Assembly (NCBI GenBank): GCA_011109175.1
Contig: RDEW01000016.1
Span: forward strand, 1,051,653-1,115,652
Source of the DNA: Dicyema japonicum
Taxonomy: Eukaryota; Animalia; Dicyemida
Reading direction: 5' to 3'
DNA: 64,000 nucleotides
The notes beneath the pieces were generated by a model. The model worked only from the letters and a program-made list of their open reading frames with translations, was not told the DNA's origin and ran no database searches. A program made the translations under genes and the position numbers. Numbering within the stretch: the first letter of the stretch is position 1; every line of letters starts with the position of its first letter. Below, in pieces: positions 1 through 64,000 of the stretch.

Positions 1-111
1 CTTTTAAGATGAAGGATTAATTAAGATTATATGCTTCTTTAATTCTTCATCTTAAAAGAGAGACAAGACGAATGGACTTATCAGTAATAGGATATTGGAT
101 TCTTCCAAGAA

Positions 112-417
112 AACCGGATAATGTTTTCTCTGTGAATCGTATCGGTCTGATTTACTATTTAATGTTTAACCAAATCCATTAAATTAATTTCCTATGGATT
201 TTGTATCTCCAAATAATCATTTCGAAGACTAAAACTTCAAGTCATTTCTAAAATTATAAAGAGAGAACCGGATAATGTTTTCTCTGTGAATCGTATCGGT
301 CTGATTTACTATTTAATGTTTAACCAAATCCATTGAACTAATTTCCTAAGGATTTTGTATCTCCAAATAATCATTTCGAAGACTAAAACTTCAAGTCATT
401 TCTAAAATTATAAAGAG
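112..417. repeat. Tandem duplication, about 152-bp unit (112-263 and 266-417)
   Basis: aaccggataatgttttctctgtg...aaattataaagag occurs twice with period 154 and only a few substitutions; no N at the junction. Confidence 0.9.
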
Positions 418-1048
418 TAATGTCTAGTTAATGATTATGCTGCCACTTGTTATTCATCTAGAGTGCCAACTATTTTCAGGATAGTAGTTTTATTGAAAAT
501 CGTTGTTATGGTTATTATTGTTAAACTTTTGTATAGATTATTTATTTTATTTTGTGGCATTTTTGCGGCTAATCTGAGAAATATCAATCTCCAATTTATT
601 GAGTTCGTCAAATATCACCTTTGAGAGAAACAACATTTGATTTTGTTTGCTATAACTTTTTAAAAAATTTGAACTCATGAGAACAGCTAGAAAATAGTAT
701 TTTGGAAGCAACCATTAAAATCAAACAATGCAACATCAAAGATAGCAGTGATCCTGCAAATAACAGATTAAATGATTACGTCAATATAATATTTCAATTC
801 ATAATAATAACACCATACAATAAATAAAATATTAAAAAATAATTTAATTATAGTCAACGTTTNTTGAACTCATGAGAACAGCTAGAAAATAGTATTTTGG
901 AAGCAACCATTAAAATCAAACAATGCAACATCAAAGATAGCAGTGATCCTGTAAATAAATAACAGATTAAATGATTACGTCAATATTTCAATTCATAAAT
1001 AATAACACCATACAATAAATAAAATATTAAAAAATAATTTAATTATAG

Positions 1049-4000
1049 TCAACGTTTCTGGGAATTGGAGAAAGATATCTTTAGATTTTCCACCAACGTT
1101 GCTTGTAGTTGATGCTCCAACGATTCATTCTATCATAACCAATGATTAGTAAACCAAACACTGAGCCTCAACCAAGGCTAGTTTAGTATTAGCCAACTCA
1201 ATCTCGAGATTCTTTATCTTATCAAATATTTCATTTCCGATGGTATGAGAAACCACCTTATCCTCGAATTTATATTTCTCATAGTCTTCACTACATTTCT
1301 CACAGGACTTCAAAGTTTCCTACAATAAAAAATCAAACAACCTCAACAAATTCCATCATTGATTCCTTGTAAGTTTTGTAGTTATCTGAAATGGCGTATT
1401 GTTCAACCAACTGGCTCTGATATCTTTCAATCTGCCTTTTCATGTCACTTCGTTCAATTTGGTATTCCTCCAACTGTTTTCGGTAGTTCTCCTTAAGATC
1501 TGACACCTCCTCTTTTACGAGCTCAGAGTCCAGCTTATTTTTACTAATAAAATCCCGCATCACTGAGTTCGACTGACTCATTTGGTAGAGTTGCTTCTCA
1601 AACTAAACCTTAAAGTCTTTTCGGACCTCGTCGACTTCCAATCTGTACTTGAATTGGTGGTTAATAAATTCCTCAGTAATAAGCTCACATTCACATTCAA
1701 GTCGCATATTCTCACGTCTAAGATCAGCAATCTCTTTCTGAAATTAGCAAAAGGTAGATGACTTTGTATCTGTATAAAGGATCAGAGTCATTTTGGCTTG
1801 TCCTCATCGTCTCATACTCAACCTTAAGACGATTTAGGGTTTTTTGCGTAATCTATAAATTTATGTAGGAAAAACTTTGAATTCCTCCGACAACGTCAGC
1901 AAAGCAGTACACGACGAGTCAGAGTTGAATTGCTTTGCAACCTCCACTCTGAAATAATTAAAAATTTTCTCAAAATCTAATTTTAACAAGTCTTCCTGGG
2001 ATTGCTACGACTTAGAACAAGCCAGAACCTGCAGTAATGCGAGGGATATGTTCAACACATAATCCACACCCTATAATTACTGTCACGTGCCAACTTTGCA
2101 TAGTATTACGTCAATTATACGGAAGACCATATTCAGTGGAAATTTTGCAGTGAACAATGTAAGGAACCACTGGGATGTGTACATGGAAGTGTGGAGTCCA
2201 ATGTTTTTAAAATGAGTGTGTAATTCTGTGAGTCTGTCCTGCATTATCCGGCCAAATTGCCACTGCAATATCTCCAAACCTTTGAAATCGTTTATAAACA
2301 AATCCCGAAACGAGAACCTCTTCATGATATTAGAGAAGACCACGAAGGCTTGTTCCTCAGGCATCTACAAAGCTCAAACAAACCTATACATGCAAGAGCA
2401 GTGCTGCAGCTAGAAATGAGGTCCCCTGACAGTATCCAACTTCCTCGTCATAGATCGAATAGGCCTAGCAATAAATGATTACTTGGACCTTTGTAACGTT
2501 AAACAGAGAGGTCTGTCCGGACGAAGACTCAGCAAATAGGCGGTGACCAGGATATGTTCTTCCAATGTCCCTGAGAATAATATTTTCATAGGGAGAAGTC
2601 TAACTTGACAAAAATAAATACTTTTGTGATCAAATGTCTGTAAGCTTCAGAGAGCACCTGCTCGTTATCAATGCCAACAAGCCTCTGCCACACTACACAC
2701 CGCATTGTGTCGGGGATTCCCCTCCAGCACAGTTGATTGAGACTTTTTTTAACTTTTGAAGAAATCGGCCATGTGGTCTCTGTCCATTTCTTCAACAACT
2801 TGCCCCAGTTCTCAAACAACTCGTCGTTATTAATCTGACGGACTACTTTTCCTGATCCACTCGTCACTCCATCAAAATCAATAACTAACAATAACACAAG
2901 GATCTAACGGGTTTCCTCGCACTCCCTAATCTCCTCGCCATTTCTGTATAGATCAATCAGAGAAAAGGCATTCTCGGACAGAGATGTGTGGTACATCATC
3001 TCCCCAACCACGTACCCCACATTATCAGACATCTTGTGGACGGACTCGCTTTGGTAATCCTAGAATAAGTAGCTTGACTACTCTGAGTAAGGTTGTCTTG
3101 TATTTCTCATGAACAGACTTATTTCTGTAGAACAAAAATTTCTCCGATTGCGGAAAAAGGCGAATATTAAACTCAAAGGCAAGCTTTAGTGGTTCGTTAA
3201 GGAAGGAGACTGCGAATTCCGCCTTTATTACCAAAGGAATTTGAATTTCTTAATATAGTCATAGCACCAAACCTTTGTTGCAGTTTGACCCAAAAATATA
3301 CTGCATTTTTTCTATTTCTGCCTCATAGAGAAGAGAGATCCTTCCGTCCTTGTGATAAATAGTCGACACCTGTCAATAAAGGAACCACCCACCAATTCAA
3401 GACTATCCGTTTGTCCATGAGAGAAGGTCGTCCCCATGGAAAACTGAACATCGAGACAACGACTTATTCGAAAGTATCTTCTGGCAGGAAGAGCCGATTT
3501 TAATGTGAAAATGAAAATCTTCTTTCTATTTCTCCTCACTTTGAATGTCTTTGAGTTTCCGACGATGGGACAGGAACTCCAGTTGGAAGAAGACAATAGG
3601 ATCCCCTCATCAGGCTCTTTGACTTGGACTTGCATATCAATGACCAACTCGACGTTATTTCCGAGAAATTTCTTCCCACAGTTTTCGTTTATCGCCAAAA
3701 TTTTGGAGACAAGATTATCCATCTGCTCAAAATTCTGTGTTTTAAGCATAAAACACTCGTAAGTCTCCTCCAAATTGTCCTCATCATTGCATATCAGAGC
3801 CAGGAAGGAATCTTGCTTGTTGATCATAAACTCGATATTCTTCACCAAAAGGGAATCATTATTAATTCTTAAGGACGCCTTGGCAGAGTCAACGACATAT
3901 TCCGTGTTTACGTTGGCAAGAGAGGCAGTTTCGTTGTAACTGTTGAGTCCGTAGTCAAACAGGATCTGGCAGAGCTTTATGTAGGAATGAGAACGAGGTA

Positions 4001-4450
4001 TTTTCATAGTTCCATAATACAAAAACTCGTCATAGTTTTCTATTAAATAATTTTTAATTTAAATAATTTTTAAATAATAAATTTTAAGTAGATAAAAATA
4101 CATGTTTACAAGCAACATTTAAATTTATGCCCTTTCACAGTTATTGGGACAATTTATTTTGCACTATTAACCGCATATGCCAATTTAATAATCGAGTGGT
4201 AATCATAATCCTAAGAGAAGTTAAGCTCATAAAATTGCCTGAAGGCATGAAACATCATAAAATGCCAAATTAACCAGGAATTGGGGAAAAGTATTCGATG
4301 GGAGATATGGTTGAAGAATGGATAGAGTTCACAGATTGGCCAACTATGAGTAACAAATCTAGACTAACTGGAAGTATTTGGTGTGCTTAAGACAGATTCT
4401 GATGACTCCTCTTTGTTGTCAGGCCTAGAAACATTCAACTTTTGTATCAT
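1049..4450 (-). CDS. RABGAP1: Rab GTPase-activating protein 1-like (PTB-like region, DUF3694-like region, TBC domain, C-terminal coiled coil); multi-exon
   Basis: TBC motifs GIPDTMRCVVWQRL, HMPEEQAF and MYTSQWFLTLFTAKFPLNMVFRIID; LAFEFNIRLFPQSEKFLFY resembles the RABGAP1 pre-TBC region; C-terminal IKNLEIELANTKLALVEAQC. Stop inferred at 1049-1051; start ATG at 4450 is tentative. Confidence 0.88.
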
Positions 4451-5559
4451 ATTTGCAACCCAACCAAGCTAATATAATAGTCAAAACCGATTAAGGATAT
4501 TGTAACCTATTAAAATTTGTTAATTAATTTAATAATAATTAAATTCTATAAATATTATTTTTTTAATTGTACTAAATTCGAATTAGTTAGTGATATCATT
4601 TTAAAAAATAAATATTTCAATAATTTGGGAAAAATACGTCATTCTAATAAATTTTAATTAGACATGTTATAATTTAGTTGTTGCGCAATTATTGGTGCGA
4701 AGGGAATAAAAGATCATCTGCTCATCTAAAAACCAAGAAGGGTGGAGATTAAGTTTTTTTTTGTCGGAAATGGCCGGATTAAGAGGACATGTTTTAGACA
4801 GGAAGCCACTGAATTGAGAATTGAAGGTTATAAGGTATGACACAAGTAAGGCATACCTTTCTATAACTTTCTCTTTCATTTCATTAAATCACCTTAATTA
4901 TTTCTATATTCGGTAGCTACTAAATAGCCATTTTAATTTGACTAGCAAAAACAATTCAAGTATACCACAAAATACATTTTTAGCTTTAACCACCAAGTAA
5001 TGTCTTTTAGTTTGGTTTCAGTCATCAAAAGTTTGTCAGAACACTGCATCCTTGGATTGTCAATTTTTCCTTATTAATGAGAAAATTGCCCGGAAAATAT
5101 ATATATCTTTAAATAGAAAATTCTTTAACGACGATAAGAAATAAAGAATTTCCTTGGATCCTGTCGTTTTCTTAGAAACATGTCATAATACGCGTCCCAC
5201 ACGGGCTACCCATCCCATGGTGGCTGCATGTAACCCGTCAATCAATCTGTCATTCAATCAATATTAATTGGTTTCTAATCAAAAATTGTTTCGACGACAA
5301 AGAATTTATTTTTTAAAGTCTATATATTTGACTTAATTCATATTGATTATTTTTAATTTCCTTGATTGTGCCTTAATCTGTTATAACTAAAGCAAATTTT
5401 ATTGCAACTAAAATCGGCAAAAATAAATCTCCTTCAGATGTTCTTTTAAATAGCCACGCAGTAAAAACGGCTTATGTTTTGACCAACAAACTAACATTTA
5501 ATAATTAAAAAAAACTAAAATTTCAAAAAATCTTAACTAAATTTCGAAAAATGGCATTT

Positions 5560-5865
5560 TTTAAAGCCTTTTTACGAGAGCCATAATATTTATAGCTCCG
5601 CATAGGCAGGACACACACTTTATTTAAGTAAAGAACAGTTAATCTTAACTAATAGTAGAACGTAAAACCAACTTCTTTTTCTTGTGTGAGTGTCCTTTCT
5701 AGACAATCCAGTTCCGCAGTGAGTATCCACTGATGACGGCGTCACTCGTCAAACCCTTTCTGCATCGTAGATGCGTGGAACCTTCCACCAGGTGAACAGC
5801 AGCGAGATTCGAACACGTAGCCTAAGCCACTTAAGCCCGACACCTAACCACCATGCCACCCGGCT
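5560..5865 (-). mobile_element. tRNA-derived SINE, full-length copy A, with 11-bp target-site duplication
   Basis: Minus-strand head gccgggTGGCATGGTGGttagg...GTTCGAATCtcgc (A and B boxes); homologous to 30366-30670; flanked by direct repeat aaatggcattt at 5549-5559 and 5866-5876. Confidence 0.85.
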
Positions 5866-5949
5866 AAATGGCATTTATAATAGTTAAAAATAAAATTTTT
5901 CTTTATCAAAGTTTATTTAATATAAAACTTTTTATTAAGGAAAGAAAAG

Positions 5950-6362
5950 AGAGTAAACGGTTATATAGCGGCAGACTGCGTGGCTATTTCCTCTCAGAAT
6001 GGCGAGCGAGATTCGCACAAATAACCAGCAGCGCTCACGAGGGTTTATCTAATGCTGCAGCTTTGCACAGTTTTGTTATTTTTATACACAAATAAAAAAA
6101 TTATTTGGCCGATTTATGAATTTTACGATAGTTACATTATTCATTTTTAAATGGCATTTTTTGAAAAAGATGTGGAGTCCGAACCATATGGTAGGACTCA
6201 GATGTAATGCTCTCCAGATAACTTTTTAACTCTTGTTTATAAATCGTTAATTTTTCTTCTTAGAGTAAACGGTTATATAGCGGCTGCCTGACTGCGTGGC
6301 TATTCCCTCTCAGGATAGCGAGCGAGATTCGTTCAAATATCCATCAGCGCTCACGAGGGTCT
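5950..6362. repeat. Pair of about 100-bp GC-rich direct repeats (about 5950-6045 and 6262-6362)
   Basis: agagtaaacggttatatagcggc...gactgcgtggctatt...agcgctcacgagggt present twice with scattered differences. Confidence 0.85.
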
Positions 6363-6519
6363 CCCATTCGTAATTTTTTTGCCATAGATTCCATTTTAGC
6401 TCCCATTTTTAGAAATTTTAGTTGTCATAAAAAATACCCTGATTATAACATTTAAATTTTCTCCCGGATTTGTCATTTCAATATGGTTTTAAAAAGGAGA
6501 GGTCTACTTCGACCAGCTG

Positions 6520-6625
6520 CATTGACTAACTTTATACGATATGGTTTTTCTCACAGGCCGGGACACATGAATAATGCACTTTGCTCCATAGACGTCCACA
6601 AAGTTTTCGACTCCTTTAGAAGTTA
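6520..6625 (+). pseudogene. Small reverse-transcriptase remnant (Ingi/Vingi-like)
   Basis: Translates to AALTNFIRYGFSHRPGHMNNALCSIDVHKVFDSF, aligning by eye with LTKLTQFVTDGLN...ALDIEKAFDSV at about 48100-48190. Confidence 0.4.
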
Positions 6626-7499
6626 TTCTTTTTAGAAGATCTCAAAGAATCTTTTGGGTGATTTTTGACATGCAAATGTCATATTCGCATAATCTTTTAA
6701 AACTCTTACCTAAAATTATTCTCTAAATCACCTCATTCCCTATTGAAAAATCATATTTTGATTGATGAACATTCATTTTTTGTTCATCCGGTTATATGTT
6801 GTTCGACAAGGTGATTGTTGTGGTAGGGACATTTAAGACTGCGCCAAAAAATGAGAAGAGGTTACCTTGTGAATCCAAGAACGGTAAAGCAATGAATTCG
6901 ACTGCCCGATTTTGTGCATGTCATCTTTTAATCTAAGCTGGCAGTCACAACGAAGGTACACAAAATAAACAATCAAAGTAGAAAAGTTTTAAAATTATCA
7001 ATGCTGGTGGTGACGTCCCATAATCGTGTTGATATTAATAAAAAATTTAATCGTGGTTTCAGTTTCTGGAGAAGTTCTAGAAATAAGACTTTTTTCACTG
7101 AGGTAGGTTATGATTATTTTTCAGTTGTGGAATGCCAGAGTCTGTGGGCTGTATGGTCCCGTTTTACAAAAATTTGTAGTCTAAGCATCACGAAATGGTC
7201 TCAGATTTATGATTTTCAGTGTAGGTGGTAAGTTAGAGATTTCAAGGTTGAACAAGTATCCTCCTCACTATGACATATCTATATCACAGTTCATTTCCTC
7301 AAACCAAATATTATCTCTCATCTCCCTTCTCAATGAACTCATGAAAAATCGAAAACCCATAAGTTTTTGAAATAAAGAAACATAGGTCGAACCAATGCCT
7401 GAGTTCGAATCCAGACATGCCCAAATTGGAAGACGAGAGAACCTTCTAATTTGAATTGGAACAAGGGAATTTATTAGTTATTAATTCTAATGTAAAGTC

Positions 7500-8960
7500 A
7501 GAATTAAACTATTTAAAATTGATTGGCTGTATTAATTTATTCTCTTTCGTTTTGAGCCATTCCTTAGCTCAACTGCATCTTGGTCACCAATCTGATCTTC
7601 ACTCCAGCATTGTTGTTTCATGGACACAATTCCGTCATCCTCAACTTGTAGATACTTTCGTTGCAGGAAATGAATGACCTCACTAACATCACTCTCTTGA
7701 AAGTTCATCCCATGTCGGTGCTCCACTAACATGCTTTCAAGAGTTTTCTTTAACACAATAGATTGAATGTATGCCCTCGGAATTATATCCAAATCATCCA
7801 TATGTGACTTGTAGAACTTACAATTCCCTCCCAAAACAATAGGAATAATTTTAACTTTCGCATTGTATATTTGAGACAACTCTCAAGCAAGGAGGTCGTA
7901 TTTATGAAGTCTACCTCAACCACCTACAGCATCTCCTGATAAGTGACTCCAACCTCTACTAAAGTAATCTCACTTGTCCTTTATCAAAAACAAATATGTC
8001 CGACTTGTCATGCTGTACTTTGATATCCGTCATTAGCGTCGTATCGACACGGATCTCAACATTCTCAGTTGTTACTATTGATTGACTGAGTGAGTCTTTA
8101 ATTTCTTTGAATATGTGATTCCATATTTACGACACAAGTTTAAATGAAGACATCTCACCACCTTATTGTGACGTCGTATGTAATCACTATTTAACATCCT
8201 ATTGCATCTCGTTGCCAAATGATCGACTGTTTTTGGCAGATTTACAATGATTGCAATTCGATCCTTTTTCTTCAAAGAACAAATTTCGGTCTTGTAAAAG
8301 GCAATACAAGGCTTCGGCTCTTGGACTATTATTCCCTTTTGCTAGCCATCCCGAAGATGATGCAATGTCAACAGTCGGGTCTTTTAAACATTTGAATAAC
8401 ATAGAATGAAGAAATTTACTGTTAATTTTCATCAATTTACTGCATTCAATTTTGTGCTTGCCAAACCCTCAATTCTTTTTCTAACTTTATCGGCAATCTT
8501 TTATAAAATTTCTTGTTTTAGAGTGTTATTTCATTTATCCTCCAACACTCCAAGGCCTCAATTCTTTTTCTAACTTTATCGGCAATCTTTTATAAAATTT
8601 CTTGTTTTAGAGTGTTATTTCATTTATCCTCCAACACTCCAAGGTATCGATGACCTTCAGTTCCATTCAAATATTTTGCTTCCTTTGATAAACATTCAAC
8701 ATTATTAGCCGACTTAATGTTCTTATTGAGGACTTATTCCTTAGCACCCTGACATATTTTTCTCGTTCCTAGTTGGTTATCTGAGATTATTTGGAATGTG
8801 TCAACAAAATCACTTAGTTTCTTTTTGACACAATTTGTTATCAATTTATATAAGTTCGGCATGCATGTAATTGGTCGTAAATCTTTGGGTGCATCAAAAT
8901 TTTCCTTTTTGGTAAAAGATACGTTATCCCAGCATAAAACCAATCCCCTGGAATACATTT
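7500..8960 (-). mobile_element. Decayed R4/Dong-like non-LTR retrotransposon (RT fragment, CCHC knuckle, REL endonuclease)
   Basis: Fragments DLRPITCMPNLYKL, CNHCK...DHLATRC...RHNKVV and IIPIVLGG match the element at 19253-22680; frameshifted and internally deleted; contains a perfect 89-bp tandem duplication (8467-8555, 8556-8644). Confidence 0.85.
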
Positions 8961-9509
8961 TCTATTAATAACATCGACAATCACCTTTTGAAAAAACTCA
9001 TGCAATGCATCAAATTTCTATAAATAATTTTCATATTCCTCGCTTAAATTTAAAAAATTAAAAAAAAATAAAAAAATAAAAAAATAAATGGAATATTATT
9101 TTTTAGCCATTAATTTTATTTTTTTAATAATCGATATCGAGAAAGCTTCTGTAATTTATATTGAATAATTATTTAATAATCAAAGAAAATAAGGTTTTTA
9201 CTTTTGTAGCCAACATAATTAGTTGTAAAGTAATTGAAGATGGTTGAGGTGGGGTTGTTTTTTATTTTCTCTTATTATGTTTTCAATTATGTGGCTTGCG
9301 TGAAAAACTTAAGAGCCCTTTCCTTATGAAACTTCCAGGTTAGAACCTCTAGCGTCGTTTCTGTACAGAAAATGATCCCAACTCATGACTCTTCAACCCG
9401 TCTATCAGCGACTTAACCATTTTCAGGAATCCAAAAGTGTTTACTTAAGAACGGTCATGATAACGATGCCCTTATAACTAACATAATAAAATATTAAACA
9501 ATAAACAAA

Positions 9510-9720
9510 AAGTCACCTACTTCCATGTCCAATCTCTCCTTTGATGTCAACAAAAGTCTGTACCACAGCTTCTTTCACCTGGCTTGTCAGGAATTCTTTC
9601 AATGATATCAAAGATAAAATTGACAGGCGCTGATTTGACATTGAAAACCTCAAATACGTTGTATCTGCTTTAACTTTGAAAAAGAACGTTCACAACTAGC
9701 AATTGAGTAGCCAACTGTGA
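9510..9720 (-). pseudogene. hAT transposase C-terminal dimerization-domain remnant
   Basis: Minus strand reads SIASCERSFSKLKQI...MSNQRLSILSLISL, the hAT dimerization signature (ERSFSKLK...MSQERL); frameshifted. Confidence 0.7.
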
Positions 9721-9779
9721 TCCCTAGCAGTCGATCTTGTCTATGATAAAAGTGAGTATAGCTTAATAACGTGAACTCT

Positions 9780-9960
9780 ATGTTTTGGATCAACCCAAGT
9801 CAAAGTGGATTCAGACCTGGAAGGTCGCCGGCAGACGATGTAGGGAGCCACATATAGATGTGTGCAATGTGCCAGAAACACAAGGAAAATCTCAATCCTT
9901 TGAATTGACCTATCTCGTGCTTTCGACACTATCAATCGCAAAAAGCTAATACACATAATG
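9780..9960 (+). pseudogene. RTE-like RT remnant
   Basis: PSQSGFRPGRS...IDLSRAFDTINRKKLIHIMESILDE, related to but distinct from the adjacent RTE copy. Confidence 0.7.
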
Positions 9961-11893
9961 GAAAGTATTCTAGACGAAAAATTGGATCACCACCCGAACG
10001 TGCCAGATATGGCACAGCATTGCAGAGAGTTACGGCTAAAAGCGGCAAACACTTCAGACGAGAGTAAAAAAAGAGCTTAATATCCAACAAAGGGAACTAA
10101 AATGGAAAATCAAAAGGATAACAGAAAACACTCAAGGGAAATTATTACATCCCTATTAAAAGATGTGGAATGCTAAAGGACAATTCAAGGATGTTTGCGG
10201 CTGCTGCGGACAAAGAAAGGACAAAACACCCTTCACATCAAAGACAAAGATGGAAAATTCGTGGGTAACCCGGAAGAAAAAGCAGAATTGATTGCACGAC
10301 ACTTCGAAACACTGTTGAATAAAAAAAATAAGGACTTCCCCCTTTCCAGGGAGAAGCAAAGGCACTAAAAATCCCAATCACAGTGAAAAAGGTAAAATTA
10401 GCGCTAAATAAACTGAAGAACAACAAGAGTGCTGGTCGGACTACATAAGCCCTGAGCTCCTAAAATATGGGCCAAAAAAACTAATCGACACAATTGCAAA
10501 AACCCTAAATGACATCTTTGAAATTAATACCGATCTAGGACTTGGAAATGGATTATTAATATCCATACAAAAACCGAACAAATCAAAAAGACCAGCAAAA
10601 AATCTCCGCCCGATAATATTTTTGAATTCGATACGCAAGGTGTTGGCAAACATTGCACTAAGCCGGATAAAGGGTGTGGCAAATCTATACCTACCAGCAA
10701 GTCAAAGTGGGTTCCGAGAAGGGAGGTTTACGACAGACATTGAATGGAGCAACAGATGGCGCTGCGAAACGCACCAAAGATTCAAGAGCGCAACGAACGT
10801 GTTGGGAATAGATCTCTCCAGAGCTTTCGACTCAATAAACAGACAGAAACTGATGAATGTGCTTGAGCAAATATCGGATCGGTTAGGGTAATCAGACTAC
10901 TACTTGCGAACACAAGACTATCTGTGAGGACAGAAGGAGCAATTTCCCGCAGTTTCAAAACAACGATTGGAACACCCCAGGGTGATTCCCTCTTCCCTTT
11001 ACTATTCACCATATACCTTGAATCTGCACTCCGCGACCTCCGTAAATGCTATATAGGAGACATAGAAGAGACATCTTATGCGGATGATGTGGATTTCGTA
11101 TCACGGGACGTGACAGCGCTCCAACACCTACTAGAAAATGCACCTGCGAAGCTTGAGAAATGGTTTCTCAGCGTAAATGTTAACAAAACTGAAATTACGG
11201 AAATCAAAAGGGAAGACGATATTACTCATGAAAGATGGAGACGTACTAATAAGCTCGGCTCTCTACTAGGAGACGCTGGAGATGTACTAAGGAGGAAAAC
11301 ACTGGCAAATGCGGCAATGGCTAAACTGAAGAAAGGATGGCTAAGGGCCAAAGGACTTGGAATTGACATCAGATGCAGGCTTTACAACGCGTTTGTGAAA
11401 CCGATCCTACTGTACAACGCTGGGACATGGGGAAATTCCTTCAACGAACTATTGAAACTGGATTCGTTCCATAGAAGGCAACTAAGAAGCTTACTCGGAG
11501 TGGAGTGGCCACGTAGAATATCAACCACTGGTATTTACAACAAGTGTATGTGTTCTTCATAAGCAAGGATGTGATAGATGTCCGGTGGAGACTATTTGGG
11601 CATGTACTAAGAATGAATCCGGACGCACCCGCTAACAAAGCGATGGAAGATTACTTTGACAGTTGGGACAAACCCTTCCGCGGACGACCTAGATCGACAC
11701 TTCCGACTGCCTTAAACAAAAATTTAAATTGTGTGAGAAAAAATCTAAAGACGGGAGACGACCTGGACGAATTGAGATCACTCGATTCGACAGAGGAAGA
11801 TGGAAAAGAGTAACTATAAATAATGTTTCTTTGAGTGTTGCACATGCGGGGCATATAAACATCGTGGCTTTCGTGAAAGTGCTTAATAATAAT
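9960..11893 (+). mobile_element. RTE-clade LINE, 5'-truncated copy A, ending in a (TAA)n tail
   Basis: RT motifs QSGFREGR, DLSRAFDSI, GTPQGDSL, YADD; RTE C-terminus RWRLFGHVLRM...GRPRSTL; ends taataataat at 11884-11893; several frameshifts. Confidence 0.92.
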
Positions 11894-11899
11894 ACCGTC

Positions 11900-12545
11900 C
11901 CCGTGGGAAATCACAATCGACAGGATTTAAAACCGACATCGGCCCACCACAGTGAGATTAGTTATCCCCGGTCCTATTCATAATACCTGGCGATTACCTC
12001 ATTCAAAAAAATATGGGCGAACTGGATACGGCGAAGGTACATAGGCACTCGCCTTCAATTCGGTTGTACAACTCTTTCAGCGAACCAATTTTGTTCTACA
12101 ACGCGGGAACCTGGAGCCTAACCACCAAAGAACTGGAAAAGCTCAACTCTTTCCACATAAAACAACTATGACTTCTCCTGGGCATCTAATGTTCGAAACG
12201 AATGACCAACGACGATCTCTACAGAATCACTCAAACATCACAGATTGGGAATAAAGTGACTTGGGCAAAATGGCAGCTTTGGACAGCTTCGGAAATAGAA
12301 CCAGCCAATCAGACCATGGAATCATTACTTCTCTATATTACACAAAACAACGTATCGAGGTCGACAAAGAACTCTTGCATAGGAAGAAAACAAATCTGGA
12401 GAGGATCTGGATGATCTGAGGGCGGTTGTGAGAAACAGGGGGAGGATGGAAACGACTTACAGCGCGTATCCTGAGATGTATGGCAAAAGTGGAACCTCAA
12501 ATTAATTAACTTTTCTGTTTCCGCGGACATTGCTATTAATAATAA
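11900..12545 (+). mobile_element. Decayed RTE-like 3' fragment (second family)
   Basis: RLYNSFSEPILFYNAGTWSLTTKELEKLNSFH; ends attaataataat at about 12535-12546. Confidence 0.7.
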
Positions 12546-12959
12546 TGTCTTTGATCAGATGCCCCATACAACGTGCTGCCCTATGACCCCCTCTAGGGAC
12601 TATTGAGAAAATTTAATTATAATTAAAGTTAATATATTTTGTATTTTTAAATTAAGTTAAAACATATTAAACCAAATTTCCATAGTAAAAATAATCAGTT
12701 ATAAACCGGAATTAATGAAAACAATAAGCTTGAATACAATTGACGATAATGCTTATGCTCTCACCAAAACTGGGTTTCTTGGGAATAAAAGGGACACAAT
12801 GCTTATAAACGAGGTCATTAGAAAAGTACCAGTTATATAATATTCGAGGACAAACTTGGTCAAGGATTTATAAGAGGACATGCTATTCCGGAAGATGCGG
12901 TTTACGGAATACCCCCAATGACTCAAAAATTTCATGTTTCTGATGGTCTACGAAATATT

Positions 12960-13480
12960 AATACTCAGCTATGAGAGGATGGCCAGATTTGGGGACCTCA
13001 AAACAGAAGACCAAATCAGCGGAACGTGAACGGGACTTTATTGCAATGAATATTGCGGCCAATCAAGCAGGGGTCGTCACAGTAAAGAAATTGGCAGTTT
13101 TTATAAAACCCACGATATTCGCAAAAAATCGGCCAAAAAAGTTTCAAAAAATCAAATTCCTTTGAATCAATGGTCCATGGAATAAAATCAAGGTTGACTT
13201 TGCACGTGACTATTCTTAGGCCTTCCACCCCAATAAACCAAGTGTTAGAGCATAAATACCAAATGGATTACATCAATGATTTGCACAAAAAGCAGCAAAA
13301 ATTAGCGAATGAGAGTAGAAAGGTAGACAAAACTGATAAATTAGCATTCCAACGGAAATGAAGTTTACATGACAAAGACGACTTTCTGTCATCAACAAAT
13401 AGAACCAGAAGACCCCAGAAAATTGTGGCAGATGAAGAGGTTCAGAGATAATGTAGATTAAATTGATATTTGAAAGGCTG
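12960..13480 (+). pseudogene. Possible Ty3/gypsy integrase remnant
   Basis: Across frames MRGWP...NQAGVVTVKKLA and GPWNKIKVDFA resemble the gypsy zinc-finger and integrase-core start (PW..IHVDFAGP); heavily decayed. Confidence 0.4.
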
Positions 13481-14259
13481 AGGCTCACCTCGATACATTC
13501 AGAAGCGAGAAGGAACGAACTCGGGCATTCAAAAAACACAATAATGAAAATATCATCAATTCTGGGCCTCTCGGATTAGGAGTCAATAAATTGCCGAAAT
13601 ATTAATATTTCACTTAATTTTAACACTTAATTTAAATTAATGGAAATTTGTTCTGTTTTGAGACATTGACGTACATTGTACGAATTAAAACAGTTGTAGG
13701 ATCAGCATATATGATAATAAAAGATTTTCCACCACAGTACATAATCAACTGCAAATGAACCAGCATGAGTTAATATCAGTACTCTCATTATGTCGCCATA
13801 GAGAATTCGTACTCGTATAACCCGGGTAACCGGGGTCTCCTTGTTACATAATCCTTAACCGATGAATTTTTGATTTGTCTATGTGGGAACAAATTCATTC
13901 ACTTAAAATGAATTATTATCAAGGATCAGCCTCAACGATGGTCAACTCTCAAAAAGGAAAAAATACGAGACTTTGAAAGCAGTCCATATCCATAATTCCA
14001 ACTCACTAACCTTCTTGGGCGTCATCGAATCGTTGATAACAAAAAAAGAAAAAACAGCCGAGAAAAGGGGTGGGTGATTGTATTTCCACATAAATCCTAA
14101 GAGGAAATACGCTAATAAATTATTACAATGTTGAAAAGAAAATATTTATTAACAAAAATATACGACAGTGCGAGTTCCTAGGCGATCACAGAGTTAACAA
14201 CTTACACACACCATAACTATTTAACATCGTGGTGATAAAGCTACTTAAGCCCAAAAGCT

Positions 14260-14590
14260 CCCCGACGGGATAACTATCTTCCCTTTCTCTCGTGGGAAAT
14301 GCTTGATTTGGGATGGAGCTTGCACAAACACTTTTTGCCAGCCAAAACTTTCAGACTCCGCGGCTGCACGGGTATTTGTGAATTCCAAAATAAGAAAATA
14401 CGAACCCGTTGTTGTTGAGACGAGTGGAGTCTTTGTCCCCAAGATGGTCTCTTGATCGCATGGATCTATAATATTAAAAGTGAGCAATGAGCGTCGGAAA
14501 ACCGAGTGGCTGTTCCAAAGGATTTCTCTGGCAGTTGTCAGGGAAAATACCCACTCAATTCTTTCTGCTGGGATATTTCGATTGTTTATT
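14260..14590 (+). mobile_element. CRE-like non-LTR 3' fragment (REL region)
   Basis: LIWDGACT...PVVVETSGVF...TEWLFQRISLAVVR, closely matching 61362-61706. Confidence 0.85.
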
Positions 14591-15149
14591 TACGTAATAA
14601 TTTTCTTATAAAAAAAATTACTACCATGAAAATTAATTGTCATAATAAATCAGTACAACAGCCATTCGTACGATTATTTACTACCAATTAAACACAAGGT
14701 TGAGTAGGTGGCATGGTTCTATTACACTAAATGTCTAATTGCCTCCTTCTTTTCACGAACATGTGCAAAATGACAGAATCGGGAAATGTCACATACAAAA
14801 TTATCACAAACTAAAAAAGGCAATGGTACATTTGTATCATATTCGAATGTTTTCCATCTCAAACAGTCAGTAATTCGATAGTTTTATTAATAAAGTCATG
14901 CATTAATGTGGATCTGATTAGTTGACCAATTAGTAGTTAATCGGTCGGTAGGATTAGGTGGTGATGCATCTTTCTCTCACGGAATATCTGCAGAGTAAAA
15001 CCTCTCAACTTCCTGACTCTTCTCTTGCATATACAAACCGACTGAAAGAGATATTGTATAATCTTTTCACTCTATCAAAACAAATCCAATAGAACCACAA
15101 AGGGTGCATTGTGAACAATTAAGAGTCCCCAACCGGTTTATGTCCAAAG

Positions 15150-15700
15150 AACTATTTAATGACCCTATTACATTTAACGGCGTTCTGGTCTGAATACGTG
15201 AATGAAAAATACATTAAAAATTGAGTTTACTCTCTTGAATAACTACGACATCCACATCATTCTTAGAAAGGAGTGCCCCTAGCTCCATGATTTTAGATTT
15301 GATTCCGTTGACGTTAGATAAGACGGACCTGGGTTCTCATGGATATCTCCGGAGTGTAGTCGTTGTACTTCCGTAGAAAAGTACCCACCAGTTGTCTGAG
15401 ATTGCTCTTAAACACAAATGAACTAAATGATCGAACTACTAGTGCCCTCAGTTTGGCACAGTGCTTCTTCTTTAAATCCACACAAGCCAGTACTGGCCAA
15501 GAAACTGTTCGACCCAGCTTTGTTTAGTTGTGAACATTTCTTGACTGAAATCCACTGTCATTTTGTATGCCCTTTTCTGGGTGGCCGCGATCTTAATGGA
15601 ATTAGTTCAAGAGATGAAGAGGTCCCACTAAGCACATGTGTTTGCAAGCCTAATTCTACGTCTATAATACGATAATACTCCACAATGCCAATATAACAAT
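15150..15700 (-). mobile_element. Ingi/Vingi-like LINE 5' fragment (2A-like motif and start of APE endonuclease)
   Basis: SGDIHENPGP at 15324-15353 followed by NVNGIKSKIMELGALLSKNDVDVVVIQESKL (APE N-terminus). Confidence 0.75.
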
Positions 15701-15809
15701 TGTAATCATTTTGTAAAAATTATCAAATCACTCTTTAGTCTTTGTTTTCTCCTGAGGTGTCTCTTTTTCATGACAAACCCTCATTTATCCAAAAAAAATT
15801 ATTATTTTT

Positions 15810-16050
15810 TTATTTATTAACCCCGGATACACCAAGAAAGAAGTTAAAGTAAACAACTAATTAAGTGTATCCAGTTTCCACTTCTACGAAAACAGAGTTT
15901 ATCCGGAATCAACATAAAGGGTAAAAGACGTCCATACTTGCAGTTGTGGAAACCCTCCAGTGGAGTGGGGGAGAGCAAATGATCCTTTTTCGTGCCGGCC
16001 TGGCACTGGGCGCCACCTAGACAGGTGGATCACATGACGCTACTCTAATA
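15810..16050 (-). repeat. Non-autonomous structured repeat (SINE-like, RTE-5'-like head)
   Basis: Two perfect 8-bp stems (15825-32 with 15865-72; 15874-81 with 15946-53); homologous to 37360-37540 and to the SINE middle; minus-strand end ...tatccggggttaataaataaa. Confidence 0.65.
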
Positions 16051-16599
16051 GGAAGAAAAAGGAGGAACAGAAAAACAGACGAACAAAACTGAAACTTCAA
16101 CCAATTAGCCACGAAGCACCACATGGGCCAAATGAAAAAAAGATGCCTTTCGGATTGTGAAGGTTTTCAGATTGTGAAGGAAATAAATATACTAATTTCA
16201 TTGTAATTAATTTATTTTTTAATATATAATAATAATCTCTCCATTTTCAGCAATATCCTTGTCGACATTATTCGTTCTCGTCAAGCGTTTTTGTTTGAGT
16301 TATTTTATCTTCATTAGCAAGTTCTTCCAGTTCTTTTTTGTACTCATACAAAACAGGATCTTGCATGAAATCTTCATTAGCAAATTAATCAAGACATTTA
16401 ATTGCCCATATCATTTTGAAACAATTTTTATTGTGTCTTTTTTACTTCATGCGTGAGATTTCATAATTATGGCCTTCCTTAAATTCACAAAATTTCTTAA
16501 AATTTTAATTTTCAAAAAATTTCGTTAAAAAGTGGCTTGGATCAGTAAAAAGACCAATTTAAACACAAAGAAAATCAATTGTAATTAATTAACACTATG

Positions 16600-19201
16600 C
16601 AAGCTGACTTCTCCTTTTTGGGCATTGGCCTTTTGTATCACTAACACTGTTCCCCTCGTATACCACTTAAGAAAGCAAATCACTAGACAAGACAGCTGTT
16701 TCTCTTGGTTCTTCTTCTACGTCATCTTCTAGTTCAGAGCCTTTTGAAATAAAATGATTAGTCACTCTTGTAACCTCATCATCATAGTTACCAAGTTTCA
16801 GCCCATGTCTATGCTCGATTATCATGGTCTCTAAAGTTTTTTTAATCGTCATTGATTGTATGTACGCCCTTGTAGAGACATCCACGTTGAGTCTTTCCAT
16901 ATAGGACTTGTGGTACTTTGTTACTACTCCATTCCATGTCAAAACAATCGGAATTATTGTCACATTGGCCTTGTGAATTTGTGCTAGTTCTCCTGCCAGA
17001 AGGTCTTATTTGTGGAGTTTTTCCACTTAAACATGTTTTAGCAAATTTTGGGAAGTGATCCCTACTTGTATTTGTAGTGTTGTATCGACTTTTATTTCAA
17101 CTTTACTGTTTTACACAATCGATTGGACTGTATGTGTCTTTATCCTCTTGGCTTTTTTATTCCAAATTGACGACATAGTTGTATACATCTTACAACTTCG
17201 ATATGTCGCCGCATATACGCACCATCCTGGTACATCGTTGGTCAGACTACAATGACTGCAATTTGCTTTCATCTCTTCAAAGAACAGATTCCGATCCTGT
17301 ATCATGCAGTACATTGCTTCCGACCTTGGACTATTGTTTCCCCCAGTAAGCCATTCTGTTATCGACATTCGTATTTTCAAAACACTTAATTGAATGAAGC
17401 AATTTTTGATTAGTCCTCCAAATAATTCTTTCGATATTCTTTTATATTGTCAGTGTTAGATAGGTCATCCTTATTGTATTTGAGCGCAATAAATCTTGTG
17501 ATAGTAGTCATATGTGTTTTCCTTTAATTTAGGACCCGCAAGATTCCTGCCCTTCGAAGACACATGGAAGATTTCCTCTCGATAACTATGAAGAGAATCA
17601 ACTTTCTTGACAAAAAATCCATATACTCCATCACAACCTGAGGTCTTTCAATTCGGCGTATTGTGAATAATGTTCTTAACGAATTCAACTGTCATATCTA
17701 ACGGCAACTCCTCTGCTCCTGTTATTCGCCTCCCAAAAATATTTCTGTGAGAATAATTCTGATCCTTTTCATACATCTTTCCAAAATGACACGCACTCAT
17801 CTTCGGTAACTTTACAATCACTATTATTGACGTCATTGTTGAGCCTTCGATAAAACCTCCTCTTGTTCAGCTCAAAATAAAAATTATCTCGTCTAAAGGA
17901 TTTTCTTGATTCATGAATTGAGATTTTTTTCTCCATGATTTTGATTTTGTCATCAATTAGGGTAGAGATCCATTTCAGTTCTCCCATCTTTGATTTCTTG
18001 TATTCAAACGAGCACAAAACATAAGGCGTTCTCTTCTTCCCTTGACTGCTTCCCTGTAAACTCATAGACTAAGGCACAATTTTCTTTGAAATTGGCAATT
18101 CTCTTCTCCACGTTTTCCATCCAACAGCTTTAACTGATTGCTTCTTTGTCAAATTTTCATATACGCATTGTGCAGCATAAATTATGTAAGTTATCTCATT
18201 CATGTCCGTTGGCGGAGATGATGACACATAATTTAATATCACTGCATTTAATGTAGTGAGAACATTCTTTTTAAGCAACTTAAATGGAATCTGGGTTTCC
18301 TTCCATCTCGGGGAACTGATTAAACTCTCTCAATTTGAAAATAAAACTCTTCTTTGCATCTTCCATACATGGAAATTTCTGTTTTTGGTGAGTTGTTATC
18401 TGAGCCTTCTGATCCGATTATTTACATTCAATAGTTTTCTAACGCCGAGTATACTGGAGAAACGAGCATTGAATTGCTGGACGATGAGACTACATCCACC
18501 CGAGGGATTCTCCCGAATCTCCTTTTAGCAGAGTTGACAACCATTGAGATCCACTTGATCCTGTCACTAATCGAATCTCAGTGATTACTGCTTTAAGGTA
18601 CAGCAGATGAGCAGGAACATTTCCCACAAGAGATTGTATGCTAGTGTCATCTGATGACACGTAGGAAGGGAAGCGACTTATGTCTTATGAGCCGCAATGT
18701 TTCTGCTGCTACGGTTTTGAGACAAATTGGCCTCTCAAAGTGGAGTATTTCCTTTCCTCAAGAGGTTTCAGCTCTCGTTGAAGCTGATCCTACATGGGTA
18801 GCTGTCAGCGTGAGGTCGGAAATAATGAAGCCATCAAAGCGAGTTATGTCACAGGCCTTTTTTTCAAGAAAATCGTCCTGTCAGGTATTTTTTACCTTTT
18901 AAGTTAAAAGAATCTTCCTGTCAGGCTTATTGTTTGTGATGTCAAGTCCGGGGACTCCAGCTGCACAAAATATCTGCTGGTTTCGAGTCTTTCCGCAATT
19001 ATTGAATTCAAAAGTCTTTGTTCAGTACTTTTATAAACGCTAAGTTGGCAAGAGATGCGTAAAATACTTTCCGCATTCTCATCGTTGGCTCATGCAAATA
19101 TTAAGCCCTAGATGGGGGAAGGTTCTCTTATTCGTGTAAGTCATCCAAGAATGTACCTCTGAATCAAGCACCACTCTCACTATATTCGAAAGTTATATAT
19201 G
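16600..19201 (-). mobile_element. Decayed R4/Dong-like element with the RT region deleted
   Basis: HESRKSFRRDNFYFELNKRRFYRRL, GNNSPRSEAMYCMIQDRNLF and IIPIVLTWNGVVTKYHK; stops and frameshifts; 5' leader shared with 22337-22680; ends at the N at 19202. Confidence 0.85.
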
Positions 19202-19252
19202 NAAAAAAAAAAGCCCACTTTATTTTAACAAACAATAAAAAAGTTAATATAT

Positions 19253-22200
19253 TTAATAATCAACAACCTTCCTCGCCTGCCTGTTCGCCAGCCTCCTCAG
19301 GCAGGTTCGATTCTGGTTGCTGAAACAACTCCGAGAGCGCGCTTTGTCTAATTGAACCCTCTGCCCATATGGCATCTCAGGGCTCTGCCTCCTATACTCC
19401 AGTGTCAGGCTCTCTAGGGTCCGCTTTAACACAGTGGACTGTAGATAGGCCTGGAGCTTCCTATCTACCCCCAACTGCTTCAGATAACCCTTGTGGTACT
19501 TTGTTGCAATTCCTTCCCACGTCATTACTATAGGAATAACGAGGACCTTGCAACCAAGCATCTGCCCCATCTCGTTTGCAAGAAAGTCATACTTCCTTTT
19601 TTTCTCCACCTCCACAGTCTGCAAACGGTCTTGAGACGTGATGCCAACCTCTATGATAAGGACTTGGCCAGACTCCTTATCGTGTACCACAATGTCCGGT
19701 TTATTGTGCTTGACTAGCACCGAGGTACGGATAACACTGTCTACCTTAATTTGGACCCTGGTGTTCTCTACTACAGATTGCACCTTATGAGTCCGCAACT
19801 TTCTGGTGTGGCGAATACCATACTTATTGCATAGTAGAAGATGAAGACTCCTTACTACCTCGTTGTGCCTCCACACATAGTCGTGGCAGAGCATGGATCC
19901 ACATCGAGTGGCTAAATGATCAACCGACATGCTCCTTGACTTACAGTGGGGACATGTATTTGTTGATCGACCCCAAAAAATATTGCGGTCTTGCATATAC
20001 GTGTACAACGCCTCCGATCGAGGTGAGTTGTCACCGTATTTTAGCCATATTGTCGACGACTTAAGGTCGACATGTGGGTTGTCCAATGCTCTGAAGAGGA
20101 CCTTATGAAGGCTTTTTAAGTTGATCTTTTCCATCAAATTATTATATTGTAATTCGATCAACGCCTTCACATTTACTAGCCCACCATCATCAACACCATA
20201 CTTAGCAGACAAAAAAGGTCTGATAGTGCCTAGGTGGGTTGCCCGTGTTTTCTCGGTCGTTATTATGGCGTGCTTCCTAGCAGACACACTTGACCCAGCT
20301 ATCAGGGTGTCGTGCATTCGCATTAGGATACGCTCACTTAGTTGGACTACTCCACACAGTCCACGGCCGAATTTATCACGGGGTAAATATAGTCTCTCCT
20401 TATTGGCTGCCAACACATGGACATGGTTCTCTCTGAGTACTCCACGGATCATAACATCCATCTCATCATACTCTTTGGGCTCAAACCCACAACACCCTAT
20501 GTATTAGTTTAGCAGCGAGACAGCATACTCATTTAATGCTAGGGACAAATTCCTTGCATTTAGAGACGTCTTACACAATAACGCTGCCTTTACGGATCCT
20601 TTCAGTATTTGTCGCTTTGTCTCAGGCATTATAAGGGACTTTGGAGATTCGGTAACACCCAGATACTTATATCCTTCGTGTTCCTCTAGGACTCTTACTA
20701 ACTCGCTACATACTTGCGTGTTAGTCGCAGACTTTGAATAATTCAAATCTAGTCCTATACTCTCAAAGAATTCCCTGGCACAGACCCCCATGGAGTAGAG
20801 CTCCTCGGCTGTTCGAGCATACATTTTCAGGTCATCGATAAAAAGAAGGTGATTTGTACTGAAACAACCCCTTCACAATGAACTGGTATTTGCTCAAACC
20901 GGTCATTGAGGCGGCGACTCAATGGCTCCAAACAGAGAACAAAGAGCAGCGGAGACATGCTATCCCCCTGAAGGATCCCCCTCTTGAGTTTTACCTCGCC
21001 TATCCGGTGCCTATTATAGTTCAGATGAATACTCCACCTATTCATCACAGCCACTACAAAGCTGATGAACCACACAGGCATACACAGACTGTGTAGGCAC
21101 TCGACAAGGTAAGAATGATCAACTGAATCGTAAGCCTTCTTCACATCCACCCACATAGACAAAAGTGAGTTTCCGTGAGACACAGAAAGGCATTTGTTGA
21201 TCAAAGCCTGCTCTTTTGCCCCCTGACAATTTCGCACAGTACCCAACTGATTCTCGGAGAGAATCCCATTTGCTTCTACAAAGCTCCTGACCTCATTAGC
21301 CACCAATTTGGTCATCAGTTTATACAGGGTTGGCATGCAGGTTATCGGTCGATAATCTGCAGCAGACTGAGGGTTGTCCAGCTTTGGGATCAAATAAGTT
21401 GTCCCTGTGCAGGCCCAATCAGGAATCGTTTCCGGGTTAGTGATGCTTTTCTGTAATACACGACACATAGACTCGTGCAATGAAGTGCATCTTTTGATAA
21501 AGAAATTATAAACTTTATCGACCCCAGTCGTTTTCCAATCAGGGATATGTCTCACTATCGCCTCAAATTTCTTGCGAAAATCGAAAATTCCGCAAGATTC
21601 CACCAAGAAAGAAGCGGCGCTGTACGGGACATTTCCTCTGCGTGGTTTAGCCTCCCACATACTACCCCATGTGGAAAGCATTTCCGCGTCATGCTGGGAA
21701 CATACACTATGGCCATTTTCGTGTAGGCGACGGTAAAACAATCTGCGATTAAACTCAAACAGATTATTTTCTCTCCTTCTCTTACACCGACTTTCATGTG
21801 TATAGAGTTTCCTCTTATACACCATTATTGCCCCCTCTAACTCCACCTTTGCTTTCCTCAACTCTTTGAGGTCCCATTTGGGAACACGGAGTTTACTAAT
21901 TAGCCCCTTTATTATAGGCGGTGCTTTTCTTCTAACCCCTCTCGCCACACTACTTATGTGCCCCTCCAGTGCTTCCAGCTCAGTCTGTCTCCAAGCAATC
22001 TTGGCACAGATCTGCTCCCTCCATTTACTGGGTGGTCTGGGCTTGTCCGTCAATTCCTCATAGGTGATCTGTGCTGCACACAGCACTAGGGAGATGTCAC
22101 CCAGTGACCCTACTGGCTTAGCCTCCACCGCATAAGCCACAGCCTTATTGATACAGGTTAACACTACCGTTAACCTTACAATGAGACATCTTGCGGGTAA

Positions 22201-22680
22201 ATCTACGGTCCTCAAGTGGGAGATCTGCCGCTGCAGCGAGATTCCGCGCAAAGACCTCATAAACATGCTTGAGCGGCAGCGTATCACAGCTCTGGTGCTC
22301 GTGCTCTCTTTGTCAGTTGTGAAACAGTTGTGATCAGCTGGTCCTACATGGGTAGCTGTCAGCGTGAGGTTGGAAATTATGAAGCCATCAAAACGAGTTA
22401 TGTCACAGGCCTTCTTTTCAAGAAAATCGTCCTGTCAGGTATTTCTTAAAATATCTGCTGGTTTCGAGTCTTTCCGCAATTATTAAATTCAACAGTCTTT
22501 GTTTAGTACTTTTATAAACGCTAGGTTGGCAAGAGATGCGTAAAGTACTTTCCGCATTCTCATCGTTGGCTCATGCAAATATTAAGCCCTAGATGGGGAA
22601 GGTTCTTATTCGTGTAAGTCATCCAAGAATGTACCTCTGAATCAAGCACCACTCTCACTATATTCGAAAGTTATATATGT
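19253..22680 (-). mobile_element. Near-complete R4/Dong-like non-LTR retrotransposon (single ORF: RT, CCHC, REL)
   Basis: RT motifs YRPITCMPTLYK, WVDVKKAYDSV, RGILQGDSMSP, NHLLFIDDLK; CPHC..DHLATRC knuckle, RHN, KPDIVV..LIIEV..KKRKY REL. One frameshift near 20830 and one in-frame TAA at about 20504. Confidence 0.95.
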
Positions 22681-22918
22681 CTACTGATGTTGATTTAATT
22701 TAGATTTGATCCCCCCAACGGCATTGGCAAAAATAGATTGTCCCAGTCGTGTTGTTTGGTTTTTTTGGGTCCTGTGGTTTAGGTATATCCAAATTTTTCA
22801 AAAAAAAGTTTACTAGTGGCTCGCACTGAGAATAATGCAAGTTAGGCAGCAGTGATAAAAAGGACAAGAAAAAACCGTAATAAAACAGAATTCATTGAAA
22901 GGAAAGAGTAAATAACAA

Positions 22919-24666
22919 TCAATCAGCGTCCGGATTAGCACACTGCGTTGTATCATCAGCTTTCTTCTTAGAAGCAGACAAAATGTTATCGACTCTGAGA
23001 ATATGGATCACATTCTAAATCAAATAACAGAGACCACCTCAAATGAAGAACAAATAATCTGATTAACAACAGAAAAAGAATCCTTTATGTTCATCTCCTT
23101 GGGATCTGCGCACTTGCCAGTCATTCCATCAATCCCCCGGGCGATACTTTTCTCAGTAGAATGCATCTCCCTCAAAGATCCCACAGTTTTGAAGGGATTA
23201 GCACCAGCATTTTGAGCCAGAGTCAGTGGAATGACTTCAAACGACCTGGCAATGGCAATGTAGAGATCAACGTGATGGGCAGCTATCGAAGCACGTGCTG
23301 CTTGGACAAGACGCTAGAGTAACAAGCAACACTCACAATTGATAGTGATTGATAAACAGATCCCGCGCCGTACACAAAACGAGGATCCTTCAGGGCGTTG
23401 AGTGCCGCATGGAAGGCGTCGTCGAAGGATCGTTCATACTCGTTTATAATATCCTTGCTGGGACCCCGAAGAAGGACTGTACAAGCCTTTGGATCTCGGC
23501 AGTCCTCAATATACGTGAAATACCTAAAATGATAACAAAGTTACTCATCTCCAATTTTCCTCACTTCAAACAGTCCACACCGAGTGCCCACGTGTTCCTC
23601 GCATAAGAGCTCAGGCTGTGAGACAACTGTGGCCCCCACAGCTCTTGCCGCCCTCATAAGGTCTGATTTCCTCACTCTCCTAAGTACTGAGATGTTGGCC
23701 CTCGAGAGACAGTGCTGGGCCACGTCTGAAACACCCTTTTCCACCAAGACCAGATCAGGCTTGACTTCCATAACGTACCTACACTGTTGAGCCACCCATT
23801 CCTCCTCGTCCTTCAAAACTTGTCTACAAATAAGCATATGTAACTACAGCAGATGATCTTCTGAAGTGAGTTCCATGGCTGTCTGACTCTCTCCCTTGTT
23901 GTACTCAAGTGAACAGTCGAGAAGTACAATTCGAGGATTTTTGACCATCCTTCTCATATTCGATGGATGGGTCACATCCTTGTTGAGGACAACACCATTG
24001 ATTATCCTGGAGTCACTTAAAAGTCCCCCTGGGATCTTTTCTATCCTCACATATTTCTTTTCCTCGGCAATCTTAACAGAATCAAGGGCGAATTTGCAGA
24101 GGAGGCTAAAATGATGACTTCAACCAACCCTTCCACCTGTGGCTTAGTAGCCAAGGAACTGGCGATGATATCGATCACCTCAGAGTCGTTTTTGGGGTCA
24201 AATGACTCACTCAGAAGCTCCAAATTTTTGACGGCGTCTTCGAGAACTTTCCTCAGTACCCAGCACACGCGAGTTGGTTGAACTCCTTCCTTGATGAAGT
24301 TCTCCACAGCTGAAAATACAGCAGCAGCTGAAGTAGAAAGGTAATATTACTCAAGAGGACGACTGAGGTGGTCCCGTCCCCAACTTCTTCATGCTGGGCG
24401 CGTGCCAGCTCCACTACTGACTTTCCGGAAGCATTGGTCACATTGATTTCACGAAGAACGCAATTTCCGTCATTGGTGAGAACGATTCCGCCATTCGGGT
24501 CCAATAGCATTTTTAGCATAGCACGTGGTCCCAAACAGGTCCTAATTACCTCTCCGATAAGTTTTCCACCCTGGATGTTCTTAAGCACAACATTTTGACC
24601 GCTTTCACGCTTTTTGGGATCTATTTGGTTACTAAGAATATCCTCACCCACAATAACAAAGGACAT
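22919..24666 (-). CDS. CCT3: T-complex protein 1 subunit gamma (chaperonin CCT3); multi-exon
   Basis: RTCLGPRAMLKMLLDPNGGIVLTNDGN, EEVGDGTTSV, VLNKDVTHP..RIVLLDCSLEYNKGESQT, EKGVSD, C-terminal ILRVDNILS; stop at 22919-22921; 23-nt intron at 24328-24350. Confidence 0.97.
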
Positions 24667-24755
24667 GCACGAGTATTCAAGTAACTAATAGTATTATAAT
24701 TAATATTTGAATTTTTATTATTTTCATCGTTTTTATTGAAAAATTATTTAAATGA

Positions 24756-25112
24756 ATGGAGAATAGAATGTTCGACCTGTAAAAATGGTTTCGGTTTCTT
24801 TAGTTTCTTCGTTTCTCCTATGAACCAGGTAACCTACTTGTGGAAAGGGCTACTTCCGATTGGTTTTGAAGAATAACATCACAGTTTAGTTCCTCTCAGA
24901 AATTCGAGGCGAGACTTCCGGATGGCACTGGGATTGCTGGTAGATCACTTGAGGAGATTCGGATGTTACTAGAAGAGTTGATATGCTCAATTCTCGAGGA
25001 GGAAAGGGTAAATCTCCAGGCGGAACAACCGCATTCGATGATAGAGCATCGGTCTGATAATAAACCTGCTTATGTAGGTAACAGCTGGGACAGGGGATTT
25101 TTTATACAATAG
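24756..25112 (+). CDS. Possible small spliced gene of unknown function, head-to-head with CCT3
   Basis: GC-richer than flanks; a stop-free frame (FSSSQKFEARLPDGTG...) can be joined to ATG 24756 through three short GT-AG introns of 25, 19 and 22 nt; no recognised domain. Confidence 0.3.
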
Positions 25113-25299
25113 TCTAAAAAACATTCTTCTTTAAAGACCCCTGGTTAGGAGTTTCTCAGAGTGTCCATTAAATATAATTAATGGGCCGAAAGTGACGCCG
25201 AGGACTTTCTGGTGTCTTTTAAATTTTTTGAAAAAGAAAATAAGTAAAGTCTTATAGTTAAGAGAGTAGGATTGTGAAGACGTTCCCTTTTATCATCGC

Positions 25300-25510
25300 A
25301 ATTTTAAGTTCTGCGAATACGCGCACGCTCCGTCAGCAAGATAAGATAGTGTAGACCTCGACATACTCTCCACAATGGCATCTGAGTTGCTGGTATACGT
25401 CCAATCTGAGTCGCAGTACCACTCCGATTCTTAGACAATTCTCGTCAAGGAGTGTTCCGAGAGACGAGCATGGTAGAGCTTCAAGCCAGGCCCCATTTCT
25501 GCGATGGGTG
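25300..25510 (-). pseudogene. CRE-like fragment
   Basis: GAWLEALPCSSLGTLLDENCLRIGVVLRL...RCHCG matches GAWINALPIGNVGTHLDDETVRTGVSIRL...ECRCG at about 61900-62040. Confidence 0.75.
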
Positions 25511-25689
25511 GCCGAAATGACAAATAAAAGCCGGTGTTAGTTAGTTCTTGTCTTTGTACTTTCTAACGTCCTTAAATATTGGATTGGAATATTGCAAAGG
25601 AATAACTCAGGTTCACTATTAAAACTCATATATGTAGTATTTTGATGCTGACAGATAACAAATTTGCGACTAACCAGTCATACCCCCGT

Positions 25690-28600
25690 TTAAGATGTGA
25701 CTGACTATTGTTACAACCACTGAAAGAGAACTATCCCTATCGGCAATGGAGAGACTTTATAAGGCTTCTGAATCTCTTCTTACTCATAAATTTACATTAT
25801 TATTCAACTCACAATGTCGGGTCCAACCCCAGGACGTGTCCAAAAAGTCTCCAACGAGAATTAATGATCTCGAGACTTATTGGTGTACAGTCACACATAT
25901 TGTACAGTCCTTTCCGCGAAATCTGGGATGCCCAGGACATTCCAGTTTTGGTTCTTAGATGATTCCTGTGAAACGAGTCTAGTCTCTCCAATTCCTCATT
26001 TGAGATGGTCCAGGTTCCAGAGTTGTATAGGAGGATTGGTTTGATAAAGGTGTCGTATAACATTATCCTTTGTTTTATGTTATTCCCTTTCCATTTTAGC
26101 CATAGGTTTTATCAGTCTGTATAATGCCGCATTTGCCATGGTTTTTCTCCGTATGATATCTTCACTGTCTCTTAATAGGGAGCCAAGTTTCTTTGTGTGT
26201 CTCCATTTCTCTTAGAGTGAGTTATTCATTCGTCTTATTTCTGTCCGTTCTGTTTTTCCCTGTTCACGGTGAGAAAACATTTCTCAAGTATATCTGGTGC
26301 TTTTTCTAGTACATATTCCAGGAGTTCTTTGTCCTCAGAGATTAGGTCGACATCATCAGCATAAATCACTTCTATTTTTCCTTGGTATAATGGTCTCAGT
26401 TCCCTCATAGAGGCCTCCAAGTATATTGTGAATAGTAGCGGAGATAATGAGTCTCCTTAAGGAGTGCCTGTGTATGTTTCAAATTTTCTTGAGTTAAACA
26501 TCAAAAATCAATTTTAGAAAAATAATCAGTTAATTTATCCCCAGTTATCCTTTTACTTCTTACATTTTTCATAAAATTAAGTCGAAAATCGTAAAATTCT
26601 TTGAGCATTTCAGGAGATATGTAAAAAATTTTCTTCTCTAACTGATCAAGAGAATCTTGCGTTTCTCTTAGAATTGTTTCCATGTTATTGTTTTCTAAAC
26701 CTTCGTTGTAAATATTATCAACGAATTCGTCACTTTCCCCATTCAATGTTTCGTTTACGGCATTGTTGATCATTTCTTCTGTAATGGTATCTTCAATTTT
26801 TACGGAATCACGAATCTTTTCAATTTGATTCCAACAATTAAATATTAAACTTGGATCAAGTTTTTCCCAGCTTTTAGAAATTAGCAGAATTACATGACGA
26901 AGGTTTATTTTGTTTATCAACCGTTTGAATTCATCATCCTCCTCATAACACAAATACTGAATCAGATAATTTGAGTAATAATCTTTAAATGTCTTGATAA
27001 TTCCCATATCCAATGGTTGCAAATACGGTTTTGTATTTTTTGGCAAAAATAAAAACTCAATATTTGAGCATTCAATAGTTTTATGACATCCCGCATTATC
27101 AAGCAATATTAATACTTTTCTGTTGATTGTATAAAATCTTTCATTTATCCGAGTCAACCAGCTCATAAAAATATTTCCAGTCATCCATGCATTTTTAGAG
27201 GATGAATATGAAATTCCAAAATCTTTCACATTGAAATTTTTGAGACATCGAGGGTTTTTAAATTTTCCAACAATCAATGGCTCAAGTTTTTCCCCCATGG
27301 AATTGCAACAAAAAAGTACAGTGACTCTTTCTTTTCCCTGTTTAAAGCCAAAAGTATCGTCATTTATTCCGACAAACGACTTTCGTGGAGTCCTTTTTAT
27401 ATAAAGAGCAGTTTCATCACAATTAAAAACATTTTGTCTTCCATATTGAATAATTTTCTCGTCAAGAATTTTAAAAAACTCATTGATGTAAGTCAATTCA
27501 CATGAATTTTTTTCTCCACAAATTGATTTAAATTTCAGTTCATGTCGTTTTTTAAATCTGTCAAGCCAGCCGTTTGAAGCTTTGAAAGTATCAAATCCAA
27601 TTTTTGAAGCCGTATATAAGGCAATTTTCTTTATGAAAGGACCTGATATTGGAACCTTATCTTCGCGTAGTTTCTGAAATATTTCAAAAACTTGATCATC
27701 GAATTTAGATTTCTCACAATAAGGCATAGTATGTAAATAAACGTGTAAATAAACGTGTAAATTAAAAATTATAATTTTATTTACTTATAATTTCATTCCC
27801 CACAATTTTATAGTGCCCCAAAATTTCCATATTTTTTATCGATTTTCCATTTTACTCTGCCAAAATGTTGGCCAAAAAAAATGCCCCAAAATGCGGGGGT
27901 GCCCCACCCCTGGGGTCTGCCCCAATTCGGGGTCGGACTGTATTCCCAGAATGTAGGTGGCATTGCAATATCTTTGATGTGTTGCACATCTCATCTATGA
28001 CTCCAGACTGCATCAGCTGTTGATCTTCCTTCTCTGAATCCAATTTGACTTTCGAGTAGGTAGTCATAGGCGGGTTCTTTTATTCGTTCTAATACAATGT
28101 TAGCTAAGACCTTCCATAGAGAATTTGATAATATAATCTGTCGTAAGTTTTCAACCGGCCCTTTGAGTTTATTGGGTTTTTGTATAAGTATTAGTGATCC
28201 CGTTCCCAGGGGTAAAGTTGAGTTAGTTGAAAACATTTCATTTAATAGTGTAGCGATTTTTTCAAAAAGGAGGTAAGGGCTGTATTTCAGTTATTATGGG
28301 TTTATCGTATCTGGTCCGGGGCTTCTGTTATTTTTTAGTTTTTGACATGCTGTTTTTACTTCCAAAATTGTAATTGGTTCTTTCAAGGGTCTTGGCTTTC
28401 TTTTGAATGGAGGGATTGCTGTAGTCACATTGAAAAGTTTCTCAAAATATGTTGCAATTGCCTCTGCTTGCTCTTCAGTATTCTGTATTGTCTTGCCATT
28501 TTTGAAATTCTTACTGTTGGGTCCTTCAGATGAGAGCAGATGTATTTTTGGTAATTTTTGACTGTGTCTGGATGAGAGATCAGTTTTCCCGTTGCGTATC

Positions 28601-29930
28601 CATTTCTTGTATTCTCATTATTATTGTTTGCAATGTTATTATGTTTCTTATGCTTAATACCATGTTTCGCCAGGCTGAAGGTGACAATAACCACAGTTGT
28701 TGAACCTTCGTATGAGCGTTAATGGAAGAGCGTTTGTCGTTATTCCGGGCATATAATATAATCAATTTGGTTGTATATAGGGACTAAGTTTTCCATCTGG
28801 ATTTTTTTGTTTGCCCATCCAAGTGGTTATGTGTCATGCACGATGAGAGCACAAGAACAATTTGTTTGCCGTGCAGAAATGATCAAGTATGGTCCCAGGC
28901 AAGTTTCTTATCCCACGTCCGTGTCTTCCCATGAAGGTATCTTCTGAGTTCTTTTTTGTTCCAAATTCGCATTTAGATCGCCAGCAATGAATATAAGTGA
29001 GGACGACTCATTCATTATACGTCTTTGATAATGTTGAGTAGAATTCATCCAGTTCGGTCGGGTTTTTTGCCACTTTTCCACAGTGTGGTGCATATACAAT
29101 TGTTAGTGTATTTTTAGGGGAACATTGATTGTTCAGACGGATCTGTATTACGCAGATCCTGTCATTCTCCGCCAAATGCAACTGATGTCAGATGATAGTT
29201 TTCTGTGAATGCGCGAATCCAAGGACCATAGTGTTTTGAGTCACTGGGTAGGCCATATTAGTCGATATTTCATGGTTTTCTTCGAGATAGTACGTAAGAG
29301 TATTTCTTGACTGAGGCTTAAATATTCTTCTAGCATTTAACGTATTCTCTTGTATCTTCTGCTTTTTAGACATTTTTCTTAACAGAGAAGAAACAAGGCA
29401 CGTCACCACCTCACCAAAAAGCTTGCAATAGTTTAAATCTTCCTGGTAGGTTAAGAGCATTGAATCAGCCCCTCCTGAGAAAAGTAAGTCGTATAATAAT
29501 GAGTTGAAAAGTTCTGGGGAAAAAAAGGCGATTCTTGATGGGCACCATTTGGGTAGAGGGCGGAATCTTGATTGGCCTATACATACACATTCTCCTAATA
29601 TAAATTTTAACCCCAGGCTTACAATGGTATTCCTAGCACAAGCAGTCACAACTAATCCAAGAAAGGAACTAAAAGGAGACCATCTGCTTGTCCCGACCAA
29701 ATCTATTTTCCAATAATTCATTACAGACTTCCACTTCCAGAGAGAGGTTGAGAAGTAGTCCGCCCTCTTCCTACCGTCGCGGACATCACTTCATTCTTTA
29801 GCGTAATAGTTTTCATAATGCAATCTTCATCAGAAGGATTTGGTTAGGGAGAAAGGTAGGAAGATCTCTTTTAACTACTGTGTCGTGCCAGAAGGACTCG
29901 TCGCCTCACGGGTGGATCTGTTAAGACATT
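25690..29930 (-). mobile_element. Near full-length decayed RTE LINE (APE and RT), interrupted by a pogo transposon
   Basis: APE motifs TIVYAP and IAGDLNAN at about 28950-29120; RT motifs SQIGFREGRSTADAVWSHR, YADDVD and SRWRLFGHVL; pogo inserted at the TA at 27941-27942. Confidence 0.88.
26501..27940 (-). mobile_element. pogo/Tigger DNA transposon with uninterrupted 408-aa transposase ORF (26501-27727) and only one terminal inverted repeat (TIR)
   Basis: Tc5-type HTH (ASNGWLDRFKKRH); DDE_1 motifs FNCDET, LLDNA, QPLDMG (DD29D spacing); element end TA|CAGTCCGACCCC on the minus strand at 27940; no matching end near 26500. Confidence 0.93.
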
Positions 29931-29999
29931 AAACAATTTTGAAAACGATGAGATAATTTTTGCAAGTGTGAAGCAATCAATAATGAATGAAAATTTGTT

Positions 30000-30350
30000 T
30001 CATGAACTCTGAAATTGCGAAAATATAACATGCTAAATCTAATTTGGAGAAAATTGCAAAACTCATGGTATTCAATCGAAGAGAGTTATGCTATTTTCGA
30101 AAAGATCACCTTTATTTCTGTAAAGGGGGATATTGGAAATTAATTTATTGAAAGCTATGAGAAGAATGATTTAATGGATGTTGCTAAAATGACTAACAAA
30201 TCAATAAATCCAATGACATATTGAAACCTTCTAAAGTGTCCTCTACTTCGATTGCAGTGAAACAATCTTTCTCCCTTTTGAAAAAATAGATGTCTAAAGA
30301 TAGAAATTTCAATAAAAAAATATTTCATGCTAAATTAAAATTTCTCTAAC
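30000..30350 (+). pseudogene. DNA transposase C-terminal remnant (hAT-like)
   Basis: SSTSIAVKQSFSLLKK*MSKDRNF resembles the SVERSFS..KL..KDRNF transposase tail; stops present. Confidence 0.4.
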
Positions 30351-30365
30351 AATACATAGTTTTTA

Positions 30366-30670
30366 GCCGGGTGGCATAGATGTTAGGTGTCTGGATAAAG
30401 TAACTTAGGGTACAGGTTCGATTCTCGCTGCTGTTCACCTGGTGGAAGTTTTTACACATCTACGATGCTAAAAGGGATTGACGAGTGACGCCGGCATCAG
30501 TGGATACTCACTGCGGAACTGGATTGTCTAGAAAGGACCCACACACAAGAAAAAGAAATAAAGATCATTCCTTGGTTCTACGATTAAAAAAATTAACTGT
30601 TCTTTACTTAAATAAAGTGTGTGTCCTGCCTATGCGGAGCTATAGATATTATGACTCTCGTGAAAAGGCT
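30366..30670 (+). mobile_element. tRNA-derived SINE, copy B
   Basis: gccgggtggcatagatgttagg...ggttcgattctcgc head; body and tail homologous to 5560-5865. Confidence 0.85.
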
Positions 30671-30799
30671 GTTAAAAAACCATGAGTCACAGAGATATTG
30701 CTAATATGGCTAAGTGCAGTTTTTTGTTGACCATTAGTCACATTAAAAATAAATTATAAAAAATTTCAATGTTGCTAGAAAGCTGGAGTTGTTGCGGGA

Positions 30800-31095
30800 A
30801 TGTGAAATTCAATTCACCACACCAGGCTATGCATGTGCTGCATGGGATCTAACCTGTCGGCAACGAACCTAACAAAAATTCAAGAGATCCAGTCAAGAGC
30901 AAAAAAATTACTAGAAAAATATACAGATAAAGAAATTGCCCCCAGAGAACTCGAGTCTATCATAGAGGCAACTGGAGGCAATTTCAGAAGAGGAAAGGAA
31001 AAGACCCCCGTCCGTATAGATAATGCGTGGATCACTGTCGGAGCATCGAGAAAAAAATGGCCCGATTATTGAGAGATGCCGGGATCACCTGAATA
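30800..31095 (+). pseudogene. Ingi/Vingi-like 3' fragment
   Basis: SNLSATNLTKIQEIQSRAKKL; ends gatgccgggatcacctga, like gacaccgggatcacttaa at 49243-49260. Confidence 0.6.
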
Positions 31096-31264
31096 TTAGT
31101 TATTGGTTAAGACGGTGTTTCTTTGGCTTAAATAATAATAATAAATGACAGTCAGAAGATACGTAATCCAAGAGTCATTGAAGCCATCATTGGTTCAAAC
31201 ATCTCCAAAATCACATTTTAAAGATAAAATAAAAAAATAAAAATTTCGACCTCTTCTATCTAAA

Positions 31265-31392
31265 AGAAAAAAAGGAAGTGAAGATCATTCCTTGGTTCTA
31301 CGATTAGTTAAAATTAACTGTTCTTTACTTAAATAAAGTGTGTGTCCTGCCTATGCGGAGCTATAAATATTATGGCTCTCGTGAAAAGGCTG
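31265..31392 (+). mobile_element. 5'-truncated SINE, copy C (3' part only)
   Basis: aagatcattccttggttctacg...gcctatgcggagctataaatattatggctctcgtgaaaaggc matches the 3' half of copies A and B. Confidence 0.85.
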
Positions 31393-31569
31393 GTACATTA
31401 GAAAATATTGAAAATATAAATCGTATTTGGTGTAATAATTTGAGGAGACATATGATGTATCCGTTATAACAGACCCCATCGACTAATACAAACTCATTGT
31501 TTTTTCCCTGTTTAATTAGTAACGAGTTTTTATGTTAATAAAAAATATCTGTCTGTCTTGCTTGGGATT

Positions 31570-32450
31570 CAACGTTTTGAATTTCCCAAGTCATCAGCGG
31601 ACGAAGACGGTAGAGTGTGCATTGGGAAACATTCATTCTGTCTCCTGTTTATTTCCAAATGGAGTACCCAGGGCTCGCCGCTATCAACATTACTATTTAA
31701 CCTATTTACGGCTGACATCCGACGCCGAATCTTAATGACATTCTGACATTTCGAATCTTATACAAGAGAACAGGAACTGAGCCAATATCATGTGATATTA
31801 CTGATTCAAGATGAAGGCTCTTTGGACACATACTCCGCCACGATACAGGGACCTCTGCCAACATAGCAATGGAGGAGTATTTTGTGTTAGAGGCTTTTCG
31901 TTTCCGCGGCGGCCGAGGACAACAATGCCGGTAATTCTAGATGAAAATCTCAGGATTGGAAAGTGCTCTAAAGATGGGGATGATCTAGATATGCTACTGA
32001 ACATGGCAACGGATCGAAAAAGATGGGCGACGTTAATTAGATTGTTAACTTTTCGTGTTGCACATGCTTTGTCATGATCTTGGCATCGCACGTGCCTATA
32101 ATAATAATTCCGACGCCGAATGGAGAAGACGACCTGCTTCTGACTTATGCAGACGATATCGTTTTAGCCTCACGGATCAGAACACCTAAACAGCGACGGA
32201 AAGAATACAACACCACATGGATCGACTATCGAGTGATTTAATGAAAATCGGATGTCAATCAATACCGAAAAATCTGTTACAACTCACTATACCTCGGACA
32301 AAAGATTGTCTAACAGGACAATAGAAGTTACTACGAAGGGAAGAGAATTGCCGTTCAGCAAATGGCAAAAAATATTGGGTCTGACTTTCGATATGAACTT
32401 TTCGAGACACGTTTTCGAGACACGAGAGTTATAGTGTAGTTCTCTTGCTG
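31570..32450 (+). pseudogene. Ingi/Vingi-like RT fragment split by an RTE insertion
   Basis: PNGVPQGSPLSTLLFNLFTADI before the insertion; LLTYADDIV and KILGLTFD after it. Confidence 0.75.
31731..32108 (+). mobile_element. 5'-truncated RTE insertion with 13-bp target-site duplication (TSD)
   Basis: TSD tccgacgccgaat at 31718-31730 and 32109-32121; RTE C-terminal peptide; ends ctataataataat. Confidence 0.9.
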
Positions 32451-33299
32451 ATTTAATTTATTTTGTAGAGTTTGAATGAGAATAGCGACAACCTCATGCA
32501 GGAAGGTATCGGAAGAATGACATAGTTATTAAGTCTGAATGTGCAGTCAACAGTAGGGAAGTTCTCAGCCACAATTTTATATTTGGGTAAATACAATTCT
32601 CATAAATATTTTGTTAGCGGAACCTCGAGATAAAATCGAATGTCTTTAAAATGTCCACAGTGTGCGAGGCTATTTGCATACGAGTTTTTTATGTATGGAA
32701 TCCATCGGTGATAAAAGATTTGTCGTAGTTGTGCTGGAAGGAGGTGATGGAAGATCCAGGAAAAGTACAATATCCGTACGAAATGATTAAATTACTTGTG
32801 CTTTGAGTGGAAGGGATGAAATATCCGAGGAGGAAGATAAACTCCTGTTACCAATTAAATGTGCGGTCGAGAAGAGGGTAGAGGGTTTCACGGTGAGAAT
32901 CAAAGTCAGAAACTCGTACATAGAGGCTTAACTAAGGAGGAGAGGGAAACCAGCGAAACGCCCAAGTCTAGTAGCAGGAATAGAATACCTTCCAACTAAC
33001 TCCTAATTTCTTTTTACTAATAAAAAAACGTTCATCATCACGTTTTGTCTTATTGTCGAGGACAGTTAGCAAGTTTCAATACTTAATGGCTCCTATTTAA
33101 CCGTCTCAGCCGTAACCGCTAACTTTCGGTTATACGGTTTAATGAACTGTTAAGTCGATTTTTCGTCTCATCTCACGTTCAATGAACTGTTAAATCAATT
33201 TTGCGTCTCAGCTCAAACAAAAGTCTGATCACACAGGTGACAATAATTAACAGATAAATTAAAAATAATAAATTCCAAAAATCCTGATAAAGTGATAAT

Positions 33300-34775
33300 T
33301 CATTGACATCGCCAACAACTAGTTAGTTGATGGTATCTTGTCAACCCCGTCTTCACTAACTGTCTTTCTGTTTCTACAGTTTCAGGCTTTTCCTTAGTAG
33401 TTTCGACCATTTCCGCATCATCAGTTTCATCGATTTTATTGTCTTTAGACTTTTCATTTTTTTCAGTTTCTACATTTTGGAGAATTCCCATATCTTCAGA
33501 GATTACATTTTCTGCTTCTCCAGTTTCAGAGTCTTTCTCGTCTTGAGACTTTTACAACTTCTGCTTCTCCAGTTTCAACCTTTTCTTCTTTTCAGAGTCT
33601 TTCCCGTCTTCAGACTTTTCAACCTTATCTTCTCTAGTTTCAGAGTCTTTCCCGTCTTCAGACTTTTCAACCTTATCTTCTCCAGTTTCAGAGTCTTTTC
33701 TGTCTTCAGACTTTTCAACTTATCTTCTCCAGTTTCAGAGTCTTTCCCGTCTGCAGACTTTTCAACCTTATCTTCTCCAGTTTCAGAGTCTTTTCTGTCT
33801 TCAGACTTTTCAACATTTTCCGTTTGAGAGATTTTAATCTTTTCAGTATCTTTGTGTTCAGGGTTTAAATTTTCTTCAATAATATCAGTAAAATTGATTT
33901 CATGAGTATCATCCTTGATTTTTGAGGGACTCATTGGGATGTCTTTCACTGACTTTGTAGGACTTGATATGGCTTCTCTATCAACTGGTTTAGGAACCTG
34001 TGAGGCGGGTCCTTTAAATATAAATAAAAATGAACTCACTTGTTTTTTCCTGTTTACCATGTCTAAACTAAACCCAACAAACTATACATTTTCCGAATTC
34101 CCATGATTAGACCGTACAGAGCATCCAAAACTTGGTTCATCGACGAGTCAATTATTGAACTAATAAAAACATAGTCAGTCAGACTGGGGGAATGATTGGT
34201 GGTGAACTTTACCCTGAAATCGTCAAGAGAGAGTTCTAAGTAAATCAAATCCCAAACGAGGATTAAGATCTTTCTTTGTGGCAATAATCAAGAATGGGAC
34301 ATTTTTAAGTGCAAGATTTTCAGCCAGTTTATTGAGCTCTGTAAGGGACTCTACATATCTTCTTTCATCGGAAGCATCCACCACATAGCACACGGCGGAC
34401 GGATCCTTCAGTTGATGGCACGAAAGATTTCTAAATTTAATATCACCCGGATTGTCCTATAATCAACAAAATGGGTACCCAAATATTGAGGGGTATCCCC
34501 TTGTATTTCATGTCGTAAATTATGATACTGTTATTGGGGGCGACATTGGCGTAGTCCGATATGTTTGCAAGTCTTCTAATCAAAACTACAAAATAGGGAT
34601 AAAAATGGAAATTAATCAAAAATTCTATAAATTAAACAAGAAAATATTCATTGCATAACCAAGAAAATATTCATAACATATTTTATCGACAGAATTGTTT
34701 ACCTGATTTTCCAGAACCATCCAGGCCAAGAAATACTATCCTTTGCTTTGTCTTTTTCGATCCTGCTGCGCCCAT
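33300..34775 (-). CDS. Divergent Arf/Arl-family GTPase with long acidic tandem-repeat C-terminal tail; multi-exon
   Basis: MGAAGS (myristoylation-type start), IVFLGLDGSGKS P-loop, IWDNPG, YVVDASD, IIATKKD; 25- and 28-nt introns link it in frame to the repeat region; indels inside the repeats break the assembled frame. Confidence 0.75.
33500..33830 (-). repeat. Coding 48-bp minisatellite (16-aa unit KVEKSEDGKDSETGED), about 5 full units plus degenerate ones
   Basis: Plus-strand unit cttctccagtttcagagtcttt(c/t)c(c/t)gtcttcagacttttcaaccttat repeated; one unit lacks a C at about 33719. Confidence 0.9.
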
Positions 34776-35959
34776 TATGAAATGAATATTTAATTTTATA
34801 ATTTGAATAAATACAATAAATTTTAATATTTTTTTATTTAATTTTATTTAATATGAAATAAAATTAAAATTTAACGAAATGACAACCAGTTAGCTTGCTA
34901 ATAATTAGTTTGATGGTTTGACGTAGCCCATGCACTAAGACATAGCTTTAGTACATTTAATGTCTTCATATCCTCAATGTGGATGCTACCTTTTGAACTC
35001 GGGAGATATCGTATGCACTAATATCTCGGTTCGAATTTTTCTGGAGGAACTTTGACAAGTGCCTTGCTGAGGAATGAGGAAATTACTAATCCCCGAATGT
35101 TCTTAGTAATAATTAGTGTCCGATGTTTCTTCATTTCAAAACATTACTTCTCTGAATCTCCCGCGGCCAAGAAAGTGAACCAGAAGTTATATCCACCTGA
35201 TGATGTCATTAAATGTACTAGATTAGTGAATCACAATTAAATTGATAACTTGTCGAATTAAATTATAATTACATGTTTACATGTTTAAACTTGAATATTC
35301 ACAGACTGACTACTCACGCGATTGCGTCACGCTTCTCTCTCGAACGCACACAGGCTTGTGTTGGTCGTATACCGGATTCTTTAGTCACCCTCGGTTCTTA
35401 GGGATTATGGATTCCAGAGACGTTAGAAAAGAAACACAAGTCAATAGTAACTTTGAATACTCTTTTCTGACCAGCCTTGATCATCATGACATTTGTGAAT
35501 GGACCCTATAAAACATGACTCATTGTACTGCTTGTAGATAGTTTCTAAAGGGACATTTCAGTAAGTCGGTCTTTTTTTAATTTTGTAACCACATTTTCAT
35601 GTGCATGTAAAAAACCACCCCTATTATCATTTGAGATCTGCTGAAGTAGCTTTTAATTAATCTGTCTTCCAAGATTTTGTCTGGTGTAAAAAAGAGTTGT
35701 GGCAAATTTTTCAGGACTAGTCGACAGGCGGTTCAATACAAAAAGATAAAGGTGATCCTGAGGAACACCATTAGGAAAAAGTCGGAAAATAGATTTTGAC
35801 TGTCATATAGAAACACGTTCCCTTGCATGTTGACGGGATTAAACAATTATTTAATCAACCAAACAATTGTTTAATCATCCATATCAATTTATTGATAATT
35901 TTGGTTATCCTCAAAAATTGATTAATCAGAAAACAATCATTTTATGGGTGTCGTGAGTC

Positions 35960-37260
35960 CGTATAACACGTACCCTTTTATTGCTTTGAATGAATTCCAA
36001 GAACACAATAATAGCAAACTAACAACTCATGCAATCTCGAAACGCAATGACAGAAATTTTATCCGTTACTCGTTTTTTGTCTATTAGCCATTTCAGTCCT
36101 AATAAATACTTCAGTATAATGAGTCCAGCCTCTTTTCTTCAATCTTTGAAATTCTCCATGTATCCGAATTATGGAAGAGGATGGCTTTTACAAAGGGGCC
36201 ATTCAGTCTGAGACGAAAAGAGAGAAACAGAATGTTTCCTTGTCCATTTGGTGATCCATTTGGTGGTGTTTTTCGGAATCCCAAGAGAATCAAGTTTCCT
36301 GATATTTCTCAATTTTTTGTTTTTACTCCATCCGTTTGATGTAAACAAACTATGTCTTTGCAGTGTTTATGGATAGTCCCACTTGCCCAGTTGGTAAGGT
36401 GATATCTCAGTTTCCGAATGCATCCTTGAGATGATGCCCATGTCTCATCATATTTTCGATACAGACCCCAGTCACTTTTTGTAGAAAAGCGTCTATCAAA
36501 ATGACCGAATCTCTGTGCATAAAACTTTAGAGACTTGGATCAGTTTTTTGCGACGTGCAGTGACTAAAGTTTTAGATCTACAAAAATAGTTATGTTACAT
36601 CGAAACAGTACCATCTATGGGACAACAATATACTGACCGTGGAGCTCAAAACCACTTTGATATTCATTAGGTTTTTGGATCGGGTTAAGAACGATTAAAG
36701 CAAGGGTCTTTTGTAGGACGTTCAATAAAATTAGAGTTTTCAACCGATCTGACAAGGTTTATCCTACTGAATTTGTATCAGTAATTTTTTCCATGTTAGT
36801 CATTATTTAAAATCATGCCAGTCAACAGAATTACTGTTCCGATGAAAGTTCTATTAACCTTGTTCTTGTTACTCTGAGATAACATTATCACGTCTTGGAG
36901 AATCAGTCTTTGGCTTTATTATTGCTCTGGAGACCTCCTCTGATTAAATTTTGTATTTAATTATATTAGCCTCCTATCGTGTAAAATCCCACTTTTATTC
37001 TCTCGTAGACGTTCAAAGTGAGATGCTACGGCCTTTGCCTGTTCGGCAGGATTTCCCATTGCTCTTGCATCTGGATCCTGGGAGACAAGTACCTATGGTC
37101 TGTTTTTCCTACGCATCAATCGCATAAACTCTTTTTGAGTAAAGTAACAGAGAGACCACCATAAGTTGCCAAAAAGATATCTACCTTTAATGCGACATAT
37201 AATTAAAGTCTTTCTCAGGGTTCTTGCAGTCCTACGTCGGCAGTAAGTCTAGCTTGTTTT
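35960..37260 (-). pseudogene. Highly decayed RTE-like element
   Basis: Fragments MGNPAEQAKAVASHFERL, EYQSGF and FVKAILFHNSDTW align with the RTE copies at 9960 and 38604. Confidence 0.65.
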
Positions 37261-37359
37261 TAATGAAAAATGTCGGAATTTATTTTTGCAGAAATACAAG
37301 TCAAATTCCCTGTAAAGGTACATAAAATTGTGCAAAATAAGCCTTTTTCGACATTTGTC

Positions 37360-37540
37360 TCTTATTTATTTAATAACCCCGGATATCCCGAAAAGAGGTA
37401 AGAGCTAACGTTTAATTAAGGTATATCCAATTCCAAAGGTCGGAATGGGACACATACTTTAATCATCACGGACATCAAAACTGTGGAATCCCATCACTGG
37501 AGCAGGAAAGGTAGGGATTCTTGGACCGTCCAGATATAAG
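37360..37540 (-). repeat. Second, diverged copy of the structured SINE-like repeat
   Basis: ccccggatat...atatccaattcca...gtggaatcc...ctggag parallels 15821-15965. Confidence 0.6.
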
Positions 37541-37707
37541 GCGTCTTCTGAGTTAAATGGATACATGAGGTCTCTAAAGACTTTAGTCTCTTCAGGGCAG
37601 CAGACTGAACCCTGATATTTGCCCAAGTCAAGTAACTTAAAAAGTTGAATTAATAATAAAATTGGATTATAATTTTAAAATGAAAATTCTATTTAAAAAT
37701 TCAAATC

Positions 37708-38348
37708 ATGGGAGTTTCCTGGTGAGTTTTTAATAATATACAGTGTTTCGGCTTTAACGGGGGAAGAATATAACAGCAGAAAGTCGTATGACAGCTTAAT
37801 CGAAAGTTTAAAAAAACTGCCAAGTCTCTCAGTCAAATCAACTATTGTAGGAGAGTTGGTAAATTATTATCCCAAAAATCCAGAAAGTTTACTAACTTTA
37901 TTATTCCACAGAGCCCCACGTGATGCTGCTCGAACATTCTGAATATTCAAATTTGTGCTTTGTTAAGACATTTTTTCCAAATTCGATCTTCGCTGTTCCG
38001 GTTGGTAAGGATTTCCGGAAAATCCTCAACGTAATTGCGGATCCTACGGCATCAAACCGCCACGGAAAGCAGGATATTGTTAGAATAAACGGAACCGTGT
38101 TTTCTGTCGAGGATTTTACCGTCGAGGTCGATTATGTTTCACTTCAGGATTCCTTTAAAGGGATATTAGTCCGTGTGACATACGAACCCTCCGAGAACTT
38201 GGACCACTCAATGTCTCTGTTACGGGAATTTGTCGAGGACTCACTGAATATTGTCCCCGAGGCCTATGACTTTTGCAATGGCCTTCAAATCGGCTTTTTA
38301 ATGGATAAGTATATTGAGAAAGTCGTATTTCTTCGTTGTTATTTGTGA
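37708..38348 (+). CDS. MED20: Mediator complex subunit 20; three exons
   Basis: MGVSCV start, LEHSEYS, GTVFSVEDFTVEV..FKGILVRVTYEP; introns 37722-37743 (22 nt) and 37887-37911 (25 nt) give one open frame. Confidence 0.8.
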
Positions 38349-38603
38349 TAGTTTTTTAGAATATTATTTCTAAATTTGTTCTTAGTGTTTGAATAGTAGT
38401 TGCTAGTCTAAGGAATTGTCTTATTCGTTTGGTGAGAGAGTATACAAAAATTCGGAAATTTGTTTTGAGACAAAGAATTATTCTTACAACTGGGAGGTCA
38501 GTCGGACAGGGTCTACTAACCAGGAGACTTGAATTCGGCTTGGAAACATAAAGTATTCGCTTATTTTTGTCTACTGATTAAGAGTAAATTGTTATTTTGT
38601 GGT

Positions 38604-40285
38604 TTTAGTGAGCATTTTCTAGTAGGTGTTGGAGTGCGGTCACATCCCGTGATACGAAATCCACATAATCCGCATAAGATGTCTCTTCTATTTCTCCTAT
38701 ATAGCATTTACGGAGGTCGCGGAGTGCAGATTCAAGGTATATGGTGAATAGTAAAGGGAAGAGGGAATCACCATGGGGTGTCCCAATCGTTGTTTTGAAA
38801 CTGCGGGAAGTTGCTCCTTCTGTCCTCACAGATAATCTTGTGTTCGCAAGTAGTAGTCTGATTATCCTAACCGACGATTCATCCAATATTTGCTCAAGCA
38901 CATTCATCAGTTTCTGTCTGTTTATTGAGTCGAAAACTCTGGAGATATCTATTCCCAACACGGTCGTTGCGCTCTTGAATCTTTGGTGCGTTGCGCAGCG
39001 CCATCTGTGGCTCCATACAATGTCTGCCGTAGACCTCCCTTCTCGGAACCCACTTTGACTTGCTGGTAGGATCCACCACACCCTTTATCCGGCTTAGTGC
39101 AATGTTTGCCAGCACCTTGCGTATCGAATTCAGATATATTATCGGGCGGAGATTTTCTACTGGTCCTTTTGATTTGTTCGATTTTTTATGGGTATTAATA
39201 ATCCATTTCCAAGTCCTATATCGGTATTAGATTCAAAGATGACATTTAGGGTTTTTACAATTGTGTCGATAAGTTTTTTTGTCTCATATCTTATGTTGTC
39301 CGGCCCAGCACTCTTGTTGTTCTTTAGTTTATTTAGCGCTAATTTTACCTTTTTCACTGTGATTGGGATTTTTAGCGCCTTTGCTTCTCCCTGGAAAAGG
39401 AAAGTCCTTATTTTTTTATTAAACAGTGTTTCGAAATGTCGTGCAATCAATTCTGCTTTTTTTTCCGGGTTACCCACGATTTTTTCATCTTCGTTTTTGA
39501 TGTGAAGGGTGTTTTGTCCTTTCACCTGCGAAGCTTGAGAAATGGTTTCTCAGCGTAAATGTAAACAAAACTGAAATTACGGAAATCAAAAGAGAAGGTG
39601 ATATTACTCACGAAAGATGGAGACATACTAATAAGCTCGGCTCTCTACTAGGAGACGCTGAAGATGTACTAAGGAGGAAAACTCTGGCAAATGCGGCAAT
39701 TGCTAAACTGAAAAAATAATGGCTAAGAGCCAAAGGATTTGGAATTGACATCAGATGCAGGCTTTACAACGCGTTTGTGAAACCGATCTACTGTACAACG
39801 CTGGGACATGGGGAAGTTCCTTCAACGAACTATTGAAACTGGATTCGTTCCATAGAAGGCAACTAAGAAGCTTACTCGGAATGGACTGGCCACGTAGAAT
39901 ATCAACCACTGGTATCTACAACAAGTGTATGTGTTCTTCATAAGCAAAAATGTGATAGATTCCCGGTGGAGGCTATTTGGGCATGTACTAAGAATGAACC
40001 CGTACGCACCCGCTAACAAAGCGATGGAAGATTACTTTGACAGTTGCGACAAACCCTTCCGTGAACGACCTAGATCGACACTTCCGACTGCCTTAAACAA
40101 AGACTAAATCGTATGAGAAAAAATCTAAAGACGGGGGACGACCTGGACGAATTGAGATCACTCGCATTCGACAGAGGAAGATGGAAAAGACTAACTATAA
40201 ATATTGTTTCTTTGAGTGTTGCACATGCGGGGCTATAAACATTATGGCTTTCGTAAAAGTGCCTTAATAATAATTTAGTAAGCAT
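38604..40285. mobile_element. RTE LINE copy B with inverted 5' segment (about 38612-39523 antisense, 39523-40273 sense)
   Basis: Both parts are highly similar to copy A; TSD tttagt(g/a)agcat at 38604-38615 and 40274-40285; (TAA)n tail. Confidence 0.92.
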
Positions 40286-40832
40286 ATTTTGAATCCCCAA
40301 ATGAAGGAGTTTACCAATTAAAATACTTGCTTTGGGTTGAAATCAAGGATTTAATATTGTAGAGTTTGTCCATAATTATCAGGAGTCTATGCACGACACG
40401 TAATAACAGATATAAGCCTTAAAACCATCTTTCTAATTTGGTAACATGAAAGTTCTTTGTCTTTAATACAATCCCACTCAGGATTGAGAGTAAAGTGAAT
40501 AAAAGAGGTCGCATATAATTTTAGTAAATAATAGAAATTATAAAAATTATCAGGGAATAGAGTAGGTCTTGTTATCCCTAGTTATATACTTATTATTGAC
40601 AAATTTCATTCATTTAAAACCAACAATCACCACTATTCAAAAAACACAGCAGTAGATGAATTACTTCATTAGCATCCCACATGCGACAAATTCATTTCCG
40701 GGAATCCACGTATTCTCCATATGCTTAGTCACTGTAGATGCCACTCTTTATTCAATATTTTACTACAACTATCCAAAGTTAATAAAAAATTATTAATTTA
40801 TTAAAAAGTAAACTCAATAAATACCAATATAT

Positions 40833-43800
40833 TTAAAATGGTTTGATTCTCCTTAAAAGAAGAGATATTTCACGTCTAAGATCCTGACCCAACGGAAAGG
40901 CAACAAGACTACAGACAATATCATACGCAGAATTTAGCCAATCCAAGACATATTCGTCAGACATCCGTCGAATATTCTCACAAAAAAAGACAACAGAACT
41001 ATCCCATAGCTCCATCCGCGTGGAGTCTTCCACAAATGACAGAAAATATTCCAAACACAAAATAGACTGTCTAACCAAATAAAACCACACAAAACGTTTT
41101 AATAATTTCAAAATGTAGATTTTTGTCTGAGTTTTCGGCAAAAACAGACATTTGAAATACAGATTGATGCTCATCGTCTCCTGTTTTGCAGTCAACTTCA
41201 CATCTGATCAAACAAATAACCAACCAATCGAATGACTCATCGACTGACACGAACTTTTGTAAGAGTCTAGCAGAAAATTAATTATCAGGTCGAAATCACT
41301 GGGAGATAGTGATCCCACGTGGGCAACACAGGAGGAATAATTGGCCTAAAGTCAACAACTCGCTAAACCACGCAGTTATCCTCATCATTTTTGTAGACAG
41401 AGCCAAGCAAGATGGAATCCATGGCCTCCAGCAGACTAATTCGAATGTCATCGTCAGGAAACAAATCAGATATGAAGTGACAAAAGACAGTCCAATGTTC
41501 TGAGCTAAAATTATGGGCATTTCGAAGGATAAAGATCGTCACACATTCAACGACGACCAAACTCAGGTTTTTATAGGCCAAACAGTGCCTCATCTGTTTG
41601 AGAATATACTCAAACTGATCCATCGTATCAGGCAAGTAGATGGTAACAATATTGTGCAAGATCTGCTTGGATGTGTTGACCATGGACTAATTGGTGATAT
41701 ACAAGTACCTCAGAAGAGTCATCCATGTTCACATTGTTCAGGACTCGGAATATTAGATTAAAGAAATCCATCCACCAGTGGACTTGGAACTCCCCATAGT
41801 ATGTTTTCACAATCTCAAACATCACCAGGAAGCCTCTGAACGTTAATTGGAAAACAACCTCGTGCGGACTTCGAGTGAGGAGTGATTTATGATCCGAGAC
41901 AACGCGAACAGGATGGGAAACCAACCAGTGACCCATATCTTTTCTCCAAAAAGCTGGAATTTACCAACGAGGGGTACCGATGAGTGTTTCTGAATAAGGG
42001 AGCTACACAATCGCATCAAATCAATAGCGTCCATGCAAATATAAAAATTATTCTCGTTTGTGGCGAATTCTGAAAGACATTTCACTGCATATTGGAACGA
42101 ATCAATAATGACTTGGGGATATTCAGGGTATACGGTCTCTGAATCGTCAAACACACAAAAACCGATAATTGAGACAATGGCTCCAAAAGTCTTGTGGTAA
42201 ATATCAGTCTGGTTGGTCACCACAATGGAAAAAATGTTGAAAATGCTCTTCCACCCGGATTTAATCTCGGGGGCCTTCAACATAATCATAGACATTATGC
42301 AGTCATGATCATTTTGCTGATGGCCTTAGACCTAAGAGTTCATAAACTCTGTATACGTAGTCTTCTCCATTATGTACTCGTAAGGTCGTAGGAAATCTTT
42401 GTGAAAGTGAAAATTCTCCAATTCGCCACGTTCAAAAAACTTCATGGCCATCTGTTTTAGTGAGTCCAAAGCTAAAAATCCGATATTCTCAGAGAAACAG
42501 GTCCCGACCTATTTTAACGTTATTTAATGTTAACTTTGTTGAAGTGGTTCCCAACAATACCCCAAATCCGTGACCAGAGAAGCCGAATCCTGTCCATATT
42601 GTAGTAGGTCACCTCCACAATCTTCTGGAGACTATAAATCCCAGGAGAATCCTTATCAGAGAGTTCTTCCATGGAAACCTTTGCGAGGGAATCGATAAAA
42701 TGAACTAAAGTCACAAAGATAGAAACCAATTGCATTTCCATCCAAATTGACTGACTGCGCGTACAGCTGATCTACGGAAACGAGGATCGGCTGACTGTAT
42801 GTCTCATTTAGAGTTTTTTGATCTACAATAATAGAAAAATGTACGAATTGCAAGTAACTGGACTCGTTCTAGCTGGGAAATACATCTGAGAATATCAATC
42901 CAGCCTTTTCCGATGTAGTTTCCGTACTGTCTCGCTATACTGATGAGCATGTGGATGGCTAGCACGTGTTTGTGTTTGATGGACGTGTGGACCGATGTAG
43001 ATTTGAGCATCGTAAAGGAGATCAGTGACTGCAGAAAGGCGTCCCGCTCAAGCTAAAATAAGTCTAAAAGGCAGAACCTGCATATTCAAGAAGCAACAAA
43101 TTTCCACAGACTTGCTAATCCCACTCAGGCACAATTCAACTATTTCTGAGTTGTCAAACCCGTGGATACAAGTCCCAAAAGTGGCCATCAGAGATGTCCA
43201 CAAAATCTATGCAATCAAATCAGAGGAAACCTCAAACATAGGCTTCACGTGGGCATTACGCAAAGCCATGTAAAACTGTGTGGTCTTTCTCTGGGAAGCG
43301 TTTTCTAGCATAGTCTCTGCAAGATTGACGATGCAGTCCAGTTCTAAGTTGTGTAGGGCATGTTTCGTCCTCTCATTGTCGAATCTCATGTTTTCTAGGA
43401 TTATTTATTAATCTAACTGGCACTGTTCTGTAGTGACTGTATTGGATGCTGGGCAATATCATCGTATATGTCTGAGAGAAATTTTTCCGAGGGAGGCTCA
43501 GAAGAAAGAGAACTTGTTAAGTTGGAAATAAATTCTGGCTTTGTCATTTTCCTTTCTTCTTTGATCTACAGTGATTCCAATGAGATCCACCTGGTCGTTG
43601 TGGAGATCTGTAGTCAGCATGATCACTGCGAATGATAGCACGTAAACGACGTCCGCATCCCCGGCGAAGAGACTAACAAATGGTTAAGTAATACCTCGGG
43701 TTGGCACCAGTGTATACAGAAGCAAACTTTTCCATGATTCGGTCAATTTTCTGGGCTTCTCCAGGCAGACGGAAATGGGAGAGGAATTTTCTTAGAGCAG

Positions 43801-45840
43801 ACAGAAACATCATATTGGAAAAGTCGAATGTCTCAACGTAGGAGTGCATAATTTCAATACATACACAAAAATGATAAAATTAAGTACTTTGAGTTGTCTC
43901 CAAGCAGATATCCAACGGAAGACTAAAAATAAGATTTGGAATTAAACATAAGTAAGACGGTCGTTGTTAAAGATAAACTTGGCGATTTCTGCAGGATCAT
44001 TGGGAGTGAAGGAATTTTCAATAAAATATTCCAGACCTTTGATGGGAGATTTATTAAATCTGATTAGACAACCTCATTACATATCAATTCCCTTCTCATA
44101 CATGGATTTTGACATCTTCTTCTTTTCAATGGAGTCCACTTGATAGCTGTCCTCTGTTAACTCACACGTGCTATCCAAATCAGCAGCCAAAGTGTCTAGA
44201 ATCAGCTAAAACCTCAACCTTGAGAAGACTGAGTCAGATTACTTGACTTTGGAGATTCTCTGTCGTCTCCAAGGCAGTTGAGTATGTAAACAAGGCAGCT
44301 GATCGCAGCAACGTGAAATTTGTGGGGAAGATCTACACAGAATTGCCTAAAAGAACAAAACCAGTGCGTTGGGCTATAAAGGCGACATCTACAACAAGTT
44401 TTTCGAACAAATTGTGGGATTTGATGTCACAGTCATAGTTCACATAGATGTCAAACAAATATTGAGGTTCTGTCCTCTCAAAACAGAAGCTTACCCCGAC
44501 AAAACGAAAATAGGCCTTTCATGACTCTCCATTTTAGATTGGCTGGGCAGGTTGAGGACTCAAGAATGTAAAATATGACCTTGTTGAAAATCACCTAAGG
44601 TCAGATAAATCACAAACTTCCAGCTGTTCCTTCAATTTGTCCCTCAAATTGGACCAAAGAATGAAAAAAACATCAACAGAAAGGTCCCCGATTTGGAAAT
44701 TCGAAAAACTGTTCTTCAGAATCCCCACACAAAGATGTTGTTTAATAGTAGAAATAAGAGGCTCGTTGGCAGTAAAAACGGACGTAAATTTTTTGATGAG
44801 CTCAAGTATTAAAGTCAAAGCAATGAATTTTAGCTTGTCGTCCCTAAATTTGTTTAAATGTGAATACGCGTTGGAAGGATCATATGAGAGCAGTTTAGAG
44901 AGACCAGCAAAGACAAAGGAGACTTGTTTAAGATTATCAGGGCAATCAGAGTCCACAGTCCAGTTGAGATTCGTGTGTTGACCCCTTCGGTTATTTATCT
45001 CCATCATAACGGTCTCTGAAATATTTGTGTCACATAAACCCAATTCTACTTCACATATCTTATATATGCCAGGAGAAACGCTATTTTCGACCATCTGATA
45101 CACCATAGAGTCCACAAATCCCAATGATTGGACTAAATTGATGGAAGGAGACTACCGTCTTCAGCATTGGTACTAGTGGGCACAAGCCTAGTGAAAATTA
45201 TCCCCAGAATTTGAGTCAAGGCTGCATTTGCGGTCGTTTGGATTTCTGAGTTCTCAAAGACTACGAAAATTTTGATGAGGCTGCGGATTATAAAGATCAT
45301 TGATTCTGGACACATTGCACGGTCATAGAGAGAGACGATCGTCAAAAAAATCTGAATTGAATTTTAAAAAACTCACTTTGGTATTCAGAATTTGAATTTG
45401 GTTTGATTTGCCGAATTTGTCAACAATCTCAAACAAAATGAACACGATTTTATCCACCAAAAGTCGAGAAGGGTCACTTAGATCTATCAAATACTCCGAG
45501 ACCATTCCATGCTCGAGTAATTTCTTTAAATTGAAAATGTCAGTTACCTGAAAGCAGTCCAAGACAACAACCACCAAAGTGGGACTCGAGACTGACTAGC
45601 GATCAGAAAGGAGCGAAGCAAGAGTAGACTACATTGGGATTGCTCGCAGATGTGAAAAAACTAAAATTTAATCCTATTACTCACTTTAAATCAAATTTCT
45701 CACTGTTGACTAGTTCTAATAGTTAAAATTGAAGACAAACCCTTTGTCTTTGTGATTATCTTCTTTAAGTCCCCGCAACTACGTTTTTTGCTATCCTTGC
45801 ACGCTGATAAATTCTGGAGCAAATTATCCAGGATATTCAT
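40833..45840 (-). CDS. ARFGEF1/2: Brefeldin A-inhibited Arf GEF (BIG1/BIG2/Sec71 type); multi-exon
   Basis: Sec7 motifs [18 protein letters not shown] and VIMLTTDLH; [42 protein letters not shown]; C-terminal [12 protein letters not shown]. Confidence 0.95.
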
Positions 45841-46429
45841 ATGATGATTATTTAAATGAATTTATCAGTTGTTTTTTAAATTTAGTTTATTTTTAATATT
45901 TAATTATATTTAATTAAAAATCATTGTCATTTAATTTGGAAATTTAAAAGACCACTATAACATCTGATAATTGATCGACTTTTGAAGACTGATAATACAT
46001 TTCATGCAGCATTAGACCTAGTGGTATGGCTCCCATAGGTCTTCTTTTCTTATTGCGGATCTAACCCTTCGTCTTGTTTTTTTAACTGCATGGAATAATT
46101 TATTGGATAGATCAGCAGTTCCGCGTATGAATACTGATTGTAAAGACCATAGAACTTAATTTTATATTATCTTAATATATGGAATAGTGGTTTTAAAGCT
46201 TAAAGTGTTACAGCAACCTCTATATTTAAGAAATTATTTTTATGAATTATGCTAATTTACTCAATTATGTTCTACCATGATTTTGCTATGGCAACTACTT
46301 AGCATACGACGGTTAAGAATAATTTTGCTGAGACTGTACTGCAGCTGTTACTTGCTAAGAAAGCAATGGAGATTTTCTGACAGAACCATTATTATCGTCA
46401 TCATCAGTCGCGTGGCTCACGTACGATGT

Positions 46430-49260
46430 GGTGGCATTGCACAATTTATGTGAAAAGGAGCCGCAAAATCCCTATCCCTTCTTCATTGAGACGTGGATGG
46501 TGTCGTGCATTACTACTTATTTCCGGCGATGTCTAACCGAATCCAGGACCGCCATTGATTATTGCCCAAATCAACATAAATGGAATTTGAACAAAGGTTA
46601 TTGAGATTACGATTTTTCAGTCCAACTCAGTGGATATCGCTGTAATTCAAGACTCAAAGGTTACTCATAAAGATTCAACTCCAACGTTTCCTGGATATTA
46701 CGTGCTCCGGAAAGACCGAAAATTTGGAAGAGGTGGAGGCTTACTTACCATTGTCTATAATCAGAGTAATGTTGTGGATTTTCAAATTACATATCAAGCT
46801 TTATGGACACTGAAGATCCATTAGAACAACTCACAGTGAAAATAAAGTTACACTCACTCCGAATGACTATAGCAAGTGTGTATATCCCTCCAATTTCTTT
46901 ATGCTATAAAGGCTATTGTCCTAATCTTGAACAGTTCACAATATTGGAAAGTTATAATTTGTGGAGATATGAACGCCAAGAGCCCAATTTGGTACACAAA
47001 CAATTGGACCGAAGAGGATCTATTATATTAGACAACATTGACGACTTGGTAATCCTTAACAACAGGAATAAACACACAGAACTCCTTCAAGAAATGGTGA
47101 CTCTCCAACCTCACCAGATCTGACTCTTGCCGCCCCATCAATTGCTTTGACTATTAAATGGGACATTATCTACGCACACAGATCACAATCCAATACTATT
47201 GAAAATCCTGGGAAAACACAAGATTAATGTAACTCGCAATACTTTCATCAACTTCTCACGTGCGAATTGGCTTGAGTACATGATTTTTATTGAAGACTCC
47301 CTATCCTCTTTCCGAATAGAGAACTTTCCCTCGATGGATTTATTAATGAAAAGATTTTGCAAGCCCGAAAAAAGTTTATTCCAAAGGGACGATTCAAGAC
47401 TTTTTCAGATAAATTCGACATAGAAAACGAGGGTCCTTATTGCAAGAAGAAATAAACTAAAGATAACTATAGAATACTGAAATTACAGATCTGAATAAGG
47501 AAATTACCAAAAGGATCAGAAATAAAAACAAAAAAATGGGAGGTTGCTTTGATGTCTGTAAACAGACACACAATGACATCATCCTTATGGAGAACACTAC
47601 GGAAACTCAAAAGATTCCTATACAACATACACCAGGAATTAATCCTGACACATTATGAAATTTTATGTCAGTTTAAGCCACAAACCATATTCAAACCGAA
47701 ACACAAGAAAAAATATCCATACATCGAATATTTCAAACCACTGGAGGTATTTCATGCAATTAAATACATGTAAATACAAAATCCAAAGGGGTGGATGACA
47801 TTTCAATTACTGAATTGAATCACTTGGGGCCAATAGCAATCGATGCCCTTACTGAGATTTTCAATTACTGTGAATAGAAATGGAATTCCCCTATTATGGA
47901 AAAAATCACTTATACATCCAATACCTAAAAAGAACAAAGCCTTAGACGACCCCTGGAGTTATCGTCCAATATCGATTCTTTGTGGTCTTTCAAGAACATT
48001 GGAAAAATTAATCCTCCGCAAGATTACTTATTCGCTCGATCTTGCTAGTTTCCAACATGGCTTCAGATCGGGATACTCAACTTCAACACATCTAACAAAA
48101 CTAACTCAGTTCGTCACGGATGGACTGAACTACTCAAAACCACATAAAAGAAAGGTACTTGTCGCTCTGGATATCGAGAAGGCGTTTGATTCGGTACCGA
48201 GGAAGACTCTAACAACAAAAATTTTGACACCGATATCCATCCGAAAATCCAGATGTGGCTGGCCAATTTCATTAATGGTAGAAGAGGCCAAGTTGTCATG
48301 AATAATAGAAAATCCTCCCCAACGGGGTCCCTCAAGGATCCCCTTTATCACCAACCTCGTTCAATTTATTTACAAGAGATCTTCCAAATCCAAACATCCA
48401 AAATACCATCCTTCTGTCTTATGCCGACGATCNAATGGTAGAAAAGGCCAAGTTGTCATTAATAATAGAAAATACCTCCCCAACGGGTCCCTCAAGGATC
48501 CCCTTTATCACCAACCTCGTTCAATTTATTTACAAGAGATCTTCCAAATCCAAACATCCAAAATACCATCCTTCTGTCTTATGCCGACGATCTCATTGTC
48601 GCAGCAAGACACCAAGACTATAAAGAAGCTGCACGTTCAGGAGACCCTCAACATTATGAACCCATGGAAAACCACATGAAAATATCCCCTGGGAAGTCGA
48701 GCACTCCGATTATCTCTTCCTACAGGAAACATACATCCTTCGATCCTAAATTAACTTGGAATGGATAGCTTATCCCAGTTAATAAGAACCCATCAATCCT
48801 TGGAGTTACATACGACCCGTTGATGATGTTCACACATCATGTGGACACAATAATTTCAAGAGTTCAAAAAAAATGGGGATCTCAAGACCTTTGCTAGATC
48901 TTCAATATCTTAACTTTCTCATCTCAAATTACCGACAATGGAACATGCATGTACGGCGTACACCCTTGTCAATATCCACCAGAACAAATTAGAGGGCATA
49001 CAAAACCAATGCCTCCGGATCCTTCTTAATGTGACAGAATGACGCCTACGTCAGAAATGAGGAACACATTAGATTTCAAAAAAGTGACGAACAAAAAATT
49101 CTTGAAAATGGTGCGATCTTCTGATAGCCCCTTGAAGATGAGCTTCTTGCCTACCAGAAGTATGCTCGCAAATTCGAGATCAAACCTTCCACCTTTTGTA
49201 CGATATAAAAAATTGCAATGTCGAAGCAAAGCAGGACGCACTGACACCGGGATCACTTAA
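46430..49260 (+). mobile_element. Near full-length decayed Ingi/Vingi-like (I-group) LINE: 2A-like motif, APE, RT
   Basis: LLLISGDV*PNPGP, QININGI, DRKFGRGGGL, SYRPISIL, QHGFRSG, LDIEKAFDSV, YADDL; many frameshifts; contains an N-joined duplicate (48274-48592). Clade call is inference. Confidence 0.85.
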
Positions 49261-50239
49261 TTAGACGATACTTTGTCCTCTTTCCAGTGTTCCCGGAGTC
49301 ATAATAATATCAACAGAGGTGGGTAATACCATGAGTTTTTGCAAACAGAAAAGTTTGTGAAAAGCGAAAGTATGTTCTCGCAAATGAATCATGATAATAG
49401 TTCCTCGTGTAATGAAATGTAATGGGATTATTGCTAAGGTATTGATACTGTCGGAAGTGGTTAGAAACCTCAAGGCTCATATATAGGCAAATGTGATCAA
49501 AGCACTCTATAGCGTGTCCTTGACTCACGCTAGTCGAATGCTCTTGTACAACCAACTGTGCAAGAGGAAAAAAATAGGATTTAACGGACTCTTTGTTAAG
49601 GGAAGGAAAAGATGTGAGAAATTTTCCGACAATAAACTGTGTCATTAATATAATCATATATGTGGAGCTTAATAATTTTGCTCATTTTTCGAACCCTGTG
49701 ATTTGTTGTATCCGATAAATCTTTAATTAGAATGTTGTGGCTCCCTATATCTTCAAATCCGTCAATTTGTCCATTCATATTGGAAGATAAGGGCTTTTAC
49801 CATGAACAATGTAAACAATTCTTCCATGTTAAAGAAATACAAATGCAGGCTAAGGAAGGAACGAAAAATTACATCTATAATAAGATGTAGACATGTGCAC
49901 AGTGCACCAGAGATACGATCTGTGTATTACTACCGGTCTTTTTCCAAAGAGTAGTAATGTTTCCATTACAAGCAATTTAGTGTTTGAGGTTCTCCAACAC
50001 ACTTTAGATCATCCACAAATTTTGGTTCTGAGTAGACCAAATTACTTGTTCCGTCGTCCTGAGTTTCCATTACATAATAATAACAGTTATTACAATTAAT
50101 CGAGGAATGAGGCACATCAAGGCTGTTCTTAGTTTTTTTAGGTTACATCTTTGTTGATTTATTATCATAATTATTTTTTATTGATCCATTATTAATCTGC
50201 TTGACTTATTAATTGATTTTATAGTCTATTTGAATTATG

Positions 50240-52098
50240 AAATCACTAAATTTAAATGCACGAAAATTATCATCGATTGTCTTATTAGTAGGTTAATTGA
50301 AAATGGTAGAGTAAATACTTTCAACTTTTGACAGCTCAATGTTCTTTTCGATTTTGGGCTTTGAATCCGGATTCTACATGAAATGTCGGATTTCCAATGT
50401 CTAAAAGTCGTCATCTTTGTCCACCCCTCACGAGAAGAAGAATGAAAAAGGTTAGACATAGATTTACACCATTTCAATCTTCCACCCAATTAACAAATAG
50501 GTAACTCGTCAATGTCCAGAGTGGTTCTCTAAATGTTTTAAAGATAGAAAATAAGATATTATTAAAAAACTCAACATTTAATAAACAAATTCCTTGTTCA
50601 GTCCGTGCACGTTGAAAAAATTGAAATCCAGAGTGATTCGTTCACTGGATCACAATCGATGCTTGATTGCCCTCCCTGCACCCTTTTGGAAGAGTGACAT
50701 AGATTGTAAATAAACTCGAGTTAGTGATAGTCAAATAATTATTCCTGACAAACTTGATGTTGATTTGAGCCAATTTTAAAAATTAAATCTTTATTGAATT
50801 CGCATACTCAAAAAGAGACATCGCTGTCAAAAATCAAGGTATCAATTGACTGTTCTTCAGAAAGGGAAACAAAATTTTCCCTATTAGGGCAGTTTTCAAC
50901 AAAAAACCAATTTTTAAAATTTTGTTCGCCAACTTTTGACTTAGTTCTCCTCGGATAAGGCGTTAGAGATGGAAATCCTATCCGAGACAGTCTCAGAAGA
51001 TGTTGAAATCCCCGAGAGCTTCTCCAATGCATGATCTAGCCAATTAAGCTTAGTAATACCAGGATCCTCAATGACCTGTCCCAAACTTTCAGAGACCACC
51101 AAAAGGCCAGGAGATTCAGTTGATTCCGATGATGATTCATTTCCAACAGCAACATCGGTCTGAGTTGGTTTGATGTCCACTTTTGCTTGATTTTCGATAA
51201 TTAAGTGTCTTTTTGTTTCCGTAAAAGCTGATTTACTTTCCTTCATGACGTGATCAGTGCAGATTGATGAATCCCTGAATTCCTTTGTTCAACAACTTGT
51301 ATGGAATTGTCAACCACATTTTTAGACATAGGTATGGCCAATTTAATTTCTTCCGTTTTTCGAACGGGAGTTTCTTTAATCGGCGGTATTTTGTGGACAA
51401 CACAAATTTTTTCTTGCTTTTCAACTGGCTTTTTAATATGTCGGATTATGTTATCCTCATTAATGGTTAAATTCTATTATGATTTAATTATATAATAATT
51501 AATTTAGCATATTTTATATTGGCTAACCTTCTCTATAATAAAATGATTCTTCACTGGAGTTTCAATTACTTGTCTAGTAATTGTAGTTTTTGCAACCGGT
51601 ATAGTTGGGTTACAGAGTCTTTGAAAGATCGTTCTTTTATTAACTTCATTTTTATCTTAAAGTTGATAAATCCGATACTACTATTTTCCGAGCAAACTTT
51701 AATTAAATGTTCAGCATATTTTGTGTACTGCCTATGCCTATTTGATAGTTTCTTTTCTTTTATTGTCGGTCCTGAAATGTTCAATTCTCCTTTTCTCGTA
51801 GTTTTGTCCTTGATTTTCTGATCCTTCTCATAATTCATTTCAATTTCTTTTATTAGTCCATTTACAGTATTTTTCATTTCGTAATGGTTATGAACAGGAA
51901 TTTCAGATTTTCTATGTAAATTGTTATATTATTTTACTGTGTCTTTGAATAAAGATTTTGAATATTGTGGAGTCTTCGAGAGGCGTCGAGGGATCCAATG
52001 TTCCACTCAATGTTTTCCCTCTTCGATTTTGTGCTCTGTAAGACGTCATAGCCGTGTTTAATCCAGTCTGAGGTATCCAGTTTAGAATGATTTTCCAT
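50240..52098 (-). CDS. Unidentified multi-exon protein (low complexity, basic and acidic blocks)
   Basis: ATG at 52098 (MENHSKLDTS...), a 25-nt GT-AG intron joins it in frame to ORF 51566-51877, further ORFs lie at 50941-51246; 3' end uncertain. Confidence 0.5.
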
Positions 52099-53029
52099 TA
52101 ATCGAATTTGCCTAGCAACATTAAATTTAAATAAATTTCAAATATAAAATTTTTAATTCTTTTTAATAACTCATCAAAATCTACCACGATTCATCCGGGC
52201 AACTTGATTACGCAAGCGCCGCATGGTCAATGGCCATCTCACCCCTTTCCTACACAAAATGTACAAGATCATTGGAGCAAGTTCTAGTCCACCAATCTTG
52301 AAACTTATTTTGTTGAACAACAACGAAATTTATTAAATACAAGCACCATAGACTTTTATTTAACAAAATGTGCTCATTGAAACCTACTTTATGCCAATGA
52401 AAATGGAAATACTGGATGCCTGTCGATGTTGTCTTTTTCAGTTCAGTTAGTTGAGGACTCTATTTATCTTTAACTCGATGAACCTGCAATAAATAAATTA
52501 ACCTCAGATTGATAAGCAATTATTTTGAATGATTATTGGTCAAAGGCTGAGATCAGCTAGTTAGTGATTTGGCTGTGAACCATCAACAAAATCCACTGAC
52601 AATTCAGTCGAAAATTTCGCTTTCTTGCATTGTTCTTTTTTGTTCTACTATAGTGGTATAGTACTATCCACCTTTCTCAAGTGGCTACAAAAATTTTCAC
52701 TTTGTACAATGGATTCGGTTCTCGATGAGTATCATAGATGGGGGATGTTGGTCAATCTTCTATTAGAGGTAAATAATACACTTGGCGTTTTGAGTTGGAC
52801 TCTAATCATCTGTTTAGGTGGTTGGACAAGTTTTGGTTAATAAATAAATTAAGTATATCATCCACGTGTTTAGTAGGTTTGGGCTGGCAAGTCATAATTT
52901 AAATAGACTGGGAGACAGAGGTGATAATTGAGAGATTTTGCTACAAAAATCAAGTTACTGATAACTTAAAAATTTGCACGTGTTTTAGTCATGAAATCGT
53001 AATAAATTAATTTACAAAACAAAAAGTTA

Positions 53030-53640
53030 ATAATCACTGGCTGTTCTCATAATTGAGAACGTATTTACCTTGACGATTAGCAAGGAAATGCGTCAATGAG
53101 CCAGCCCTTCTATCAGCGATCCAATTCTATTTAGCTTCCTATGATTCTTATCAAATAGTTTAAAAATAAAATGTCCGCCGAAAAATTCGTATTTCTTTAT
53201 CTTTAGGGTCTCAGCTTATCCGAGGCTAAGCCTGGGTAAAGTACAGTCATAGCAAGGTTAGAGCGAGAGAGGCTATCCACACATGTGGTGTCCCAGGCGA
53301 GGTATCTACCATTTTTCCATGAGTAGAAAGTTGTCCCGCCAGGCCTTTTGTTGGCTGGGGCAGTCCGAGAGACTCCAGCTAGACAGGGAATCCTCCCGCT
53401 TCTAGTCCTCACTCAATAACTCTATTGATTGACTGTGTCTTGGACTCTTTCCAGCACTCCTCCGGGAGGAGAGAGTGTAAAGACCTTTAGCATCGACAAC
53501 TCTTCCACATCTACAGCGATGGATCACAGAAAAATTTATTTCGAGGCGGACAAAAACTCTAATTCTTGAGGTGTTCTCATCCAATAGTGTCCCAAGTGAG
53601 GTGTATGAGAAGGCTCTGAGACATGCATCACTTTCGTTCG
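53030..53640 (-). pseudogene. Decayed CRE-like fragment
   Basis: HRCRCGRVVD, KRPGGTTFYSWKNGRYLAWDTTCVD parallel CRCGRKVD, KRPDGITVFPFSRGKCLIWD at 61700-61930. Confidence 0.8.
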
Positions 53641-53699
53641 TCGATGCATAAGCTAAAATGAATTACTGAAATATATTATTTTTCTATGTTCCGAAAACT

Positions 53700-54515
53700 T
53701 TCGTCTACAAATTGGATGTCTGGACAACCACTTTATGGAACTCATTTACGCGGATGATGCTGATTTCGTTGAGGAAGATCGGGAATTTATAGACGTTATT
53801 ATGGAGAAAGCGAAAACAACTTTGAGTAAATGGTCCCTCAAAGTCAAAACTGAAATAATCACTATTTAACGAACGCCAACCCGCGTTGAGGAAAGTGGAA
53901 ACACCCGAAAACTCGGATCGTTACTTGGCGATTTAGAAGATATTACACGAAAGATGTTGGCCACAATAGCACTAAAAAATTACAATCCATTCTGATGAGA
54001 AAGAATCACATTCCTACTAAGATGCGATTACGCTTATATAAAGGATTTGTCAGACCAGTCCTCATGTACAACGCAGGTACTCGGGGAACATTAAAGAAAG
54101 ATATGGAACAACTTGACTCTTTTCACAGAGGCCAACTAAGAAAACTCCTTGGATACTCTTGGCCAAAGAAAATCTAAAACAATAAATTATACTGACTGAT
54201 TGTGGACCAATTAAGTCTGAACGTACTTGAAGCCCGCTGGCGCCTTTTTTGACAGATTCTACGGATGGGTGAACAGACACCATGCAATGCCCCCATGGAA
54301 GAATTTTTCGACCATACTGTATCTCCTGCATTCAGAGGACTTCTAAGAAGTTGTCTTCCAAGGACACATGCGGAGGATTACGCAGTGATTGGGGGCCGAC
54401 TGATGGATGCAGACGATCTGGACAAAATCAGGAAACGTGCACGACAGCGAAAGGGATGAAAATGGCTAACGGAAAAGATAATCGAAAAACATGGCACAAG
54501 CGAAATTATTATTAG
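53700..54515 (+). pseudogene. Decayed RTE-like 3' fragment
   Basis: IYADDADFV, RLRLYKGFVRPVLMYNAGT, LDSFHRGQLRKLLG. Confidence 0.8.
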
Positions 54516-54911
54516 TGTTTACTGGTAACCCGAATGTGCTTTAACTAACTAACTTTCGTCTAACAAATTGAAGATGATCAGTGACTCAGTAATTATAAAT
54601 CTAAATTTTTTCACTCTCCATGGTAGTCCCAACTCCACTCGAAACCCTAGTAAAGAAAACGAGTGGGCAGTTCATCTCACGTGAACGCCTACAAGGCTTG
54701 TGACACACAAGCTTACAAAAAGTACGTGGAAACTGAGAGGAACATCGAGCAAAGATGTCTGTTTAGAGAGGTGAGGATCACCCTTTTCTCTAATTTAATG
54801 ATTCTTGGTCTTCAAATTAAATTACTCATAAATATACCTGATTTAGGGTAGTCGTGGAAACAAATGAATAAATATTGAAAATAAATCATTAAAATGAAAG
54901 AACGAAAAGAT

Positions 54912-57900
54912 TTATTCAAAACAAAAAGGACAGACATTGTCATTCTTAAGTCTTAAAAACTCGTATTCTTCAGTCTTGAAAAACTATAAATTCACATTAT
55001 TAAGCAAACCCTCAAACATTTATCGCACGTGCTAACAGCAACTTGATCCACCAGACATCGAAAGTACCGTGTTGGAAGAGGAGGATATTTGAGAATAATA
55101 ATATCGGAAATATGCATGCTCTTCAAAATATCCCTATCAACATAAAACTTGCGACCTTTGGTGACATTCTAAATAACATTCATTATTACTCCCTGAAAGG
55201 ACAGCAAACTGTCAGAAAACAAGTCCTCGCTCTCTTTGGGCATTTCTTCGAAATTTATGCTTTCGTTGTGGTTATTGTTGTTAGTTTTCATAATTGGGAT
55301 GCTTTTTAGGAGTTTTATGACTTCTTCCGTCCTGATTCCGTCTTTGACATAAAATTCAACCAACGGAAGAGCATCTGCCATTTATAGCGAAATATACCAA
55401 AGCTGTCGAATGAGTAAACAAACTCGTGTCCACAAGTACTGCAAGTGAGATTGTTGCGACTTAAAATTGACTTTGTGGCCAGGCACATAAAACAGACGTT
55501 CGACAAATTCTTGAATAAAGTAAACTAAAACATTATTGTCAGTCAACGAAGAAGCCGAAACGGTCAAAAGTCCGTTAATTGCTTTGATTTCTTCTTCAAA
55601 AGTCAGATTCATGCTTAAAAGTCTTTCAAAACAGATCTTTGAGGTTTTATAGACTTCCAACTCCAGCCCAAGTTTTGCCATAATGAAGAGTAATAGCCTA
55701 ATAATTATAAAAATACAAACTTTTCAGATATTTCTGTCCATTTTGGAATATTTGAAAGTGAATTGTAGACAAATTGAGCTCGGTAGAAGATGTCAGTCAA
55801 AGAGTACGTCGTCAGGTAGTTATTCTAGAGGTCATATTCTGAAGTTACTGGATAATGCGGGAGTGGACTATAAGCATAGAGCACATTTGCCATGTTAGAA
55901 TATTCTCTCTGCAAATTCATCATTTCAGAGTTGTCTGATATTAAGATAGAACTACTTTCAGTCGACATATTTTTGAGTATATTTTCCCAAACTTTATGGC
56001 AGAACAACGAGGCTTCATCATAATTCCCCAATTGGCATCTTCCTCCAATATACTCCTCCGCCAACTTTAACGCCTCGTCGTACATTCCGGCTTCGAAAAA
56101 AGCTTGAATTATAATGGTGACAATTTAGTGCTTGGTCGTATTTTTCATTTTCTATGAGAACGAGTGCATTACTCTTATAAATGACTGGCTTGGTCTCTGG
56201 GTATTTATTCGCAAGGGCAAATGCCTGAAGCATTAAAAGGAAATCACCTCATTCCACAGATTTCCCTCAATATAGGCTTCGACTGCCTCGTGGATCATAT
56301 TGACGTTGAGGAAAAGCTCGGCAGCGTGGAAATATTGGTCAAGCTTAAGCAAATAGTCCCCACAAGTTTGATGACTTTTTTTGTCACTTGGGTCAAGTTT
56401 ACGTCCTACATCCACCAACCTAGTATAATTTCACGTGGGTATTACATGTCCTTCCAACCATTAAGACCCATTATTTCGATGGCCTGTTCATATTCCTTCA
56501 CGGAAACGTAAAGTTCGGCTGCATATCTAGGATTCCCTGTCATTCTCTCAAAGTTAGCTTCCTTTATTGAAATCATCCTCATTTTATTGTGGTCGCTCGA
56601 ATCAGATAACATCTGTTTTGTTGAAAAACATCATACACGTGCTTTTTGGAACATACCAATGTCTATATAAATTTGGAGTGACTGTTCGTGCTGTCCAGCT
56701 TCTTCATAAAGCTTAGCAGCCTCGTCAAACCTTCCTTGATATGCCATGATCTGAGCTAAAATAGGTTTGTTTGCTGGATCTTCGGGATCTCCAGAATCAG
56801 AAACCAAGTTCTATTATTTGTAATTACAGGATCTAACCTCAATATCTCCAATCAAGTCCAAGTAGATTATATCGTCTAATTGAATAAACAAGAGACGAGC
56901 TAAATCAAATCGAAAGACATTGAGGAAGGCCAGGGCGAGATTTCTTTTGTCAGCATCAGGAATTCCAATACAAGCAGTTTCGTAGGCGTCCCTAACGGTA
57001 AGCAGAATTAAAACCTGTATTGTTTTTTGTTAAACATTTCAAAGATTGCGTCGGTTAACGGGACTTCCTTGGCCTCGAGTTTGCTACTCGTCTGAACGTA
57101 CAAAGTGGCGAATAAAAATCCACGAATAATAGAGTCGTCCTTAATATTTTAGGTTAAATAATCACTTTGATGGTTTGCCGGTGTATTTGGCGTTCGTCCA
57201 CCACAACAGAGAATGTCTCCTCAGTCGAGTAAGCCAATAGTGAATTACAACTGAGATGCCATTTGGCGCTGATAACGTTATTTTCCTAAACTTAGATTTA
57301 TGAAAACTTGGAAAATAATGTCTTTGTTGTCCAAGTCATAAACTGTCAGCACATTCATTTTGTCTATTATGCAAACTCGGTCCCTCCAGTAGTTCAGTTC
57401 TCCGTAAATAACGGGGTGGAGTTGGTCTTCCACTATTACTTTCTTAAACAGACTGTCAATGCAAATTTCATAAACCTAAGATTGAATGAAATCTCAACTT
57501 TTCCATTTTCTAGTCCGACCAACAAGAGCTCTCTTCTCGGGCACCCCCAATGACTCCTAAAAACGTAATTGAGGATGCAAAGTTCCAAGTCCTCAAATGT
57601 GAGCCATCAAACGACGTTGTCCACAGAGAAGAGTCCTAAATGATAATTATAACGACAAGCACGCTATAAGTCACGAAACAGAAGCTAATCATGCATGCAG
57701 GCTTTTCCTGTTCCATTAAAACGACGGAAGAAATAAATTCACACGATATTTTACCGGGAATAGTAAAATCTGTGTGGTAAATATCGATTTTGGTGGACAC
57801 CCCAATCTATCGTTTGCCATAATTAAGTAACCCCGAGTTTATTTTTACTTAAATAAAGTCTTTCCACGTTTTCTCTTACTTGAAGACAAGCTACACATTA

Positions 57901-59026
57901 CGTAAAATAATTACTTCCTATGTTTTCCGTGAGACACTGTATGATGACCTCCCCCGAGTCAGTCCTGTAAGCGTAGTGGGACTTGTAAAAGGCGTTGACC
58001 AGCTTTTTCTTCAAATGATGGACAGACAAGAATCCGTCTTCGAGTGAGGCCGCCTATTATAAAGAAATCATTTACGATGTATTGGCCAGTTGAATTTAGC
58101 GACAATGACCACGCCCAATTATTAGTCTGAAAGATCTTCCCGACCATCAATCCACTATTATTGAACATCAGACATTGTCCCGTTGATCCTCCCACGAATA
58201 TATTCTCAGTTGTTTTATCGAAGCAGATCCCACATGGGTCAAAATTTAGTGGACATGTTCGGACTTTGCTGTCATTTTCGGGATAAAAATAAAGCAGATT
58301 TTGAGAAAAATCAGCACAAATCAGAAAATCCATTTTATTCGCAGTGCTTTATATGAATAATGAATACTTTAAACATTTCGAAATAATTCTCCAAATGGGA
58401 GAGTTGCTCAGCCGTTTTTTACACAACTTCTTTCCGTCCTGAAATAAATAAAATATTAGACAGTGTCCAGTATAATAATCATTCCATCGAAAAAGCTGAC
58501 TGCAAAATTCGAACTTTCGTGGAGAAATGAGCAGGACAGAGCTTTTGAGTCATGCGGTAGTTTCACCTTGTTGACTCCACTTTGGTCCACACTCCAAAAG
58601 ACTAGGTATAAAAATAAAACAGACCATATTCATGTTGGCTTATTCCCCCCAGTTGGTTCGTGTTTGTATTGAACGACAACGATTGAATTGGACTAGAAAG
58701 ACTAACAAATTAATTCCGTTTTTACGTGAATTTCACCAGTCCTTTATAGTCTTTAGCTACGTTCCAGACGATTATCACATTGTCGGCTCCACCAGAAGCT
58801 ATGTATTCCCCATTCTCAGAGGACGCCAAGCAATATACATTACTTTTATGGCCCTTGAGTTTTCTCACAAATTCTCCGTTCAGAAGACTAAACACTGAAA
58901 TATATTTTTCATTTGTCACTGCGATTTCCTCACTTTTTCCAATAAAACAGCAATCCCAAACTCTACGTTTGATTAGCAATTTTACGGAGATTTCAGTTCA
59001 ATGTGCCATAATAGAGTTGTCTCCAT
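54912..59026 (-). CDS. IFT122: Intraflagellar transport protein 122 (IFT-A; WD40 and TPR); multi-exon
   Basis: LKGHKSNVYCLA..IASGGADNVIIVW; LPLVEFYVKDGI; C-terminal YEFLRL..VCPFC matches the IFT122 terminal zinc ribbon; 23-nt first intron at 58963-58985; stop at 54912-54914. Confidence 0.9.
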
Positions 59027-59357
59027 GATTGCATAGATATATTATTTTTATAAATTTATAGTTTTTGTAATATTCTGAAATTTATTATTTTATTTTCTAA
59101 ATAATTTAAATTAAGTAAATTTATTTGTTTATATGGTCAGGTTAACCATTATCTTTAAATGGAATAAATTGCTGAGATAGTCACTGTTGAGATAATCATA
59201 AATTGTTATAAATAATCACATTTTCCTTATCTAATTACTTTTCAACAATGCTAAGCATCTGGGTAGCATATCAAGTTACAATGTATTATTAATATTAGTT
59301 TCAAGGTACGAAAATAAATTTTTAAAACTAAAAGGTCGAAACATCGAAGTGTCGAAA

Positions 59358-59725
59358 TTAGACTGACCTCCCGAGAGATGTGATGTTTTTTACTTTTGCT
59401 GTGAAAATCCGAGACCTCGGACAATCATCATACACTTTCTTAAAAACTCGGAAATTTTGTCTCAGCTCCCTCAGGTGACCTCCGTGAACACTGAGTACAT
59501 ATAGATAGCAGGCAGTCAAGGCTGCAGTAGCAACCCGAGAAGCCACCAAGTCTCCCCTTTACTTGTTCCTATCGCGAACCATCTCTCAAAGTATTTTCTT
59601 TGTCTGAAACACCTTCCAATATTTTGGAAAAGCACATCGGAGCGTGATTTTTGTAGAAAAAAGTCATCCACAACCAAGTTAGAACTTTTAGGTCCATTCT
59701 CAATACATGTCCAAAAAACCTCCAT
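59358..59725 (-). CDS. Unidentified small protein, probably spliced
   Basis: Two overlapping ORFs (59516-59725 and 59358-59549) in a GC-richer block flanked by AT-rich DNA; no motif recognised. Confidence 0.4.
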
Positions 59726-59959
59726 CTAACTTCTGTGATTTTAATTGAGATTGGAGATTACCTCATTTTCTGTTAACTCTAATTATTTGTTTTTCACAAT
59801 AATTTATAAAAAACTATTAAATAAAAAATTAGTGATTTCAACAACGTCAGCAATGGGCATTTCTTTAAGAATATTTAAACAAAAATGTATTATGTAAAGA
59901 AATCAGAAGAAATTTCAAATATTTAAATAATAAAAATATTTTAGTTCTTATGTGTCATG

Positions 59960-60905
59960 GTAATAAACAAATTTAGTGACGTTGAAGCCCGAGAAAAGTA
60001 TTGTGCTGCATAATCGTTAGATTGGCGATTTACGCCTATGAGTATATGGTTCAGATGGGCGCCACTAACTCCGCTAAACAATTTCTCAGCCAAATTCACA
60101 AAATCGACTACTGCTCTAATTTTGTGGTTGAGAATTCTCCCGGGTTTCTCCATTCCTGGTGGAGGTGAAATTCTTCCTTATCTAAGCATTTATTGGGATA
60201 TCCACTCGGCTTCTCCAGAAAGACGTGACCTGGTACCCTCCTCATCCGAAGCCAAGGCATACTATGACATCATCTTGGGCACTCATCCTCCGGATAACAG
60301 AGTAATCTTTTATTAACAATTTAAAGCCTAAAATGACCCCTTCTCGATCTTCACACCCAGAATACATGCAACCCATGCCTAATCACATGTTTCGTTTTAT
60401 ATGTCTCCTCATGTTAAGCTAATCCCTCCTCTGTGAGACCTCCCGGAATGTACAATGACAACCACAGGATGCCCACTCCTTACCACATGCGTGGATTCGG
60501 TCCGTCCCCTCGGTTTCAACAGGAACATAAGCCTCCATACATGATGCCACATGTAATCTTGGATATGTGATCTCTCAGGGAGGGTATGAGCATCCATATC
60601 CCACTCAAATGGAGAGGATGCCGGTAGATCAGTCAGTTTACAATCTCTCCTCTGAACAGGATGAGACTTTCATGAATTCATTTCAAGTAAAGCCGAAGCG
60701 ACAGGTCTTGGAGTCATTTAATGTTAGATGCTCTCTGATGAGTCCCTACGTGTGCTTAATATGGAATTTCCGGATTTGGGAGTAAATGATATTTTGACAA
60801 TGAATTGGATATATTGAATACTTCCAACTCGGGAATAGTTAACAATGAGTCAATGAATAATTCATACTCTGAGGATCCCTCTCGGTCGTTGAGAGGCCCC
60901 TATTA
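59960..60905 (+). CDS. SSBP2/3/4: Single-stranded DNA-binding protein (Ssdp, LUFS/LisH domain); multi-exon; not shown correctly by the ORF track
   Basis: Removing introns 59998-60020 and about 60165-60188 gives DVEAREKLAIYAYEY...[32 protein letters not shown], the SSBP LUFS signature; Pro/Met-rich tail follows; ends approximate. Confidence 0.88.
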
Positions 60906-61344
60906 GTAGCAAATTGTTAATTAATTTATTGTTTGGCTTTAAATAGCCTTAATTACATTTTCTTTTATAATTACGACAATTCTTCTACAACCTTTATTGT
61001 TAAAGCACTGGTGGAGAAATAATATTCACAGCACATATATTTTATATCAGTGTTTCGTCTCGGAGGGTTTGAATTTTATATAAATTGTTGCTTAAATCGG
61101 GGTAAATATCTATTTTATGTAATAAATTAATATTAATTGATCGAAAAAACTTTGGATCTCATAACGAAAATTTCACAAACTTATTTAATATCCATTTATC
61201 TAATTTTCGTAGAGCAGCCTTCACATATGATTTTATCCCTTTTCAGTCAATATAGGCTTCCTTTAGATATTTCTCACAAATAAATGCACATTTATACAGA
61301 TCTGACTGTATTTCCCTACATTTTCTATTTTTTTCATTTTCAGT

Positions 61345-62850
61345 TAACTACCTACATTTATTTATAACAATAAAATCGTTCTAAAGTCCAGCGATATGAT
61401 CGAGTGGCTGTTACCTCTGACTACTGCCAGGGATATCCTTTGGAAAAGCCACTCGGTTTCCCGACGCTCCCTCGAGGCTTTGGTCAATAGACACCCAAGT
61501 GCTCTAAGGAAAGAGACCGTCTTGGGGCCAAAGACTCCGCTCGTCTCGACGACCACTGGCTGTACATGGAAACGGTTTAGGAGGCTGCTGTATTTCTTTA
61601 TTTTTGAGTTTTCATATAAACGGGCGGCCTCTCCCGCTTTCATTGCCGACCTCAAAAGTTTCGACTGGGAAAAGTCGTCAGTACAGGCAGCATCCCAAAT
61701 TAGCATTTGCCCCGAGAGAAGGGGAAGACAGTAATTCCATCGGGTCGCTTCCCATCATCCCTACTCAAGCCCGTTGGCTCTAGAATGGATGGGTATCCTG
61801 CCAACTCGAGGGCGCGCTTCACCACTTCATTTATAGCCTTGTGTCTAGCGAATCGACCTGCGCTTTTTCGACAAAAAAGGGCATGATGTCCATAGCAGTC
61901 GACCTTCCGGCCGCATCGGCACTCATGGGGTTGACAAACTTTCAATCCAAGTCTGATGGAGACTCCGGTGCGGACCGTTTCATCGTCTAGGTGAGTTCCC
62001 ACGTTTCCAATGGGTAGGGCATTGATCCAAGCCCCGCTCCACTCGCATCTTGCAGTTAAAAGACAGGCTCGTCGGTGTTGGTTAGATATTTTCAAAAGCC
62101 TCTCGTATTTATCCTCGCAAACAGACTCATAAAGGTCTCTCTGCCCGAGTTGTTTGACTTTAGGGTGTACCAAATCTTCGATCTTTGACGACTCTGATGG
62201 GAGCTGGAGAATCATCATGATCAAATTCTGATTGGAGTCCAATGAGGATTGATATGCCGGGTGTGCTAAATCAGATGGTGAGAGAATTCCGAGTCCACCA
62301 AAGCGAACGGGCAAGGTTGCTTGTTCCCATCCTTGTTCGTCGAATTCGACATTAGTAATACGTTCGGTCGTAGACCGGAATAGGGAGTCAATCGCCCCGA
62401 GTTGTTGCATTTTCAGGTAACATGGAGCTCCTCGAAGGACGTAATTTAATTTCTGCGTGGATAAAGCGTTTTTCATGAGAAAAAGAGAGGTATGTGCATC
62501 CAGCATCCCAAGGCGTAAAAAAGTTTTTCTTAGTTGCTGTTCTTTAGCCAACAGAGTGTCGTTAATTCCAGTTTCAGCCAGAGGGCATCCAAGTATTTCC
62601 AAATGATCCGGCTCGATTTCCGATATTTTAGGAATAATCCCCCGAAACATTAATAGGATCCGATTCCATTCATATTGGGAGAATCCATAATTAACAATTT
62701 CGCATTTGGATGCGTTTAGCTTTAAACCAAGCGTATCCAATTGGGTTAGTAATCTCTGTAGACAGTCATATACATTGTTAGGATGACCTCCCAGGGTGCA
62801 ATCATCCAAATACCACACGTTCAGCGGAGTAGTAAGAATATGTTAGGAAA
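61345..62850 (-). mobile_element. 5'-truncated CRE-clade non-LTR retrotransposon (RT C-terminal half, CCHC, REL)
   Basis: WYLDD, LPVRFGGLG, CRCG..GHHALFC, RH, KRPDG, IWD, PVVVETSG; one frameshift at about 61700; taaataaa-type tail. Confidence 0.9.
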
Positions 62851-63481
62851 TACAGTCATCGAGGCGTTTGTTTTTTCCTCTTGGAGACGCGCAACTGATA
62901 TATCATATGTTTAGGTCATTAAAGAGTTGAAATGTCTTGGCAGTTGTACTTATACCTCTGACATTGAATGTCAAGCTATTCTAACTTTGAGAGGTTAATT
63001 AAATTACTCAATATTGAATATCAATTTTGATATTTGACGTTGTCACATGTTTTAGAATTCGATTTTTCACGAATATTCAAGACAGTAATTAATGATCCTT
63101 TTGTTCTACTCAAGGCAGATCTCCTCTGTTCTAATCCTTCTAGGTTTGGGTCGAACGTGACTTGAATTCGGAACATTCAATACCCAAACATTTTTTTGGT
63201 TTAGCAAACTTGTACATCGATATCTTTGAGTTTATCAATCAGTCACAATAATGGGGACCAAAGGCTACGCCCATCACAGAGTAATACAAACACTGCGTCA
63301 AGTCACCACCTCAACTTTTCGCCCTGTTAAAAACCTAATTTTAGTCAATACCCACGAGTAAATAAAAATTTGACATAAATTTATTTTAGTTAATGATAAT
63401 TTATGTTAATCTTGAATTGTATCCCCGATTATCGTTTTCCAATAAAGTTTTTTCCCGTAACAACAGAAAGTCAAATTTATT

Positions 63482-63958
63482 CTACAATAAAACAGCCGTT
63501 AACCTTATTGCTGGCCACGAAGATTTCAAATGAAGGAAAAACTGAACAGAAACTACTAAAATGAGCATTAAAAGTATTCCCCCAGGGATTGATAGCATCA
63601 AGTATAATTTGAACTGCGAGCTAATTCTAATAATCTCCTTCTTGTCGGAAACGTAAAGACAAAATTCTTTTGAGATTGATTCCATCTTCAATTCACATTC
63701 CAGCACAAAGCAGTTAGTTTGGTTGAAATTATGGTTTTTAGTGATAATGTACGTTCGGTTATTCAGTGGAGTCAAATGCAGGAACCCCTCTGGGCTGACG
63801 TTACACACAAAAAGTTGAAATGATTCAATGGTCGCATATCCAACAAATTTGCCTCTGTTTGTATTTTCAGAAATATTCAAAATAATGTTTTGATGACTTT
63901 GGGGGTTCTCAAACTCAACAAAAATCGTGCAGTAATCGCAGAAAATATCGCAGCACAC
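63482..63958 (-). CDS. Exon of a single-pass membrane protein, possibly cadherin-like; gene extends beyond the window
   Basis: ENPQ..ILNISENTNRGKFVG resembles a cadherin repeat start; hydrophobic segment YLMLSIPGGILLMLILVVSVQFFL. Confidence 0.45.
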   Translation of the reverse strand: MCCDIFCDYCTIFVEFENPQSHQNIILNISENTNRGKFVGYATIESFQLFVCNVSPEGFLHLTPLNNRTYIITKNHNFNQTNCFVLECELKMESISKEFCLYVSDKKEIIRISSQFKLYLMLSIPGGILLMLILVVSVQFFLHLKSSWPAIRLTAVLL

Positions 63959-64000
63959 ACTTGCATTTAGTCTGACTGACTTTGTTGATACCTGCTTAAT

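What the first reader, a model, noticed from the sequence alone, without database searches (positions are those of the whole stretch)
5560..40263. tRNA-SINE and its partner RTE LINE in one window, sharing a covarying 3' stem-loop
Seen: the SINE tail (31353-31390, also 5566-5605 minus and about 30632-30670) matches the RTE 3' end (40225-40262, also 11844-11882) at 32 of 38 ungapped positions. The closing stem is gcct/aggc in the SINE but gcac/gtgc in the LINE, i.e. two compensatory pair changes; a third RTE end (32057-32098) keeps gcac/gtgc. Established: stringent-type SINEs borrow the 3' stem-loop recognised by the partner LINE RT. Inference: an apparently unnamed SINE family mobilised by this RTE, with a selected RNA structure.
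Basis: partly seen in the sequence, partly recalled or inferred. Interest (0 to 1): 0.75.

Follow-up and report, generated by a model that had tools for sequence, protein, structure and literature searches.

The report
SINE borrowing an RTE LINE tail
A very abundant short jumping element in this small animal genome carries the same 3' RNA hairpin as a resident RTE-type LINE, kept intact by matched base changes. It is a real but ordinary example of a well-known way that SINEs hijack LINE enzymes.

Summary
The window SINE tail matches the window LINE 3' end at 32 of 38 ungapped positions. The closing helix is GCCU/AGGC in the SINE and GCAC/GUGC in the LINEs.

- **SINE:** about 315 bp, with A/B-box head, 7-14 bp target-site duplications and at least 2,265 first-look genome hits.
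- **LINE:** 3.06 kb with one endonuclease+RT reading frame and at least 723 hits. Copies are 97-99% alike and end in (TAA)n. Its endonuclease relatives are annotated 'craniofacial development protein 2-like', so it is RTE-like.
- **Shared hairpin:** both tails fold into the same 16-bp hairpin. No SINE/LINE difference breaks a pair (simulated P about 0.001-0.003). Adding two more tails raises the pairs with matched double changes to 6 of 16.
- **Shared insertion sites:** both families insert about 10 nt downstream of a T-rich stretch, the published RTE signature.
- **New details:** the LINE reading frame ends inside the hairpin, so its 5' arm is coding. The terminal repeats are family-specific: SINE (ATT)n or (A)n, LINE (AAT)n.

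Caveats: the head is not recognised as a tRNA by Rfam. At least four RTE lineages share the hairpin, so the exact driver is open. Repbase, Dfam and SINEBase could not be checked.

The scan has already noted this SINE/RTE pair on other windows of this genome, probably Dicyema japonicum. It is a new member of a known kind.

The parts
5560..5865 (-). Full-length SINE copy 1 with a short A tail. It is flanked by an 11-bp target-site duplication AAATGCCATTT at 5866-5876 and 5549-5559.
   Evidence: It differs from the family consensus by 5.0%.
5566..5607 (-). 3' hairpin of SINE copy 1. The closing helix is GCCU (5607-5604) paired with AGGC (5569-5566).
   Evidence: covariance-model score 81.2 bits.
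30365..30679 (+). Full-length SINE copy 2, ending ...GGCTGTT(A)6. Its hairpin is at 30628-30669.
   Evidence: repeat pairs I3 and I9; 71.4 bits.
31263..31393 (+). 5'-truncated SINE copy 3, keeping only the last ~130 bp. Its hairpin is at 31349-31390.
   Evidence: repeat family D11; 77.8 bits.
39523..40275 (+). Collinear 3' segment of RTE-like LINE copy A. The reading frame ends ...SVAHAGL with stop TAA at 40236-40238. The hairpin is at 40221-40262 (GCAC 40221-40224 paired with GUGC 40259-40262). A (TAA)n tail runs to ~40275.
   Evidence: tblastn q365-603; 72.6 bits.
38611..39522 (-). 5' segment of the same LINE insertion, in inverted orientation (RT residues 54-365 read on the minus strand).
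   Evidence: (repeat pairs I1, I2, I5-I8).
10067..11894 (+). RTE-like LINE copy B, 5'-truncated and collinear. Its hairpin is at 11840-11882 and its (TAA)n tail at 11883-11894.
   Evidence: repeat families D2, D3, D14, D16; 57.1 bits.
31754..32108 (+). Discrete ~355-bp element made of an RTE C-terminal coding remnant, a hairpin at 32060-32095 (GCAC/GUGC closing helix, different inner stem) and (TAA)n. It comes from a second RTE lineage.
   Evidence: (277 candidates; nearly all of the 39 other scored copies begin at query positions 110-117, mostly 115).

Best explanation
This is a SINE/LINE partner pair of the 'stringent' type.

The SINE is a ~315-bp non-coding retroposon. Its head carries RNA polymerase III box-A and box-B motifs. 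It has a conserved core that other SINE families in this genome share, and its last ~55 nt derive from an RTE-clade LINE 3' end.

The resident RTE-like LINE is 3.06 kb with one APE+RT reading frame. It makes the endonuclease and reverse transcriptase. The inferred mechanism is that this protein binds a 16-bp hairpin at the very 3' end of its own RNA, nicks DNA about one helical turn downstream of a T-rich stretch, and primes reverse transcription on the terminal microsatellite. The SINE RNA presents the same hairpin and is copied in trans.

Shown here: the shared tail, the shared fold, compensatory changes, target-site duplications, a shared target-site signature, and the youth and abundance of both families.

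Inferred, not shown: Pol III transcription of the SINE, binding of the hairpin by the RT, and which of the several RTE lineages supplies the enzyme.

In the LINEs the 5' arm of the hairpin is the last seven codons (…AHA…) and the stop codon sits at the top of the stem. The SINE is free of that coding constraint. Its closing helix has changed at two pairs on both sides (GCAC/GUGC to GCCU/AGGC), which argues that the pairing of this helix is what is selected, not its sequence.
For: **Family status**
- The SINE query finds 2,265 first-look candidates in the 67.5-Mb genome. The best 40 are 90-94% identical to the window copy over full length.
- 30 aligned copies average 2.1% from their consensus. 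21 of 30 have a detectable 7-14 bp duplication of the target site, mostly abutting the 5' end.

**The LINE**
- It has 723 candidates.
- Full length is ~3,060 bp, and 11 long copies are 96-99% identical pairwise.
- Many copies are 5'-truncated at different points.
- Pfam finds RVT_1 (E 4e-33) and Exo_endo_phos.
- RT relatives are ~1,000-aa APE+RT proteins on ~3.0-3.5 kb contigs.
- All named APE relatives are 'craniofacial development protein 2-like'.

**The tail**
- Window identity is 32/38. The consensus alignment scores 49 against shuffles at 17.8 +/- 2.5.

**The structure**
- Both consensus tails give the same minimum-energy fold: -18.6 kcal/mol (z -4.3) for the SINE and -14.7 kcal/mol (z -2.5) for the LINE.
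- On 69 tails, 94.4% of cells are paired, against 30-58% when partners are slid.
- The two consensus tails differ at 11 positions. Six of these lie in helices and none breaks a pair.
- Random placement of 11 substitutions keeps all 16 pairs in 0.08-0.26% of trials.
- With the tail of an RTE lineage whose RT is 66% identical (L028:1403-1454) and a second SINE family (L064:903-954) added, 6 of 16 pairs show changes on both sides and 96.4% of cells are paired.
- RNAalifold on an independent MAFFT alignment of 8 representative tails predicts the same 16 pairs, 6 with double changes.

**Shared integration machinery**
- T is enriched at positions -12 to -8 before the duplication. For the SINE it is 58/103 against 102/302 elsewhere (p 7e-5). 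For the LINE it is 39/70 against 80/210 (p 0.012).
- This is the signature reported for RTE LINEs and their SINEs, and the duplication lengths fit the stated RTE range of 7-15 bp (PMC6007223).
Against: - The terminal repeats differ and never cross over. Genome-wide, the SINE tail is followed by ATTATT 247 times, by A6 43 times and by AATAAT 0 times. The LINE tail is followed by AATAAT 120 times and by ATTATT 0 times. This weakens a simple 'identical 3' end' model. However, T-rich SINE repeats paired with A-rich RTE repeats, and two tail types in one genome, are documented for accepted RTE/SINE pairs (PMC6007223 table 2).
- The SINE tail is about equally distant from the main LINE (9 of 42 hairpin positions differ) and from another RTE lineage (L016:1926, 7 differences plus a gap) (read by eye). 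No LINE with the SINE's GCCU/AGGC helix was found in the 332 kb held.
- None of the 11 long LINE copies examined has an intact full-length reading frame.
- The covariation rests on few independent events: two in the closing helix and four in the inner helix. Two of the added tails are single genomic copies.
- The target-site samples are small (21 SINE, 14 LINE).
Confidence: 0.8

Rival explanations
1. The pair is real in kind, but the enzyme donor is a different RTE lineage than the LINE in this window. It could be the lineage seen at L016:1926-1976, or a lost one whose tail carried GCCU/AGGC and (ATT)n.
For: At least four RTE lineages with the same hairpin plan coexist: L028:1403, L016:1926, L013/window 32060 and L047. 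The L016 tail shares the SINE's GCUCUCGUG 3' arm. The SINE's terminal repeat is never the LINE's.
Against: The main LINE is the most abundant and youngest RT source seen: at least 723 candidates and 96-99% pairwise identity. Every RTE tail found has GCAC/GUGC and (TAA)n-type repeats, so none fits the SINE better in those two features.
Confidence: 0.25
2. The A-tailed SINE copies (about 15% of exact-tail copies) are mobilised by a poly(A)-dependent LINE such as an L1- or Jockey-like element, not by the RTE.
For: 43 exact tails end in A6 or longer. An AATAAA lies ~45 nt before the 3' end. Earlier scan notes and the genome paper mention other LINE types in this genome.
Against: A-tailed copies show the same T-rich stretch at -12 to -8 (29 of 45 positions are T, counted by eye). 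Their duplications are 7-12 bp, like the (ATT)n copies. No base differences in the body visibly separate the two tail types among 30 copies (by eye). Coexisting A-rich and T-rich tails are known for RTE-driven AfroSINEs.
Confidence: 0.1
3. The hairpin is conserved for a reason other than RT recognition, for example RNA 3'-end stability or transcript termination. Alternatively, the SINE/LINE similarity is only recent common descent and the compensatory changes are chance.
For: No binding or mobilisation data exist. In the LINEs the 5' arm is also under protein-coding constraint (…AHA… is conserved in several lineages), which alone could conserve that arm.
Against: Coding constraint cannot explain the matching changes in the untranslated 3' arm or in the non-coding SINE. 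Chance retention of all pairs has a simulated P of 0.0008-0.0026. Stem-loop recognition by stringent-type LINE proteins is experimentally established for other LINEs (PMC4176376 abstract; PMC3747384).
Confidence: 0.08

Closest known systems
RTE-clade LINE / tRNA-promoter SINE pairs: Bov-B with Bov-tA, Anolis Bov-B with Sauria SINE, RTE1_LA with AfroSINEs, potato RTE with tobacco TS SINE (PMC3747384 table 1; PMC6007223)
   Same: A short pol III-type element carries the last ~50-100 nt of an RTE LINE. Both end in a microsatellite rather than in a poly(A) tail added to an unrelated end. Target-site duplications are ~7-15 bp. A T stretch lies about 10 nt upstream of the duplication. The SINE repeat may be T-rich while the LINE repeat is A-rich, and two tail types can coexist.
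   Different: The host is a dicyemid-like genome, for which I found no SINE description in the open literature. The sequences are unrelated to those families as far as could be tested. The head is too degenerate to be assigned to a tRNA.
Eel UnaL2/UnaSINE1 and zebrafish ZfL2 stringent-type LINEs, where the 3' stem-loop is recognised by the ORF2 protein (PMC4176376; PMC3747384 section 1.4)
   Same: A conserved 3' stem-loop followed by short terminal repeats is shared by the LINE and its SINE. Compensatory changes keep the stem.
   Different: Those LINEs belong to the L2 clade and have a long 3' UTR. Here the LINE is RTE-like, with almost no 3' UTR, so half of the hairpin is coding and the stop codon lies in it. 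Function is experimentally shown there and only inferred here.
RTE-derived non-autonomous elements without a tRNA head, such as Bov-A2, MAR4, RTESINE1 and RTE1-N1_LA (PMC3747384 table 1)
   Same: The 355-bp element at window 31754-32108 consists of RTE sequence with the RTE hairpin and repeat. It has a fixed 5' end and hundreds of copies.
   Different: Those families carry the RTE 5' end as a promoter. Whether this element does was not tested.

Membership tests
SINE (non-autonomous, LINE-tailed retroposon) | Short, non-coding and highly repeated, with discrete ends | tested here: met
   ~315 bp with 2,265 first-look candidates. The best 40 copies are full length with a common 5' end (AGCCGGG...) and a common 3' end (...AAGGCTTT plus repeat).
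SINE (non-autonomous, LINE-tailed retroposon) | Inserted by target-primed reverse transcription, shown by target-site duplications | tested here: met
   21 of 30 copies have a 7-14 bp direct duplication flanking the element.
SINE (non-autonomous, LINE-tailed retroposon) | Internal RNA polymerase III promoter (box A and box B) | tested here: inconclusive
   TGGCATAGTGG and GGTTCGAATCT are read in the consensus head. They match the box A and box B consensus from my own knowledge. No transcription data are available.
SINE (non-autonomous, LINE-tailed retroposon) | 3' tail homologous to a LINE of the same genome | tested here: met
   55-column consensus alignment at z of about 12 over shuffles. 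Window identity is 32/38.
tRNA-derived SINE head | Head recognisable as a tRNA (cloverleaf or tRNA model) | tested here: not met
   Rfam tRNA gives no hit at E<=1 on the window copy or at E<=10 on five consensus-like copies. The best hit is tRNA-Sec at 10.8 bits, E 9.2. ARAGORN finds nothing at default settings and calls a tRNA-Leu-like fold only at -ps80. A tRNA origin stays plausible but is not demonstrated.
RTE clade of non-LTR retrotransposons | Single reading frame with an APE endonuclease followed by RT, in an element of ~3.1-3.3 kb | tested here: met
   The element is 3,060 bp. Exo_endo_phos and RVT_1 lie on consecutive reading-frame pieces. Homologues are ~1,000-aa APE+RT proteins. No copy with an unbroken full frame was among the 11 examined.
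RTE clade of non-LTR retrotransposons | Very short 3' UTR ending in AT-rich trinucleotide repeats, without a poly(A) tail | tested here: met
   The stop codon is ~24 nt before the repeat. (TAA)n is present in 31 of 31 sampled copies and 120 exact genome matches. That this is diagnostic for RTE comes from my own knowledge (Malik and Eickbush 1998).
RTE clade of non-LTR retrotransposons | RT/APE groups with reference RTE elements in a phylogeny | not testable with these tools
   No named RTE reference sequences were available. Indirect support: all named APE hits are 'craniofacial development protein 2-like'. From my own knowledge, that label traces to a bovine protein containing an RTE-1 endonuclease domain.
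RTE clade of non-LTR retrotransposons | Insertion signature: a T stretch about 10 nt upstream of the target-site duplication, and duplications of 7-15 bp | tested here: met
   LINE: T in 39 of 70 positions at -12 to -8 against 80 of 210 elsewhere (p 0.012, n=14). SINE: 58/103 against 102/302 (p 7e-5, n=21). The signature is as defined in PMC6007223. The samples are small.
Stringent-type 3' stem-loop recognition element | A conserved hairpin directly before the terminal repeats, supported by covariation | tested here: met
Stringent-type 3' stem-loop recognition element | The hairpin is required for retrotransposition or is bound by the LINE protein | not testable with these tools
   This needs a mobilisation or binding assay.

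The most novel reading that the evidence does not exclude
The RTE recognition hairpin is dual-coded. In every RTE lineage seen, its 5' arm is the last codons of the RT (…AHA…) and the stop codon sits at the top of the stem. A terminating ribosome must therefore melt the very structure that the newly made protein then binds. This could be how these LINEs achieve cis-preference. The untranslated SINE would expose the hairpin constitutively and, being free of coding constraint, would show by its compensated closing helix that the protein reads shape and not sequence there.
Probability: 0.15. Interest if true: 0.55.

Novelty: new member of a known kind. Interest (0 to 1): 0.3.

Why it matters
The genome is 67.5 Mb with about half repeats, and matches the published Dicyema japonicum assembly. 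This pair helps explain a large share of its interspersed repeats. The genome paper attributed them only loosely to 'LINE-1 ORF2' copies (PMC6736024).

The pair also gives a clean natural example of compensatory evolution in an RTE 3' recognition hairpin. The SINE escapes the coding constraint that fixes one arm in the LINEs.

It extends the RTE insertion signature (a T stretch one helical turn upstream of the nick) to another animal lineage.

None of this changes current understanding of SINE/LINE biology.

Tried and rejected
- **Rfam on the SINE.** It found no tRNA and no ribozyme family. So the 'tRNA' label could not be confirmed, and an earlier scan note of an HDV-like fold in the SINE core found no Rfam support here.
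- **SINE body against the LINE 5' end.** There was no similarity above shuffles (score 19 against 18.5 +/- 2.3). The core is therefore not taken from this LINE's 5' end.
- **Search for a LINE with the SINE's own closing helix or (ATT)n repeat.** None turned up in the 332 kb held. There were no genome-wide exact matches of the LINE tail followed by ATTATT.
- **Literature k-mer search for the core and tail and 'Dicyema SINE'.** Nothing relevant was found.
- It was redone from files only.
- I did not try to get round that limit and ran only a shorter pattern within the tool's stated length limit.
- **Protein-name route to the RTE clade through papers.** This gave no citable source.

The contig is not human.
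Full report
**What is in the window**

Three copies of one short repeat lie at 5560-5865 (minus strand), 30365-30679 and 31263-31393. The third copy is 5'-truncated.

Two copies of a LINE 3' region lie at about 10067-11894 and 38611-40275. In the second copy the 5' part (38611-39522) is inverted relative to the rest.

A third element ends at 32108.

Window 31353-31390 against 40225-40262 gives 32 of 38 identities. The other quoted coordinates hold the same two tail types. An 18-mer from the tail finds four sites against 0.11 expected by chance.

**Where the window comes from**

The window's assembly has 67,542,437 bases in 377 contigs. The window is 33-45% G+C.

The published Dicyema japonicum assembly is 67.5 Mb in 377 scaffolds, with 36.7% G+C and 48.9% repeats (PMC6736024).

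I therefore take the genome to be that dicyemid. This is an inference from assembly statistics, not from sequence identity. It is not human.

**The SINE is a real, young, abundant family**

- The window copy finds 2,265 first-look candidates. The 40 that were scored are 90-94% identical over full length.
- Thirty aligned copies share a sharp 5' end (AGCCGGGTGG...) and a sharp 3' end (...GAAAAGGCTTT followed by a simple repeat). They average 2.1% from their consensus.
- Twenty-one of the 30 have a 7-14 bp duplication of the target site, usually abutting the element. For window copy 1 it is AAATGCCATTT.
- The head contains TGGCATAGTGG and GGTTCGAATCT. From my own knowledge these fit the box A and box B consensus.
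- The head is not recognised as a tRNA. Rfam gives nothing at E<=1, and nothing better than 10.8 bits at E<=10. ARAGORN calls a tRNA-Leu-like fold only at a relaxed threshold. 'tRNA-derived' is therefore plausible but not demonstrated.

**The LINE is RTE-like**

- Its last 740 bases find 723 candidates.
- Copies are 5'-truncated at many different points.
- Full length is about 3,060 bp, and eleven long copies are 96-99% identical to one another.
- Reading-frame pieces carry Exo_endo_phos and RVT_1 domains.
- The RT part finds about 1,000-aa APE+RT proteins, encoded on contigs of 3.0-3.5 kb, at up to 46% identity over nearly full length. A shorter Octopus sinensis match reaches 55%.
- Every named relative of the endonuclease part is 'craniofacial development protein 2-like'. 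From my own knowledge, that label goes back to a bovine protein containing an RTE-1 endonuclease domain.
- All 31 sampled copies end in (TAA)n directly after the hairpin.
- The reading frame ends ...SVAHAGL, and its TAA stop lies inside the hairpin. In the window the stop is at 40236-40238.
- A reference phylogeny could not be made.

**Shared tail and shared fold**

The two consensus tails align over 55 columns with one 2-nt gap. The score is 49, against 17.8 +/- 2.5 for shuffles. Weaker similarity may extend another ~60 nt upstream.

Both consensus tails give the same minimum-energy structure:
- a 4-bp closing helix;
- one unpaired A;
- a 12-bp inner helix with one bulged U;
- an apical loop of 3-5 nt (five in the SINE fold, three in the LINE fold);
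- three unpaired A's on the 3' side;
- then UUU and the terminal repeat.

The energies are -18.6 and -14.7 kcal/mol, with z-scores of -4.3 and -2.5.

**Covariation**

On 69 tails (33 distinct sequences), 94.4% of cells are standard pairs. With slid partners the figure is 30-58%. Two pairs of the closing helix are C-G/U-A in the SINEs and A-U/C-G in the LINEs.

The two consensus tails differ at 11 aligned positions. Six are in helices, and all six keep pairing: two double changes, plus G-C to G-U and A-U to G-U. Placing 11 random substitutions keeps all 16 pairs in only 0.08-0.26% of trials.

Variants that several copies share lie in the loop, or they turn the basal U-G pair into U-A.

A covariance model built from these tails found further tails in the 284 kb searched:
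- One belongs to an RTE lineage whose RT is 66% identical (L028:1403-1454, frame ending ...CIAHALL). There GGG/UUC... has become UUU/AAG.
- One belongs to a second SINE family (L064:903-954).

With these two added, 6 of 16 pairs show changes on both sides and 96.4% of cells pair. That alignment is fitted to the model, so it leans towards the structure. However, RNAalifold on an independent MAFFT alignment of eight representative tails predicts the same 16 pairs with the same six double changes.

The number of independent events is small, about six. I regard the structure as well supported and its selection as likely.

**Why the closing helix differs**

In four of the five RTE lineages whose ends I could read, the 5' arm GCAC is part of the codons for Ala-His. 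The frames end SVAHAGL, CIAHALL, FAAHAGL and RVAHALS.... The fifth (L047) reads GCAA, Ala-Asn, at this place. The LINE arm is thus held by the protein as well as by the RNA.

The SINE is not translated. Both of its subfamilies seen here carry GCCU/AGGC.

One copy of a related SINE family has the 5' arm GCCU with the LINE-type 3' arm GUGC. The 19-mer of its 3' arm occurs only three times in the genome, each time with GUGC. This could be an uncompensated intermediate, but one copy proves nothing.

**Terminal repeats**

Genome-wide exact counts:

| Tail | followed by ATTATT | followed by A6 | followed by AATAAT |
|---|---|---|---|
| SINE | 247 | 43 | 0 |
| LINE | 0 | not counted | 120 |

The repeat is therefore inherited with each family and not imposed by the enzyme. 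At first sight this argues against the partnership.

However, Nishiyama and Ohshima (PMC6007223) list accepted RTE/SINE pairs with exactly this contrast. Examples are Sauria SINE (ACCTTT)n against Bov-B (CGA)n, and AfroSINEs (GGTTT)n or (CAA)n against RTE1_LA (CAA)n. They also show two tail types coexisting in one genome.

**An independent test: the insertion site**

The same paper defines an RTE signature. The duplication starts about ten nucleotides downstream of a T stretch and is 7-15 bp long.

| Family | Copies with a clear duplication | T at -12 to -8 | T at other flank positions | Fisher p |
|---|---|---|---|---|
| SINE | 21 | 58 of 103 | 102 of 302 | 7e-5 |
| LINE | 14 | 39 of 70 | 80 of 210 | 0.012 |

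At position -10 alone, 15 of the 21 SINE copies have T.

A-tailed and (ATT)n-tailed SINE copies both show the enrichment. By my count the figures are 29 of 45 and 24 of 50.

The samples are small, and some short duplications in AT-rich DNA may be spurious. Still, the enrichment falls where it was predicted.

**Comparison with what is known**

SINEs that carry the 3' end of a partner LINE are long established. A 2013 survey counted 58 pairs, with the CR1 and RTE clades predominant, and noted stem-loops with compensatory changes in stringent-type tails (PMC3747384). Recognition of the 3' stem-loop by the LINE protein has been shown experimentally for zebrafish and eel L2-clade LINEs (PMC4176376 abstract; PMC3747384).

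This finding is therefore a new member of a known kind.

I found no description of SINEs or RTE elements of dicyemids in the genome paper, its supplements, or the open literature. Repbase, Dfam and SINEBase could not be consulted.

The scan's own notes show that first readers flagged the same SINE/RTE pairing on several other windows of this genome.

**What remains open**

- Which RTE lineage drives the SINE.
- Whether any RTE copy is intact.
- Whether the SINE is transcribed by Pol III.
- Whether the protein binds the hairpin.
- Whether the stop codon inside the hairpin has a mechanistic role.

After no more genome sequence could be fetched, so the older SINE subfamilies and the other RTE lineages are each represented by single copies.

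Noticed in passing
Nearly all of the 39 other scored genome copies begin at query positions 110-117 (mostly 115; 277 candidates). This gives a discrete ~355-bp element made of an RTE C-terminal coding remnant (45-47% aa identity to the main LINE), a GCAC/GUGC hairpin and (TAA)n. It is possibly a separate non-autonomous family.
   Followed up: partly
window 38611-39522 joined to 39523-40262: The LINE insertion has its 5' 0.9 kb in inverted orientation relative to its 3' 0.74 kb, which resembles a twin-priming inversion. Copy B at 10067-11894 is collinear.
   Followed up: partly
L029:1824-1896 (-), immediately upstream of the SINE at L029:1501-1820: A sequence scoring as a tRNA (Rfam 34.1 bits, E 6e-4; ARAGORN tRNA-Phe(aaa)) lies about 3 nt upstream of a SINE 5' end. 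It is a single case, and chance is not excluded.
   Followed up: no
P0121-P0123, P0078 (hits to L069:1902-3128:- and L062:3233-5041:+): The closest named relatives of the LINE endonuclease (49-53% aa) and one of the closest for the RT (55% aa) are from Octopus sinensis. According to PMC6736024 this is the host from which D. japonicum was collected. The identity is too low for recent transfer or contamination, but host-parasite exchange of RTE elements would be worth a tree.
   Followed up: no
L064:640-975 (+); also L036:2720-2967 (+): Older SINE families share the central core (…GGTTCCACGCATC…GACGAGTGAC…GGAACTGGATTGTCTA…) at 73-78% identity but have different heads. The L064 copy ends in (ATT)n and pairs a SINE-type 5' arm (GCCU) with a LINE-type 3' arm (GUGC).
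   Followed up: partly
L002, L003, L026 (5' junctions of SINE copies): Between the 5' copy of the target-site duplication and the SINE start there are 7-21 extra bases. In L002 these resemble a partial repeat of the SINE head. This suggests template jumps or untemplated addition at the end of reverse transcription.
   Followed up: no
window 53717-54560 (+); 25818-26492 (-); 27941-28503 (-); 12061-12324 (+): These are further diverged RTE-like RT fragments (41-60% aa identity to the main LINE). The one ending near 54540 has ...GCACA...UGUGC before a (TAAC)n repeat, so the closing-helix theme extends to a lineage with a different microsatellite.
   Followed up: no
window 33455-33854: A tandem array of ~48-nt units (7 registers reported) rich in TTTCAGAGTCTTTC motifs. 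It is unrelated to the SINE/LINE question.
   Followed up: no
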